Source: Deferribacterales bacterium (lineage in GTDB: Bacteria; Chrysiogenota; Deferribacteres; Deferribacterales; Geovibrionaceae). From it: 64,000 nt of DNA. The stretch spans positions 21,431 through 85,430 of the forward strand of contig JBFWLW010000009.1 in NCBI GenBank assembly GCA_050251945.1. Direction: 5' to 3'. Shown here in pieces: positions 1 to 64,000 of this stretch (position 1 is its first letter; each line of letters begins with the position of its first letter). The notes below the pieces were generated by a model. The model was not told the origin of the DNA. It ran no database searches and saw only the letters and a program-made list of their open reading frames with translations. Position numbers and translations under genes: made by a program.

Positions 1-827
1 TCCGCACTGACACTCAGTCCTGAGGCGTTCTCTTTAACGTCGGAAACTATCTCCTGAATACTGCCGACAAAACTGTCGAAATAACCGGACATCTCTCCTA
101 TCTCGTCTTTCGTCTTTATATTGATACGACGCGTAAGGTCTCCCTTGCCGCTTGTGAAATCTTTAAGAATGTGGATAAATCCATAAAGTCTTTTAATAAC
201 CGACGTGTAAACAAAGAAATATATCAGACCGGAAAGGATCGCTATGGACACCGACGTCACATATACCCAGAAAGCAGCGGAACTCACCGCCTGTCTGTTT
301 ATGTCGGACGCGATCTCATATTCGTTCGTTATAGATGACACAAGCGTGTCAATCTCAGAGCTGTTCTCGCTTGCTAAACCGTCTATTTTGTCATCCAGCG
401 CAGCAAAAACATCGTCTGCAGCACCGTTTTTAACGGCAGGAAAGAGTTCGCCTTCAATGATTTCTTTCTGTTTCGCAAACAGAGCAAGTATCTTTTCAAT
501 AGTCTCTTTTTCCTCTCCTGTGTCCGCATAGGCGCGGAAACCGGAGGTCATCTCACCAATATCTTTGTAGTGAGCGCTGATCTCATCAATGAGTTCAGGG
601 GCAATCTGCATTGAATCTTTGTCGACAATAATATCCATTGCCGCAAGAGCAATGCCGCTGTTGTAAGTTTTCAGGAGGTTAACATCAAGAATCTGACGGG
701 TTCTGGAATCCTGCACCTCGGAAGCGGATTTCGCTCCAGAGAGTTTGACGCCAAGATATACGGCGGTAAATACGGAAACTGCGAACAGTACAGCGAAAAA
801 TAAATTCAGCTTCACCCTTATACTCAT
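1..827 (-). CDS. Methyl-accepting chemotaxis protein, N-terminal part (runs off the window edge)
   Basis: Not in the ORF track; translated by hand: MSIRVKLNLFFAVLFAVSVF (TM1), helical periplasmic domain, TM2, HAMP 'GKGDLTRRINIKTKDEIGEMSGYFDSFV'; RBS GAGGTG at 832-837. Confidence 0.85.
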   Translation of the reverse strand, partial: MSIRVKLNLFFAVLFAVSVFTAVYLGVKLSGAKSASEVQDSRTRQILDVNLLKTYNSGIALAAMDIIVDKDSMQIAPELIDEISAHYKDIGEMTSGFRAYADTGEEKETIEKILALFAKQKEIIEGELFPAVKNGAADDVFAALDDKIDGLASENSSEIDTLVSSITNEYEIASDINRQAVSSAAFWVYVTSVSIAILSGLIYFFVYTSVIKRLYGFIHILKDFTSGKGDLTRRINIKTKDEIGEMSGYFDSFVGSIQEIVSDVKENASGLSVSA

Positions 828-904
828 ACGGCACCTCAAATAAAGACTCAGTTGCTAATTGAATATACCGATTCCGTCTGAATTTAACAAGTGAATGTTC
901 TGTG

Positions 905-2098
905 TTATATTCTCCCTTTCTTTCTGAGCCACATAAAGAGAAAAGGCCATATTATAAGAACAACAAGCGAAATGGACATTATCATATAACCGTAATAGCG
1001 CAGAGGATCGGGGTGAGGCAATGTCACAAGCCACATGCAGAGCGCGCCCGCCATGAACTGATAAAAAACCATGAAAGATGAGGCGGAACCGATGTCTGTG
1101 CGTACCTGTTCAAGGACAAGACTTGAGCTGACCGGTCTGTTGAAACCCATAAAAAATGCAAATATAAACATTCCCGCGGCAAAAAACTCGTAGCCGAGGT
1201 GGTTGAAAAGCAAAACAAAAAGTCCGCCCACAAAAGTACCTATAAAACCCGCTGTAAGCATTCTGGACTGCTTGAGCTTTATAGAAAGCTTTGCGCTGGC
1301 AAACGAGCCGGCCATGGCACAAACCGCATTCAGACCGAAAAGAACGCTGAAAAGCTGACCGGAAAGCCCGTATACCTTAATGTAGGCAATGGGCGAGAAC
1401 GCTATGAAACCGTAAAACGGGGAGATGGAAAGTCCCATCACTGTCGTCGCCACAGCATATTCTTTATTGAACAGTAATGACTTATAGCGCAGAAAAAGTG
1501 ATACGATGCTCCCTTTTATGAACTCTTTCGAGGTCTCTTCATAGCCCATCGCTATTATCGACGTGATAAGCACCATAGAGCCCTGCGCGAAAAATATGAG
1601 CCTCCATGAGCCAAGCCCGAGGAGCATTGTGCCTATCGAGGGCGCAACCATAGGCGCAACGGCAAGGATTACTCCTATATATGCCAGTGCTTTCTGGCGT
1701 TCGGCTCCTTCGTATCTGTCCCTGCATATAGCCATAACCATGGCGGACGGCGCAGCTGCACCCATCCCCTGTATAATGCGGAAAAGGATAAGCATATGCG
1801 GATTCGTTGCAAGTCCGCACAGAAAACTGGAAACAACGAAAAGCCAGAGACCGAAAAGCAGTACAGGTCTGCGTCCGAATTTATCTGAAAGCGGTCCGAA
1901 TATCAAAAGAGACGAACTGAAAGAGGCAAACCAGAGAACCAGAGAAAGATTGACCACAGAAACGTGAACGTTCCAGTCTGCCGCTATACTGGGGATAGCA
2001 GAAAGATACATATCCGTTGCAAGAGGCGGGGTTGCTCCGATCAGTGAAAGGAATATAATATAAATTGACGGGTTTTTTATTCTGAATGAACTCAACAT
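905..2098 (-). CDS. Bcr/CflA family MFS multidrug efflux transporter
   Basis: 'ATDMYLSAIP', MFS motif A 'GPLSDKFGRRPVLL', about 12 TM segments. Confidence 0.9.
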   Translation of the reverse strand: MLSSFRIKNPSIYIIFLSLIGATPPLATDMYLSAIPSIAADWNVHVSVVNLSLVLWFASFSSSLLIFGPLSDKFGRRPVLLFGLWLFVVSSFLCGLATNPHMLILFRIIQGMGAAAPSAMVMAICRDRYEGAERQKALAYIGVILAVAPMVAPSIGTMLLGLGSWRLIFFAQGSMVLITSIIAMGYEETSKEFIKGSIVSLFLRYKSLLFNKEYAVATTVMGLSISPFYGFIAFSPIAYIKVYGLSGQLFSVLFGLNAVCAMAGSFASAKLSIKLKQSRMLTAGFIGTFVGGLFVLLFNHLGYEFFAAGMFIFAFFMGFNRPVSSSLVLEQVRTDIGSASSFMVFYQFMAGALCMWLVTLPHPDPLRYYGYMIMSISLVVLIIWPFLFMWLRKKGRI

Positions 2099-2171
2099 GA
2101 AAATCTTCTCTCCAAAATAATAATAGAACGCTTAGACTATATCAGGTATACTCTTTTTGAGGTAATATTCA

Positions 2172-3152
2172 ATGGATAAGTCATATATCACATATAGTTT
2201 TATACTATCGGACACCAACGGATGGATTGACACTGACCGCACTCATCCGTCTGTCAACGTAAAAAGAAAGCTCTCGTGGGTACACATGGAAGCGGACAGC
2301 GAAAGAACGCTGAACTGGCTGAACGAACAGGAAAACATAGACTCTCTGGCGATCGACAGTCTTCTGGAAGAGGACACACGTCCGCGTACGGCTTTCTATC
2401 AGAACGGATATATGGTCAACCTGCGCGCGGTGAACCTGAACTCTGAAAGGGATCCCCACGATATGGTTTCCATCCGTATGTTCGTACAGCCCGACAGAAT
2501 AATCTCTACATCAAAACGCCAGTGCCACGCTGTTGAAGACCTTGCGGCGGCACTTAAAACTGACGAGGCTCCGCGCACTGCCGGCGAATTTGTTACACTC
2601 CTGCTGGAGCTTCTCACGGAGCGGGCGGAAAGCTACATCACCGATCTGAAAGACAGCACATACGAGCTTGAATACAAGATTATAGACGAATCCGACATAA
2701 ACCAGCGCAGGCAGATATCCGAGATACGGCGCGCTGTAATAACTTTCACACGCTATTTCTCCCCGCAAAAGGATGCGGCGGCAAAACTTGCGGCGGCAAA
2801 AGGAAGTCTTTTCAACGGGGCGGAAGAACAAAGGATTCAGGAGTGTATAAACAAGATCAGCAAATTCATAGAGGATCTGGATGCACTGGATAACAGGTGC
2901 TACGTTCTTCAGGACGAAGTGGCGGCAATAACCAACGACAGAATAAACAAAAACATGTATTTTATATCAATGCTGGCGGCGGTATTTCTGCCCGTGACAT
3001 TTCTGACAGGTCTTTTTGGAGTCAATCTCGGCGGAATCCCCGGCGGAAAGAGCGAAAAAGGCTTCATCACATTTATTATTGTGCTGGTGCTTATAATAGT
3101 AATACAGATAGTTGCGTTCAAAAAACTGGAACGTTTCAACAGGAAGCAGTGA
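2172..3152 (+). CDS. zntB: ZntB/CorA family divalent cation (zinc) transporter
   Basis: 'ETRPR'-like motif, 'NLRAVNLN', 'DMVSIRM', GVN signature 'TGLFGVNLGGIPG', two C-terminal TMs. Confidence 0.85.
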   Translation: MDKSYITYSFILSDTNGWIDTDRTHPSVNVKRKLSWVHMEADSERTLNWLNEQENIDSLAIDSLLEEDTRPRTAFYQNGYMVNLRAVNLNSERDPHDMVSIRMFVQPDRIISTSKRQCHAVEDLAAALKTDEAPRTAGEFVTLLLELLTERAESYITDLKDSTYELEYKIIDESDINQRRQISEIRRAVITFTRYFSPQKDAAAKLAAAKGSLFNGAEEQRIQECINKISKFIEDLDALDNRCYVLQDEVAAITNDRINKNMYFISMLAAVFLPVTFLTGLFGVNLGGIPGGKSEKGFITFIIVLVLIIVIQIVAFKKLERFNRKQ

Positions 3153-3399
3153 CAGAAGCCAGCCGGAAATCCTTTCCAAGGGTCAGACCCGCTTTTTCAA
3201 GGGCATCCGCCGTGCGCTTTTCCGTGTTTTTATGTCCGCATTCAGACGTGACATAAAATAGCTTCTCCGTTATGACAAAGCTCACATCTACAATTCCATT
3301 CTGCTTTTTCATTTCATCTATGAAGGCAAACACGCAGGGAACACAGACCGTTCCGTATTCAAACCCCATGCCTTCAACATTTACTTTATATTTTTCCAT
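3136..3399 (-). CDS. Small HMA-like (CopZ-like) metal-binding protein
   Basis: 'KVNVEGM...CVPCV' and C-terminal 'ALEKAGL' match the HMA pattern; GGTGGA upstream. Confidence 0.55.
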   Translation of the reverse strand: MEKYKVNVEGMGFEYGTVCVPCVFAFIDEMKKQNGIVDVSFVITEKLFYVTSECGHKNTEKRTADALEKAGLTLGKDFRLASVTASC

Positions 3400-3601
3400 T
3401 CAATCCACCGTTATGAAAATAAATATATTATTTCAGACGGAAAAGCAAACAGGACTTTTTCAGTCCTGTTTCAGCTTGATACTGCTGTCAAATATTTTTC
3501 CAACCCTGCTACCACTTTCTGTGGCGGTTTTAAACTTTTTTTCTGCGGACAAACGAAAAGATTTTTGTTATTATCAAATCAACACAAAATGAGGTTTTCT
3601 T

Positions 3602-5200
3602 ATGAAATTAAGCATTATGAAAAAGCTCTTCATTCCTACCTCTGTAGTTTTTCTTATTGTTATCATATCTTTTATAGCTAATTGGATGGTTATCGAAGGT
3701 CAGGAGAAAGATGCACTGATCGTCAATCTTGGCGGTCGACAGCGTATGCTTACGCAGAAAATGACCAAAGAGGTACTCACATATGAGCTGAGTTCCGGTT
3801 CTGCAAAAGATGATACAAAAAAGAATATCATGAATTCCGTCAAAAATTTCGATATCACGCTTAAAGGTCTTCTGAATTCGGGTAAAGTTCCCGTTTCAAA
3901 CGATCCTGACGGGGAAAAGGTCTTCATCTATGCGGTGGACGAACCTGCCCACACTCAACTTTTAACAGTCGAAAAGATGTGGAGCGATCTCTCCGCAAAC
4001 ATATCAAAATATCTTGAAGCCGGAGACAAACAGGCGCTCGCGTATATAATGCAGAACAACATGCCCCTTCTGGCAGAAATGAACAAAGCTGTTACCATGC
4101 TCCAGAAAAGCTCTGAGGCAAAAGTTACAAATATGCTGAGGCTTCAGCTCTTTTTTACTGCTGTGATAATCATATCGGTACTGCTGCTTATGCTTGCAGC
4201 AAAAATAATGATAGGATTCATAAATATTTTCAAAGCCAGACTGCGCGACATATCCGAGGGCAACGGCGACCTGAGACTGAGGCTGAACGTTAAAAGCCAT
4301 GACGAGATAGGCACTGCGGCAACCTATGTCGATCACTTCATCGACACAATTCACAGGGTTGTTTCCTCAACAATGCGCAACGCGGACGAAACCTACGAAT
4401 CGAGCATCAGGCTTTCATCAACAGCCGAGTCTCTGTCTGACAACATTCATCAGCAAATGGAGCTTGTTTCAAAAAGCGGCGAACTTACATCCGAAGTGGG
4501 ACAGGAGCTTGATGTAACCGAAGAAATGGCAGTAACCACCACTGAAGTCATTGAAAAAGGGAACAAACAACTTGAGGAGTTTACCGTTCATCTCAACACT
4601 TTTTCCGCTTCAATCGTTCAGGACAGCAAAAGACAGTCGGAACTTTCAGAACGCATCAAAGCGCTTAACGAGCAGATGGCACAGATATCATCCGTTCTGG
4701 GCATGATAGCCGACATCGCAGACCAGACAAACCTGCTGGCGCTGAACGCATCCATTGAGGCGGCAAGAGCTGGTGAACACGGGCGGGGTTTTGCCGTTGT
4801 AGCCGACGAGGTCCGCAAACTGGCGGAACGCACACAGGCTTCACTCGGCACCATAAACGCAACCACAAGCGAACTGGTCAACAGCGTTGAATCCATCAGC
4901 AGGGAAACCGATAAACTGTCCAAAAAGATACTCGGAGTTGCAGATCAGTCGAACGACCTGATAAATCTGGCGACTAACACAAAAAACGAACTGAGCGTTT
5001 CGCTGAACACTTCCGCCACGCTGGTGGGCAAGACAACACTAATCGCCACCAGAACAAAAGAGCTGATACTTATAATGCAAAAGCTCTATAAGCTCTCCGA
5101 ACAGAACACACACGCAGGTGATGACGTCAGCCAGATCGCCGCGTCGCTGAACGCGAAGGCGATGGAGCTTTCATCCATGCTGAAACACTTTACGGTATAA
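3602..5200 (+). CDS. Methyl-accepting chemotaxis protein with PilJ/NarX-like sensor domain
   Basis: '[13 protein letters not shown]' P-box-like motif, 2 TM, HAMP, signalling core '[37 protein letters not shown]'. Confidence 0.92.
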
Positions 5201-5205
5201 AGCGA

Positions 5206-5387
5206 AGGCGGTATCACACGCCGCCTCCGGTTGTTGACAAACTAAATTTATACAGACTCACATTAGACTGCTTCGGGTTAAAACCCTCGCAGAGACGTTT
5301 TTTGTCTTCGCGAGGAGCGCATGCGACGACGCGATCTCGCATTTTCCTGACTTTGTCATCAGTCTGAGGCGGTATCACACGCCGCCT
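5206..5387. mobile_element. MITE copy 1 (5227-5366) flanked by an identical 21-bp duplication of a terminator hairpin (5206-5226, 5367-5387)
   Basis: AGGCGGTATCACACGCCGCCT on both sides; imperfect TIRs CCGGTTGTTGACAAACT / (revcomp) CAGACTGATGACAAAGT; near-identical to the reverse complement of 36289-36430. Confidence 0.88.
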
Positions 5388-6724
5388 TTTTTTATCAATT
5401 CAATCTTTCTTATATATCCGTCCACATCAAACTTTGAACGGCATCCGTTGCGGTTCATATATCTTATCTTGCCGTAAACCGGACGCTCCGCCCAAGCCCT
5501 GTCATGCACACCAGCAACACTCCATGCAACGCCGACACAGCCGTTCGGGTCGCGCCCGTCCAGAGCATAGGTATCGTTCAGAAGCAGAGCATATTTAAAA
5601 GCAGTCTCAGGACTTTCAGTCCATTCCAGTATCTTCTTCGCCCAGTACATCCGCATATATCCGTGCATCCTTCCCGTCATCTTCATCTGAATCTGCGCCG
5701 CATTCCAAAGGGAATCGTGCGTCTGCGCCGCCTCAAACACTTCATACGGGTAGACGTATTCCCGTCTGTCTGATCGGTGTTCGTCCAAAGTTTTCAAAGC
5801 CCACGGGTCAGCACCCTCTATGCTGTCGTATCTGTCGTTATACAGGCAGTAGTTATCAGAGAGTTCGCGGCGGACTATCAGCTCTTCAATGTAAGCATCC
5901 TTATCAGCATCCGGAGCGTCTGCCGCCAGAACGTCAAGCGCCGCCCGCTGGGGCGCTGCCTGTCCGAAATGGAAATAAGGTGACATCGTGGACTGAGCAT
6001 CTTCATTCGGGTCGTTTCTCTTTTCGTTGTAAAAACAAAGCCTGTCGTTAACAAAACATTGAAGAACTTCCTGCGCCGCTTTCGCACCTGAAACAATCGG
6101 AAAATGACCGCTGTATGGATAAAGCGCCTCAGCTCTTGTCCAGTCTGGTTCCTGCACAGCATCCGAAAAAACAGCCTTCTGCTTTTGCATCTTTGGAAAT
6201 TCCGTCAGAAACTCTCCCAAAACCCGATGTATCTTCGGTCTGATTGTTCTGGCGGCATACTCCTGTTTCGGCGATGTGAAACGGCACGGAACAACGTTGT
6301 GCGCATCCACTTCTATAACGGGGATGTCGAGCGCCGACGCCACATCCGCACGCCATGCCATAGGCACTTTTAAAGGCATAAAATCGCATATCAGTGTGTC
6401 TGCATTGTGGTATCTGACAAATTTAGGGATCTCTTCCTGCGGTCTGCCGATAAGCAAATAGAAAGGTATGTTCAGGGCTTCAAGCTCTTTCGCGGTCTCT
6501 TTCAGCCCGTTTATCATAAATCTGTAATGGAATGAATTGCCGTTGGGAAAATCGGGCGACAGACAAAAAGCCACTGCGAAAGCACTGCCCGCCGCCTCTG
6601 CCAGCTTTGCGGCATAAACAAGCGCCCAGTTATCTTTTGCGCGCTGGTCTCTGGACATCCAGTAAATAGTTCTGCCCGCCTGCGCCAGTCTGTCGTTAAG
6701 TGAAAAAGTACGCCTTATATCCAT
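5375..6724 (-). CDS. phr: Class II CPD deoxyribodipyrimidine photolyase
   Basis: 'YWMSRDQRAKDNWAL', 'EVDAHNVVP', 'EELIVRRELSDNY', 'MHGYMRMYWAKKILEW', 'DGRDPNG'; start moved to the ATG at 6724 to avoid overlap with argO. Confidence 0.93.
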   Translation of the reverse strand: MDIRRTFSLNDRLAQAGRTIYWMSRDQRAKDNWALVYAAKLAEAAGSAFAVAFCLSPDFPNGNSFHYRFMINGLKETAKELEALNIPFYLLIGRPQEEIPKFVRYHNADTLICDFMPLKVPMAWRADVASALDIPVIEVDAHNVVPCRFTSPKQEYAARTIRPKIHRVLGEFLTEFPKMQKQKAVFSDAVQEPDWTRAEALYPYSGHFPIVSGAKAAQEVLQCFVNDRLCFYNEKRNDPNEDAQSTMSPYFHFGQAAPQRAALDVLAADAPDADKDAYIEELIVRRELSDNYCLYNDRYDSIEGADPWALKTLDEHRSDRREYVYPYEVFEAAQTHDSLWNAAQIQMKMTGRMHGYMRMYWAKKILEWTESPETAFKYALLLNDTYALDGRDPNGCVGVAWSVAGVHDRAWAERPVYGKIRYMNRNGCRSKFDVDGYIRKIELIKKGGV

Positions 6725-6735
6725 AAGGCATTGTA

Positions 6736-7332
6736 CTATATTATGAGCGAAACCGCCACTCCCCACATTGTACAGCACACAAGCCCGTCCAGAATTCTCC
6801 AGACGACAGGTCTGGCGAACACTCTTGCCAGAGCGGAACCGAACAGCACAAGGGCGAAGAACCACACAACGGAAGCAGTTGACGCACCAAGTCCGAAAAC
6901 ATAGCGTCCGCTGCCGATGAATCCGGCGCTGATGCTCCCCACCAGAAGCACGGTGTCAAGGTAGACGTGGGGGTTAAGCACTGTCACGGCGAGAGTTGCA
7001 AGGAGAGTTTTTTTTATGCTGGAATCGGTATTTTCGTTCAGCTCCATTTTGCGGACGGAAAAAGCTGACCTTAAAGACAGAAAACCGTACCAGAAAAGAA
7101 ACGCCGCGCCGCCCCATGTGGCAATCTTCATCAGGGTCGGGTTTGATGCAACAAAAGTTCCCACACCTGCAACGCCTGTCATAATGAACAACACGTCGAA
7201 TATGGCACATACCAGAGCAACCTTAAAATGATGATTCCTCTTAACACTCTGGGTCAGAACAAACGCGTTCTGCGCTCCTATCGCAACTATCAGTCCGGCT
7301 CCTGTTGAAAATCCACTAACAAATGCAGTCAT
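6736..7332 (-). CDS. argO: LysE/ArgO family arginine/lysine exporter
   Basis: 'LIVAIGAQNAFVL', 'LNPHVYLDTV'; divergent from ArgP-type regulator; AGGAG upstream of ATG 7332. Confidence 0.88.
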   Translation of the reverse strand: MTAFVSGFSTGAGLIVAIGAQNAFVLTQSVKRNHHFKVALVCAIFDVLFIMTGVAGVGTFVASNPTLMKIATWGGAAFLFWYGFLSLRSAFSVRKMELNENTDSSIKKTLLATLAVTVLNPHVYLDTVLLVGSISAGFIGSGRYVFGLGASTASVVWFFALVLFGSALARVFARPVVWRILDGLVCCTMWGVAVSLII

Positions 7333-7402
7333 TTCACTCTCCTTTCGTAAGAGAACATATGACATGGCAGATCAAAAGTAAAATTAATTGTTTTCATAAT
7401 AC

Positions 7403-7417
7403 ATAAGTTTTGCTAAT
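7403..7417. promoter_or_regulatory. Putative LysR (ArgP/LysG) recognition site
   Basis: ATAAG-N5-CTAAT imperfect dyad with T-N11-A core between divergent argO and argP. Confidence 0.45.
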
Positions 7418-7425
7418 ATTAGCTT

Positions 7426-8307
7426 ATGTACGATTACAAACTTCTGGAAGCCTTCTGCGCTGTTGTTGAACATGGTGGATTTGAAAAGGCGGCGGAAAAA
7501 CTTTTTATAACACAGTCGGCAGTTTCCCAGCGGGTGCGCCAGCTTGAGGATGCGGCGAAATCCGTTCTTCTTGTGCGCTCCAGCCCGCCAATGCCCACGG
7601 ACACAGGCAAGGCGTTCATGGCGCATTTCAATAAAGTGCGTTCTCTTGAGGACGAGCTTGAAAAAGCGCTCAGCCACGACGAGGACTGCGGTTTTACAAG
7701 CATATGCATAGGTCTGAACGCGGACACCCTCGCCACATGGTTCTTTGATGCCATCGAAGAAACGGTGAAACGTGAAAGGATACTTTTAAAACTTCGGGTG
7801 GACGATCAGGAAGTCACCCATTCAATGCTGAAAAACGGCGAAGCGGCAGGCTGTATCAGCACCAGAAGCACGCCCATGCAGGGATGCAGCGTACATTACC
7901 TCGGCAAAACAACCTACAGAATGTACGTCTCCCCCGAAAAACATAAAGAGTGGTTCCCCGAAGGTTTCACAGAGAAAGCTTTGCAGAGCGTGCCTGTAAT
8001 CATATACAACGAACGGGACACACTGCATACCCAGATGTTCCGAAATGCGCTCGGCAAAGATAGTGTCGCCCATCCAGAACTTTTCATCCCGTCCGTCGAA
8101 AAATATCTGGATGCTGTCGTACGCGGGTTCGGTATCGGCATGATGCCCGATCAGCAGTGCAAAGCATATCTCGAACAGGGAATGATAGCCGATGCGGCGG
8201 CTCCTCACACGGTTGAGGCGCATCTTTACTGGCACAGATGGAACATAGATTCAAAGCCTCTGGATGCACTTACAAAAGCTCTGATTCGCTATTGTAAAGA
8301 TGCATAA
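7426..8307 (+). CDS. argP: LysR family regulator ArgP/LysG
   Basis: HTH 'FEKAAEKLFITQSAVSQRVRQLE', 'NADTLATWF', 'LYWHRW'. Confidence 0.9.
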   Translation: MYDYKLLEAFCAVVEHGGFEKAAEKLFITQSAVSQRVRQLEDAAKSVLLVRSSPPMPTDTGKAFMAHFNKVRSLEDELEKALSHDEDCGFTSICIGLNADTLATWFFDAIEETVKRERILLKLRVDDQEVTHSMLKNGEAAGCISTRSTPMQGCSVHYLGKTTYRMYVSPEKHKEWFPEGFTEKALQSVPVIIYNERDTLHTQMFRNALGKDSVAHPELFIPSVEKYLDAVVRGFGIGMMPDQQCKAYLEQGMIADAAAPHTVEAHLYWHRWNIDSKPLDALTKALIRYCKDA

Positions 8308-8349
8308 TGTGATATATTCTGAAAATTATTTGTTTGTTTGGAGGCATCT

Positions 8350-9372
8350 ATGAACGTTCATGACATAATCAGAAAAGTACGCGACAGAGAAGCGTTTACA
8401 CACACCGAAGTGGTTTCAATGCTTGAAACAGACCCCAAATCCAGAGAGGCACACCTGCTTATGGGTGAAGGCGCCGAAATCTCCCGCAAACTGACAGGCA
8501 ACACCGCCGAGGTACACGGACAGTTCGCACTTAATCTTGCACCCTGTCCCGTAAACTGCCGGTTCTGCGCGTTCGCCGCAAAATACGGCATTTTTAAAGA
8601 ACCCAAGGAACTCACAGTTCAGGAATCCATAGACTATGCAAAAGGCTTTGACAACGCACCCGAAAACGCCGCGGTATTCCTTATGACCACTGCGAATTAC
8701 GATTTCGGAAAATTCATAGAGATATCGCAGGAGATCAGAAAGATACTCCGTCCCGAAACACTTATGATAGCCAACGTAGGCGACATGTCGCCCGAACAGG
8801 CGGTTAAGATGAAAAATGCAGGGTTTAACGGCACATACCACGCAATCCGCATGGGCGAAGGTGAAAAAACCAACGCTCCGGTGAAACAAAGGTTGAAATC
8901 CATACGCGCGTTTCAGGATGCCGGACTCATCGTAGGAACCTGCGTGGAACCCATCGGACCTGAACACACAAACGACGAAATAGCTGAAAAGATACTCCTT
9001 GCGGCATCATTCGACCCCGCTTTCAGCGGTGCCATGCGCAGGATAACCATCCCCGGATCCGACCTTGAACAATACGGAATGATATCCGAACTGCGTCTGG
9101 CGCAAATTGTTGCGGTCACACGCATTGCCACCCCCATGAACGTTCTGGGCAACTGCACCCACGAGCCGAACGTTCTCGGTGCATCATCCGGTGCAAACCT
9201 TTTCTGGGCGGAGGTCGGCGCAAACCCGAGAGACACTAACGAAAAAACGGAAGACAACAGAGGGATGTCCGTTGCAGACTGCTCCAAACTCTTTACGGAG
9301 GCAGACTGGCAGGTTGGCAAACGTCCTTCAGCATACTATAATAAAAATCACAGCATTTTTGCAGAGGTATAA
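8350..9372 (+). CDS. Radical SAM protein, biotin-synthase-like family, function unknown
   Basis: CxxxCxxC 'CPVNCRFC', C-terminal 'GANLFWAE'; GGAGG RBS. Confidence 0.8.
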   Translation: MNVHDIIRKVRDREAFTHTEVVSMLETDPKSREAHLLMGEGAEISRKLTGNTAEVHGQFALNLAPCPVNCRFCAFAAKYGIFKEPKELTVQESIDYAKGFDNAPENAAVFLMTTANYDFGKFIEISQEIRKILRPETLMIANVGDMSPEQAVKMKNAGFNGTYHAIRMGEGEKTNAPVKQRLKSIRAFQDAGLIVGTCVEPIGPEHTNDEIAEKILLAASFDPAFSGAMRRITIPGSDLEQYGMISELRLAQIVAVTRIATPMNVLGNCTHEPNVLGASSGANLFWAEVGANPRDTNEKTEDNRGMSVADCSKLFTEADWQVGKRPSAYYNKNHSIFAEV

Positions 9373-9375
9373 AAC

Positions 9376-10002
9376 ATGCTCGACAGCACACAGATCATCC
9401 TTTTCTGTTCAACATCGCTCCTGCTTGCAATCACCCCGGGACCGGATATCATTTATGTCATAACCCGCGGCATAACACAGGGGCACAAAAGCGGCATGGC
9501 GGCGGCGGCTGGGTTTTCGCTCGGCAACATAGCACACACCACCTTTGCCATTGTGGGTCTGTCGGCGATAATCCGTTCCAGTGCGCTGGCGTTCACCGCC
9601 ATAAAGTTTGCAGGTGCCGTTTACCTTATCTACATCGGCTGGAAAACCTTCACCAGCAAGGGCGGCGCATCTGCGGAAAAAGACACTAAGATATTAAGCC
9701 CGAAGGCTGTTTTCGTACAGAGCATCACTGCAAATATCTTAAACCCGAAGGTGGCGCTGTTTTTCATAGCTTTCTTCCCGCAGTTCGTAAAGCCGCAGAA
9801 CGGACACCCCGCCATTCAGATGGCGCTTCTTGGGCTGCTGTTCATCATATGCACCTTCATAGTGTTTTCTGCCTGCGCTCTTTTCAGCGGACAGATAGGC
9901 GAAAAGCTCAAACACTCTAGAGGCGCGGGTTATCTCAACAAAGCGGCGGGTGCCGTACTGATGGGACTGGGCGTTGCGCTGGCTTTTTCAAAAAGATCAT
10001 AA
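9376..10002 (+). CDS. LysE/RhtB family amino-acid exporter
   Basis: 'ITPGPDIIYV', 'NILNPKVALFFIAFFPQF'. Confidence 0.9.
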   Translation: MLDSTQIILFCSTSLLLAITPGPDIIYVITRGITQGHKSGMAAAAGFSLGNIAHTTFAIVGLSAIIRSSALAFTAIKFAGAVYLIYIGWKTFTSKGGASAEKDTKILSPKAVFVQSITANILNPKVALFFIAFFPQFVKPQNGHPAIQMALLGLLFIICTFIVFSACALFSGQIGEKLKHSRGAGYLNKAAGAVLMGLGVALAFSKRS

Positions 10003-10010
10003 AAACTTGA

Positions 10011-10038
10011 TGTAATTTTTATTACAAAACTGTATAAT
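10011..10038 (+). promoter_or_regulatory. Putative operator palindrome and -10 box of azlC
   Basis: TGTAAT-TTTT-ATTACA (10011-10026); TATAAT at 10033-10038, 8 nt before the ATG. Confidence 0.45.
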
Positions 10039-10046
10039 CCTTTCCG

Positions 10047-10727
10047 ATGAATACGAATTATCAGGCATTCAAACTCGGAATCAAAGAGGGATTACCCGTC
10101 GCCGTGGGCGTTGCGGCATACGGCGTCGTATACGGCATGCTCACACAGGGTGTTCTGACCACATGGGAAACCGTCATGTCCTGCATGGTGGTCTTTGCCG
10201 GCGTATCGCAGATCATGGCGCTTGAAATGTGGAATTCCCCGCTGCCTGTTTTCGCAATCATCCTCTCAACCTTCATAGTGAATATCCGCCACATACTCAT
10301 GGGCGCATCAATATATCCATATGCCGAAAAAGAGAAAAAATGGGTGAGCTACATCAGTCTGTTCTTTATGGTGGACGAGGGCTGGGCGCTGACCATGGGC
10401 AAAATGGCACGCACTGCCGAACGCATAGGCTATCTTGCGGGAACGGGATTCATCCTCTATTTTCTCTGGCTTGCCTCCGCCATGCTAGGCAGACAGGCTG
10501 GCGCGTATATACCCTCTCCCGAAAAACTGGGGATAGACTTCGCTCTGTCGGCTGTGTTCATAACAATGGCAGTGTCGGGCTTCCGCGGCAGAAAGGACAT
10601 ACCTGTCATAGTGGTCGCCGTCATCGTTTCATGCCTCTTTGAGCATTATGTGGGCGGCAAATGGTACATACTGGCGGGCGGCATAGCAGGCGGAATAACA
10701 GCATGGATAAGCTATGGACAAGACTAG
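10047..10727 (+). CDS. azlC: AzlC family branched-chain amino acid exporter
   Basis: 'VFAGVSQ', 'VNIRHILMG', 'VDE', 'GIDFAL'. Confidence 0.88.
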   Translation: MNTNYQAFKLGIKEGLPVAVGVAAYGVVYGMLTQGVLTTWETVMSCMVVFAGVSQIMALEMWNSPLPVFAIILSTFIVNIRHILMGASIYPYAEKEKKWVSYISLFFMVDEGWALTMGKMARTAERIGYLAGTGFILYFLWLASAMLGRQAGAYIPSPEKLGIDFALSAVFITMAVSGFRGRKDIPVIVVAVIVSCLFEHYVGGKWYILAGGIAGGITAWISYGQD

Positions 10728-11010
10728 TTTTCTGACCATCCTCGGAATGGGGATAGCGACATACATCACGCGTGTTCTCGGGTTCTACATAGCGGGCAAA
10801 GTGAAGCTTACTCCAAGATTCCGCTACGCACTGCAGAGCATACCGATAGCAATTCTGGTCTCCATTATTGCTCCGACGATAATAAAAGGTACAATTGCTG
10901 AGATACTTTCGGCGATGGTGGTGGTCGGTACGGCGATTACGGGACGCGGACTTCTTTTCTGTCTCGCTGTGGGTATTCTCGCCATCAACTTCTTTCGATA
11001 TGTTTTTTAG
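10714..11010 (+). CDS. azlD: AzlD family exporter subunit
   Basis: Overlaps azlC end; 'ILGMGIATYITR', 'IPIAILVSIIAP'. Confidence 0.85.
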   Translation: MDKTSFLTILGMGIATYITRVLGFYIAGKVKLTPRFRYALQSIPIAILVSIIAPTIIKGTIAEILSAMVVVGTAITGRGLLFCLAVGILAINFFRYVF

Positions 11011-11033
11011 ATTATTTTCAAAACAGGAATCAT

Positions 11034-11144
11034 GTCTCTGCGAGGAACACCAGTCGAAGGCTGGGTAAAGTGACGAAGCAGTCTGAACCGTATATTTATG
11101 CCATGTATGGCAGATCGCGTCGTCCTTACAGTCCTCGCGAAGAC
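11034..11144. repeat. Free pair of REP-like palindromic units (11034-11084 and 11112-11144) without MITE ends
   Basis: GTCTCTGCGAGG...GACGAAGCAGTCT and AGATCGCGTCG...CCTCGCGAAGAC, the same arms as inside the MITEs; lies between convergent genes. Confidence 0.8.
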
Positions 11145-11165
11145 AGCACATATAGGCAAAATCTT

Positions 11166-11987
11166 TTAAAACGGCAGTGTTTCCAGCAGTTTTCCTATCT
11201 TTTCAACGGATTTTTTTACTTTCGCATCTGTCATAAGGTCGCGTTTATCTTTCAAAATCTCCGACAATTCCTTACCCAGAGTGTTGCGCAGACTTTTACC
11301 CGCCTCGGAAACTGATTGAGGCAGAGCGTTCTTTGCCGAAAGCAGACGCATGGTGTCAGCCACGGCAGTCATTTCCGGAATAAGCTTTTTTACAGCATCC
11401 ACAAAAAGCTCGTTCGCATTTACGAATTTGCGCACTGTTTCAGCCTTTTCAAGAGCCGACGCGTAGCGCTTTGCGAGCGAATCGAATTCTGTCAGCACAG
11501 CCTCTAGCTTTGCCACCTGCTCTTCTGACGCCTCTGACGTTTCAGCGTTCAGCTTTTCCGCCATGGCGTTCACAGAGCCGGCAAAGGACTTTGCAACTTC
11601 ATCAAAATTTCCGTCCTGCTCCATAGCGCCCATGAAGAGCGGATTCTCCGTAAGCACCTGATAAAGTTCCTGCTCGGCTTTTTTAAACTCAGCGTCGGTG
11701 AAGAACATGGCTGTTTTTGAGTAAATATTCGATATCCTCTTTCCGAAGCAGTCGCCTGTTTTCTCCGCCATATCGCACAGTTCTGCGCTTGCCGTGCCAA
11801 GTGTCATAAGCTCCGCGTATTTCTCACTGACAGCTTCTAGGTCTTTGTACTGCGCCTTGACCTCCTGCGCACAAGCCTTCATAGCAGAGATGAATTCCTG
11901 TTTTTCCCTCGCCGCCTCCATTGCCGCGGCATACTTTTCCGCAGTCTCATGGTGACGCTTCATAACTTCGGTAACATTCGCGCTCAT
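11166..11987 (-). CDS. Hypothetical helical protein with two ~108-aa internal repeats
   Basis: 273-aa ORF, GGAGG RBS; halves align without gaps (YAAAMEAA/YASALEKA; GKRISNI/GKELSEI; TDAEFKK/TDAKVKK). Confidence 0.75.
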   Translation of the reverse strand: MSANVTEVMKRHHETAEKYAAAMEAAREKQEFISAMKACAQEVKAQYKDLEAVSEKYAELMTLGTASAELCDMAEKTGDCFGKRISNIYSKTAMFFTDAEFKKAEQELYQVLTENPLFMGAMEQDGNFDEVAKSFAGSVNAMAEKLNAETSEASEEQVAKLEAVLTEFDSLAKRYASALEKAETVRKFVNANELFVDAVKKLIPEMTAVADTMRLLSAKNALPQSVSEAGKSLRNTLGKELSEILKDKRDLMTDAKVKKSVEKIGKLLETLPF

Positions 11988-12047
11988 AACGCACCTCCGC
12001 TGTTTCAGAAAAAAGATGATAACGTGTTATGCTTTATACTGCAAGGG

Positions 12048-12884
12048 TTAATGAATCATAACGCTGTCGCCTATCAGAAGCAGGAAGAACAGAACAGCCG
12101 ACAGGTTCAGGGAATTGAATCGAAACATAGGTTTTTTTGCATAGCCGAAGATAAAAAAGATGGCAGGTATCACAGCGGCAATATTGAGCGCGGCGGCAAA
12201 TCTGGTGTTGTACACTTCCGAAAAAGAGATGAAAAGAAGTGCCGTAAGGTACCCGACAGCCCAGACCAGAACAAAAAGCCTGCTCTTGTCCGCTCCGTAT
12301 GAAAACGTCAGTGTCTTAAATCCTGCGCGCCTGTAGTCGTCAGCATAAATATCAGCCAGCACGGCAAAATGAGGCGTCTGCCAGAGGTAAAGCACAGCTG
12401 TCACAAGCAGTATCTCTCTGTCAAACGGATTTCCGCCCGCCATGCAGTAACCAAGCATGGGCGGCATAGCGCCTGTCAGCGCACCCAGCATAACGGAAAA
12501 AGGCGATACCCTTTTAAATGGCGTATAGATAAAATTATAGCCTATAACAACCGCCAGACTGATTACCAGCGCGGCGGCGCTTCCGCTTAAAACGACAAAG
12601 CAGAACCCAATAAGTATCAGCACAACGGCAAGCATCAGCGCCTCTTTGGGCATTATGAAGCCGCTGGGAAGCGGGCGTTTCATGGTGCGCGTCATCATCC
12701 CGTCCATCTCCCGCTCCTGATACTGGTTCAGTGCCGAACAGCCGAACGAAAGAAAACATGCCGCACATACCGCAAGAAGATGTGCCATGCCGATATGGTG
12801 AAAAGAAAGGCAGGCCCCCGCAAAAGCGGAAAGGCCTACCATTGATGATAATCTTACTCTTACAAGATGCTTTATGCTTCGCAT
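12048..12884 (-). CDS. ctaB: Protoheme IX farnesyltransferase (haem O synthase)
   Basis: 'ALNQYQEREMDGMMTRTMKRPLPSG', 'WQTPHF', 'DDYRRAG'. Confidence 0.92.
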   Translation of the reverse strand: MRSIKHLVRVRLSSMVGLSAFAGACLSFHHIGMAHLLAVCAACFLSFGCSALNQYQEREMDGMMTRTMKRPLPSGFIMPKEALMLAVVLILIGFCFVVLSGSAAALVISLAVVIGYNFIYTPFKRVSPFSVMLGALTGAMPPMLGYCMAGGNPFDREILLVTAVLYLWQTPHFAVLADIYADDYRRAGFKTLTFSYGADKSRLFVLVWAVGYLTALLFISFSEVYNTRFAAALNIAAVIPAIFFIFGYAKKPMFRFNSLNLSAVLFFLLLIGDSVMIH

Positions 12885-14102
12885 CTATTTCAGCGTGCTG
12901 ATGTACTCTATCAGCGCTTTGATATCGTCGTCGCTGAGGTTTTCGTATTCGGGCATTGAAGGCTCGAAACCGTCAACGATATATTCCGACGGATGTTTGA
13001 TGGAGCTTATTATATACTCCACGTTTGCCGTGACCTCCATCTTTTTGCCGTCTTTCTGTACAGTTGTCTTTCTGTCCATCAGACCTTTAAAGCTTGGTCC
13101 GACCATCTCGCTTCCGTCAACAGAGTGGCATCCGGTACAGCCTTCGCGTTCGGCAACCTCTGCGCCATTTGCTCCCAGCTTAACCGCCGGTTTGCCGCCG
13201 CCCTTGAAGTATTCAAGCATTTTGGCAAGTTCCTCTTTGGTCACGCTGTCTTTGAACGGAGGCATCATGTCTTCATAGCCTTTTACGATATCCGCGCCGG
13301 GCTCAATTATGGACTTTTCGAGATAAGCGTCATCGGCTTTAACTGTCTTCTCTTTGCCGTTTTCGATAACAACCGTATCGCGTCCGTATATGTCTTTAAA
13401 GCTGGGTCCCACAAGCTCTGTTCCGTCTGTTGTGTGGCAGTCGAAGCAGCCGTGTTTCTTCATCGCCTCTTCGCCTTCGTTCGGCGCTTCCGCAGCGGAT
13501 GAAGAGGCGTTCAGCCATTTCTCAAACTCATCTTTAGGCACGACAACGACTTTTGAAAGCATGTAAGAGTGACGCACGCCGCAGTATTCGGCACACTGTA
13601 TCTCATATTCTGCCGGTTCGCCGCTGTTAAACCATACATACGTGTGCATGCCGGGAACCGTATCCATCTTCACGCGAAACGCTGCCACATAAAAGCTGTG
13701 GATAACGTCTACCGACGTCAGGTCAACCTTTACGGGCGTGTCCGCAGGCACATACAGCTTGTCGCTTGTCTTTCCGTTAGGATACTCAAACTTCCATGAC
13801 CACATGCGGGCTGTGCACTTCACTTCATAACTGTCGGCGGGCGCTTCACGAAGAGCCTTGTAGCCTACCCAGCCGTACCAGAACATTGCGCCGACTATTA
13901 TGCACGGCACGATGGTCCAGATAAGTTCCGCAACTAAATTGCCCTCTATCTGCGAAGGTTCAGGATTCCTTTTTCTGCTGTACCTGTAAAGGAAATACAG
14001 CGTCACCGCCGTTATCAGAAACAGGATGACAAAGGATACCCCGAATATAAATTTAAATGCCGTGTCAACTTTGCTTACGGCATCAACCAGTGTCGTATCC
14101 AT
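12885..14102 (-). CDS. coxB: Cytochrome c oxidase subunit II with two fused c-type haem domains
   Basis: CuA ligands 'DVIHSF...CAEYCGVRHSYM'; CxxCH motifs CFDCH and CTGCH. Confidence 0.95.
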   Translation of the reverse strand: MDTTLVDAVSKVDTAFKFIFGVSFVILFLITAVTLYFLYRYSRKRNPEPSQIEGNLVAELIWTIVPCIIVGAMFWYGWVGYKALREAPADSYEVKCTARMWSWKFEYPNGKTSDKLYVPADTPVKVDLTSVDVIHSFYVAAFRVKMDTVPGMHTYVWFNSGEPAEYEIQCAEYCGVRHSYMLSKVVVVPKDEFEKWLNASSSAAEAPNEGEEAMKKHGCFDCHTTDGTELVGPSFKDIYGRDTVVIENGKEKTVKADDAYLEKSIIEPGADIVKGYEDMMPPFKDSVTKEELAKMLEYFKGGGKPAVKLGANGAEVAEREGCTGCHSVDGSEMVGPSFKGLMDRKTTVQKDGKKMEVTANVEYIISSIKHPSEYIVDGFEPSMPEYENLSDDDIKALIEYISTLK

Positions 14103-14103
14103 C

Positions 14104-14403
14104 TCAGCCTCCCCTGTATGCCAGATCGAAGAACGTCATGCCTATAAAGATGGCAAGAAGCAGGAAACACAGGAAAACTATCATCTGCATAAACCTGCTC
14201 TCATACTTCATGTGCATGAAGAACAATATGACCAGCAGAGCCTTTGTAACAGCCAGCGTAAGCGCCGCCGCAACGTTTAAAAAGCCAAGGTCGATGCGCG
14301 ACACAGCAACTGTTGTCGCCGTCAGCAGAAGCAGCAGAACAAGGATTATTCCCGATGTCTTTATGCTGAGTATATGATGTTGATGTTCATGATTTTCGCT
14401 CAT
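14104..14403 (-). CDS. coxD: Cytochrome c oxidase subunit IV
   Basis: 3 TM, 'KALLVILFFMHMKYE'. Confidence 0.88.
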   Translation of the reverse strand: MSENHEHQHHILSIKTSGIILVLLLLLTATTVAVSRIDLGFLNVAAALTLAVTKALLVILFFMHMKYESRFMQMIVFLCFLLLAIFIGMTFFDLAYRGG

Positions 14404-14411
14404 AACAGACC

Positions 14412-15011
14412 TCACAACACAAGATAGAACAGGGGAAACAGGAATATCCAGATAAGGTCAACTATGTGCCAGTAAAGACCTGCATTTTCCAGTTTCACAA
14501 AATCCTGTTGATTGATAATGTCCTTCTTCATGAACCACACCATGACCGAAAGCAGGATAGCTCCGATAATGACGTGAACGGCGTGAAGCCCCGTCATGAG
14601 GAAATACAGCCCGAAGAAGATGTTCTCCCCGTTGGACATCTCGCGAAGGTGCGGCGAGTCCGGCCAGATACCGTGGTGGAATTTGGCGCGCCACTCTATC
14701 GTCTTGTTTATGACAAATATGCCCGCACAGGCTATCGTCAGATATGTAAAGTTAACGGCAAGTTTCTTTTTTCCCTGCTGGATAAAAGTTATCGCCGCCG
14801 CTATGGCAAAGCTGGAGAACAGCAGCACCACAGTGTTAAGTGTTCCGATGAACACGTCCAGCTGTTTTCCGCCCACATGGAAATCCGCCCTGTATTCGTG
14901 CAGGTATGCGGCATAAAGCACGAACATACCGCCAAAAAGCAGAACTTCCGTAAACAGAAACAGCCACATGCCGAGCTTTGCGCCGGCGTAATCCTTATGT
15001 GTATTACTCAT
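14412..15011 (-). CDS. coxC: Cytochrome c oxidase subunit III
   Basis: 'GMWLFLFTEVLLF', 'TGLHAVHV', 'GLYWHIVDLIW'. Confidence 0.93.
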   Translation of the reverse strand: MSNTHKDYAGAKLGMWLFLFTEVLLFGGMFVLYAAYLHEYRADFHVGGKQLDVFIGTLNTVVLLFSSFAIAAAITFIQQGKKKLAVNFTYLTIACAGIFVINKTIEWRAKFHHGIWPDSPHLREMSNGENIFFGLYFLMTGLHAVHVIIGAILLSVMVWFMKKDIINQQDFVKLENAGLYWHIVDLIWIFLFPLFYLVL

Positions 15012-16620
15012 CAGGCGTTATCCCCCTGAAATCGTATGGTTTGCGGGAAGTGTCGGGTTCTTCGTCAAAGTTCAGAAGAGGCGGAGGCGTGGGGGTAGCC
15101 CATTCCAGTGTGGCGGCACCCCAAGGGTTGCGTCCGACCTTTTCTCCCTTGGTAAAGCCTCTCCAGAGGTTGACAAGCATTATAATTATGCCCACGGCAA
15201 GAATCCATGATCCCACGGTGGAGATAACATGTCCTTCCTGATATTGCGGCAGGTAGTCGTAGTAACGTCTGGGCATACCTTCAAGCCCGATGATGAACAG
15301 CGGGAAATAAAGGACATTAAAGCCCACGAACAGAATATAAAAAGCTATTTTTGCAATTGTTTTGTTGTACATTCTGCCGTAATACTTCGGAAGCCAAAAG
15401 TGAGCCGCGGCAAACATACCGAATCCGGTGCCGCCGAAGATAACGTAGTGGAAGTGGCTCACAACAAAATAGGTATCGTGAACGTGTACGTCCGTTCCGG
15501 CAGAACCGAGGATAAGCCCCGTAAGACCGCCGACGGAAAACAGAAAAATGAATCCCAGCGCATAAAGCAGCGGGGGTTCAACGGATATGGAGCCTTTGTA
15601 AAGGGTCGCCGTCCAGTTGAACACTTTTATAGCCGACGGAATAGCGACCACGAATGTCAGAAGCGAGAAGATAAGAACCGCCGTATCGCTCATACCCGAT
15701 GTGAACATATGGTGCGCCCAGACCAGCGAACCTGCAAAAGCTATCATAAGGCTGGAAAAGGCTATCGCTTTATACCCGAAGACAGGCTTGCGGGCAAAAA
15801 CAGGGATAATATCGGAAACAACGCCCATCGCGGGAAGTATCATGATGTACACCGCAGGGTGAGAGTATATCCAGAAAAGGTGCTGGTAAAGGATCGGGTC
15901 GCCGCCCTTGTTCGGGTCAAAAAGCCCGACACCCAAAACTCTTTCGGCAAAAATCAGAAGCACCGTAATACCAAGCACAGGGGTCGCCAGAACCTGAATC
16001 CAGCCTGTGGCATATAGCGACCATGTGAAGAGCGGAATCTTCGTCCATGTCATGCCCGGTGCACGGAGCCTGTGGATGGTAGTGATAAAGTTAAGTCCTG
16101 TAAGTATTGATGAAAAGCCGAGGATAAACACCGCTATGACGGCAACGGACACGTTTGTTGTGGTGAACTCCGAAAACGGGACATAGAACGTCCAGCCTGT
16201 GTCCGGTGCGCCGCCGCCTGTGAAAAGGGATACTAGAGCAAGTACGGTTCCGCCGGCATAAAGGTACCATGAAAACAGGTTAAGCCGCGGGAAAGCCACG
16301 TCTTCCGCCCCAAGCTGTATGGGCAGCACAAGGTTGCCTATGGCGGCTGGTATGCTGGGGATCACCACGATAAATATCATTATCACCCCGTGGAGGGTGA
16401 AAACGGTGTTGTACGTCTGAGCATCCATTATTGTTCTGCCCGGCGCAATAAGCTCAAGTCTGATCGCAAGTCCGAGGCACAGTCCGGCAATGAACATCGC
16501 CAGAATGATATACATATACATAAGCCCGATGCGCTTATGGTCGGTGGTGGTCAGCCATGCCATAATACCCGTACGGCTGCTTCCCGAGTCCTCCCAGAAC
16601 GAAAGAGAGTTATTGCTCAT
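15004..16620 (-). CDS. coxA: Cytochrome c oxidase subunit I (A2-type haem-copper oxidase)
   Basis: 'TTDHKRIG', 'WIYSHPAVY' (YS motif), 'WAHHMF', 'SHFHY'; start at ATG 16620. Confidence 0.96.
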   Translation of the reverse strand: MSNNSLSFWEDSGSSRTGIMAWLTTTDHKRIGLMYMYIILAMFIAGLCLGLAIRLELIAPGRTIMDAQTYNTVFTLHGVIMIFIVVIPSIPAAIGNLVLPIQLGAEDVAFPRLNLFSWYLYAGGTVLALVSLFTGGGAPDTGWTFYVPFSEFTTTNVSVAVIAVFILGFSSILTGLNFITTIHRLRAPGMTWTKIPLFTWSLYATGWIQVLATPVLGITVLLIFAERVLGVGLFDPNKGGDPILYQHLFWIYSHPAVYIMILPAMGVVSDIIPVFARKPVFGYKAIAFSSLMIAFAGSLVWAHHMFTSGMSDTAVLIFSLLTFVVAIPSAIKVFNWTATLYKGSISVEPPLLYALGFIFLFSVGGLTGLILGSAGTDVHVHDTYFVVSHFHYVIFGGTGFGMFAAAHFWLPKYYGRMYNKTIAKIAFYILFVGFNVLYFPLFIIGLEGMPRRYYDYLPQYQEGHVISTVGSWILAVGIIIMLVNLWRGFTKGEKVGRNPWGAATLEWATPTPPPLLNFDEEPDTSRKPYDFRGITPDE

Positions 16621-17557
16621 GCGAACCTCGTTTTTTTCTCTTTTTTCCGCCAAAAAACAGATATGAAGCAAAAACGGCTATCACCAGAAGAACGATGATG
16701 CCTGAAACCTTCATAACATCAAAAACGTATTTTTTCCCCTGCGGGTCGTAGCTGAAACAGTATGCAACCAGCTTTTTAACGGAAAGCCCCGGGGTTTCCT
16801 TCTCCGCCTCAACAACCGACATGGTCATCTCAAAAGGAAGAATGTCCGTTCCGTATAAATATCTGACTATCTTTCCGCTCCGGGATACCGCCATGACAGA
16901 AACAGGGTGAAGAAAATCCCTGTCCTTTCTCTGGAACCTGAAACCGAGAGCGTCCATAAGTTTGTCTATATTCTCTTTGGAACCCGTCAGAAATATCCAG
17001 CCGTTATCGGGAATGGCGCCGTTTGCCGCCTTCATATAATTGACCTTCTTTTCCGCCGCTGTTTTCGGAGTATCAAATTCGTCGAAGCTTACGGAGACAA
17101 CCTGAAAGGTCTCCCCAATCTTCATCTTCATCTGCGGGATAATATCGGCGAGCCTCGACTGGAGAAAATTGCACACGTTCGGGCAACTGTAGTAAACAGG
17201 TGCGAACAGAGTGGGCTTATCCACGATCTCTTTCAGCGTGACGGTGCGCCCGTCGGACGTCTGAAACTCAAGGTCAAGCGGTATTATCGAACCGAGATGC
17301 TCCGTTACACCGACGTTCGACTGCTCCTGCTTTGCGGGTTCCTTGTGAACATGCTCATGTTCTTTCGCCATGTCGTCATGATCCATGTTCTGCATGTCGC
17401 CATGGTCGTTATTATCCTGTGCGGACATATCTTCATGCTGCATATGTTCGGCAGGGGCGTCACCATCCGCCGCAAAAGCGGAACGGAGAGTGAACGAACC
17501 CGCCAGACATAATACTGTCAGAAAAATACCCGCAAACTTTAATGTTTGCTTTATCAT
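16610..17557 (-). CDS. SCO1/SenC copper chaperone with His/Met-rich extension
   Basis: CxxxC 'CPNVC', conserved His 'FLHP', signal peptide, C-terminal TM. Confidence 0.88.
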   Translation of the reverse strand: MIKQTLKFAGIFLTVLCLAGSFTLRSAFAADGDAPAEHMQHEDMSAQDNNDHGDMQNMDHDDMAKEHEHVHKEPAKQEQSNVGVTEHLGSIIPLDLEFQTSDGRTVTLKEIVDKPTLFAPVYYSCPNVCNFLQSRLADIIPQMKMKIGETFQVVSVSFDEFDTPKTAAEKKVNYMKAANGAIPDNGWIFLTGSKENIDKLMDALGFRFQRKDRDFLHPVSVMAVSRSGKIVRYLYGTDILPFEMTMSVVEAEKETPGLSVKKLVAYCFSYDPQGKKYVFDVMKVSGIIVLLVIAVFASYLFFGGKKRKKRGSHEQ

Positions 17558-17561
17558 AGGC

Positions 17562-17861
17562 TTATTTCAGTTTTGAAATATAGTCTGCAAGAGCCTTGAT
17601 CTCCTCTGGAGTCAGTTTGGCAACCTGAGACTGCATTATAGCTTTTTTAGCACCGCCTTCACCAGCCTGATAGCCTTTCAGATCGGCTTCAATGTCTTTT
17701 GCAGACTGTCCCTTAATAACTCCGCTGACACCGAGAGCCTTCTTTGACCCGTCGGCGCCGTGGCAGCCTTTGCACTTTGCATAAAGTGCGGCGCCGTCGG
17801 CAGCGGCAAACGCTGTTGAAACTGCAGTGAGAAACACAATAAATCCGATAGTCTTTTTCAT
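17562..17861 (-). CDS. Monohaem cytochrome c553-like protein
   Basis: Signal peptide, 'CKGCHGADG', distal Met 'AIMQ'. Confidence 0.92.
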   Translation of the reverse strand: MKKTIGFIVFLTAVSTAFAAADGAALYAKCKGCHGADGSKKALGVSGVIKGQSAKDIEADLKGYQAGEGGAKKAIMQSQVAKLTPEEIKALADYISKLK

Positions 17862-17900
17862 GGTTATTTACCTCGCTAACAAAAATAGGAGACGTATTTT

Positions 17901-17929
17901 ATTTTATATTTTATAACGCCTTTCGTCAA
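17901..17929 (-). promoter_or_regulatory. Putative sigma70 promoter of the cytochrome c/cox operon
   Basis: TTGACG-17 nt-TAAAAT on the minus strand. Confidence 0.55.
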
Positions 17930-17947
17930 ATAAACATTGTAAAGAAA

Positions 17948-18583
17948 TTAAACGATATGTTTATTCAGCCGTTGAAACACCGCTTCCGTTATCTCAAAAC
18001 TGCGGCAGTCAATACCCATGTCCTTCAGAGCGTCCGCAAGCCCGATGAAAGCGGAATCGCATATGCTTTTCTGAAGAATATTCATTGGTATGAAAGCGTT
18101 TTCCTCACAAATGGACATTGTCATCGCCCTTCTGCACGCATCTGCATCGGCGCTTGTGACCGAACGGCATACGAGCGGACGCACAGAATGTATCGTACAT
18201 TCGCCCTCGCTGCCGAGAAATCCGCAGGGGATATTGGCAACGATGCGTTCCTGCTCGTCATATCCGGCTATATGCACCTTGATATAATGAAGTTTTTTCT
18301 TAAGTGTTTCAAGACTGTCCGCGGAAAGGGATGATAAAAGATACTCTGCGATGGTGTCCGCCTCAAGGCACAGAACCGGAACGTGGACACGGCAGCAATG
18401 GCTGCAGCCTCTGCGGCACTTCATGTAGGATGCCTCCTCACGGGAGATATCCTCAGCCGCCCTCTGCTGTGTCAATTGATGTATCCTGTCCATAGTTTCG
18501 GCGGGGCTTTCGCCTGCTTTCACCGAACCGGTGACGGATGAATAAACTGTTTCGTGGAAGTCATATATTTTTATGCCTGCCAT
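17948..18583 (-). CDS. YkgJ family cysteine-cluster protein
   Basis: 'CRRGCSHCC', 'CGFL...CTIHSVRPLVCR'. Confidence 0.85.
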   Translation of the reverse strand: MAGIKIYDFHETVYSSVTGSVKAGESPAETMDRIHQLTQQRAAEDISREEASYMKCRRGCSHCCRVHVPVLCLEADTIAEYLLSSLSADSLETLKKKLHYIKVHIAGYDEQERIVANIPCGFLGSEGECTIHSVRPLVCRSVTSADADACRRAMTMSICEENAFIPMNILQKSICDSAFIGLADALKDMGIDCRSFEITEAVFQRLNKHIV

Positions 18584-18689
18584 GAAACAATTATAACATG
18601 GCGAATCCTCGCTGTACAGTATTGATAATAATGAATTTCAGTTCAGTTAAAATAATAAATAAATGATAAATAACTTAATCATTTATTAA

Positions 18690-20255
18690 CTACAGTTCAT
18701 TATACTCAACAGACTCCTCGTCTGCGATGCTCTTTGAGACGTACACACGGAAAAGAGAGCCTTTATTCTGTTCCGATACTATTTCCAGTCTGCCTTTGTG
18801 TCCTTCCACTATGCGCGAGATAATTGACAGTCCCAGACCTGTGCCGGAAAATTCCCTTTTAACGTTTGTCGCTCTGTAAAAACGCTTGGTTACCTTCTCT
18901 ATCTCGTCAGCGGGAATACCGACACCAGAATCTTCAACCTCGATAATGCTGAACTGCTCACTGTCTTTCAGCCTGACTTTTATGAATCCTCCGCCGCGTG
19001 AGAATTTCACGGCATTTGATATCAGGTTTGCAAACACATGACGGAATGATTCCGCATCAGCGCACACCATTGCATCGTCGGGAATCTCTATTTCAAAGCT
19101 GATGTTCTTGTCAGCTATCTCTTTTTCATGTTCAGCGGCAATCTCTGAAGCCAGTTTGCTGATTTTCAGAGGCATAAAGTGATAAGGATACTGATTACTG
19201 TCCAGTCTGGACAACGTTATTATCTCACTGAAAAGGGTGTTAAGAAGTCTTGCGCTTTTCGCGATTGTAGCAAGGGACTTTTCCTTAACATCCGGCGAGC
19301 AGTCAAGTCCTTGTGTAATAAGCACTTCTGAATAAGAGATTATCTTTGTCAGCGGAGTTCGCAGTTCGTGAGCCAGCGAATCAAGTATATCCGATTTGAA
19401 TGAATTTATGGTTTTCAGTTCGTCGTTTCTTGTTTGCAGAACCTCAAGAACGGTTTTATACTGTTCCGTCACTCTGGCGAGCTGTTCTTTCAGCCTGTCT
19501 TCGTTTTCAAGTATGCTGTGGCGCATCATCTCAAAAGCTTCTGAAAGCTCCTGAATCTCGTCTCCGGTTTTTATGTTGACCTTTTTGGTGAAGTCACCCG
19601 TTTTATAGGAAACGGCCGCATCCGTGAGCGTTGACAGGTTTTTAAGTACCATCATGCGCAACAGGAGCGTAAGGGTAAAAACTATTCCGAGGAATGCTGC
19701 AAAGCCTGTTATCAGATAGTTCCGGTTATTCACAGCCATCGCCTTTTCAAGCGCTTTCATAGGGATGGTGACAGATATCCCGCCCCGCAGGTCGCCTATC
19801 CTGTATCCCTGATAATCGTGACATTCCATACATGCTTTATTGACATACAGAGGCGCCATATATCGGTAGAACCTGTCTTTGCCGATGGTTATTATCTCCT
19901 GATGTTCTTTCGCCCCTCCGGCAAACAGCCCCAGAGCTTTAACCTCGTATTCGTCCGGTGCATTCTCCGGATTTATAAGCTGCATGCTGGTTATGTGAAA
20001 CCTGAAATCGGTCATGCGTTCCGCGTATTTTGAAAGTTCCTTGGTGGCAACGGCGGGAACAGGCTTTATCTGATCCCTGTTCTCAGCCACCCATTGGCGG
20101 GTAACCACTATCATATCGAACATGGTCTTTGCCTGTGCGTGTGCCTGCTGCAAAAGAATTTTCTTCTGATTCTCAATGAAGACGTTTGTCATGGCGAGAA
20201 TAATAACGATTGTCACCAGCGTAATGCTGATGATGAGTTTTACGGTGAGTTTCAT
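18690..20255 (-). CDS. Sensor histidine kinase with periplasmic c-type haem (DUF3365-like) domain
   Basis: 2 TM, 'YRYMAPLYVNKACMECH', HAMP, H-box 'AHELRTPL', N/G boxes. Confidence 0.9.
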   Translation of the reverse strand: MKLTVKLIISITLVTIVIILAMTNVFIENQKKILLQQAHAQAKTMFDMIVVTRQWVAENRDQIKPVPAVATKELSKYAERMTDFRFHITSMQLINPENAPDEYEVKALGLFAGGAKEHQEIITIGKDRFYRYMAPLYVNKACMECHDYQGYRIGDLRGGISVTIPMKALEKAMAVNNRNYLITGFAAFLGIVFTLTLLLRMMVLKNLSTLTDAAVSYKTGDFTKKVNIKTGDEIQELSEAFEMMRHSILENEDRLKEQLARVTEQYKTVLEVLQTRNDELKTINSFKSDILDSLAHELRTPLTKIISYSEVLITQGLDCSPDVKEKSLATIAKSARLLNTLFSEIITLSRLDSNQYPYHFMPLKISKLASEIAAEHEKEIADKNISFEIEIPDDAMVCADAESFRHVFANLISNAVKFSRGGGFIKVRLKDSEQFSIIEVEDSGVGIPADEIEKVTKRFYRATNVKREFSGTGLGLSIISRIVEGHKGRLEIVSEQNKGSLFRVYVSKSIADEESVEYNEL

Positions 20256-20950
20256 TTTTTGATCTTGTAGCCCACGCCGGAAACCGTTTTGATGATATCG
20301 GGATTTTTCGGGTTGATCTCAACTTTCTGGCGCAGATTCTTGATATGCACATCGAGGCTTCTTGACCACGAATAGATGGAATTTTTACCCCAGATGTCGT
20401 TGACTATCGTATCGCGTGAAAGCACATGCCCCGCCTTTTCTATGAAATAGAGCAGGATATCGTATTCCTTCGGCGTAAGGCTCACCTTTTCACCCTTGAT
20501 AAACACCTGTCTGTTCGCCCTGTCGACATTCATGTGGTGAAAAACGGCGCTCTCGCCATCCTCATCCTCATGAACGGATGAAGTTTTTTCCGCGCGGCGC
20601 AGAATCGCCTTAACACGTGCAATCAGTTCTATGTTTTCAAACGGTTTTGTCATGTAATCGTCGGCACCGTATTCAAGACAGACGACCTTGTCGGAAACGT
20701 TGTCGCGCGCCGAAAGAATGAGTATGGGTACGTCCAGTTCGCTCCTGATTATCTTGCATATCTGCTGACCGTCTATGTCGGGCAGATTGAGATCCAGAAT
20801 TATCATAGCGGGATTGTTGTCTCTTGCAAGTGAAAGCCCTGTCATGCCGTTGGGAGCGGTAAGTACGTTATATTTTTCGAGATTTAAAAGGAGTTTAAGG
20901 ATATCAAGGATTTCCTGATCGTCGTCAATCACCAGAATAGTCGTACTCAT
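20252..20950 (-). CDS. OmpR/PhoB family response regulator
   Basis: REC 'ILDLNLPDIDG', 'GADDYMTKPF', winged helix 'LDVHIKNLRQK...TVSGVGY'; 4-bp overlap with the kinase. Confidence 0.93.
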   Translation of the reverse strand: MSTTILVIDDDQEILDILKLLLNLEKYNVLTAPNGMTGLSLARDNNPAMIILDLNLPDIDGQQICKIIRSELDVPILILSARDNVSDKVVCLEYGADDYMTKPFENIELIARVKAILRRAEKTSSVHEDEDGESAVFHHMNVDRANRQVFIKGEKVSLTPKEYDILLYFIEKAGHVLSRDTIVNDIWGKNSIYSWSRSLDVHIKNLRQKVEINPKNPDIIKTVSGVGYKIKK

Positions 20951-21012
20951 CTGTCACCCTGTATATTAAGTTATGGATAAGTTTAACATTATTTTCTCAG
21001 AAAAGCAAAATT

Positions 21013-21047
21013 CTCCGCATGGACTGATTTTCACAACCCATGCGGAG
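21013..21047 (-). terminator. Hairpin terminator after the MCP gene
   Basis: CTCCGCATGG...CCATGCGGAG 10-bp stem followed by a T-rich tract on the minus strand. Confidence 0.55.
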
Positions 21048-21051
21048 TATA

Positions 21052-22737
21052 TTAACCTCTGGTCTTGAATCTGCTCACCATTGAATGAAGATCGTCCGCC
21101 TGTTTCTGGAGGTCGGCAACTGTTGTTGTCACCTGTGCCAGAGCGTTTGAGCTTTCGTCGATACCCGACGATATCACCTGTGCGTTATCGTTAATATTGG
21201 CAATAGCTGTGACCTGTTCCTGAATGGAGCTGTTGATGGTCTGGTTGGTCGCGTTGATACTTCCCACAGAATCCACTATCTGCTCAAAAACCGCTTCCGT
21301 GCTTTCTATGGCTTTTGCACCGGAAACAACTTTATTCGTTGCTTCCTGCATGTCTTTGGTCGCCGTTTTGGTTTCGTTTTGCAGACTTACGATAATGTTC
21401 TCAATCTCTTTTGTGGCGCTCTGCGTGCGTTCGGCAAGTTTGCGCACCTCGTCGGCAACAACTGCGAAACCGCGTCCGTGTTCCCCTGCCCTTGCCGCTT
21501 CTATGGCAGCGTTGAGGGCAAGCAGGTTCGTCTGGTCGGCAATGTCGTTGATAACGTTTGTAATATTACCTATTTCAGAGGATGAGTTCGCAAGGCTGTC
21601 AATGGTCTTGCCCAGTTTCTCAACCTTTTCTCTGATGCCCATGACCTCGGAAACGGAGCTTAAAAGCTGTTCTTTTCCACTCTTGGTGAGCTGTTCGGCA
21701 TTTGCCGCCTGATCGTTCGCCTCACTTATGGACTGCATAACCTGCTGAGAGGTGACGCTTATCTCTTCTGTCGCGCTGGCAACGGATGTCACCTGACTTG
21801 CCTGATCCTGAAATGTTACGGTAAGTTCTTCGGTTGTGCTCGCAAGCTCGGTGCTTGCGGAGGCGACATTCTCTGAACCTTCTTTTACTATTGAGATTAT
21901 CTCGTTAAGTTTTCCTATGAACTTGTTGAAATGTTTTGCCATCTCTCCCATTTCATCGTTGGAGAGAACTGCCAGATCACGGGTGAGGTCTCCTTCTCCG
22001 TCTGAAACTTCCTTAAGGAACTGATTTATGGCTTTAATGCTTTTTGTAAGTACACTTGAAAGTACGAATGCCACAATCACAATACCGAGAGTTATAAGAA
22101 CGGACATACCGACAATGATCATAATGGTTCTGGCGATAACCTTTTTAAGTCTCGCCTCTTTTGAGTTGACGGCATCCTGTATGTCATCGACATAGAAACC
22201 GGTTCCCATTACCCAGTTCCACTTTTTAAGTGCAACCGCATAGCTGAGTTTTTCTACTTCCGTATTTTTTGATGATTTATACCACTGATAGCTGACATAA
22301 CCGCCGCCTTTTTCCGCAGCAGCGATAAGGTCTTTAAAAATGTATACACCGTTCTTGTCCTGCATATCTATCAGGTTTTGACCTATAATCTCCGGTTTCG
22401 CCCTGTTCGCCAGAGCAATACCGTCGGTATCGTTAAGGAACACATAGCCGTCGGCACCGTAATAAAGAGACTGTATCTTTGCCGCCGCTTTTGCTTTTGC
22501 ATCTTCATCACCGGCGGATGCGTTATCATATATATCTTTAATGGAAGAAAGAGCCAGATCGATATACTGTTTAAGTTCCTGCTCTTTCGCGGCTCGCATA
22601 CTCTCTCTGAAATCCGTGATCTCAGACTCTCCAATTTTCTTAAGCTGATAATAGGTAAAAATGCTGAGGAACAATGCTGTAAGAAGAACTGGAACCACTG
22701 CCATCAAAGCAATTTTGTATCTTATGGAAAGGTTCAT
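21052..22737 (-). CDS. Methyl-accepting chemotaxis protein with single Cache domain
   Basis: 'DGYVF...[12 protein letters not shown]...GGYVSYQW...KLSY...[13 protein letters not shown]', HAMP, MCP signalling domain. Confidence 0.93.
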
Positions 22738-22861
22738 CGTGCCTCCGGAAAACAAATAATTGTATATATTTATTCTGACAATTGTTACTTTTTATTTAAT
22801 AAATTTCAAGTAAATATTACTATGACCTTGAAATAATCATCCAATTATGGTGAATAGAGGA

Positions 22862-24040
22862 ATGAAAACTGTAACACTCAAAAAACTCAAAGACAAGCTG
22901 GCAAAAAACAAGAATCCATGGATATTTTCCGGTGCGATACACTCCGCAGACAAGGGGATCATAAACGGCGAAACAGTAAAAGTGGTTGATTCTGAAAAAC
23001 GGTTCATTGCATACGGATTTTACAGTGAATTCAGTGCGATAACCCTGAGACTGTTCTCATGGAACGAAGAGGAAACCTTCGGTGCGGAATTGATCAGAAA
23101 AAGGCTCACATCGGCACTCGCCGCCAGAAAAAAGTTAATTGACGGCGAAACAACAGACAGTTACCGCCTGCTTTACGGCGAGGCGGACGGACTGCCCGGC
23201 TACATCGCCGACATATACAGCGGACACGTCGGACTTCAGGTAAACACCGCCTCGGCGGTTTACTATCTGCCGATGATGAAAGAAGCTCTCACAGAAGTAA
23301 TAAGCCCGCTATCTATATATGTCCGCCCCGCAGACGAACTGGCAAAAAAAGAGATGATACGCTATCCTGAGCAGTGCATATACGGAAACACGCCCGACAG
23401 CATCATTATAAAAGAGAACGGACTTAAGATATCCGCAAGCCTTATAAGCGGACAAAAAACAGGATATTACTTTGACCAGCGCGAAAACAGGCGCATAGCG
23501 GCGGCTTATGCGAAGGGTCAGGACGTTCTGGACTGTTTCTGCTATACAGGCGGCTTTTCTCTGAATGCAGCGGCAAACGGCGCAAAGTCAATCACAAGCG
23601 TGGACTCCTCGGCTGACGCGCTTGCCAACCTTAAAGAGAACTTCGCCCTTAACGGTCTTGAGGCTCCGGAAACCGTAAAAGCCGACATTTTTGAGTATCT
23701 TCGCGAAAGAAACACGGATTCACAAAAACACGACATCATAATTCTCGACCCGCCCAAACTTGCCAAGTCACAATCCTCTGTGGAACAGGCTTTGCGCGCT
23801 TATAAAGACCTGAACATGCTCGGCATGAAAAAGATGAAAAATAACGGAATTTTCATTTCTTTCTCGTGTTCCGGCAGGGTTTCCAGAGAAGATTTCATAA
23901 AATCCGTCGCATGGGCAGCAAAAGACGCAGGCAGAACCTTAAGAATAACAGGTTTTCTCTCCCAGAGCTGCGATCATCCGATAAACCCGTTTTTCCCTGA
24001 ATCAGAATACCTTAAAGGGATTGTCGGCATAGTTGAATAA
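22862..24040 (+). CDS. rlmI: RlmI-family 23S rRNA m5C methyltransferase
   Basis: PUA-like 'NPWIFSG', 'EADGLPG', 'GQKTGYYFDQRENR', 'ILDPPKLA', 'FPESEYLKG'. Confidence 0.88.
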   Translation: MKTVTLKKLKDKLAKNKNPWIFSGAIHSADKGIINGETVKVVDSEKRFIAYGFYSEFSAITLRLFSWNEEETFGAELIRKRLTSALAARKKLIDGETTDSYRLLYGEADGLPGYIADIYSGHVGLQVNTASAVYYLPMMKEALTEVISPLSIYVRPADELAKKEMIRYPEQCIYGNTPDSIIIKENGLKISASLISGQKTGYYFDQRENRRIAAAYAKGQDVLDCFCYTGGFSLNAAANGAKSITSVDSSADALANLKENFALNGLEAPETVKADIFEYLRERNTDSQKHDIIILDPPKLAKSQSSVEQALRAYKDLNMLGMKKMKNNGIFISFSCSGRVSREDFIKSVAWAAKDAGRTLRITGFLSQSCDHPINPFFPESEYLKGIVGIVE

Positions 24041-24144
24041 TGCTTTTGTTATAATTTTGTGATTTCTTGCTTTTCTGGTCAGTTTTTTATAGACTGCTGC
24101 ACATTATTTGTATTATAAGTACAGATTCTTTTACTCGGTGGATA

Positions 24145-25239
24145 ATGAGCAGCGAAAACGACATAGTAAAACTGGAAAGCATCTCTAAATCATTCGGCGG
24201 ACACGGTGTTGTCTACAACCTCGACCTGTGCATAAAGGACGGGGAGTTCGTGACACTTCTCGGTCCCTCCGGATGCGGAAAAACAACTCTTCTTCGTATA
24301 ATAGCCGGACTTGAAACACAGGACTTCGGCAAGGTGTTCATCGGCGGCAAGGATGTCAGCATCATCCCCCCGAACAAGCGTGAAGTGAATACCGTTTTCC
24401 AGAGCTATGCACTCTTCCCCCATATGACGGTATTTGACAACGTAGCTTTCGGACTTAAAATGAGCAAAGTTGCGAAATCGGAGATAAAAGAGCGCGTTAA
24501 AGAGGCGCTTGATACCGTCATGCTCTCAAACTTCGCAGACCGCATGCCGCAGAACCTTTCCGGCGGTCAGCAGCAGAGGGTAGCCATAGCAAGGGCTATC
24601 GTAAAACGTCCGAAGGTGCTTCTTCTGGACGAACCGCTCTCCGCACTGGACTACAAACTGCGCAAACAGATGCAGACTGAGCTGAAACACATTCACCGCA
24701 AGCTCGGCATCACATTCGTTTTCGTCACGCACGATCAGGAGGAGGCTCTCTCCATGTCCGACCGCGTGGTGGTAATGAACGAAGGCGTTATCCAGCAGGA
24801 CGGCTCGCCGAAAGAGGTTTACGAGAACCCCAAAAACATGTTCGTAGCAAAATTTGTGGGCGAGATTAACGTCCTTCAGGCGGTCATAGAAAAAACCGTT
24901 AACGGCAAACTGCGCGCCAATGTCGAGGGCAGACAGTGCCGGCTTACCAAAAAACATACTTATGTCGAAGGCGACAGGGTGAAACTCCTTCTGCGCCCCG
25001 AAGACATCAGACTTGAACATATCAAAGACGCCGACAGCGACTATCCGCTTCAGGGCATCATAGAGGAAACCACATACAAGGGAGCTACGCTCGATTCCAC
25101 AGTCCGTTTGGACAGCGGAACACAGATAATGGCGAGCGAGTTCTTTGACGAGGACGACCCCGAATTTGAATATAAGACAGGTGAAAAGGTCGCCGTCAAA
25201 TGGGTTGACGGCTGGGAGGTACTGCTTCCCGATGACTGA
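24145..25239 (+). CDS. potA: Spermidine/putrescine ABC transporter ATPase
   Basis: Walker A GPSGCGKT, 'VNTVFQSYALFPH', LSGGQ, 'LDEPLSALDYKLR'. Confidence 0.93.
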   Translation: MSSENDIVKLESISKSFGGHGVVYNLDLCIKDGEFVTLLGPSGCGKTTLLRIIAGLETQDFGKVFIGGKDVSIIPPNKREVNTVFQSYALFPHMTVFDNVAFGLKMSKVAKSEIKERVKEALDTVMLSNFADRMPQNLSGGQQQRVAIARAIVKRPKVLLLDEPLSALDYKLRKQMQTELKHIHRKLGITFVFVTHDQEEALSMSDRVVVMNEGVIQQDGSPKEVYENPKNMFVAKFVGEINVLQAVIEKTVNGKLRANVEGRQCRLTKKHTYVEGDRVKLLLRPEDIRLEHIKDADSDYPLQGIIEETTYKGATLDSTVRLDSGTQIMASEFFDEDDPEFEYKTGEKVAVKWVDGWEVLLPDD

Positions 25240-26083
25240 AAAAAACCGTTTTAAAACTTTTTCCGTAACGCTTATCTCCGTCTGGCTCATCCTCCTGGTT
25301 CTTGTGCCGACGCTGATGGTTATAGCGGTCAGCTTCATGACCAGCAACACACCGGGGGAAATATCTCCGGTTTTCACTCTAAGCAATTACAAGGCTATCA
25401 GAGACCCGCTGTTCTTGCAGGTTCTGGCGGATTCGTTCGAGATGGCGTTCATAACGACGGCTCTCTGCCTTATGGTGGGCTATCCGTTTGCGTATAATCT
25501 TTCAAAATATAAAGGAAAATTTAAAAGCCTCCTGCTGGTGCTTATCATTATCCCGTTCTGGACAAGCTCACTGATACGCACCTATGCGATAATCATAATA
25601 ATAAAGACCAACGGAGTTCTGAACAGCGTGCTTATGGCTGTCGGCATCATAGACGAACCGCTCAGGCTCATGTACACGGAAACTGCCGTTCTGGTGGGGA
25701 TGGTCTATTCACTTCTGCCCTTTATGATACTCCCGCTGTATGCCGTGCTTGAAAAGCTGGACGGCAAACTTATCGAAGCGGCAAAGGATCTCGGTGCGGG
25801 GCGTATGCGCACCTTCTGGCATGTGGTGATTCCGCTCTCAATGCCCGGCGTGATAGCCGGCAGTATGCTTGTTTTCCTTCCGACCCTCTGTCTGTTCTAC
25901 ATATCGGACGTACTGGGCGGCGCAAAGTCCCTGCTGATAGGAAACTTCATAAGAAACCAGTTTCTGCTCACCCGCAACTGGCCCATGGGCGCGGCAGCAA
26001 GCATGATACTCACAGTGCTGATGTTCATCGTCATATACATTTACTATAGAAGCACCAAGAAAACAGGCAGGGAAGCCATATGA
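25232..26083 (+). CDS. potB: Spermidine/putrescine ABC permease
   Basis: 'IPFWTSSLIRTYA', EAA motif 'EAAKDLGA'. Confidence 0.92.
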   Translation: MTEKNRFKTFSVTLISVWLILLVLVPTLMVIAVSFMTSNTPGEISPVFTLSNYKAIRDPLFLQVLADSFEMAFITTALCLMVGYPFAYNLSKYKGKFKSLLLVLIIIPFWTSSLIRTYAIIIIIKTNGVLNSVLMAVGIIDEPLRLMYTETAVLVGMVYSLLPFMILPLYAVLEKLDGKLIEAAKDLGAGRMRTFWHVVIPLSMPGVIAGSMLVFLPTLCLFYISDVLGGAKSLLIGNFIRNQFLLTRNWPMGAAASMILTVLMFIVIYIYYRSTKKTGREAI

Positions 26084-26847
26084 TGCGTTCACTGAAAATA
26101 GGATATTCAACATTAGTTTACGCTTTCCTGTATGTACCGATATTCGTGCTTATAGTCTATTCGTTCAACGCGTCAAAGTTCGGAACGTCATGGCAGGGGT
26201 TCACATTCAAATGGTATGAAAACCTGCTGAACAACACATCCCTTATGACGGCGGCGGGCAACTCGGTTCTTGTGGCAACACTCTCCGCAACCTGCGCAAC
26301 GATAATAGGTTCGCTTGCGGCTGTTGCTTTTTACAGATACACGTTCAGGGGCAAAAAAGTGATAATGTCGCTGGTGTACATTCTTATGATGGCACCCGAC
26401 ATAGTTATGGGTATCAGTCTGCTGATACTTTTCATTACGATTCATATGGAACCGGGGTTTATCACCCTTCTGCTTTCGCATATAACGTTCAACATCCCTT
26501 TCGTGGCTGTTACGGTCATGTCGCGCATGAAGGGGTTTGACAAAAACCTTTTCGATGCGGCGGGGGATCTCGGCGCAACAGAGTTTCAAACCGTCCGCCA
26601 CGTTCTGTTTCCTATGATGCTTCCCGCCGTGGCGGCAGGATGGCTGTTGGCATTTACACTTTCTATGGATGATGTTATCATAAGCTTCTTCGTAACCGGT
26701 CCCGACTTTGAGATACTGCCACTGCGCATATACTCAATGGTCAGGCTGGGAGTTAAGCCGGAGGTGAACGCCCTCTGTACGGTGATGTTCACCCTTTCGC
26801 TTGTGATAGTTATGATATCTCAAATACTTAACAGGGAGAGAAAATGA
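26080..26847 (+). CDS. potC: Spermidine/putrescine ABC permease
   Basis: 'YSFNAS', 'DAAGDLGA', 'FTLSMDDVI', 'PEVNAL'. Confidence 0.92.
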   Translation: MMRSLKIGYSTLVYAFLYVPIFVLIVYSFNASKFGTSWQGFTFKWYENLLNNTSLMTAAGNSVLVATLSATCATIIGSLAAVAFYRYTFRGKKVIMSLVYILMMAPDIVMGISLLILFITIHMEPGFITLLLSHITFNIPFVAVTVMSRMKGFDKNLFDAAGDLGATEFQTVRHVLFPMMLPAVAAGWLLAFTLSMDDVIISFFVTGPDFEILPLRIYSMVRLGVKPEVNALCTVMFTLSLVIVMISQILNRERK

Positions 26848-27872
26848 AAAGACTGATCTTTGCTATTGTTCTTTGCCTTTTGGCATCTTCAGCTTTCGCC
26901 AAAGAGGCGGTCTACGTCTACAACTGGTCGGAATATATCCCCGAACAGGTTCTCAGCAATTTTGAAAAAGAGACGGGAATCAAGGTGATATACACCACCT
27001 ACGACAGCAACGAGGTGATGTATTCAAAAGTGAAAGTGCTTGGCGGCAAAGGATATGATGTTATCTTCCCCTCCACCTATTATGTGAACAGGATGCAGAA
27101 GGAAGGACTCCTTACCCCGCTTAACAAAAAGCTTCTGCCCAATATCAAAAACATGGAACCCTCGCTGATGAATAAGCCTTATGACGAAGGCAACAAATAC
27201 AGCGTTCCCTATCTCTGGGGTTCAACGTCCCTCGCCATCAACTCCGACTTCGTTGACGCGAAAAAAGCGAACACCTACCGCATCCTCTGGGATTCCAAAT
27301 ATAAAGGCAAAGTGATCCTCACCGACGACCTGCGCGAAGTATTCCACATAGCGCTCAGAATTCTGGGTTATTCCGGAAACGAAACCGATCCGGAGAAAAT
27401 TAAGAAGGCATACGAACTTCTGCGCAAACTGCGCCCAAACGTACGGGTTTACAACTCGGATTCGCCCAAAATACCGTTCATCAACGGCGAAGTAACTCTG
27501 GGGCTGACCTTCAACGGCGAAATGTATGCCGCAGCACAGGAAAACCCCGCTATCAAATACATCTATCCCAAAGAGGGAGCTATCTTCTGGGTGGACAGCA
27601 TGTGCATACCCAAAGGCTCAAAGAACGTTGCAAACGCTCATAAGTTCATCAACTATATAATGAAACCGGAAGTTGCAAAACTGATAAGCGAAGAGGTGGG
27701 ATATCCCAGCCCCAACAAGGCGGGCGTGGCTCTGCTGGACAAATCCGTCCGCACAAATCCGACAATCTACCCTCCTCTGAACATCATAAAACAGGGCGAG
27801 TTTCAGCTTGATGTCGGCGACTCTATCAAAGTTTACGAAAAATACTGGAACCTGCTGAAATCCGGAAAATAA
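26844..27872 (+). CDS. potD: Spermidine/putrescine-binding periplasmic protein
   Basis: Signal peptide, 'YNWSEYIP', 'TYDSNE', 'YSVPYLWG', 'PKEG..FWVD'. Confidence 0.92.
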   Translation: MKRLIFAIVLCLLASSAFAKEAVYVYNWSEYIPEQVLSNFEKETGIKVIYTTYDSNEVMYSKVKVLGGKGYDVIFPSTYYVNRMQKEGLLTPLNKKLLPNIKNMEPSLMNKPYDEGNKYSVPYLWGSTSLAINSDFVDAKKANTYRILWDSKYKGKVILTDDLREVFHIALRILGYSGNETDPEKIKKAYELLRKLRPNVRVYNSDSPKIPFINGEVTLGLTFNGEMYAAAQENPAIKYIYPKEGAIFWVDSMCIPKGSKNVANAHKFINYIMKPEVAKLISEEVGYPSPNKAGVALLDKSVRTNPTIYPPLNIIKQGEFQLDVGDSIKVYEKYWNLLKSGK

Positions 27873-27878
27873 TTAAAC

Positions 27879-27909
27879 AAAGCGGAGGCAAAAACCTCCG
27901 CTTTTTTTT
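27879..27909 (+). terminator. Rho-independent terminator of potABCD
   Basis: AAAGCGGAGG-CAAAAA-CCTCCGCTTT followed by a T run. Confidence 0.85.
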
Positions 27910-28006
27910 CTACCCTTTTGGGTAGGTGACAAATTTTTTACACCGCTTCTGTTGAGATTATGTCCATTTTAGTGGATAATTCATCATCTCTTCATTACGG
28001 TGTTAT

Positions 28007-31000
28007 ATGCGTTATTTTAAACTGATTGCTATCTTTTTCCTTACTGCTCTTCTTGCATCGTGCGGCGGCGGAACAACCTCGTCAAAGACCAGAACAAGCT
28101 TGGAGATCAAGCTTCAACTGCCGAGCGATACGAAAAAACGCACAAAAAGTTCGCCAAGGTTCACCATTGGCAACACAAGCATATCAAAAGTTCAGATAGG
28201 ATATGGACTTACAGGCGAAAGCATGACCGCTCTGGACGTCACCACAGAGGCTGAAAACCAGTCGTCCGTCACTATTTCCCAGCTTGAGGCAGGAAAAGAG
28301 TACAGCTTCACCGTGGCGGCATACAGCGGCACGGATACCCTCGTCTGTCAGGGCGGCGACACACTGACCATAGTAGCCAACACAGAATCGGATTTAACAC
28401 TCACATGCAGTTTTCAGGATAAATACGCCCTTGAGAATTTCGTTTTCGGCATAGAAACCGGAATGATAAACGAAACCATAACGGAATCCGACATGGAAGA
28501 CTACGTGGCTGACAGCGCAGATTTCGGCGTTTACAACGGCATGGACAGGGACAGTTTCATATCCGATTTCATCGCAAAACGGGTTGAGATGAAAGATAAC
28601 GGTTTGAGTCTCATCTCCGTGCAGATGCTTGATCCAAGATCGAAAAAAACGGCGGAAGACACATCCACTGCAAAGGTCAAATATATATACAGTGACGGTT
28701 CGTACAGGTTTCAAGAACTTTGGGCGGCAAAAATAGACGATGAATGGAAGCTGGTGGGCAACGGACACAGCTATGACCTTTCGGTGCAGAATCAGGCGGC
28801 ACAGCTTTTCAGCACTGCCAGCCAGACAGAGCCTGATAAGGTTGCCGGAATAACAGTCGGTTCGGGAACAACGGCACGGGACAACATAGCATCGTTCACC
28901 CTGTCGGGAGACGGCATAAGCAGCACCAACTACTCAATAGTCACGGATTCCGACCCGATATATGCAAAACTTACCTCTCCCTCGTCCTCTTACTATTTCA
29001 AAGAGATAAACGAGAACATGACAATGTACGGCAGTGCATCAGCCGTTAATGACGGCGACCCGTACGTTTTCGCGATAACAACCGTCAACAGCGAATCTGA
29101 AACCGACACGCAGTATATTGATGGAGAAGGCATAACGGCTGCTGAAATGGAACAGGATGTTTTCCCCGCGGCAACCGTTACAGTGGATAACTACTGTACA
29201 AAAACCGTAAACCTTACAATGCCGACGGCATACACACCCAGCTGGGTTCAAATAGATATTTTAGTTTTAAACAGTTCTTCAACGGCAATAACAAGCTCTG
29301 TGAAAGTTCCTCTTAACGGGACAACAGCATCAGTCGATATGTCCGATGCACTCGGCAGCACGCCGCAATATTCTGAATTCAAGTTAACGGCGTATGACTC
29401 CGCGGGAAGAGCTTTTTCAACATATTACTCCTTTGAAAATCTCGGCATATCCGTTGACAGCGGATGTACATCTGGTGGAGGCTCAGGCGGCAGCGGCGGC
29501 GACATTGTTGTTGACGGGTATTACAATCTGGCAAGCCTCTCTGTTGATGGAATGAATTATTCAGTAAAATTCAACGGAATAAGGGTTAATTCAGATAATT
29601 CCTTCTACGGGATGCTCAGCAGTGAACTGTTCACCAGCGACTATATGGAAAGCAGCTATTTTGAACCGATAGTAGCCAATTTCAACAGCGACGGCACAGC
29701 CGCAAGCGCTTATTCAGTTCAGCATACGAATGCAAACTCAGAAAACACCATGTTCAGAGTGAAAGTGTTTAAAACATCCGACGGCTCACAGTTCATCGTT
29801 TCCGGCAACAACGACAATAACGACCGTTTCGTCAGTGTTATGAAGATAAATGCCGCCGGCAACGATATCGACTGGATAAAAAAATATCAAAGTAGCGACA
29901 CAGGCAATAACGAATATCACAAGTTCATCGACGCGTCGGTGATATCGGATTCAGTTGACGACACCGACAGCACGGAAGAGATTCTGCTGCTTATCAAAGG
30001 TCAGAACGCGGATGAGCAATTCAACTCGACCGTCATGATACTCAAAGTATCTTCAGAGGACGGAAGCATTCTCAACAGCAGTATAACAACCGTAACAAAC
30101 TCCAGCGGCGGTATAGTTCCGATAAAAATGGCGGTAATTAAACCTTACGATACAGTTGCCGTTCTGGCGTATACATGTGCAGACGACGGCACGACTCATT
30201 CGTCCATGTCGCTTCTTGCTTTGGATTCAGAGCTTACACTGCAGAATGCAAAAGAACTTTATGAAGGTTTCGACACTGTCATGTATTCCATCAGCGACAA
30301 TATGGCGGATGAAACATTGCTTAATAATATTGATATGGCGGCAGGCATCAACGGCAAAATATACATCACATTTACCGAAGATTATCTCAACGTATACATT
30401 GCTGAGATATCCACCGACCTTGATGAATACGGTTCCGCCTATGACATACAATCTATCTCGTTTATAAAGATGGACAACGGATACGCCGGTTATTATAATT
30501 ACATCCCAAGGATAGCTGTCGTGACGTCTCCTTCCGAAACGGAAAATCTTATATACTATTATTCCATGACTATAGGGTCAACAAGCGGAGATATAGTTAT
30601 AATGGTTTATTTGCCGATACTTGCGCAGCTGACAGAAGCAGCTTTCGACGGCTCAAGTCTCGCAAACGGCATCGGGTATAACTGGGCGATAGAAATTCCA
30701 AATATGCAGATGCCAGGCGGACAGCTCACAGGCGGTGCGGCATCGTCCGTTTTCCTGACAAATACGAGCAGTTTTGTCAGTGTGAATGTTGACGGAGAAT
30801 CCGGAGACAATCCTATAGACAGCGCAACCAACACGTTGTCATTCTCAAGTTATTCCATGGGAGACCCGTTGAACAACCTGACTACAATAGGATTTGATAA
30901 CGCAGGGATAAACGACATGAATGTTGAGGATATAGACGTAAGTTCCTTCAGCTTAACCCAAAGAGAACTTTCTATTATGGATCTGGCCGACATGCCCTGA
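28007..31000 (+). CDS. Large acidic surface lipoprotein of unknown function (paralog A)
   Basis: Lipobox LASC; FN3-like strand 'LEAGKEYSFTVAAY'; Ser/Thr/Asp-rich; propeller-like C-terminal half; homologous to 36479-39316. Confidence 0.8.
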   Translation: MRYFKLIAIFFLTALLASCGGGTTSSKTRTSLEIKLQLPSDTKKRTKSSPRFTIGNTSISKVQIGYGLTGESMTALDVTTEAENQSSVTISQLEAGKEYSFTVAAYSGTDTLVCQGGDTLTIVANTESDLTLTCSFQDKYALENFVFGIETGMINETITESDMEDYVADSADFGVYNGMDRDSFISDFIAKRVEMKDNGLSLISVQMLDPRSKKTAEDTSTAKVKYIYSDGSYRFQELWAAKIDDEWKLVGNGHSYDLSVQNQAAQLFSTASQTEPDKVAGITVGSGTTARDNIASFTLSGDGISSTNYSIVTDSDPIYAKLTSPSSSYYFKEINENMTMYGSASAVNDGDPYVFAITTVNSESETDTQYIDGEGITAAEMEQDVFPAATVTVDNYCTKTVNLTMPTAYTPSWVQIDILVLNSSSTAITSSVKVPLNGTTASVDMSDALGSTPQYSEFKLTAYDSAGRAFSTYYSFENLGISVDSGCTSGGGSGGSGGDIVVDGYYNLASLSVDGMNYSVKFNGIRVNSDNSFYGMLSSELFTSDYMESSYFEPIVANFNSDGTAASAYSVQHTNANSENTMFRVKVFKTSDGSQFIVSGNNDNNDRFVSVMKINAAGNDIDWIKKYQSSDTGNNEYHKFIDASVISDSVDDTDSTEEILLLIKGQNADEQFNSTVMILKVSSEDGSILNSSITTVTNSSGGIVPIKMAVIKPYDTVAVLAYTCADDGTTHSSMSLLALDSELTLQNAKELYEGFDTVMYSISDNMADETLLNNIDMAAGINGKIYITFTEDYLNVYIAEISTDLDEYGSAYDIQSISFIKMDNGYAGYYNYIPRIAVVTSPSETENLIYYYSMTIGSTSGDIVIMVYLPILAQLTEAAFDGSSLANGIGYNWAIEIPNMQMPGGQLTGGAASSVFLTNTSSFVSVNVDGESGDNPIDSATNTLSFSSYSMGDPLNNLTTIGFDNAGINDMNVEDIDVSSFSLTQRELSIMDLADMP

Positions 31001-31027
31001 CCGGCAGAACCCTATTTAAAACAAAAA

Positions 31028-31218
31028 AGGCGGAGAGCATGAACTCGCCGCCTTAGACTAATGACAAAGTCTTATAAAGACGGGATTGCTTCGCTCAGCT
31101 CGCAAAGACGGAAAGAAAAAACGTCTCTGCGAGGAGCTTAGCGACGAAGCAGTCTCATTGTTTTTTGCTAAGCTTAGTTTGTTAACAAACTGAGGCGGAG
31201 AGCATGAACTCACCGCCT
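31028..31218. mobile_element. MITE copy 2 (31054-31192) flanked by a 26-bp duplication of a terminator hairpin (31028-31053, 31193-31218; 1 mismatch)
   Basis: AGGCGGAGAGCATGAACTC(G/A)CCGCCT on both sides; ends TAGACTAATGACAAAGT...AGTTTGTTAACAAACTG; two internal REP-like units. Confidence 0.85.
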
Positions 31219-31240
31219 ATTATTTTTTCACAAAAGATTT

Positions 31241-32920
31241 CTATCCGTTGCTCTGCGCTTTCGCCCAGCTGTCTTTAAGACCGACAGTCTTGTTAAAGAC
31301 AGGTTTTCCGGGTTTTGAATCCTTGTCGCTTGCGAAATAACCGACGCGCAGGAACTGATACTTCTGCATCGGTTCAACGTCTTTAAGCGACGGTTCCGCA
31401 AGACATGTGGCAACTTTCAGCGAATCGGGGTTGATGTTAGCTGTAAAGTCCATGCCCTCCGGCGCTTTGTCGGGGTTCGGAGTGTTGAAAAGGTGTTCGT
31501 ACATGCGTACTTCCGCCTCAACGCAGTGTCTGGCGCTTACCCAGTGGGCAGTTCCCTTGACCTTGCGTCCATCCTCCGTCCAGCCGCCGCGGCTTGCGGG
31601 GTCATATGTACAGCGAAGCTCAAGGATATTGCCGTCGGCATCCTTAACGACCTCTTCGCATTTGATATAATAAGCGTGTTTAAGCCTCATCTCCTGCCCG
31701 GGAGAAAGTCTGAAATACTTTTTCGGCGGGTTTTCCATAAAGTCATCCCGCTCAATGTATACCTCGCGGCAGAAAGGCACCTGTCTTGAACCGTCCGCTT
31801 CGTTTTCAGGGTTGTTCTCCGCCTCAAACCATTCCTCTTTGTCCTCAGGATAATTGGTTATCACAACCTTAAGCGGGTCTGTTACAACCATAACTCTTTG
31901 GGCTGTCTTGTTTAGGTCTTCGCGCAGGCAGTATTCAAGCTGACCGTAATCGACAGTGCTGTTGCTTTTGGCAACGCCTATCATTTCGGCAAAGTTCCTG
32001 ATGGATTCGGGAGTAAAACCTCTGCGGCGAAGTCCGGCTATTGTGGGCATACGCGGGTCGTCCCAGCCGTTCACAAAATTTTTCTGAACCAGCGTAAGGA
32101 GTTTCCTTTTGCTCATAACGGTGTATGTGAGATTAAGCCTCGCGAACTCTATCTGTTGTGGATGAAAAACGCCCAGTTCGTCAAGGAACCAGTCGTAAAG
32201 GGGTCTGTGGTCTTCAAATTCCAGAGTACAGATAGAGTGTGTTATCTTTTCAAGTGAGTCTTCAAGCCCGTGCGCAAAGTCGTACATGGGATATATGCAC
32301 CATTTGTCGCCTGTGCGGTGGTGGTGCGCATGTGCGATGCGGTAGATAACGGGGTCGCGCATATTCATGTTGGGAGACGCCATATCTATCTTTGCGCGAA
32401 GGACTTTTTCACCGTCGCCGAACTCGCCCTTTCTCATGCGCTCAAACAGATCAAGATTTTCCTCAACGCTCCTGCCTCTGTAGGGGCTTTCCACGCCCGC
32501 CTCTTTCAGATTACCGCGTGTCTTGCGCATCTCTTCGGCGTTCAATTCGCAGACGTACGCCTTACCCTTTTTGATAAGGTTAACGGCGCACTCGTAGAAA
32601 AATTCAAAATAGTCGGAGGCATAGAACTCTCTGTCCTCCCAGTCAAATCCAAGCCAGCGCACGTCTTCGCGGATGGAATCGACATATTCCACATCCTCTT
32701 TAACGGGGTTGGTGTCGTCATAGCGCAGGTTGCACTTGCCGCCGAACTCTCTTGCCAGCCCGAAGTTGATGCAGATGGACTTTGCGTGCCCTATGTGCAG
32801 ATATCCGTTGGGCTCCGGCGGGAAACGCGTATGCACACGGTTTTCGTTCTTGCCCTCTTCCAGATCCTTACGGATTATTGTCTTTATAAAATTGGACGGT
32901 TTAGATACTTCTTCTTCCAT
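31241..32920 (-). CDS. glnS: Glutamine--tRNA ligase
   Basis: '[18 protein letters not shown]', 'MSKRKL', '[10 protein letters not shown]'. Confidence 0.96.
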
Positions 32921-32931
32921 GTATCAATCCT

Positions 32932-34398
32932 TTATACGTTTTTTTCTATCCATGCAGACGCCGCAGCAACTCTGCGTTTAACACAGTCCGACCCAAGAAG
33001 TTCCAGCATATCGAACAGATCCGGACCGCCGCCAACGCCTGTAACGGCGAGCCTTACAGCGGAATTTATCTTTCCGGCGGACATACCCAGTTCGTCTGCT
33101 ATGCCGTGAAAAAGCTCTTCCAGAGCCGCTCTGTTCCATTCGGCAACGCTGTCCGCCTTTTCAACAATCTTATCAAAAGCAGGTTTAACAGCCGCAGTGA
33201 ACTGTTTGCCCGCCTGTTTCGCGTCGTAATCTTCGGGGTCTTTGAAGAAATAACCGCCGTTTTCACCGAATTCTGTCACTTTTTTACAGCGGGTTTTGAA
33301 CAGCGATACGACGCGCTCTTTATACTCTGTGCTGAAATCTGCAACGGGAAGACTTTTCTCCGCCCACATGGGTTCTATATCCGCCAGCAGTTTGGAGGAA
33401 TCGTAATGCTCCATATACTGACCGTTCATCCACTCAAGCTTCTGCTCGTCGAAAACAGAGGGTTTTGCGGATATGCGGTGCATATCGAAAGCTTCCGTAA
33501 TCTCTTCGACGGGCATTATCTCCCTGTCGTCGCCGGGGTTCCAGCCCAGCAATGAAAGGAAGTTCAGAAGCGCTTCCGGAAGAAAACCGGCGCGCTTGTA
33601 ATCCATTACCGATGCGGCGCCCTTGCGTTTGGAGAGCTTTCCGCCGTCTGGTGAAAGGATAACGGGCAGATGCGCTATAACCGGCGGCTGCCATCCGAAC
33701 GCTTTATAAAGCAGGACGTGGCGTGGCGTGCTGGCAATCCATTCGTCACCGCGCAGAACATGCGATATCTCCATCAGGTGATCGTCCACAACGCTTGCAA
33801 GGTGATACGTCGGGTAGCCGTCCGTTTTCATAAGCACGGTGTCGTCAACCATTGTGACCGGGGTCTCTATCTCTCCGCGGATACCGTCTATGAACGAGAT
33901 ACTGCCTTCCAGAGGCGCTTTCAGCCTGAGAACGTAGGGTTCTCCCGCCTCAATGCGTTTCATCGCCTCGTCTTTTGAGATATCGCGGCACCTTCTGTCA
34001 TATCCGCCGTGTATTTCTTTGCGCAGTTCTTTCTCTTTGCGCATCTTTTCCAGACGCTCCGGCGTGCAGAAACAGGGATAAACCTGCCCTCTGTCCCAGA
34101 GTATCTGAGCATATTTCTTATATATGTCAAGCCTTTCAGACTGGATGTACGGACCGTGGTCTCCGCCCTTTTCAGGACCCTCCGTCCACTCTATCCCCAT
34201 CCATCTGAGGCTTTCAAATATCTCTTTAAGAGAATCTTCCTGAAAACGTGTTCTGTCCGTATCCTCGATACGAAGAATAAACGTTCCGCCTGTTTTCTTA
34301 GCAAACAGGTAATTGAAAAGGGCTGTTCTTGCGCCGCCGACGTGCAAATAGCCTGTGGGCGAGGGAGCAAAGCGCACCCTGATACGATTTTCGCTCAT
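32932..34398 (-). CDS. gltX: Glutamate--tRNA ligase
   Basis: 'RVRFAPSPTGYLHVGGARTAL', 'LRIEDTD', 'KLSKR'. Confidence 0.96.
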   Translation of the reverse strand: MSENRIRVRFAPSPTGYLHVGGARTALFNYLFAKKTGGTFILRIEDTDRTRFQEDSLKEIFESLRWMGIEWTEGPEKGGDHGPYIQSERLDIYKKYAQILWDRGQVYPCFCTPERLEKMRKEKELRKEIHGGYDRRCRDISKDEAMKRIEAGEPYVLRLKAPLEGSISFIDGIRGEIETPVTMVDDTVLMKTDGYPTYHLASVVDDHLMEISHVLRGDEWIASTPRHVLLYKAFGWQPPVIAHLPVILSPDGGKLSKRKGAASVMDYKRAGFLPEALLNFLSLLGWNPGDDREIMPVEEITEAFDMHRISAKPSVFDEQKLEWMNGQYMEHYDSSKLLADIEPMWAEKSLPVADFSTEYKERVVSLFKTRCKKVTEFGENGGYFFKDPEDYDAKQAGKQFTAAVKPAFDKIVEKADSVAEWNRAALEELFHGIADELGMSAGKINSAVRLAVTGVGGGPDLFDMLELLGSDCVKRRVAAASAWIEKNV

Positions 34399-34538
34399 TT
34401 TGACTCCTGAAAAAGAAAAAACTAATTCACAATACCGATTAACCTGTTATACTAACGTATTCCCAGTTTATTTTCAACATCGGAAGCACCATATTATTTT
34501 TATCTGCGGGACAGGATTTTTTGTACGTTGGAGAACAA

Positions 34539-35891
34539 ATGGATCATAAACTTGATTCAGACCCTTTTGATATATATGTCACAGCATCATTTGACATAGC
34601 CTACGCCCTTTCAAGGGCGCTCGACCTTGTCAATCCCATGATAAATAACCACCATCAGCGTGTTGCATTCATAGCGGGAAGCATCGCATCCGAAGCTGGT
34701 CTTCCTGTGAAAGATATAGAAAACATAGTCCTTGCATCCCTGATACACGACATAGGCGTAGTTATGGAGAACGAATTCCTTGAGCTGGCAGATACCAGCG
34801 ACAAAAAAGGCGATTCGGAATTCTGCCACGCAATTGTCGGTTCCCACCTGCTCACCAGCCTTAAACTTTTTCCTGAACTTCCGGCACTTGTGAAATACCA
34901 CCACTCACCATACGGGGGCGAAATAAACCATCTCGCAGAGACCTGCGACGAGGTTATCCCCGAAGGCGCAATGGTGATACATCTGGCAGACCGCATAGAC
35001 GTTCTTCTGAACCGCTCGGAGCCGTCGCTCGACCAGAAAAACGGCATAATTGAAAACGTGAACCGTTTCGGCGGTACAAAATTCAATCCGGATCATCTCG
35101 CGGCATTTAACAGGCTGGCAGAGAGAGAATCCTTCTGGTTCGACATAGAAGAACAGGAAAAATATAAGCTTCTGAAATACAAATTCCGCTTTTCCCACAT
35201 AAACATGGATATCGACAGCATACTGGAGACCGCGAAACTTTTAAGCCGCATAATAGATTTCCGCTGTGTGTTTACTGCAAACCACTCCGCTGGAGTTGCC
35301 GCTGTGGCAAAGCTCATAACTGAAAAACTCGGATTTCCGGAACGCGACTGCAAATCCATGATGATCGCAGGATATCTGCACGACATAGGCAAGCTCGCCA
35401 TCCCGTCGTCCATCCTTTACAAGCAAAGTGCTCTTAATGAAGACGAAATACTGATTCTGCGCAAGCACCCGTATTACACCTATTCAATACTGAACACCTT
35501 CCAGATATTTGACAAAATAAAAAACTGGGCGGCTTTTCACCACGAATGTCTCGACGGAAGCGGATATCCGTTCCATCTGACAGACGACAAGCTCGATCTG
35601 GGATGCAGAATACTTGGACTGGCTGACATTGTCACGGCGCTCACAGAGGAACGCCCATACAGGTCTTCCATGCCGAAAGACAAGGTGGCACAGATAATAC
35701 AGGAAATGGTTCAGAACGGAAAAATGGACAGGCAGGTCGCCTCAACAGTGCTTGATAATTTTGAAGAGATAAACGATGCCAGACAATTAAGTCAGGCAGA
35801 TGAAATGAAAACGTTTGAACTTTTCAAAGATGCGATAATGAATAATAAAATATGTAAAAAGAACATTAGGTTCATCACGGCACTGCAGTGA
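34539..35891 (+). CDS. Tandem HD / HD-GYP phosphohydrolase (putative cyclic dinucleotide phosphodiesterase)
   Basis: Two 'HDIG' motifs; second domain has 'HHECLDGSGYP' and 'RPYR'. Confidence 0.88.
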   Translation: MDHKLDSDPFDIYVTASFDIAYALSRALDLVNPMINNHHQRVAFIAGSIASEAGLPVKDIENIVLASLIHDIGVVMENEFLELADTSDKKGDSEFCHAIVGSHLLTSLKLFPELPALVKYHHSPYGGEINHLAETCDEVIPEGAMVIHLADRIDVLLNRSEPSLDQKNGIIENVNRFGGTKFNPDHLAAFNRLAERESFWFDIEEQEKYKLLKYKFRFSHINMDIDSILETAKLLSRIIDFRCVFTANHSAGVAAVAKLITEKLGFPERDCKSMMIAGYLHDIGKLAIPSSILYKQSALNEDEILILRKHPYYTYSILNTFQIFDKIKNWAAFHHECLDGSGYPFHLTDDKLDLGCRILGLADIVTALTEERPYRSSMPKDKVAQIIQEMVQNGKMDRQVASTVLDNFEEINDARQLSQADEMKTFELFKDAIMNNKICKKNIRFITALQ

Positions 35892-35912
35892 TGAACCGTG
35901 ATATTCCTTTCG

Positions 35913-36122
35913 TCAGGCGGTTTTGTCGTCGAAGAAATGGAGCATTGACGTCTGCTTCTCTTCCTGTGCCACCTGTTTGGGGATCACTTTCTTTTTGGAT
36001 TCTTTTTTGATTTCAAAGTAGCATTTGTAAATTGCGCCGCAGTTGTCGCAACGTACCGCACCGGCCTGTTTAACGGTTATCTTTGTGCCGCAGTCTTTAC
36101 ATTCAAAGGACTTTTTAGCCAT
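35913..36122 (-). CDS. Small zinc-ribbon protein, function unknown
   Basis: CKDC...CDNC pairs, Lys-rich tail; GGAG upstream of ATG 36122. Confidence 0.6.
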   Translation of the reverse strand: MAKKSFECKDCGTKITVKQAGAVRCDNCGAIYKCYFEIKKESKKKVIPKQVAQEEKQTSMLHFFDDKTA

Positions 36123-36255
36123 CTTCTCAACTCCGCATTGATCAGAATACATGGTTTTTGACGATATTCGTCACTTGATATCGCACAATATCACATCCGT
36201 TCCAAAATTAATGTCAAATTAATGCAATATTTGTTAAACCTGTTAAACAATAGAG

Positions 36256-36463
36256 AAATGGGACATATACAAAACATATGTCCCATCAGAGACTGATGAC
36301 AAAGTTAGTAAAATGCGAGATCGCTTCGTCGCATGCGCTCCTCGCGAAGACAAAAAAACGTCTCTGCGATGGGTTTTAACCCGAAGCAGTCTAATGTGAG
36401 TCCGTGTAAATTTAGTTTGTCAATAACCTGAAATGGGACATATGCAAAACATATGCCCCATCA
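36256..36463. mobile_element. MITE copy 3 (36289-36430) flanked by a 33-bp hairpin duplication (36256-36288, 36431-36463; 2 mismatches)
   Basis: AAATGGGACATAT(A/G)CAAAACATATG(T/C)CCCATCA on both sides; ends GAGACTGATGACAAAGT...AGTTTGTCAATAACCTG. Confidence 0.88.
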
Positions 36464-36478
36464 GAAGATATATGACAT

Positions 36479-39316
36479 TTAATAACCGAATCTTATTTCT
36501 GACTTAACAGTTACAGGCTGGATATCCTCCATCTCCGTATCAGCAGCAGCCGCATTCACTGTCGGTACAAAAACTGATGCAGTGATGTTTGAGGCTGAAA
36601 CAGGCGTAATTGTGGTTGTAGTGAACTGAAGCTCTGAAGTTACGTCCTCAATGCTGTAACCGTTCACCTCGCCTTCGGCGCTGAGGTTAAACAGCCAGCT
36701 TCCCGCTGACATAAGGAGCGAATCGCCGGAAGCCGGAGACATTGCCGAAACCCCCATAATATCCATGAAACTCTTTATCCATGGCACGTCGCCGCTGGTC
36801 ATATCCACCGCCGCAACAGCCTGATATGAATTCAGTGACTGAGAATCGTCGTCAGCCCCCGCAAAGAACATATAGAGCATATCCCCGCTCTCCTGAAGCT
36901 TCGTGTAATAAGATTCAACAGTAAGCAGCGGATCGGCAGAGGTCAGAACGTTATGGTATACTAAGCTGAATGCGTAAGTTTCGTTATTCGTACTGAGGTT
37001 ATGTTCAAGATCATCCAGAACTGGCTGATAAACTGAGCCGTTGTCAGGTTTTTCCGAATAGGAAAGGTATATCTTGTCGTTTGAACTGCCCACAACCAGA
37101 TTCAGGTCTTTAACAGCTCTGTCATCTATAACGGTACTGTTGCCGATAAGATTAAGGTCGGAATCGAACACAAGCATATTGCATGTGCTTTTTTCTCCCG
37201 AAGTCTCCTGCTGTGTCAGAAGAACCACTCTGTTCTTACTTTTTACAACACCCATCGCAACGGGCGTGATATCAACGCCAGCCTCAGCCAGATGAGTTGC
37301 TGAAAGGGTCTCTCCGTTCGCTGCGGATATCTTGATCATATTCGCGGTCTTAACGCCGCCCTGATAACCCTTCATGAGAACAGCAACTTCCGTTGAATTC
37401 TTGATGAGCGCCATTGAAACGAATCCGGAAGCTGACGATGTTTCATCGTTTCCGTTTGAATAGGTGTTGACCCATTTTATTGTTGAAAGGTCTGATGAAA
37501 TCCGCATGACAACGACCTTGTTGGTATCTTTAATACCCGCCGCAAGCAGAATTTCGTTTCCGAGAACACCCTCAACCTGTGCGTTATAAAGCTCCATGTC
37601 ATGCTGAGACATCTTTATCAGTCCCGCGTTTATGCTGTGTCCTCTGGATGTGAAACTGCCCTTCATAACAATGGGGTTATAGTTTACATCATCGGATGTG
37701 GTCAAACCTGAATATCCCACTGCAAAAACACTTGAAGAAGAGCTGTAGTAGATGTCATTCAGGGTGATTCCTGACTCGTCGGCCGCTTCAACATGTGAAA
37801 GCGCAGTGGAGAAACCGCCGCCAAGCGCCGGGAAGGAATCATCGGTCAGCTCGCCGTAAACGGCGTTATTCGTAAAATAGCTGTATGGCATATAAATAGT
37901 ATAAACACTGTCATTGCTGTCATAAAAATTGAAAGTTAACGCACCGTCCGATATACCTGAGATTGTAAGAGAAGCAGTATCAATATAGAATGAGGGTCTC
38001 TGCATCGAAAGCCAGCTTTCGCCATCGTCGCTTTGCCCCTGTCCGTCTTCCAGCTTATAATGTACGTCCGCGCGGATGACCCACGAGGGAAGCTGAACCA
38101 GAAACGACATTTTGTCGGCACTGGTCAGGGGAGATACGGTGGGGATTTCGGAATATGCGGGAGCGTCATAATCGTGGCTGCCGCGTATATGGTATGTTTC
38201 ACTGTCTGTACCGGAACCTTCCGTTATGCCGAACGCAACAGATGCACCGCCTGCAACATTGCCCGTGTAGGGTATGAGCGAATAATTTATTTCATCCGGT
38301 ATCGAAAGGTTTTCATCAAAGGCCGTAGCCTGACGCATATAGTAATCGCCTGTGTCGGGATTAAGCGTTTTCGTATATCCGGTCGTCGTTATCCCGTCGC
38401 CTGAAACCGACAGGCTGTCTATATTGTCCGAATCGTCGTCATAGTTTTTGTATACTTCAAGACCGTATATGGTCGTCTCCGGATCGTCAACAAACTCAAT
38501 TGCGGCATGGCGTATTTTCATTCCGTACTGCATGCCGTTGCCTGCTATCTTCCACTCGTCGTTCTCTATAACAAAGTTGATATCGTCGAACTCGACTGAA
38601 CCGTCGGCATAGATAAATTTCATAAGATAACTTGCCTGAGACAGTGTTCCGTCGTTTTGGACGTCAGTTTTGGCTGTGGCGCTTCTGCTCCATGAAACAA
38701 GCTCCACGCGGGAAAGGCTTATCCCCGAATCGAAAGCGAATTTACCGGAGTCCTCTTCCATCATATCGCTTATGAAAGCGCTTCTGTCCATTCCGTCCTT
38801 AACACCGAAATTTGCGGCTACGACTGCGTCAGCTTCCGCAGAGGTCAGCGTACCGTCCATTCCTTTTGAAGCCACATCGAGAACCATGTTCTCAACCGCA
38901 TATTTATCTTTAAATGTACAGATGATGTTGACGTCGACAACCTGCCCGGGAATTATCGTGGCTGTGTCCCCGCCCATGCAGACCATGCTGCCTGAGGGTC
39001 CATATGCCGACACGGTAAAACTGTATTCCTGCCCCGGTTCAAGTCCGTTGATGTAAATATCGCTGTCATTCTGAACGCTGGAAATTACTTCTTTTGTGCT
39101 GAGGTTCGATCCGTAGCCGTAACCTATGATGATTGAGTTAATGAGAGTGCTGCCGACCTGCATTCTGCTTGTTACGCCGCTTTTTGAAGCGGTAAGGTCT
39201 TCAAATTCCAGCTTAACTTTCGCCGAATATCTGCTTTTTGAGGCAGTGGTGCCGCCGCCGCATGAGACCAGCAGAACCGAGAAAATACACAACAAGATCA
39301 ACCTGACATTAAACAC
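36479..39316 (-). CDS. Large acidic surface lipoprotein of unknown function (paralog B)
   Basis: GTG start after GGAGG; lipobox LVSC followed by GGGTT; 'LEPGQEYSFTVSAY'; homologous to 28007-31000. Confidence 0.8.
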   Translation of the reverse strand: MFNVRLILLCIFSVLLVSCGGGTTASKSRYSAKVKLEFEDLTASKSGVTSRMQVGSTLINSIIIGYGYGSNLSTKEVISSVQNDSDIYINGLEPGQEYSFTVSAYGPSGSMVCMGGDTATIIPGQVVDVNIICTFKDKYAVENMVLDVASKGMDGTLTSAEADAVVAANFGVKDGMDRSAFISDMMEEDSGKFAFDSGISLSRVELVSWSRSATAKTDVQNDGTLSQASYLMKFIYADGSVEFDDINFVIENDEWKIAGNGMQYGMKIRHAAIEFVDDPETTIYGLEVYKNYDDDSDNIDSLSVSGDGITTTGYTKTLNPDTGDYYMRQATAFDENLSIPDEINYSLIPYTGNVAGGASVAFGITEGSGTDSETYHIRGSHDYDAPAYSEIPTVSPLTSADKMSFLVQLPSWVIRADVHYKLEDGQGQSDDGESWLSMQRPSFYIDTASLTISGISDGALTFNFYDSNDSVYTIYMPYSYFTNNAVYGELTDDSFPALGGGFSTALSHVEAADESGITLNDIYYSSSSSVFAVGYSGLTTSDDVNYNPIVMKGSFTSRGHSINAGLIKMSQHDMELYNAQVEGVLGNEILLAAGIKDTNKVVVMRISSDLSTIKWVNTYSNGNDETSSASGFVSMALIKNSTEVAVLMKGYQGGVKTANMIKISAANGETLSATHLAEAGVDITPVAMGVVKSKNRVVLLTQQETSGEKSTCNMLVFDSDLNLIGNSTVIDDRAVKDLNLVVGSSNDKIYLSYSEKPDNGSVYQPVLDDLEHNLSTNNETYAFSLVYHNVLTSADPLLTVESYYTKLQESGDMLYMFFAGADDDSQSLNSYQAVAAVDMTSGDVPWIKSFMDIMGVSAMSPASGDSLLMSAGSWLFNLSAEGEVNGYSIEDVTSELQFTTTTITPVSASNITASVFVPTVNAAAADTEMEDIQPVTVKSEIRFGY

Positions 39317-39409
39317 AATGCTCCTCCGATCAACGCCTGAATAATACCCGAAGTATATACTTGTCGAAAGAACTAAACAAGACAACTTGTGTTTAAATGA
39401 TGGAAAAAA

Positions 39410-40195
39410 TCATACTTTTTTAAATATCGCAGAGAGGTTTTCAAGACACGGCAGAACCTCTCTGACAGATGATACTTTGTCGACATCTATGTCAGCATAG
39501 ACAACACATTCGTCGGTTCCCGCCTCCGTTTCGCAGAGACCGAACGGCGAATATACTGCTGAATGACCGGAAAAACTGCCGCCGCAGATATCCGCACATG
39601 CAAAATAGGCTGTGTTTTCAAGTGCGCGCGCAGAAAGAAGTGTTTTAAGGTGGTGTAATTTATGTTCACCGGAATACCATGCGGCGGGAACAAGAAAGAG
39701 CTGAACACCGCTGAGCGCCGCACCGCGAAAAACCTCCGGAAAGCGCAGGTCGTAGCATATACCGAGACTGCATCTCACTCCGCATACTTCAAATTCCTGC
39801 GGAAGTATGCTTCCGGCGATCATATCGTCCGATTCCTTAACCGACAGAGCATCGAAAAGGTGCAGTTTGCGGTAAACTGCCTTCGTGCCTCCGTCGGGAG
39901 CAACCACCACGGCAGTGTTATAAACTTTTTCGGCTGCTGTCTTTTCCCAGAGGCACACACAGGCGTGAACCCCCGCCTCTTCGCAGGCTTTCCGCACCTC
40001 TGTGATGAATTCACCTTTATCTATATCCTCCGCCATATCGGAGAGCGACACCGAATCGGTTTTCACCCCCATACAAGTCTCTGGAAAAAGGATAAGGTCG
40101 CTGCCCAGCCCGTAGCGTTTAATTGCCGATAATATCTTATCGAGGTTCTCTTTTTTGTTCTGTCCGTGTTTTATCTGTGCTATCGCCAGTTTCAT
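39410..40195 (-). CDS. Carbon-nitrogen hydrolase (nitrilase superfamily, Nit1/YbeM-like amidase)
   Basis: Catalytic triad motifs 'LFPE', 'YRKLHLFD', 'ICYDLRFPE'. Confidence 0.9.
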   Translation of the reverse strand: MKLAIAQIKHGQNKKENLDKILSAIKRYGLGSDLILFPETCMGVKTDSVSLSDMAEDIDKGEFITEVRKACEEAGVHACVCLWEKTAAEKVYNTAVVVAPDGGTKAVYRKLHLFDALSVKESDDMIAGSILPQEFEVCGVRCSLGICYDLRFPEVFRGAALSGVQLFLVPAAWYSGEHKLHHLKTLLSARALENTAYFACADICGGSFSGHSAVYSPFGLCETEAGTDECVVYADIDVDKVSSVREVLPCLENLSAIFKKV

Positions 40196-40368
40196 ATATC
40201 ACCGTTTTAACAAGTCTTTGTTTGCATTATGCTTCAAAAGCTGATAAAAACCTTGCAGTTACTCCGGTTGTTCATATTGTATGAGGCAGGCTTTTTAAAA
40301 GCAAGCACACAAATTCGGAATAAAATAACCTTTGTTATTTTTTTATAAACAAAAAATGAGGTGAAACT

Positions 40369-40659
40369 ATGGGCTGCTGCGGCGGAAACAACCATAAGGA
40401 AGACAAATGCGGCTGTGAAAGCGACGGTTGCGGAACTCCCGAAGAGATGATGAGCTTCGCGTTCAATCTTGAAAAATCAATGTTTGAAGAGCTGAACGAA
40501 GCTGCGAAAGCAAACGAAATGAGCTTTGAAGAGTTCATCTACAACTGTATGGAAGTGGGCATTGCCATCACAAACGGCGAACTCGCTCTCATAGACACAG
40601 ATCAGCTTAACTGCTGTGAAGAAGGCGAAGAAGAGGAAGGCGGCTGCGACTGTAAATAA
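40369..40659 (+). CDS. Small acidic Cys-rich protein with ribbon-helix-helix-like core
   Basis: GAGGTG RBS; 10 Cys mostly at both termini; central 'SFAFNLEKSMFEELNEAAKANEMSFEEFIYNCM'. Confidence 0.75.
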   Translation: MGCCGGNNHKEDKCGCESDGCGTPEEMMSFAFNLEKSMFEELNEAAKANEMSFEEFIYNCMEVGIAITNGELALIDTDQLNCCEEGEEEEGGCDCK

Positions 40660-43205
40660 TACCACGGCTGGATCTCGCGGTATATCGCCACGGTACGTGT
40701 GCGGATGTCCGTAACCAGTCTTAAAGGTTTTTTGGAGAATCTGAAGTAGCCCACGACCTTTTCAAGCCCTTCAGGTTCTTCAACAGCCTTTCTTATCATA
40801 TTGACAGCCTTGACTATTGTATCGTCCATAAGAAAATTATCCTTATCCTCAAGCACACAGATATAGGTCATATTCGATTCCACAACCTCGTGGAAAAAAT
40901 GCGTTCCGTATGACATCTCCGGCACCAGCCCGCGCTCAATCCTGCCTATCTCGACAACTGCCTGCATTCCGTCTATATCCGAGAAACTCACCGGAACACC
41001 AAGCGACGTGACGCTGGAACCCCACCTGCCGTAACCCATAAGCACACTGCTGAACCCTTTCTCTTTCACCCGCTGATTCAGGATACCGATTACTCTGGCA
41101 CATTCCTTCTTTTTTTCCGGCGGCAGAAGGACGTATTCGTCCCAGTTCACATATATCACCGTATCAATTGGTATTGAGTTGTTGCCGCCCAGAAACGTTC
41201 CCTTCGCCTTGAATACGGTATATTCGCGGCTTCCGGCGCGGTTGTCCTCGTCGCTGATACGCTGAACCTGAACAGGTCTGCATTGCAGGATATTTATAAA
41301 ATACTGCTGTTCATCCTGAAAGCTGATGGTAAACTCTATCTCCACAGGGCTGTTGTACTCCGTTTCAAGGGTTTTCAGCACCTCGGCAAGGGTCTTTATC
41401 ACAGAAGTTTTGTTTATCACGTGGTCAAGGTCAACCATCCATGAAGTTATATTGGAGCCTGTGGCGCGGTAAATGGTCTTCTCGGTCTCAATATCTCTCG
41501 ACGCTATCAGGTTCAGAGACGGTCTGAACGACGTCTGGTCAAGGTCGGAAGGTTTTATTTCACGTATCCTGTTCGCAACCGTGTCAACCACGTCCATAAG
41601 CCGCTGGCTGTATACTCTCTTGTTCTCGGCACCGGGCATAGGGTTATCGTTTGGTCTGTTGACGGCTATCATCCGCGCATAATCTGTCCCGCACCGGCTG
41701 ACAGCCCTTGTGCCAAGCCCCGCAACCATACGCAGAAGCCCCGATTCGGGGTCTATTTTTTTATCCCATACGAACGAGTTATAAGAATGTCCCACTCCAG
41801 CTATGTGAGGGAAGAAAAAATTTCCCTGATACACGCCGGAAACGCGCTGTATCACCACAGACATGACATCCGCCCTGTCGTGGAGTCTCGCCGCTTTTTT
41901 ATAACTCTGCGCCTCGCGGGCAAAGGTGCTGGCGAAAACTGATTTGACAACGTCCGCAAGCTGGGAAAGCATCTGCGCGTCGTCACCCGAAAGGATGCAG
42001 AAACGGCTTTCGTATCTTCCTGCGTACGAACTGCGGAAGCTGTCCTCCTGCAATGAGCTTGAACGCACAATGATGGGAAAGTGACCGTAATAGTCTACAA
42101 GGTCTTCCAGACGTTCCAGTATCTCAGGAGGCATCCTGCCGTTCATGACAAGCCTGTGGAGCCTTCTGCTCTTGTTTCCGTCGGGATCGTGGGAAAACGA
42201 GATATAATCGTCCCATAAGCTGTTGTATATCAGAAAAGTATAGAAAGCATCCGCGCCCAGAAAAAAGCTGTCGTCGCTTTCCGCGAAGTATTTAAGAAGG
42301 TGCGGAAGTTTTTTGCGGATTATCTTTCTGGCGATAAGCATACCCGCCGCCTTTCCGCCTATGAAGCCGGAACCTATTGTACGCTTGCGGATTATCTTCA
42401 TCTCTTCAAGGGTGAAGTTGTTCGCAGCAAGCTCAAGTATGCGCTCGTCCATGCCGAGAAGAACGCGGCACAGTCTGTTCACAGCCTCCTGCTCTTCCGA
42501 GTCCCCGTCACCGAGGAACAGATCGTCCAGACAGGTGAAATACTGCATGTCGCTCCGTCTGTCCGGCGGATTCTGCATTTTGAGGGCTTCCAGCGTATCC
42601 TGAACGGGTCGCACGCCCTTTTTCGGTTCCATTATATATGGTTTATACATCGCCGCAGAGTGCCTGTCTTTAGCCTTTCTGGGGACAAGGCAATATCTGC
42701 CCAGATTGTCCCGCATGACGCGGACTGATACCGTGGCAACGTCTGTTATCTTTCTGGAAGTGAATTGTCTGTGACACTTGCGCTGAACAGCGGTAAATGT
42801 GGTGAGCCTGCGCATCTTTGCGAAATCCATGATCAGCTGATACGCATATCCGATGAGCCAGTCGGAACCCCAGTATGCCATTAATCCTGTGAGACAGTCC
42901 ATTATTATAATGTCGCCGTCGTCAACCCGCATGACGTATCTGGAACAGTCCTCGACAAAATGCTCGAATCCCGCGGAAGGATCCACACGGAAAACAGTCA
43001 GATTTTCAGAGAATATATCCGGATCAAAATCCCGGCAAAAGCTGATAAAATGAAATTTCCCGCCAAAGCCGCTCATGTCGGAAACCAGAGTTTCCGCTAT
43101 CTGCATATAACTTTGCGGGTTTTCCATTTGAAAAACGACACCGTCACCCTGACGTAAACCGCCCGCTAATGTAACAATGCCGTCGCCCGACAAACTTCTG
43201 TTCAT
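40602..43205 (-). CDS. PEP/pyruvate-binding (PPDK N-terminal, ATP-grasp-like) domain protein
   Basis: 'IGGKAAG', 'IIVRSSSLQEDSF...AGRYES', 'AGLGTRAV', 'EIEF', 'LQCRP', 'GRWGS', 'SYGTHFF'. Confidence 0.85.
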   Translation of the reverse strand: MNRSLSGDGIVTLAGGLRQGDGVVFQMENPQSYMQIAETLVSDMSGFGGKFHFISFCRDFDPDIFSENLTVFRVDPSAGFEHFVEDCSRYVMRVDDGDIIIMDCLTGLMAYWGSDWLIGYAYQLIMDFAKMRRLTTFTAVQRKCHRQFTSRKITDVATVSVRVMRDNLGRYCLVPRKAKDRHSAAMYKPYIMEPKKGVRPVQDTLEALKMQNPPDRRSDMQYFTCLDDLFLGDGDSEEQEAVNRLCRVLLGMDERILELAANNFTLEEMKIIRKRTIGSGFIGGKAAGMLIARKIIRKKLPHLLKYFAESDDSFFLGADAFYTFLIYNSLWDDYISFSHDPDGNKSRRLHRLVMNGRMPPEILERLEDLVDYYGHFPIIVRSSSLQEDSFRSSYAGRYESRFCILSGDDAQMLSQLADVVKSVFASTFAREAQSYKKAARLHDRADVMSVVIQRVSGVYQGNFFFPHIAGVGHSYNSFVWDKKIDPESGLLRMVAGLGTRAVSRCGTDYARMIAVNRPNDNPMPGAENKRVYSQRLMDVVDTVANRIREIKPSDLDQTSFRPSLNLIASRDIETEKTIYRATGSNITSWMVDLDHVINKTSVIKTLAEVLKTLETEYNSPVEIEFTISFQDEQQYFINILQCRPVQVQRISDEDNRAGSREYTVFKAKGTFLGGNNSIPIDTVIYVNWDEYVLLPPEKKKECARVIGILNQRVKEKGFSSVLMGYGRWGSSVTSLGVPVSFSDIDGMQAVVEIGRIERGLVPEMSYGTHFFHEVVESNMTYICVLEDKDNFLMDDTIVKAVNMIRKAVEEPEGLEKVVGYFRFSKKPLRLVTDIRTRTVAIYREIQPWYYLQSQPPSSSSPSSQQLS

Positions 43206-43233
43206 TCAACCTCTGCCGGTATTTTTTTAAAAA

Positions 43234-43572
43234 CTACTGCTCCGAACAGTTCTTCGGGTTAATATGCTTCAGCTTCTGCGTATCCTGAGCAACCGTTTCG
43301 TCCTGTTTCATTCCGTTAACTGTGACGTTAAGTATGTCCGCAACGAAGCTGTCCTTTTTGTTAAGGCTGTAGATGATCCATCTGCCGTCTTTTTTAGAGG
43401 TAACGATGCCCGCGTTGCGAAGCACTTTGAGATGTGACGAAATAGTGGACATAGAGATATGCAGAACCGCATTGATCTCACATACGCACAGATCGCGAAT
43501 ACCAAGCATACAAACTATCCTAAGCCTGTTGCCGTCTCCCAATGCTTTAAAAACTTCAACCTTTGAATTCAT
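43234..43572 (-). CDS. ArsR/SmtB family transcriptional regulator
   Basis: 'FKALGDGNRLRI', 'LCVCEI', 'ISSHLKVLRNAGIV', 'DGRWIIY'. Confidence 0.92.
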   Translation of the reverse strand: MNSKVEVFKALGDGNRLRIVCMLGIRDLCVCEINAVLHISMSTISSHLKVLRNAGIVTSKKDGRWIIYSLNKKDSFVADILNVTVNGMKQDETVAQDTQKLKHINPKNCSEQ

Positions 43573-43713
43573 TAGAACCCACCTGAAAAAAATAATTCTG
43601 ACGAGATATTAACACCGTTAATTTTTGAATTATCAGAACAAATAATCATATCCCCAAAATAGTCAAAAATCAAACTATTATACAGCTAAATTTTAGCCAT
43701 AATTCACAATAAA

Positions 43714-44082
43714 TCAATCATAAAGGTTTGATATCGCCTGCAGGAGTAGTTTTTTGTTAACTGGTTTAAATACAACGGCGTTGACATCTTCAAGACATTC
43801 GGTTTCATTTCGGTAGGCAGTGGTAACGATGATCGGTACTTGCTGGTTTATTTTTCTGATGTGAGAGATCATTTCAAACCCGCTCATTTCCGGCATTGAG
43901 AGGTCAGTGATAACGATATCCGGCGCTTCGGAGGAGAACTTTTCCAGTCCTTCCCTGCCGTCGGCGGCAATAACAATATCTTTAAAATACTTAGAAATCA
44001 TCCTTGAGGCCATTTCGCGTGTGATATCATCGTCCTCAACATAAAGAACCTTAAACTCTTTCAGCTTTTCCAATGAATCCAT
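43714..44082 (-). CDS. Single-domain response regulator
   Basis: 'LYVEDD', 'ITDLSMPEMSG', 'TTA', 'KP'. Confidence 0.88.
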   Translation of the reverse strand: MDSLEKLKEFKVLYVEDDDITREMASRMISKYFKDIVIAADGREGLEKFSSEAPDIVITDLSMPEMSGFEMISHIRKINQQVPIIVTTAYRNETECLEDVNAVVFKPVNKKLLLQAISNLYD

Positions 44083-44309
44083 CTGCTGCCTTCTTACAAA
44101 ACTTTTGTCCCGAAACATATTATACATGTTTTTAAGTTAGAATAAAGAATTAATGTCAAAATACACTGTTTTTATCCTTTAGTTCATTTTACCACGAATA
44201 AAATCAGATGATTGAAAAATCAAAAGAAAACTGTTAATGTAAACCAATTATTATTTTTGCGGAGACTGACATTTTAAGTTCCAGTAATTTTCGCACACTA
44301 TTTGAAGAT

Positions 44310-46247
44310 ATGTCCGATCCGGTCGTGCTTCTTGAAGGGGACACACCGGCAAGGCTTAACGATGCTGCACACAGGCATTTCGGCAAAACATGCATGGTGG
44401 AGCTTCTGAAAAAGGACATAGACGATTTCAGGCTTTCCGATGAAAGAAAAGCATCTTTCAGACGTGAACTTGAGGTTGATGACGGAATCTCTGTATACAA
44501 TATCAGGATAAAATCAGTTTCGCCGGATAAAAAAACACTTCTGATCGAATTTTCGGATATTTCCGAAGAGGAAAAGCTGAAAAACAGATTAAGCTTCCTG
44601 CAATCCATGATGGATTCCATTCCGAACCCGATCTTCTATAAATCCCCAGACGGAAAATACATCGGCTGCAACAAGATGTTTGAAAGATACGTCGGCGTTT
44701 CAAAAGATGAACTCGCAGGCAAGACCGTTAGGGACATAACACCCCACGACTGGAAATTCCAGTGCGCACGCACGGATATGCAGATAGTCGGCACCGGAAA
44801 ACTCAAACCTTATGAAACTATCATAACCATGCCGGACGGCGGCAACAGGAACGTTATATTCTCAAAAGCACTGCTGAAAAACTCCGAAGGGAAACCCGAA
44901 GCCATTGTCGGCACCATTCAGGACATAACCGAGCGGAAAAAAGCAGAGGACAAAATACAGAAACTCGCTTACTACGATACCCTTACGGGCTTACCAAACC
45001 GCCAGCTTCTGCTTGACCGCATAAGGATCATGGTGGAACATTCAAAGCGGAATGAAGAAACATTCGCAGTACTGTTCATAGACGTTGACCGTTTCAAGAC
45101 CATAAACGACACGCTGGGTCACACGGCAGGCGACCAGCTCCTTATGAATATCGCAAACATACTTAAGGCGAACGTCCGCTCCTGCGACACGGTTGCAAGG
45201 CTCGGCGGAGACGAATTTGTCATCGTGCTTACAAACGTTGACGAAAAGACCGTAAGCCACATAGCCGGCAAGCTTATGAATATGCTTTCCAGACCCCAGT
45301 TCGTTAACGGACACGAGCTTTTCTCCAGCCTCAGTATCGGTATCAGCATGTTTCCCCTGGATGCTGAAGAAGGAGAAACGCTCCTTAAAAATGCAGACAT
45401 GGCAATGTATCAGGCAAAAGAACAGGGGCGAAATAACTTCCAGTTCTTCTCTCAGGATATGAATAACAAGGTCATGCATAGACTTGTTATGGAAAACGAC
45501 CTGCGTCATGCTATGGACAGGGACGAATTCTATCTCGAATATCAGCCGCAGTATAACGTTGATACCGGAAAGATGTTCGGCGTGGAAGCTCTTCTGCGCT
45601 GGCATAAACCGGAAAAGGGCATTATGCCCCCGGCAAGTTTTATATCTCTTGCCGAAGACACCGGACTCATACTCCCTATAGGCGAATGGGTGCTTCTGCG
45701 CGCCTGCTTCCAGAGCAAAGAGTGGGAGCTTAACACCGGACAGAAGATAATCACTTCTGTAAATATCTCCGCAGTGCAGTTTAAACAGAAAAATTTCCTC
45801 AACAGTATAAAGAATATATTGAAAGTTACAGGTGCAGACCCCACCTGCATAGAGCTTGAACTGACAGAAAGCGTCCTTATGACAGACGTCGACCAGACAC
45901 TTCAGACCCTCAAAGAGCTGAAGGATCTTGGTCTTAAGCTCTCCATAGACGATTTCGGTACAGGTTACTCATCGCTGAACTATCTGCGTTTTTTCCCCAT
46001 AGACAGGCTGAAAATAGACCGTTCATTCATATCTAACATCATGAACGATAAGGACAATGCCGCTATCACACAGGCTATTATCGCAATGGCGGAAACCCTC
46101 AAGCTTCAGGTTACGGCGGAAGGAGTGGAGCAGGAAGACGAGCTGAACACCCTTCGCAGCTTCAAGTGCCACGATATTCAGGGTTTTCTGCTCGCCAGAC
46201 CTTCATCTCCGGAAATCATCAACAAACTTATGTCGGATTCCCTATAA
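44310..46247 (+). CDS. PAS-GGDEF-EAL diguanylate cyclase/phosphodiesterase
   Basis: PAS/PAC 'DSIPNPIFYK...QDITERK', 'RLGGDEF', 'VEALLRW', 'IDDFGTGYSSL'; start uncertain. Confidence 0.92.
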   Translation: MSDPVVLLEGDTPARLNDAAHRHFGKTCMVELLKKDIDDFRLSDERKASFRRELEVDDGISVYNIRIKSVSPDKKTLLIEFSDISEEEKLKNRLSFLQSMMDSIPNPIFYKSPDGKYIGCNKMFERYVGVSKDELAGKTVRDITPHDWKFQCARTDMQIVGTGKLKPYETIITMPDGGNRNVIFSKALLKNSEGKPEAIVGTIQDITERKKAEDKIQKLAYYDTLTGLPNRQLLLDRIRIMVEHSKRNEETFAVLFIDVDRFKTINDTLGHTAGDQLLMNIANILKANVRSCDTVARLGGDEFVIVLTNVDEKTVSHIAGKLMNMLSRPQFVNGHELFSSLSIGISMFPLDAEEGETLLKNADMAMYQAKEQGRNNFQFFSQDMNNKVMHRLVMENDLRHAMDRDEFYLEYQPQYNVDTGKMFGVEALLRWHKPEKGIMPPASFISLAEDTGLILPIGEWVLLRACFQSKEWELNTGQKIITSVNISAVQFKQKNFLNSIKNILKVTGADPTCIELELTESVLMTDVDQTLQTLKELKDLGLKLSIDDFGTGYSSLNYLRFFPIDRLKIDRSFISNIMNDKDNAAITQAIIAMAETLKLQVTAEGVEQEDELNTLRSFKCHDIQGFLLARPSSPEIINKLMSDSL

Positions 46248-47619
46248 CCGCTATATCTCTCCACCTGCCGCTGCGGTAACGCAGGATAAGCATAACAGGA
46301 ACTGTCAGAAATGCGAGAACCATGGTCATCCATGCAGTATACATTGAAGTGCCGAGCACATGCAGGCTGACAAACACCGCAAAAACCACAAGCCACGTTC
46401 CGCCAACCGTTATAAGCATAGCAAAATATGTATCGCCCGCTCCGCGCAAAGCTCCGGCGCAGGACGCTATAAGTGATTCCAAAATAACGTATATGGACGC
46501 AGTGCGCACCATGAACACTGCAAGCTCCCTTGAGTTTTCAAATGCCGGATCGTAATGCCCGGGACGGAATACGTCCGTGAGCATCGCCGGAAAAAACACA
46601 AAGAAGAACGTAACTGCCGCGGAGTAGAACACTCCGGTTTTAATGCCTGAAAACAGCGACCTGTGCGCCAGATCGGGACGTTTCGCCCCCATATATCTTC
46701 CGAATATGCTGGTGACGCTCATCTCAAGCCCCATAAGCGGTACGAAAGCGACGTGATCCCAGTTGAATGCTATTGTTACAGCCGACGCAGTCTCAGAACC
46801 GCGTGCATGGAACATGAATATCATAGCTGTGAACGCCATAAGACCCAGAACAAATTCCAGACCTGCGGGAAAGCCGTATCGCAGAAGCGTTTTGAGTATG
46901 TTTATATCATATCTGAACGATATCTTAAGGTTAAGCCGCGTGCTTTTCGCATATCGTATGTATGAATATATCAGTATCAGAAGAGCGAAAAGACCGCCAA
47001 GAAGCGTTCCGAATGCGGCACCGTTCACACCCATCGCCGGAAGACCGAATTTGCCGAATATCAGCACATAGCTGAAACCGACGTTCAGTATCATCGCCGC
47101 AAATGATGAAAACATCACCACACGGGTGTTGCCGACCCCTATGAAAAATCCTGAAAATGCCGCACGGACAAGCATCAGTACGCTTCCGAACATCAGTATG
47201 TCAAAGTATGAATACTGAAATCCGAGCTGCACCGGAGATATCCCCGAAACCCTGAACACATAATGCCCGAATGGTATGAACAGCAGAATTATCAGCGGAT
47301 AAGCCGCCAGCGCGGTAAGAACCGCCTGAAACGTCACCGCCGGACATTTTTCCCTGTTTCCGGAACCCAGATACTGCGCTGTGACCGCCGCAGAATAACC
47401 TATGAGTCCCATAAAGAAGGATATCATTGTAAACATGAACAGACCGCCCCCCATGGCGGCGCTCATCTGCTCTGCTCCCATGCGGGAGAGGAAGAGCCTG
47501 TCCGTAAACACCATTATCGTCTCGCACCCGTTGGATATGACCATCGGCAGTGCGATAGATATCATTTCACGCACGCCTCCGCTTTTTGCGTGAACGACTG
47601 AATTATTACCAGTTTCCAA
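46228..47619 (-). CDS. MATE family efflux transporter
   Basis: 'IALPMVIS', 'LIFGKFGLPAMGVNGAAFGT', 'GALRGAGDT'; TTG start with AGGTG upstream. Confidence 0.9.
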   Translation of the reverse strand: METGNNSVVHAKSGGVREMISIALPMVISNGCETIMVFTDRLFLSRMGAEQMSAAMGGGLFMFTMISFFMGLIGYSAAVTAQYLGSGNREKCPAVTFQAVLTALAAYPLIILLFIPFGHYVFRVSGISPVQLGFQYSYFDILMFGSVLMLVRAAFSGFFIGVGNTRVVMFSSFAAMILNVGFSYVLIFGKFGLPAMGVNGAAFGTLLGGLFALLILIYSYIRYAKSTRLNLKISFRYDINILKTLLRYGFPAGLEFVLGLMAFTAMIFMFHARGSETASAVTIAFNWDHVAFVPLMGLEMSVTSIFGRYMGAKRPDLAHRSLFSGIKTGVFYSAAVTFFFVFFPAMLTDVFRPGHYDPAFENSRELAVFMVRTASIYVILESLIASCAGALRGAGDTYFAMLITVGGTWLVVFAVFVSLHVLGTSMYTAWMTMVLAFLTVPVMLILRYRSGRWRDIAVIGNPT

Positions 47620-47721
47620 AACTGCACCTAAAAAAATACTAAATTGTTGTGACTAAATTTGCCTTGAATGTGATCCGTAAATTGAAATGGTTACGATGAG
47701 AGGGTTGAACTATTTCGATTA

Positions 47722-47757
47722 TTAATCACAAAGATTGTTGATTACCGACTCAATCAT
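47722..47757 (-). CDS. Putative leader peptide MIESVINNLCD upstream of the MATE gene
   Basis: GAGAGGTG Shine-Dalgarno 8 nt before ATG 47757; TAA at 47722-47724. Confidence 0.45.
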   Translation of the reverse strand: MIESVINNLCD

Positions 47758-47828
47758 TTTTAATGCACCTCTCAGTTTGGTCTGGGAAATATACTCCTGC
47801 ATTAAATAATTAGCAAGTCAAATATTCA

Positions 47829-48362
47829 TTATGAAAAAAGAGCGGGGATGAACATCAGGAAGATGAACACCAGAAAAACTATCACGGTTGAACGGATATA
47901 GCCGAAGCCCCTTATCCGGCTGTAGGCATACACGACCAGACTCAGATACCACGCGAGAAATATGGTATGAAATATCTTAAGGTGCTGAGGAGGAACAAGA
48001 AAAGTCAGAGGCAGAAACAGCGACATGATCTCAAAACCGAGCATCACCCGCAGAAAACCCAGAAACACTGGCATGGTCTTCGGCAGATACAGAAACAGAA
48101 GAGCGACGAATATCATGGAAAAGACCAGACCTTCAAGGATGCCGTCCATCCCGACGGGTGCTATATTCCCTTCCATATCCCTGTAAGGGATGAACAATGT
48201 CACAATGAACATGCACACGAGATTGAACATGTGCGCATTATTCAAAAATACTGCGTAAAGCGCTTTTTCACTGAAAAAGATCATACGGATGCAGAGTGCA
48301 GCCGTGTGCAGGGGGGAAGGGTGCTTCTTACCAGTTTTTACTGCCGCGCCGCCAGTTTTCAT
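47829..48362 (-). CDS. Hypothetical membrane protein
   Basis: About 5 hydrophobic segments; overlaps the HD gene end; start uncertain. Confidence 0.7.
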   Translation of the reverse strand: MKTGGAAVKTGKKHPSPLHTAALCIRMIFFSEKALYAVFLNNAHMFNLVCMFIVTLFIPYRDMEGNIAPVGMDGILEGLVFSMIFVALLFLYLPKTMPVFLGFLRVMLGFEIMSLFLPLTFLVPPQHLKIFHTIFLAWYLSLVVYAYSRIRGFGYIRSTVIVFLVFIFLMFIPALFS

Positions 48363-48912
48363 CCTTGCTGTACCACCACTCGTAATACATTCTTTCGAGA
48401 CAGGACTGCATTATCTCTTTTCCAATGTCAGTCTTAAGCCTCTGCGAAGAGGCCTTTATCCAATTTTCCGCCTGCTTGTTGCCCTTGTCAAGCTGCTCTT
48501 TCAAAAAGAAGATAAGCTCAAGTGTATCCGCATCCTTCGCTATCATCGCCTCAAGGCTCTGCTGGGCGGCGTATTCGCCTATGCATGTGTTCACGTCTTC
48601 TTCGATGGGAAGTCCCTTTACAACGTGACTGAGAGCCTTCTCATCATCGGAGTCCACGTAGTTCTGCTGCAGGTAATTGAGGTCACCCGTGCGGGATTCC
48701 TCAAGGTCGTGAAACATACACATCTTAAGCACCTTGTCCGCATCACACGGAACCATCTTTGCCATGGTAAAACCTATCATGGCGGTGCGGAAAATGTGGT
48801 CGGCGATGGACTGGGTGCCTGAACCCAGATAGTCCTGCCCTGACCGCTTCATGGTCTGCAGGATGCCAAGTTCATAAAAGAACGTGGCGCTTCTGTCAGA
48901 TATTTCTTTCAT
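48328..48912 (-). CDS. HD-domain hydrolase (YfbR/HDDC2-like 5'-deoxynucleotidase family)
   Basis: 'KRSG', 'SIADHIFR', '[11 protein letters not shown]', 'KDADTLE'. Confidence 0.85.
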
Positions 48913-50193
48913 CAACAACCCTTTTCGCTTTCCCCTCAAATCTTTCGAGGGTCTGTCCCATAACAAGGTTAACCTTCGGCTTGAACTGGAGTATTTTGGC
49001 AAGCTGCGAGGTGATGTCTTCCAGAAGCTTTTTCTGCTTCTTCATTTCATCGAAGAATGTAGCTTCCGTAACCTCTACCTTGATCTCCATTTCGTCCAGA
49101 GCGCCTTTTTTACGAACGAAAATCATATAATGGGGGGATGCGCCGTCAACCTTGGAAAGCGCCTCCTCAACCTGCGACGGGAACACGTTCACACCGTTTA
49201 TGATAAGCATGTCGTCCGTTCTTCCCTTCGCTTTTTCCATCTTTATAAGAGTTCTGCCGCATGGACATTCCTCTCTGTAAAGTCTTGTTATATCGCGTGT
49301 TCTGTATCTGATAAGGGGCATACCCTCGCGTTTAAGCGTCGTAAGCACCAGCTCGCCCTTTTCGCCGAGTGGCAGCGGCTGTAAAGTCACGGGGTCGATT
49401 ATTTCAGGATAGAAAAAGTCTTCGTTTATGTGAAGACCGCTTTTGCACTCGCACTCGCCGGATATTCCGGGTCCCATCAATTCTGAAAGACCGAAGTTGT
49501 CAAACGCCTGAACGCCCAGACGCTCCTCAATCTCCGCCCTTACCTTGTCGCCCCATGGCTCACTGCCCAGAAGTGCGATCCTAAGGCTCAGTTTATCCTT
49601 CGTGATGCCCTCTTTCTCCATCGTCTCCGCTATGTGCAGTGCGTATGAAGGCGTGGCAACCAGAACGGTACTTTTATAGTCTTCCATGATGGCAAGCTGT
49701 CTCGCCGTGTTGCCGCTTGAAACGGGGATAACGGACGCGCCGATGTTCTCCGCGCCGTAGTGAAGTCCGAATCCGCCTGTAAACAGCCCGTATGTGAAGG
49801 AGATATGCACAATATCCTCGCGGCTGACCCCTCCCGCAACCATAACGCGGGAAACAAGGTCATTCCAGTTCTGAAGGTCGCTTGCAGTGTATCCCACGAC
49901 GGTAGGTTTTCCCGTGGTGCCGCTTGACGAATGGATGCGCACGATATCGCGCAGCGGTACAGCGAACATGCCGTAGGGATAGTTGTCCCTCAGATCCTGT
50001 TTCGTGGTGAACGGCAGTTTGGATATATCGGACAGATCGTTTATGATGTCCGGCTTTATATTGAGCTCGTTGAATTTTTTACGGTAGAAGTCAACCTTGT
50101 CATAGGCGCGGTTAACGGTAGTCTGGAGTCTCTCAAGCTGAAAAACCTGCCTCTGCGCAACAGGCATCGTCTCTTCGTCTTTCTGCCAGAATT

Positions 50194-50197
<4 letters not shown>
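48896..50197 (-). CDS. paaK: Phenylacetate--CoA ligase family protein
   Basis: '[16 protein letters not shown]', '[10 protein letters not shown]', 'YGLFTGG', 'RYRTRD', '[16 protein letters not shown]'. Confidence 0.92.
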
Positions 50198-50911
<714 letters not shown>

Positions 50912-50919
<8 letters not shown>

Positions 50920-51664
50920 CCTCGTCCCCCAGATAGGCTCTAAGAACCTCTTTGTTCTCCCTAACCTGCGCGTAGGATCCCGCAGCAATGACCTGACCGA
51001 AGTTCAGGCACACCACAAAATCAGCCAGCGACGAGATAAATTGCATATCGTGTTCCACCATGAGTATGCATACGCCCATGGCCTGAATTTTGCGAACCAT
51101 GTTCGCCAGATTTTCCTTCTCCGCAAGGTTAAGCCCTGCGGCAGGTTCGTCCAGAAGCAGCAGTCTGGGGTTTGACATAACAGCCCTGCCCAGTTCAAAG
51201 TTTTTCAGAACACCGTAAGGCACGCTTCCCGGTGTCATATCCGCATATTCGGTGACATTGACGAAATCCATGCACTCTTCGATGCGTTCGGAGGTCTCTT
51301 TCCAGTATTTTCTGTTCAGCCTCAGCATGGTCGCAAAGACAGATGGTCTCTCCTTGCCTATGAAACCGAGATACATATTCTCACGGAGGGTCAGCTCCGG
51401 TATAATGTTCAGGTTCTGGAATGTTCTTGATATACCGCCCATAAAGACCTGTTCCGATCTGTAACCGGTGATCTCTTTTCCGTCAAATTTTACAATCCCC
51501 TCTTTAGGGGTGACAAAACCCGTGATAACGTTGAAAAGTGTGGTCTTTCCAGCGCCGTTGGGTCCGATGAGCGCCGATATCCCCTTGTCGGGCATGGCAA
51601 ACGTGACGCTGCTTAACGCGTGTACGCCGCCGAAGCTTACTCCGATGTTGTTTATATCAAGCAT
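50912..51664 (-). CDS. livG: LIV-type ABC transporter ATPase
   Basis: GPNGAGKT, 'RTFQN', 'LDEPAAGL', 'VEHDM'. Confidence 0.9.
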
Positions 51665-52592
51665 TTCTCTTCACCAGCCTTTTCAGAGTTCCGGATATCC
51701 CGCCCGGCAGAAACATGATAACGACGGCAAGCAGTCCGCCGTATATTATCATTTCATATTCCTCAAAAGCAGAAAACAGTTCCGGCACAAGTCCCAGAAG
51801 AATGGCACCGACAACGCCGCCTGTGATATATCCCAGACCGCCGATGGTCGCCATGGCGAGCAGTTCCACTGAATATTTGAAACTGAACGACACGGGGCTT
51901 ATGAAATGGGTGTAAAAGGTGAATATAGCACCGTTAAAGGCAGTCAATGCCGCCATGGACGCAAACACCATGACCTTTGTCTTAGCGGGAGTTATGCCGT
52001 AGCTTCTGCAGGCGCTTTCAGAGTTCTTGATGAATTTGAGCTTATTGTGCAGAAACGATTTATCGAAAAGCTCGCAGGCGAACAGGAACACCATGAAAAA
52101 GATGCTCATGAACACAAAGAACGATTTCTCGTCCGCGAGGTCGAATTTGCCGATTATAATGTCGCCTATACCAACGAAACCGGACGGACCGCCTGTTATA
52201 AAGTCCATCTCGTTCATGACGATATAAAGTATCATCCCCATGCCCAGCGTAGCCATGGCAAGGTAGTTTCCGTGCAGTTTCAGGATGGGAGACCCAACCA
52301 GATAAGCAACTGCGAAAGCAGCCGCCGCAGCTATGGGCATCGTCATGAGCGGGTTCACACCATAATTGGTGGAAAGCACCGCCGCAACATATGCGCCAAG
52401 CCCGAAAAACGCCGCCTGACCTATGGAGATGATGCCCGTGTAGCCGAGCAGTATATTGAGCGCCGTCGCGTTCACCGCGTGTATCAGAAGCAGTGTGGCG
52501 ACGCCTATGTAATATTCGTTTGAAACCTGTGTACCTATGTAGCCCAGCACACATGCCATAATTATTATAAAAGTAAAATTGAGCCTTTTCAT
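51657..52592 (-). CDS. livM: LIV-type ABC permease
   Basis: 'NILLGYTGIISIGQAAFFGLGAY', 'GNYLAMATLG', 'TGGPSG'. Confidence 0.9.
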   Translation of the reverse strand: MKRLNFTFIIIMACVLGYIGTQVSNEYYIGVATLLLIHAVNATALNILLGYTGIISIGQAAFFGLGAYVAAVLSTNYGVNPLMTMPIAAAAAFAVAYLVGSPILKLHGNYLAMATLGMGMILYIVMNEMDFITGGPSGFVGIGDIIIGKFDLADEKSFFVFMSIFFMVFLFACELFDKSFLHNKLKFIKNSESACRSYGITPAKTKVMVFASMAALTAFNGAIFTFYTHFISPVSFSFKYSVELLAMATIGGLGYITGGVVGAILLGLVPELFSAFEEYEMIIYGGLLAVVIMFLPGGISGTLKRLVKRNA

Positions 52593-53452
52593 ACGCGCGT
52601 AGCCTTTTTGCGTCCGAACAGTCCGTCCGGTTTAATGAAAAGAATCAGCAGAATGACAAAGAACGCCATTGCATCTTTATAACCGGAGGGGATAACGCTT
52701 GCGGAGAAACTCTCGAATATGCCGAGAAGCAATCCGCCCGCCACAGCCGCCCAGAAGTTGCCAAGACCGCCGAGGATAGCGGCGGCAAAACCTTTAAGCC
52801 CTATCATGACGCCGTCGTCGTATGTTACGAAGGTGATAGGGGAAATTATTATCCCTGCGATACCTGCCATTGCGGAGGAAACGGCGAACGACATTATACG
52901 CACGCTGCGGACGCTTATGCCGCAGGTTTCAGCCGCTGTCTGATCATCGAAACAGGCGCGCATCGCCTTCCCGTATTTTGATTTTTTGAGGAAAAAATTG
53001 AGTCCCCACGCCACCAGCAGAGAGACTGCAATTATCAGTATACTCTGGCTTGATATGACCCCGCCGGGCATCTGAACGTTAACCACCGGGATATAATCGT
53101 CAACCCGCAGGCTGTCGCGACCCCAGATATGCATGGCAACATCCCGCATGATTATGGATGCGGCGATGGTGAGCGTTACAAGATTTATCTCGGTCTTGTA
53201 TCTGGCAAGATGGATAAAAACCCTTTCATAAAGCACGCCGATGATAAAACAGCCGAGAAGCGTCAGCGGAAGCGCAGTGTAAAAAGGAATCTCGAACATG
53301 CAGAACAGGGTATAGATAAGCATCCCGCCCAGCATGACAAACTCCCCCTGTGCAAAGTTTATCAGTCCCGTGGTGTTGTAGATAATGTTAAACCCCAGAG
53401 CAACCAGCCCGTATATACTCCCGCTGGTCAGCCCCGAATACAGAAATTGCAT
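52589..53452 (-). CDS. livH: LIV-type ABC permease
   Basis: 'GSIYGLVALGF...INFAQGE', 'GKAMRA', 'KGFAAAILGGLG'. Confidence 0.9.
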   Translation of the reverse strand: MQFLYSGLTSGSIYGLVALGFNIIYNTTGLINFAQGEFVMLGGMLIYTLFCMFEIPFYTALPLTLLGCFIIGVLYERVFIHLARYKTEINLVTLTIAASIIMRDVAMHIWGRDSLRVDDYIPVVNVQMPGGVISSQSILIIAVSLLVAWGLNFFLKKSKYGKAMRACFDDQTAAETCGISVRSVRIMSFAVSSAMAGIAGIIISPITFVTYDDGVMIGLKGFAAAILGGLGNFWAAVAGGLLLGIFESFSASVIPSGYKDAMAFFVILLILFIKPDGLFGRKKATRV

Positions 53453-53465
53453 CAATAACCATCCG

Positions 53466-53594
53466 TAAATTTATTCCGTAAGAAAAGATGAGACTGCTTC
53501 GTCGCCATACTCTTCGCAGAGACGGTTTTTTGTCTTCGCGAGAAGCGCATGCGACGACGCGATCCCGCATTTTCCTGACTTTGTCATCAGTCCG
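53466..53594. mobile_element. Truncated MITE copy 4 (one terminal repeat, both REP-like units, no flanking duplication)
   Basis: 53532-53594 nearly identical to 5304-5366 (…GCATTTTCCTGACTTTGTCATCAGTC); TAAATTTAT retained at 53466 but the left TIR is missing. Confidence 0.78.
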
Positions 53595-53595
53595 A

Positions 53596-54027
53596 TTATA
53601 TTTCGTAAATACTGCTTCCGGAAATAAGTGTGTATCCTTCCGCAGAGAGTCTTTCAACAGCCTTGTCCGTCTCGTCAAAGCGAAATATCATTATAGCCCT
53701 GCTGCCTGTGGGTTCAACAAAGGCGTACATATATTCAACGTTGATTTCGTTTCTGCTGAGAGCGCCAAGAATCTCTGCAAGTCCGCCGGGCTGGTCTTTA
53801 ACCTCAACAGCCACGACCTCCGTGCGTCCCACGGTAAATTCATTGTCTTTCAGTATCTTATAAGCACCGTCGGGATTGTTTACGATAAGTCTTAAAATCC
53901 CGAAGTCCGACGTGTCAGCCAGAGAGAGCGCCCTGATGTTTATTCCGTTCTGACCAAGAAGGTTTGCCACGTCATAAAGTCTTCCTGATTGATTCTCAAT
54001 GAAAACAGAGATCTGCTGAAGTTTCAT
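53596..54027 (-). CDS. ACT domain protein (tandem ACT)
   Basis: '[13 protein letters not shown]', '[21 protein letters not shown]', 'DQPGGL', 'INVEYMYAF'. Confidence 0.9.
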
Positions 54028-54037
54028 ACTACACCTC

Positions 54038-55339
54038 TCAAAGCTTTCTTTTATCAAGCACACGCACAGCCTTGCCTTCGCTTCTGGCTATGGTCTTATG
54101 TTCAACTATGCGCACCTTGCAGGTCACGCCGATCATGTCTTTTATCTCTTTCTCAACAGCCTTGGAAAGATCCTGAAGCCTGCTGATCCTGTCCATAAAA
54201 ATACCTTCCGCAAGCTCTATCTGCACCTCAAGGGTATCAAGGTTGTCCACTCTGTCTACAATAAGCAGATAGTAAGGTGAAAGTTCCTGTTTTGTCACGA
54301 TGATAGCCTCAACCTGTGACGGGAACACGTTCACGCCGCGGATGATGAGCATATCGTCGCTTCTGCCTGTCACCTTCCGCATACGCACGGACGAACGTCC
54401 GCATTTGCATGGGTCTGTTATCAGGCTAGTTATGTCGCGCGTACGGTATCTGATGAGCGGGATAGCCTCTTTAGTGATGGTGGTGAAAACAAGCTCACCC
54501 TCTTCTCCGGCGGGCAGAACCTCGCCTGTGTCGGGATTTATGGTCTCAACAATGAAGTGGTCTTCGCTGATGTGCATACCGCGCTTCTCTTCAACACACT
54601 CGTAACCGACGCCGGGTCCGATTATTTCGCTGAGACCGTAGATGTCCAGCGCGTCTATCTGCCACTTTGCCTCAATCTCCTGACGCATGGCATCTGTCCA
54701 CGGTTCAGCACCGAAAACGCCGACGCGAAGTTTAAGGTCTTCTATCTTAATGCCCTCTTCAATCGCCGTTTCATACAGGCTGAGAGCATAACTTGGTGTA
54801 CACGATATAGCTGTTGAACCGAAATCTTTCAGAAGCATAAGCTGTTTTTTTGAGTTTCCGCCTGAGATGGGAATAACTGAAGCGCCTATTTTTTCAGCAC
54901 CGTAGTGAGCGCCGAGACCGCCAGTGAACAGCCCGTAACCGTACGCGTTCTGGAGGATATCGCCTCTGCCGATACCTGCTGCTGACATAGTTCTCGCCAT
55001 GAGTTCCGCCCATGTATCAACGTCTCTGGCGGTATAGCCGACAACGGTGGGTTTCCCTGTGGTGCCGCTTGATGCATGGATACGCACAACCTGTTCCTGC
55101 GGAACAGCAAACATCCCGAACGGATAGTTATCGCGCATGTCCTGTTTATATGTGAAAGGCAGTCTTTGAAGGTCGTCCAGAGATTTTATGTCCTCCGGTT
55201 TAACGCCCGCTTTATCGAATGAATTCCTGTAAAAAGGCACCCTGTGGTAAACGTTTTCCACAAGCTGTTTCAGCCTCAGAAGCTGAAGTTTCCGCAGTTC
55301 GTCCCGCGGCATGGTCTCATATTGCTGGTTCCAGATCAT
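54038..55339 (-). CDS. paaK: Phenylacetate--CoA ligase
   Basis: '[10 protein letters not shown]', '[11 protein letters not shown]', 'GAEPW', 'YGLSE', '[16 protein letters not shown]'. Confidence 0.93.
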
Positions 55340-55415
55340 AGCACGCTCCAAGCCTTTTGTGGCGGTAGAGAAACTTAACAAGACAGGAGCGAAATGTCAA
55401 ACCAATTCGGTTTAA

Positions 55416-57107
55416 TCAGGGTATATATCTGTGCAGGTCGCCTAAACGCATCTCGGCACCGGGTCTCGTTCCTTTTTTACAGAAATAGGCAACTTTCTTC
55501 TCGCCTCTGTCGGAAATGAGTTCGCATTTGTCTCCCGTCAGCGCAATGTATCTGTCAACGTTCTTCCGATAGGTGAAAAGAATATATTCCTCACGCTGAT
55601 TAAGGTAGTCAACCAGCTCATCGTTCGAGTTCATCCATACATTCTTATATTCGTCATATGTCTGGAACTGCACCTCGCGGCGCTTTCCGAAGGCGATGGG
55701 AACTACCCTGTCAAGATAGAAGCTTAACGAAGGCGTGAACGCAGCATAGATGATAACGTCGTATTTACCCTGCGGGTCAAATTTCTTTATATCTTCTCCG
55801 GAAAGCCTGTAGCCTTTTATATAAGGACCTGCAAACGTCATTCCGCCGTATATAAGCAGCGTAAGCAGGATAATAGCCGCAGAAACCGAAAAATGATATC
55901 TGCGGATGAACCATTTTTTCTCTATCATAGCCGTCATCAGCAGAACGTAAGCCGCCGAGCCGCCCGCTATGAACATCCAGAACTCGCGCAAATGCTCCAC
56001 AAACAGAGGAACAAGAGCCACAAGTCCGCCCAGAACTACAAAAATATATCCGATCGCCTTGGGTATCAGAGGACGCTCAGCCCTGCCGGATGCCAATACT
56101 GCCATGACAGGGTAAAACGGAAGAATGTACGTCGCAAGCTTGCTTGCGGAACATTCAAAAACGATGAACGGTATAAGCACATAAAGATAGATATGCCAGC
56201 CGCCCTTCACAAAATTGCTGTTGCGGATGTTTGAAAAGAAATAAAACAGCCATGGAAGAAAAGTACCAAGTATTATCAGAGGGAAAAAATACAAAGGCTC
56301 GGATCTGCTGAATCTCTCAGCATCAGTGACACGCTCGACAGTCTGGTCATAAAGGAAATATTTCAGAAGCCCGTCGTTCGACGTGACCACGCCGATATAC
56401 CAAGGCAGCGCCACCACAACGAACATAATAAGCATCAGCAGATAATCAAACCATCCGAACGCCCTTCTGTGATCTCTGTCAAAAAGGCAGATAACCGCGA
56501 ACGGCAGGAGCGAAAACAGGAAAATGATAGGACCCTTGGTCAGAAACCCCAGACCGAATAACATCCCCATAAAGACTGCGTTTTTCAGCGTTTTATTTCC
56601 GTATATCTGCTCAAACATGTATGCAAGAGCCGCAACCGTAAAGAACGTCAGGTAGATATCCGTAGATATGACACGGCTGACCACCAGAAACAATACTGAC
56701 GAAGCGAGTATAAGTACTGAAAGCTGAGCCTTGTCCCTGTCGCCGGTGAGAGTGAAGGTCATTCTGCGGGTGTATATAAGAGTGAGTACGGAAAAGACAG
56801 CGGGAAAGAACCTTGCGCCAAGCCCGTTAACACCGAAGATGTCAAGCCCGAAAGCCGTCATCCAGTATGTCAGCGGAGGCTTATGGAAGTGTTTTATACC
56901 GTTATAAAAAGGCGTGATATAATCCCGGTTGCGAAGCATCTCCCTGCCCATCTCGGCATATCGGGCATCCGTTGTTTCCATGATGTCCAGCCAATAGGCG
57001 GGAAGCAGAAGCGCAACAAAATAGAGCGCAAGAAAGATGTAAAATCTGGTATCTTCAACCAGACTGAGACTGTTTTTCAAGCTTGATGAAGTATAGGTTT
57101 CTGACAT
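55416..57107 (-). CDS. ArnT-like (GT-C fold) polyprenyl-phosphate-sugar transferase
   Basis: 'ETTDARYAEMGREM', 'HKPPLTYW', 'LTKGP', 'SKLATYILP'. Confidence 0.87.
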   Translation of the reverse strand: MSETYTSSSLKNSLSLVEDTRFYIFLALYFVALLLPAYWLDIMETTDARYAEMGREMLRNRDYITPFYNGIKHFHKPPLTYWMTAFGLDIFGVNGLGARFFPAVFSVLTLIYTRRMTFTLTGDRDKAQLSVLILASSVLFLVVSRVISTDIYLTFFTVAALAYMFEQIYGNKTLKNAVFMGMLFGLGFLTKGPIIFLFSLLPFAVICLFDRDHRRAFGWFDYLLMLIMFVVVALPWYIGVVTSNDGLLKYFLYDQTVERVTDAERFSRSEPLYFFPLIILGTFLPWLFYFFSNIRNSNFVKGGWHIYLYVLIPFIVFECSASKLATYILPFYPVMAVLASGRAERPLIPKAIGYIFVVLGGLVALVPLFVEHLREFWMFIAGGSAAYVLLMTAMIEKKWFIRRYHFSVSAAIILLTLLIYGGMTFAGPYIKGYRLSGEDIKKFDPQGKYDVIIYAAFTPSLSFYLDRVVPIAFGKRREVQFQTYDEYKNVWMNSNDELVDYLNQREEYILFTYRKNVDRYIALTGDKCELISDRGEKKVAYFCKKGTRPGAEMRLGDLHRYIP

Positions 57108-57717
57108 AAATTAAAATTCCGACACTTTGTCCGGCGATAAACACCGCATCGTGTACCATTACTGAATATATTAAAAGCAGAACGCTTCCCCCGAGACTGA
57201 ACCACCAGAACATAACGGGAAACACGCTCTTTTTTGCCTTTTCCGACATGATCCACTGAACGAGGAACCGCAGAAAGAACATTCCCTGTGCGATGATACC
57301 CACCGCAAATATAAACCCTGTGTAATGAGGCTTGTCCTTGCTGACAACATCCGGAAAGAAATATGCGGCAGCACCCACCATTCCGAAATAGATTATCAGC
57401 ATAACCACCATCCAGAACCCGAACGAACGGGGTCTGGTACCTCTCTCCTTCATCACCAGGGAGATATTTCTCAAATAAATTATTGCGCCTGTGGACTGAC
57501 CCAAAACAAAAATCGGATCCTTGACCAGTATCGCATATGTCAAAAGCACAAAACCGCCAGCCAGACTGAAATACCAGAAAGCCATAGGCACTGCGCTCTT
57601 TTTATACTTTTCGGCGTAAAGCCATTGCAAAATGAAGCGCATGAAGAAAAGCACCTGTCCGGCAAAACCGAACACTATCAGGGCGGTCTTGAGAACTGAA
57701 GGATTAAGAGCCGACAT
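57055..57717 (-). CDS. Membrane protein with two lipid-A-biosynthesis N-terminal (LAB_N) domains
   Basis: Duplicated 'GQ.LFF.RF..QW...EK.KKS..P..FW.FSL.G...LL.Y....D..F..GQ'. Confidence 0.85.
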   Translation of the reverse strand: MSALNPSVLKTALIVFGFAGQVLFFMRFILQWLYAEKYKKSAVPMAFWYFSLAGGFVLLTYAILVKDPIFVLGQSTGAIIYLRNISLVMKERGTRPRSFGFWMVVMLIIYFGMVGAAAYFFPDVVSKDKPHYTGFIFAVGIIAQGMFFLRFLVQWIMSEKAKKSVFPVMFWWFSLGGSVLLLIYSVMVHDAVFIAGQSVGILIYVRNLYFIKLEKQSQSG

Positions 57718-58423
57718 TGTTCTCTCTGACGCTTATTTTGAGATAGCGTTTCTGCATCCAGCGGACGCAGATAAGGTCATAAAGCGCCTCATAGCCCCTT
57801 TTCAGGTTGGTATATTTTGAAACGCCGGAGTGGCGCTGTCTGTGATTGACCTTCATCTCAACCACCTTTGCACCCTCCATACGCATCATGGCAGGAAGAA
57901 ACCTGTGGAGACCTTTGTACATTTTTACGCGTTTGAGCATGGACGCGCGCATTATTTTAAGCGAACATCCTGTATCGTGTATGTCCTCTTTAATGACCGC
58001 GTTGCGTATCCTGTTCCCAAGTTTGCTGGCAAGACGTTTTGAAAGAGTGTCTTTGCGGTTGTGGCGCCAGCCGTTCACCATATCGTATTCGCCGAAAAGC
58101 TTAAGCATTTCAGGTATATCCGCCGGATCGTTCTGAAGGTCGGCATCCATAGTGATTATAATATCACCGGACGCATGCTGAAATCCGGAGTAAAGCGCCG
58201 CCGACTGACCGGTGTTTTTTGCAAACGCTATATATTTGACGCAATGGTCTTTCTCTGCCAAAGATTTTATTATTTCAAGACTTTTGTCGCGGCTGAAATC
58301 ATCAACAAATATTATCTCATACTCGCCGCCAACCTTTGCGCAGACATCTTTTATCTGGTCATAGAGAGGGGAGAGATTGTTTTCTTCGTCGTAAACTGGT
58401 ATCACATAAGATATTTTTTCCAT
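57704..58423 (-). CDS. GT2 polyprenyl-phosphate glycosyltransferase (ArnC/DPM1-like)
   Basis: 'VIPVYDEE', 'VDDFSRD', 'MDADLQNDP', 'DTGCSLK', 'HRFLP'. Confidence 0.9.
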   Translation of the reverse strand: MEKISYVIPVYDEENNLSPLYDQIKDVCAKVGGEYEIIFVDDFSRDKSLEIIKSLAEKDHCVKYIAFAKNTGQSAALYSGFQHASGDIIITMDADLQNDPADIPEMLKLFGEYDMVNGWRHNRKDTLSKRLASKLGNRIRNAVIKEDIHDTGCSLKIMRASMLKRVKMYKGLHRFLPAMMRMEGAKVVEMKVNHRQRHSGVSKYTNLKRGYEALYDLICVRWMQKRYLKISVRENNVGS

Positions 58424-58531
58424 CCGGCATCCTACAGGCATTTCTTTATTCAATAAATATGAACAAAGATAACTATCATATTTACGGTTTTTAGACAACT
58501 CCAAATAATATTAAGTTCAATACCCCATAAA

Positions 58532-58570
58532 TGATTAAAAGATAATCACATGATGGTGATATAATGACCA
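58532..58570. promoter_or_regulatory. Tandem 17-bp dyads, putative enhancer sites for an NtrC-type activator
   Basis: TGATTA-AAAGA-TAATCA (58532-58548) and TGGTGATATAATGACCA (58554-58570); centres 22 bp apart, upstream of the sigma54 promoter. Confidence 0.5.
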
Positions 58571-58621
58571 TATAGAATGTTGAGAATATGACAAAGGCGC
58601 ATTTCATAGATTTCTTTCAAT

Positions 58622-58637
58622 TGGCACGGCGTTTGCA
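58622..58637 (+). promoter_or_regulatory. Sigma54 (-24/-12) promoter of amtB
   Basis: TGGCAC-GGCGT-TTGCA matches the RpoN consensus exactly. Confidence 0.88.
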
Positions 58638-58672
58638 TATAAGCTCACTGATTAAAACACGGGGTGACAGAT

Positions 58673-59932
58673 ATGAAAAAATCTCTCCTAACAACACTTC
58701 TGATATTTACGGCATTCGCGGCATTTGCCGACGAGGCGCCGGCTCTTGACACAGGCGATACAGCGTGGCTTCTTATGTCTTCTGCTCTCGTTCTTCTCAT
58801 GATGCCCGGTCTAGCACTTTTCTACGGTGGTATGGTCAGAGCGAAAAACGTTCTTTCCACATTCCTTTACAGCTTCACAGCCCTCACAGTGGTGGGCGTT
58901 GTCTGGATGGTGATAGGCTTTACACTGGCATTCGGTGAAACAGAATCTCCCTTTGTCGGAAGTATGCAATACCTTTTCATGGGCGGCGATTTTATGACAG
59001 CGATGTCGGGAACTATTCCGCTTTCGGTTTTTGCAATGTTTCAGGGTATGTTCGCGATAATCACTGTCGCGCTCATCAGCGGTGCAATTGTTGAAAGAAT
59101 GAAGTTCTCCGCATGGATCATTTTCATGGTCGCATGGGTGATAATCGTATACGCTCCGGTTGCACACTGGGTGTGGGCAGGTTCCGGCTGGCTCTTTAAA
59201 ATGGGCGCTCTGGATTTCGCGGGCGGTACAGTCGTTCACTTCTCATCAGGCTGCGCGGCTCTTGCGCTTGCAATAGTCCTCGGTAACAGAAAGGACTTCC
59301 TCAAATCCGCCACAATTCCCCACAACCTGACACAAACACTCATCGGTGCAGGTCTTCTGTGGTTCGGATGGTTCGGTTTCAACGCAGGTTCAGCTCTCGG
59401 TTCAAACGTTCTTGCCGGTCTCGCATTCGCAAACACAATGATCGCGGCTTCAGCAGCAGGTGTAAGCTGGATGCTTATTGAATGGACACACGGCAAACCC
59501 AGCGCGCTGGGCGTTGCTTCAGGTATAGTTGCGGGTCTCGTTGCTATTACACCCGCCGCAGGTTTCGTTGCTCCATGGGGAGCGCTTGTTCTCGGTCTTC
59601 TGGTTGGCGTAATTTGCTGTTATGCCGTCAGACTTAAATTCAAACTCAAACTTGACGATTCTCTCGACGTTTTCGGCATACACGGCGTTGGCGGTCTTTT
59701 CGGCGCTATCATGACTGGTGTTCTTGCTATCGAGGGTAAAGGTCTTGTAAGCGGAAACTCCGCACAGGTTGGTATTCAGACGATCGGCGTTCTCTCCGCA
59801 GGTCTGTATTCGTTCGTAGTTACACTGGTTATTGCTTATGCTCTTAAGGCTACTATCGGGATAAGGGTTACACCCGAACAGGAGGCTGAGGGTACGGACG
59901 TTAATCAGCACGGCGAGAAAGCGTACAACTAA
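58673..59932 (+). CDS. amtB: Ammonium transporter
   Basis: 'GDTAW', 'PGLALFYGG', 'FQGMFA', 'DFAGGTVVH', 'LLWFGWFGFNAGS', 'DDSLDVFGIHG'. Confidence 0.96.
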   Translation: MKKSLLTTLLIFTAFAAFADEAPALDTGDTAWLLMSSALVLLMMPGLALFYGGMVRAKNVLSTFLYSFTALTVVGVVWMVIGFTLAFGETESPFVGSMQYLFMGGDFMTAMSGTIPLSVFAMFQGMFAIITVALISGAIVERMKFSAWIIFMVAWVIIVYAPVAHWVWAGSGWLFKMGALDFAGGTVVHFSSGCAALALAIVLGNRKDFLKSATIPHNLTQTLIGAGLLWFGWFGFNAGSALGSNVLAGLAFANTMIAASAAGVSWMLIEWTHGKPSALGVASGIVAGLVAITPAAGFVAPWGALVLGLLVGVICCYAVRLKFKLKLDDSLDVFGIHGVGGLFGAIMTGVLAIEGKGLVSGNSAQVGIQTIGVLSAGLYSFVVTLVIAYALKATIGIRVTPEQEAEGTDVNQHGEKAYN

Positions 59933-59951
59933 GATCGTATTCTTTATATTG

Positions 59952-59982
59952 AAAAGGGCAGTCTTCGGGCTGCCTTTTTTTT
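59952..59982 (+). terminator. Rho-independent terminator of amtB
   Basis: GGCAGTC-TTCG-GGCTGCC followed by a T run. Confidence 0.85.
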
Positions 59983-59994
59983 ATGTCCAGATAT

Positions 59995-60028
59995 AGACTG
60001 CTTCGTTGCTGATGCTCCTCGCAGAGAC
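59995..60028. repeat. Solitary REP-like unit
   Basis: AGACTGCTTCG-TTGCTGATGCTC-CTCGCAGAGAC. Confidence 0.75.
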
Positions 60029-60056
60029 GTATAAATGTAATCTTATTGACACTTAG

Positions 60057-60154
60057 AAGCGAGTAGTTCCAGGCGGACGAATAAAAATCAACGAGCATAC
60101 GTAGAAGTATGTGAGGAAGATTCTTTATGAGGACAACGACGAAATACGAAGCTT
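60057..60154. other. Long imperfect nested hairpin (possible second repeat family or ncRNA)
   Basis: Nested pairings AAGC/GCTT, GTAGTTC/GAAATAC, ATAAAAATC/GATTCTTTAT, GCATAC/GTATGT. Confidence 0.45.
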
Positions 60155-60190
60155 ATGGGAAGCATATGAGTTATGCGCCGCGTATCACCG

Positions 60191-60637
60191 TCAGTCGCGG
60201 GAAAGGATGACTCCGCGCGAGGTAAATGATATCCCCTGTTGTGTTTTTGCTCCTATCATAACGGATTCGATAACCGGCTCGGTCACATCTGTCGCCGATT
60301 TCCATCTGACAATGAAGCTTGCACCGGAACCGCCTGCCGTGTCGGATTCTTTCACGACAAAACGGACGGACGAAAGAGGATTTAAGACAACTGCGTTCCG
60401 GACGTATTTCGATATAAGTTTTCCGTCTGAACCGTAATAGTCGGCAGAGAGCAGTGTTATTCTGTTTTTCATATCCGTGTTTCTTATGCTGACTGTGGCG
60501 GCAAGCAGAAACGGTTTCTCTTTGTCTCCAGTATAAATATGAGAATACACCGGAACATAAACAGAAGCCCCTTTATATGCAAAAGCCGTTGCCGAAAGAA
60601 AAACAGCAGAAAGAACAAGGAATAACAATTTTGTCAT
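60191..60637 (-). CDS. DUF3124-like exported protein
   Basis: Signal peptide; 'YVPVYSHIY', 'TVSIRNTD', 'GGSGASFIVRW', 'PVIESVMIG', 'GISFTSRG'. Confidence 0.8.
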   Translation of the reverse strand: MTKLLFLVLSAVFLSATAFAYKGASVYVPVYSHIYTGDKEKPFLLAATVSIRNTDMKNRITLLSADYYGSDGKLISKYVRNAVVLNPLSSVRFVVKESDTAGGSGASFIVRWKSATDVTEPVIESVMIGAKTQQGISFTSRGVILSRD

Positions 60638-60894
60638 GATGCACCTCACGTCTTATAATAAGCTCATAAAACTATTTTTCAAACATTAATCAGGCGGCAT
60701 ACCCACTAATAGTTAAAAACAAGTACATATAAAAGGTTGTTTTATCTTGAAATATATATTTTTAATGTTGATAATGTGAATGGTCGATAAGAAGAATACC
60801 GATAGCATCCTTTAAACGTCAAGAAAAAACTTAACTTTTGTTTCGTATATAATTAATGAAAGATATAATTAAATAAACTATTCTGGAGAATGCC

Positions 60895-62577
60895 ATGTTG
60901 AAATCCGTCAAAACAAAAATATTGCTTCTGGTTTTAATTCCGCTTCTGGCTGTCACCTGCATAGTTCTTTTCACTGTCTACAGAGATGTGAAAAAAAACA
61001 CCGCAGAGCAAATAACACAGGCAAGAGAAAAAATGCTCAACAGCAAGAAAGAAGAGCTGAAAAACAACGTTGACATAGCTCTTACGGCTATGAACCCGCT
61101 TGTTAATCATAAAGAACTGAGTACCGAACAGTCACAGATGATGGCAAAGGCCATACTTGAAAGCATCCGCTTCGCCGGCGACGGCTATATCTTCACCTAT
61201 ACGTTTGACGGGACGGCACTCACTGTCGGACCGAACAAAGCCGTTGTCGGAAAAAACCTTATGGCAGCCAAGGATGCCAACGGCGTTTATTTTGTAAGAG
61301 ACATGCTTGATAAGGCAAAACTGGACGGCGGAGGCTACGTTGAATATATCTGGCTTAAACCATCCGCAGGCAAAGACGAACCGAAATTAAGCTATGCAAC
61401 GGAAATTAAAGAATGGCACTGGATGATTGGTACGGGCGTTTACATTGACGACATCGACGTTGCTCTGGAGCAACTTCAAAAAGAATCCAATGCGCGCATA
61501 AGAAGCATGCTTCTCAGCATCTTCGGCTTCTCGGCGGTCGCTCTTGTGATAACTGTCGTAATAACAACTATCATGGTCGGCAGAATGACGAAAGGCATAC
61601 AAACGGCAGCTGACGTTCTGCGGGATATCGCATCAGGTGAAGGCGACCTTACAAAACAGCTTCCCGTAACATCCGAGGACGAAATAGGACAGCTTTCCAA
61701 ATATTTCAATCAATTCATCAGGAAACTGCGCGATATCGTCGCCACGGTTCAGGAGAACGCTCAGTCTGTAGCATCCGGCAGTACGGAACTTGCAGCGGCA
61801 ACTGAAGAACTCTCCATGACCATGGGAGATCAGGCATCACAGGTCAGTAGTGTCGCTTCTGCAACTGAAGAAATGAGCGCTTCGTCGTCTCTCATAAACG
61901 AAAATCTGGACGCCAGCCTTAAAGTTGCGCAGGAGACGGCAAACAACACCACGGACGGCAGTAAGATGCTTAAAAAGGCTGTGGACGAGATACAGCAGAT
62001 CAAAAACAAGGTTGACGAACTTGGCACCACGGTGAGAAGCCTTGCGGATTCATCTCAGGAGATAACCGCCATACTCAACGTCATAAGCGACATCGCAGAT
62101 CAGACCAACCTTCTCGCGCTTAACGCCGCAATAGAGGCGGCAAGAGCCGGCGAACACGGACGCGGATTCGCTGTTGTTGCCGATGAGGTGCGTAAGCTTG
62201 CCGAGCGCACACAAAGCGCCACAGGCGAGATAAGCAGCATCATAGGAAATCTCCAGAAGGAGTCAGGCAGAGCCTCAGACGACATGGGACTGGCGCTTGT
62301 TCAGGTTGATTCAGGCGTCAAGACCATGATGGCAACCGCAACTTTCTTCGACAAAATCGTGGCATCGGTTGACGATATGAGTAATATGAACAGCGTGATA
62401 GAGACATCCATCAAAGAACAGGTTCAGGCGATTGAAAACATAAACGACAACGCTCAGACCATATCAACAGGCATAGAGCAGAGTACCCACGCGCTTGCCG
62501 AGATAAGCAGAACTGTCTCCGACCTTGAAAAGCAGTCCGAAAACCTTATGGTTCTGATGGGTCAGTTCAGAATATAA
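60895..62577 (+). CDS. Methyl-accepting chemotaxis protein with single Cache domain
   Basis: 'DGYIF...KDANG...GGYVEYIW...KLSY...[13 protein letters not shown]', HAMP, signalling domain; paralog of 21052-22737. Confidence 0.93.
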
Positions 62578-62617
62578 TTCTTTTCAGCATTACTTCAGGA
62601 ATGAGAGATCAATACCC

Positions 62618-63886
62618 TCATTCCTGCTGCGGTGCTGTGTACGACACAGCCAACATATCAAGCACCATATCCTTAAATTCCGCTATATTGTAATCAGTAC
62701 CAGCCAAATTGTTAAACTTTTTAATCTGATCAGGATACTTTGCTTTATACCTGTTATTTGCCCAGATTATAAAAGGCACCTGAGACGTGTATTTAGAACG
62801 AACGGAATCGGCATGACCTGCAAAATTGCCATCGTCAAAAACGCTTTCACCATGGTCTGAAAAATAAATAAAAACGACGGTTTTATCAGTGTTTCCAAGC
62901 TCATTAATGATATCTGCAATTATGGCATCATTGTATCTTACTGAATTATCATATTCGTTTATTTTATCGTATTGTTTTTCTTTTTTGAGCCACGGTTTAG
63001 AAGCTATACCATCTTTAGTTTTAAAATAATCAAACGACTTCGGGTATCTGGCGGAATATTGCAGATGACTGCCCATCATATGCAGGAAAACTATATTGTT
63101 TAGTGTATTCTTCGTAACAACCTTCCTTAGCTGAGGTAAAAGTTTTTCATCATAACTTAAAAGTTGCGTCTGCTTTACACCTGTATTGATATTTACAAAT
63201 TGCCTATACTTCGCACCTTGGACCACCATCGTGAGCATTGTATCCCAAGCACCAAGTGCAGCCTGATTTGATATCCAGTATGTATTGTAATTTACTTTGT
63301 TTAAAATATTAATAACAGGTAGATAGACGTTATTTTCTCTATATGTCAGAACTGCTGTAAGAGAAGGAATTGTACTGAAATATTCCGTGTATGCCTTATT
63401 AAAAACGATTAAATTGTCTTTAATTTCTGTCAACTTTGGGTTTGTTGCTCTTTTGTAACCATAAAGTTGCATATGCTTCCTAGTAAGAGATTCTCCAATG
63501 GCGACAACAAGCATATCTGGAGCGGATGATTTTTCAACATCCTGCACAACATAAATATTTTTTGATACCTTTTCCGAATAAGCCTTTTCAAGTTTTCCAG
63601 ATTCTTTTAAATAGGATTTCAGAGATATAAAAAATCCGAACAGAGGATGGTGTTGCGTTCTTGTGATAAAAAGAGAGTTTTTGGTTCCAAATGCAACGTT
63701 TAGTAGAATAAAACCAATAACAAACACAGCCGTACGATTTCTGATTTTCCCGCTGCTCTGTACTATTCTGACTTTATATAAAAGGTAAAGCGGGACTACA
63801 GGTATAAGTAGTGCAAAAATAACCATATCCAACGAGAGATATCCAGAAATAAATTCAAAAGATTCTCCTGCGTTAGAGCATATCAC
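62618..63886 (-). CDS. Phosphoethanolamine transferase (EptA/CptA-like, sulfatase fold); 5' end possibly frameshifted
   Basis: 'IGES', 'LYGY.R.TNP.L', catalytic Thr in 'STIPSL', 'HMMGSH', 'YDNSVRYND', 'SDHGE'. Confidence 0.85.
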   Translation of the reverse strand: MICSNAGESFEFISGYLSLDMVIFALLIPVVPLYLLYKVRIVQSSGKIRNRTAVFVIGFILLNVAFGTKNSLFITRTQHHPLFGFFISLKSYLKESGKLEKAYSEKVSKNIYVVQDVEKSSAPDMLVVAIGESLTRKHMQLYGYKRATNPKLTEIKDNLIVFNKAYTEYFSTIPSLTAVLTYRENNVYLPVINILNKVNYNTYWISNQAALGAWDTMLTMVVQGAKYRQFVNINTGVKQTQLLSYDEKLLPQLRKVVTKNTLNNIVFLHMMGSHLQYSARYPKSFDYFKTKDGIASKPWLKKEKQYDKINEYDNSVRYNDAIIADIINELGNTDKTVVFIYFSDHGESVFDDGNFAGHADSVRSKYTSQVPFIIWANNRYKAKYPDQIKKFNNLAGTDYNIAEFKDMVLDMLAVSYTAPQQE

Positions 63887-64000
63887 GAAATAATTAACGT
63901 ATATTATAATTTGTCCGATATGCTATGAATGAAACATGCAAACAAAGATACCCGACAACGAGCCTTATCAGCATATGAACAAGGCAGTAGAACACAGGCA

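Follow-up and report, generated by a model that had tools for sequence, protein, structure and literature searches.

Gene-less mini-transposons with IS1182-type ends and REP-doublet interiors lie mostly between duplicated hairpins in a Deferribacterales genome

Introduction

Hairpin targeting by transposons is known in outline, and in the sources consulted it appears as a remark or as a drawn model. Certain IS1182-family members are mentioned second-hand as duplicating an entire stem-loop (PMC5678879, PMC4923244), and pathway b of a published cruciform model yields whole-hairpin duplication (PMC5678879). The staphylococcal IS1182-family elements IS1272 and TnSha1 target hairpins and terminators, one target being hit repeatedly, and these accounts report no primary-sequence consensus (PMC5678879, PMC4923244). 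However, IS1272 removes the hairpin and leaves no duplication, in contrast to the elements described here, which duplicate it (PMC5678879, PMC4923244). ISBspe1-like IS1182 elements share CAG(G/A)(C/T)TG-type ends with our family, and all three full-length Bacillus relatives (NC_013792.1, NZ_CP032858.1, NZ_MH594122.1) duplicate whole hairpins, of 19, 20 and 28 bp; they differ in carrying a transposase and an unrelated interior.

MITEPye1 of Paracoccus yeei is, like the family here, an intergenic MITE (159 bp) with IS1182-type ends, but its description gives 4-bp duplications and 1–3 copies and mentions no REP cargo (PMC11578231). The ~168-bp Yersinia element YPAL/RU-2, co-transcribed with upstream genes, makes 3–26 bp duplications at sites of dyad symmetry; it differs in that the account lists no terminal inverted repeats and names no partner transposase (PMC2229807). 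CGTC REP dimers (PMC3733652) and Ssn-related motifs (PMC11893778) are described as (C/T)GTC-tagged palindromes, mostly dimers, that flank ~95-aa GIY-YIG genes, and they resemble the cargo of our elements.

Results

We analysed a 64,000-nucleotide stretch of a Deferribacterales genome (G000; contig JBFWLW010000009.1, positions 21,431 to 85,430), referred to as the window. An earlier note had described three copies of a ~140-bp element, each between direct repeats that form hairpins of 21, 26 and 33 bp, and we found the copies, lengths, coordinates, end motifs and repeats all present in the sequence. Its census was correct for full copies (140, 139 and 142 bp) but missed a fourth, one-ended copy and the REP doublet that makes up the interior. 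The features are:

5206..5226, no strand: left target duplicate of copy 1 (21-bp hairpin); a single hairpin stands at the orthologous site in G002, G004 and G005
5227..5366, plus strand: MITE copy 1 (140 bp), left-type end at 5227 and right-type end at 5366; largest subfamily (n = 23)
5265..5297, minus strand: CGTC-type REP-like unit 1 in copy 1, an 85% match over 33 nt to a repeat that in G005 lies upstream of a short GIY-YIG gene
5304..5338, plus strand: CGTC-type REP-like unit 2 in copy 1, back to back with unit 1
5367..5387, no strand: right target duplicate of copy 1; T-tract kept; contains the stop codon of the minus-strand ORF 5375-6865
31028..31053, no strand: left target duplicate of copy 2 (26 bp); single hairpin in G002, G004 and G006
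31054..31192, minus strand: MITE copy 2 (139 bp), different subfamily
31193..31218, no strand: right target duplicate of copy 2
36256..36288, no strand: left target duplicate of copy 3 (33 bp, the maximum observed); one hairpin each in G002, G005 and G006
36289..36430, minus strand: MITE copy 3 (142 bp), copy 1 subfamily
36431..36463, no strand: right target duplicate of copy 3
53490..53594, plus strand: copy 4, one-ended, a REP doublet with a right-type end; no hairpin and no duplication

Convergent ORFs flank all three full copies, and copy 1 runs in the opposite orientation to copies 2 and 3. Identity to copy 1 is 94% for copy 3 and 69% for copy 2, which belongs to another subfamily than the other two. 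The REP units of copy 2 show 89% and 87% matches over 38 nt to those flanking the G006 GIY-YIG gene, and the G005 hairpin orthologous to its target is occupied by a MITE with a different interior. At the copy 4 locus, G002 has a free REP doublet and no IS end. No Rfam family matched within the window at gathering score.

Across the G000 genome we counted at least 86 two-ended copies of 107–238 bp with imperfect terminal inverted repeats of 15–17 nt, of which 81 pair one left-type with one right-type end. Direct repeats flank 70 of the 86 (16–33 bp at 69 of them); 16 have no scorable repeat, and one copy, C5:76234, stands at a hairpin foot with no duplication relative to G002. A chance origin of these flanks is excluded: direct repeats occurred at none of 300 randomly placed position pairs and in 2 of 400 pairings of shuffled flanks, and a hairpin was present on both sides of 47 of 86 copies versus 3 of 1000 at random. 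The elements are a real family of gene-less mini-transposons (MITEs). Coding overlap was limited to 2 of 86 copies, each within a short ORF hardly longer than the element itself.

Half of the copies (43/86) lie between convergent ORFs, compared with 184 of 1117 intergenic gaps. There is no orientation bias (18 vs 17). An A- or T-tract is retained at 62 of 69 sites, and duplication lengths are indistinguishable from those of the free terminator-like hairpins of the genome (KS p = 0.23), in keeping with the earlier proposal that terminators are targeted. That proposal also held that structure rather than sequence is recognised. Structure was borne out; freedom from sequence was not, since AGG...CCT stem feet are enriched (p ~1e-13), with feet starting GG at 88 of 138 target arms versus 246 of 800 background arms. 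These GC-rich targets contrast with the AT-rich stems of the three Bacillus ISBspe1-like cases. The proposed cut at the stem base also needs adjusting: the edge lies 1–2 A/T bases beyond the G+C core rather than where the full palindrome ends, and at 33 of 69 sites that palindrome extends past the repeat.

Whole-hairpin target duplication was confirmed in relatives. The element is absent at 35 of 38 mapped sites in the sister genome G002, where empty sites carry one hairpin and none of the mapped sites carries two; some empty sites may be excision products. For copy 3, the duplicates do each have one different stem mismatch, but the perfect ancestral stem reconstructed from them is not supported by relatives: the single orthologous hairpin equals the right duplicate at both mismatch positions in G002 and the left duplicate in G006. 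Among sequencing runs, no RNA data set was listed as a holder, and contigs from four DNA runs gave no usable polymorphism. Separately, we rejected a candidate composite transposon, a 7.2-kb operon between two copies (C2:30491-38002) that is absent from G002. It is present in G001, G004 and G005 at 71–81%, and is therefore ancestral and was then lost in G002, rather than carried.

The predicted IS1182 link led to ends in sister genomes. Two sister species, G002 and G004, carry IS1182 elements whose ends match the MITE over 15–16 nt: the left end of the G004 IS is identical to the MITE left end (16/16 nt) and the right end of the G002 IS to the MITE right end (15/15 nt). Both transposase fragments match NF033551 below the whole-protein cut-off and are 51–58% identical to ISBspe1; a full-length relative in G023 scores above the NF033551 cut-off (485 bits). 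The G002 and G004 elements are known as contig-end fragments with the catalytic middle unassembled, and left and right ends were paired by a shared 20-bp hairpin (seven pairs in G002, one in G004). In G000, a MITE occupies seven of nine of these IS sites. A metagenome IS (L208) is flanked by two different hairpins.

As the earlier note had supposed, the element is non-autonomous: it has no coding capacity, and no IS1182 transposase was found in the G000 draft assembly, which breaks at repeats, by PF13751, PF05598, NF033551 or tblastn. Mobilisation in this lineage is therefore not observed. We detected no similarity between the MITE interior and the IS beyond the terminal 15–16 nt in five end fragments, which exclude the IS middle. 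As far as these fragments go, the interior does not appear to be an IS deletion derivative, while end match and target signature both mark the MITE as an IS1182-family derivative.

Instead, two REP-like palindromes make up the interior, and they belong to one or the other of two unrelated classes. CGTC-type doublets account for 76 of 86 copies and the second class for 8, and a hybrid and flipped interiors also occur inside the same ends. Subfamilies share right halves, and several left spacers look related. G000 contains 530 CGTC cores (12–28 expected) and 187 doublets, 65 of them in two-ended copies and 96 without an IS end nearby. A CGTC core lies within 200 nt of 9 of 11 short GIY-YIG genes of relatives versus 1 of 16 UvrC loci, and no short GIY-YIG gene was found in G000. 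As in published CGTC REPs, the cargo consists of GTC-tagged dimers, dispersed outside genes and flanking short GIY-YIG genes. The published degenerate SRM pattern matched 0 of 86 copies with a query that had one extra N per gap, and a check by hand failed too, as did the repeats beside GIY-YIG genes. Class-2 hairpins accompany 7 of 7 short DUF559 genes. A DUF559 gene persists in G000, with just a half copy after it.

In two genera the same ends enclose species-specific interiors. No nuclease gene was enclosed by both ends among 11 GIY-YIG and 7 DUF559 loci. Cargo-free end pairs of 25–89 bp were absent from G000, and a count without positive control gave 0 in 63 genomes of the order; the capture route is thus unobserved. 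In distant taxa, one exact pattern was searched in GTDB, and the 25 of 26 stretches listed were mostly coding coincidences, none with two ends plus a hairpin repeat. In our literature search, no account of REP doublets enclosed by IS1182 ends, or of repeats linked to DUF559, came up.

Discussion

Taken together, these data describe a gene-less family with a REP-pair interior between ends that correspond to both ends, left and right, of an ISBspe1-like IS1182; it was very probably moved in trans by the transposase of that IS. The transposase would bind one left and one right end. An extruded terminator cruciform could then be attacked on each strand at the 5' foot of its hairpin, with AGG...CCT feet preferred; attack at both 5' feet would give a stagger equal to the hairpin length, and repair would copy the whole hairpin. 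Each outer duplicate would keep its own U-tract, so termination would survive both ways and the element would join the 3' UTR. The end pair may have taken up REP cargo on more than one occasion, or recombination with free doublets may have exchanged it, in which case about one third of the CGTC-type doublets of G000 would have spread as passengers. It is likely that REP doublets hitch-hike on IS ends.

The REP interior also invites the opposite view, a REPIN-like unit moved by its associated nuclease (short GIY-YIG or DUF559) with the IS-like ends as passengers. Free doublets are as common as enclosed ones and G000 has kept its DUF559 gene, but the hairpin duplications adjoin the IS ends instead of the REP units, the IS, which has no REP cargo, duplicates hairpins in the same way, two unrelated REP classes have identical flanks, and the short GIY-YIG gene is missing from G000; we regard this as extremely improbable. 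An ordinary internal deletion of an extinct IS1182 that contained hairpins, with all subfamilies from one ancestor and no repeated capture, would account for the related left spacers and common right halves, and the real parent may be an IS other than the one sampled. The five end fragments show no similarity past the terminal nucleotides, however, the same ends hold two unrelated cargo classes as well as a hybrid and flipped interiors, and copy 4 stands in place of part of a free doublet already at the site, which makes such a deletion very unlikely.

A further alternative concerns the shared occupied sites, which might be old vertical insertions whose cargo was converted and whose copies were lost by recombination between the long repeats, rather than separate insertions at terminators that act as hot spots. 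A G005 copy at L217 has one duplicate with the G000 allele and the other with the G002 allele, and 20-bp repeats permit clean excision. Against this, both duplicates at most shared sites show the host's own hairpin allele, with a different subfamily or orientation or a full IS, and 21 of 56 repeat pairs are identical. Vertical inheritance therefore seems unlikely, and it alters the history of the element, not its identity.

Whole-hairpin duplication is an established habit of ISBspe1-like IS1182 elements, which makes it less surprising here; the less ordinary part is the non-IS interior of REP pairs. IS ends with exchangeable REP cargo are a modest novelty and introduce no new principle. With ~70 naturally hit sites, their empty counterparts and a partner IS, G000 nevertheless allows the target rule to be defined (a hairpin of any terminator size, an AGG...CCT foot, an edge 1–2 bases beyond the G+C core) and cruciform attack to be tested directly. 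For placing DNA at neutral sites, a transposase that goes into terminators yet preserves both of them would be useful.

The cargo is relevant to the spread of CGTC-type REP dimers. The chances are about even that IS1182 end pairs act as a general shuttle, loading and swapping unrelated REP classes (GIY-YIG- and DUF559-linked) that a DDE transposase delivers to a limited, reused set of terminators, read by shape and AGG/CCT foot. If true, this shuttle would couple three selfish systems and open a second way to spread for CGTC REP dimers, which are said to have no transposase of their own.

Hairpin-duplicating elements in the window and across the genome

We observed three two-ended elements in the window, whose ends and flanking direct repeats of 21, 26 and 33 bp are present as the earlier note had stated, and a fourth, one-ended copy.

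5227-5366: copy 1, orientation opposite to copies 2 and 3; convergent MCP and photolyase-domain genes
31054-31192: copy 2; convergent large fn3-like and Glu/Gln-tRNA synthetase genes
36289-36430: copy 3; convergent HD-domain gene and unannotated 968-aa ORF
53490-53594: copy 4, one-ended

Copy 1 is 94% identical to copy 3 and 69% identical to copy 2, and copies 1 to 3 all lie in gaps of convergent ORFs. The window search returned no Rfam match for these elements. The copy-1 transcript is predicted to fold well (z -5.0), pairing the distal arms across the element. The photolyase-domain ORF has its stop codon (5375-5377) within the loop region of copy 1's right duplicate; its end therefore came through the duplication intact.

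Pairing of end motifs throughout the genome under study (G000) gave 89 candidates, and removal of three overlapping or composite pairings left 86 two-ended copies, which measure 107-238 bp and fall into 18 clusters. A left-type end is combined with a right-type end in 81/86, and a further 34 ends outside these copies have the same cargo next to them. Direct repeats flank 70 of the 86 (16-33 bp in 69, 20-22 bp in 42), with 0/300 and 2/400 controls positive; of the 16 copies without a scorable repeat, most show clear decay or nesting. The repeats are indistinguishable in length from a set of 400 terminator-like hairpins that lie free in the genome (p=0.23, KS test), 30 of which were found to adjoin an end motif. 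By simple ORF calls, 43/86 copies have convergent placement, compared to 184/1117 gaps.

Tandem copies with a third hairpin copy between them (C6:50982-51281, C2:45095-45415) are later insertions into a target already duplicated. At C3:14542, C3:49724 and C5:47878 the duplicates are mutually reverse-complemented in the loop; at the last, the sister species G002 agrees with the left hairpin copy, so one duplicate has been inverted. Genome-wide, stem-breaking differences between duplicates fall in the element-proximal arm 25 times and in the distal arm 11 times (p=0.03, uncorrected), an excess that could come from long-range pairing or from conversion by other copies.

Empty sites and target choice

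At each of the three window loci G002 has one hairpin, the outcome looked for in a check that the earlier note had proposed. The comparison covered 1.35 Mb of G002 and placed both flanks of 38/86 copies; a script called 34 sites empty and four occupied, one of the latter being reclassed by eye as a false match. Thus 35 sites lack the element, two hold a different subfamily and one holds a free REP doublet (a back-to-back pair of REP-like palindromes). None of the 35 element-free sites has two hairpins; at two of them, a tandem pair, the hairpin is not visible in the extracted stretch. Excision seems to have resolved old duplicates at at least one site. Copy C5:76234 adjoins a hairpin foot (the stem base) without duplication. 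The proposed perfect-stem ancestor of copy 3 could not be confirmed: the right duplicate agrees with G002 and the left with another relative, G006.

The same terminators are occupied again in other species by different subfamilies or by the IS itself. In G001, the copy-1 terminator (L042, G001:C8:68000-68800) holds another element of ~115 bp, with a duplicated hairpin and without MITE ends. An operon between related hairpins (L171, G000:C2:30300-38200) is lost from G002; we take it to resemble 2-aminoethylphosphonate uptake and breakdown.

The suggestion that structure rather than sequence is recognized goes too far: target interiors are unrelated across sites, but the feet are biased, and the G+C core begins with GG in 88/138 target arms compared to 246/800 background arms (p 3e-13). 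T lies directly next to the element end at 104/138 junctions. Since the palindrome runs past the repeat in 33/69 modelled targets, the edge tracks the G+C core, lying 1-2 A/T bases outside it, instead of the full palindrome. About 60 free AGG...CCT hairpins are still unoccupied.

A partner among IS1182 elements

No IS1182 transposase was found in the G000 assembly. Such transposases are present in G002 and a second sister-species genome, G004, broken at contig ends, and both fragments tested match NF033551, with 51-58% identity to ISBspe1. The ends agree with those of the MITE: the left end of the G004 IS equals the left end of the MITE (16/16 nt), and the commoner of the right ends in G002 is identical to its right end (15/15 nt). 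Read by eye, left and right end pairs have a 20-bp hairpin in common in seven cases in G002 and one in G004. All three full-length Bacillus-group relatives examined duplicate whole hairpins (19, 20 and 28 bp), so this behaviour characterises the IS1182 branch concerned. The IS of G002 and G004 has a hairpin immediately internal to each end (L014-L024, L095), which the MITE lacks.

Of nine IS sites, seven hold a MITE copy in G000. With 20-30% of targets filled, chance would rarely give such sharing (p 0.0003-0.004); with 50% filled, it would not be unlikely (p 0.09).

REP doublets as cargo

Alignment of the MITE to IS end fragments is limited to the terminal 15-16 nt. The interior follows a spacer-palindrome-short linker-palindrome-spacer layout in 76/86 copies, and GTC-tagged palindrome cores number 530, compared to 12-28 expected. 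Back-to-back doublets total 187, of which 65 lie within two-ended copies and 96 have no nearby end. The same units lie near 96-107 aa GIY-YIG genes of relatives (9/11, compared to 1/16 UvrC loci), which fits the CGTC REP/Ssn association (PMC3733652, PMC11893778), although these units do not conform to the SRM pattern as published. A second, unrelated hairpin class occurs in 8/86 copies, two of them hybrids, and flanks 7/7 short DUF559 genes, including that of G000. After that gene (C4:8141-8645, L204) come a class-2 (DUF559-linked) doublet, then a right-type end, then a hairpin; of the left end a 9-nt remnant survives.

In other species, spanning two genera, 13/20 loci have both ends, flanking repeats of 17-22 bp and a cargo, of one class or the other, that is specific to the species. 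Among copies, halves are recombined, interiors flipped and inserts nested in REP loops. In G002 the copy-4 site is a free doublet without an IS end, suggesting that enclosed doublets are exchanged with free ones.

Free doublets also form tandem arrays without IS ends (C10:67167-67817 and C10:776-1050; 91-bp and 87-bp periods). At contig ends C1:1-110, C11:1-125 and C17:46620-46735, a multicopy IS, presumably IS630-like from its end features, lies in the CTAG of a module nested in a MITE REP loop. At L175, in a distant genome, two CGTC cores are enclosed by ends that may be IS1182-like; a hairpin repeat is absent.

Proposed mechanism and relation to known systems

Anatomy, end matches, duplications, empty sites and cargo identity are direct observations. 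From these we infer that the MITE is mobilised in trans by an IS1182 transposase, which would attack a cruciform at both 5' feet, as in pathway b of PMC5678879, drawn there for duplication of whole hairpins. Termination would survive because each outer duplicate retains its own tract; an A- or T-tract is kept in 62/69. The cargo would have been captured repeatedly or exchanged. Counting against this mechanism are the lack of a transposase in G000, the absence of the IS middle from the available fragments, the failure to find a cargo-free shell, that is, an end pair without cargo, and the site or sites at which excision seems to have resolved old duplicates.

Earlier papers describe hairpin targeting by IS1182 members (PMC5678879, PMC4923244), MITEs of IS1182 type (PMC11578231) and MITEs that make duplications of variable length at sites of dyad symmetry (PMC2229807). 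No literature description of IS1182 ends around nuclease-linked REP doublets was found. In conclusion, the MITE family is real and well supported, and its class of mechanism is already known; what it adds, modestly, is a REP cargo of two classes, a consensus at the hairpin feet and the repeated use of terminators.
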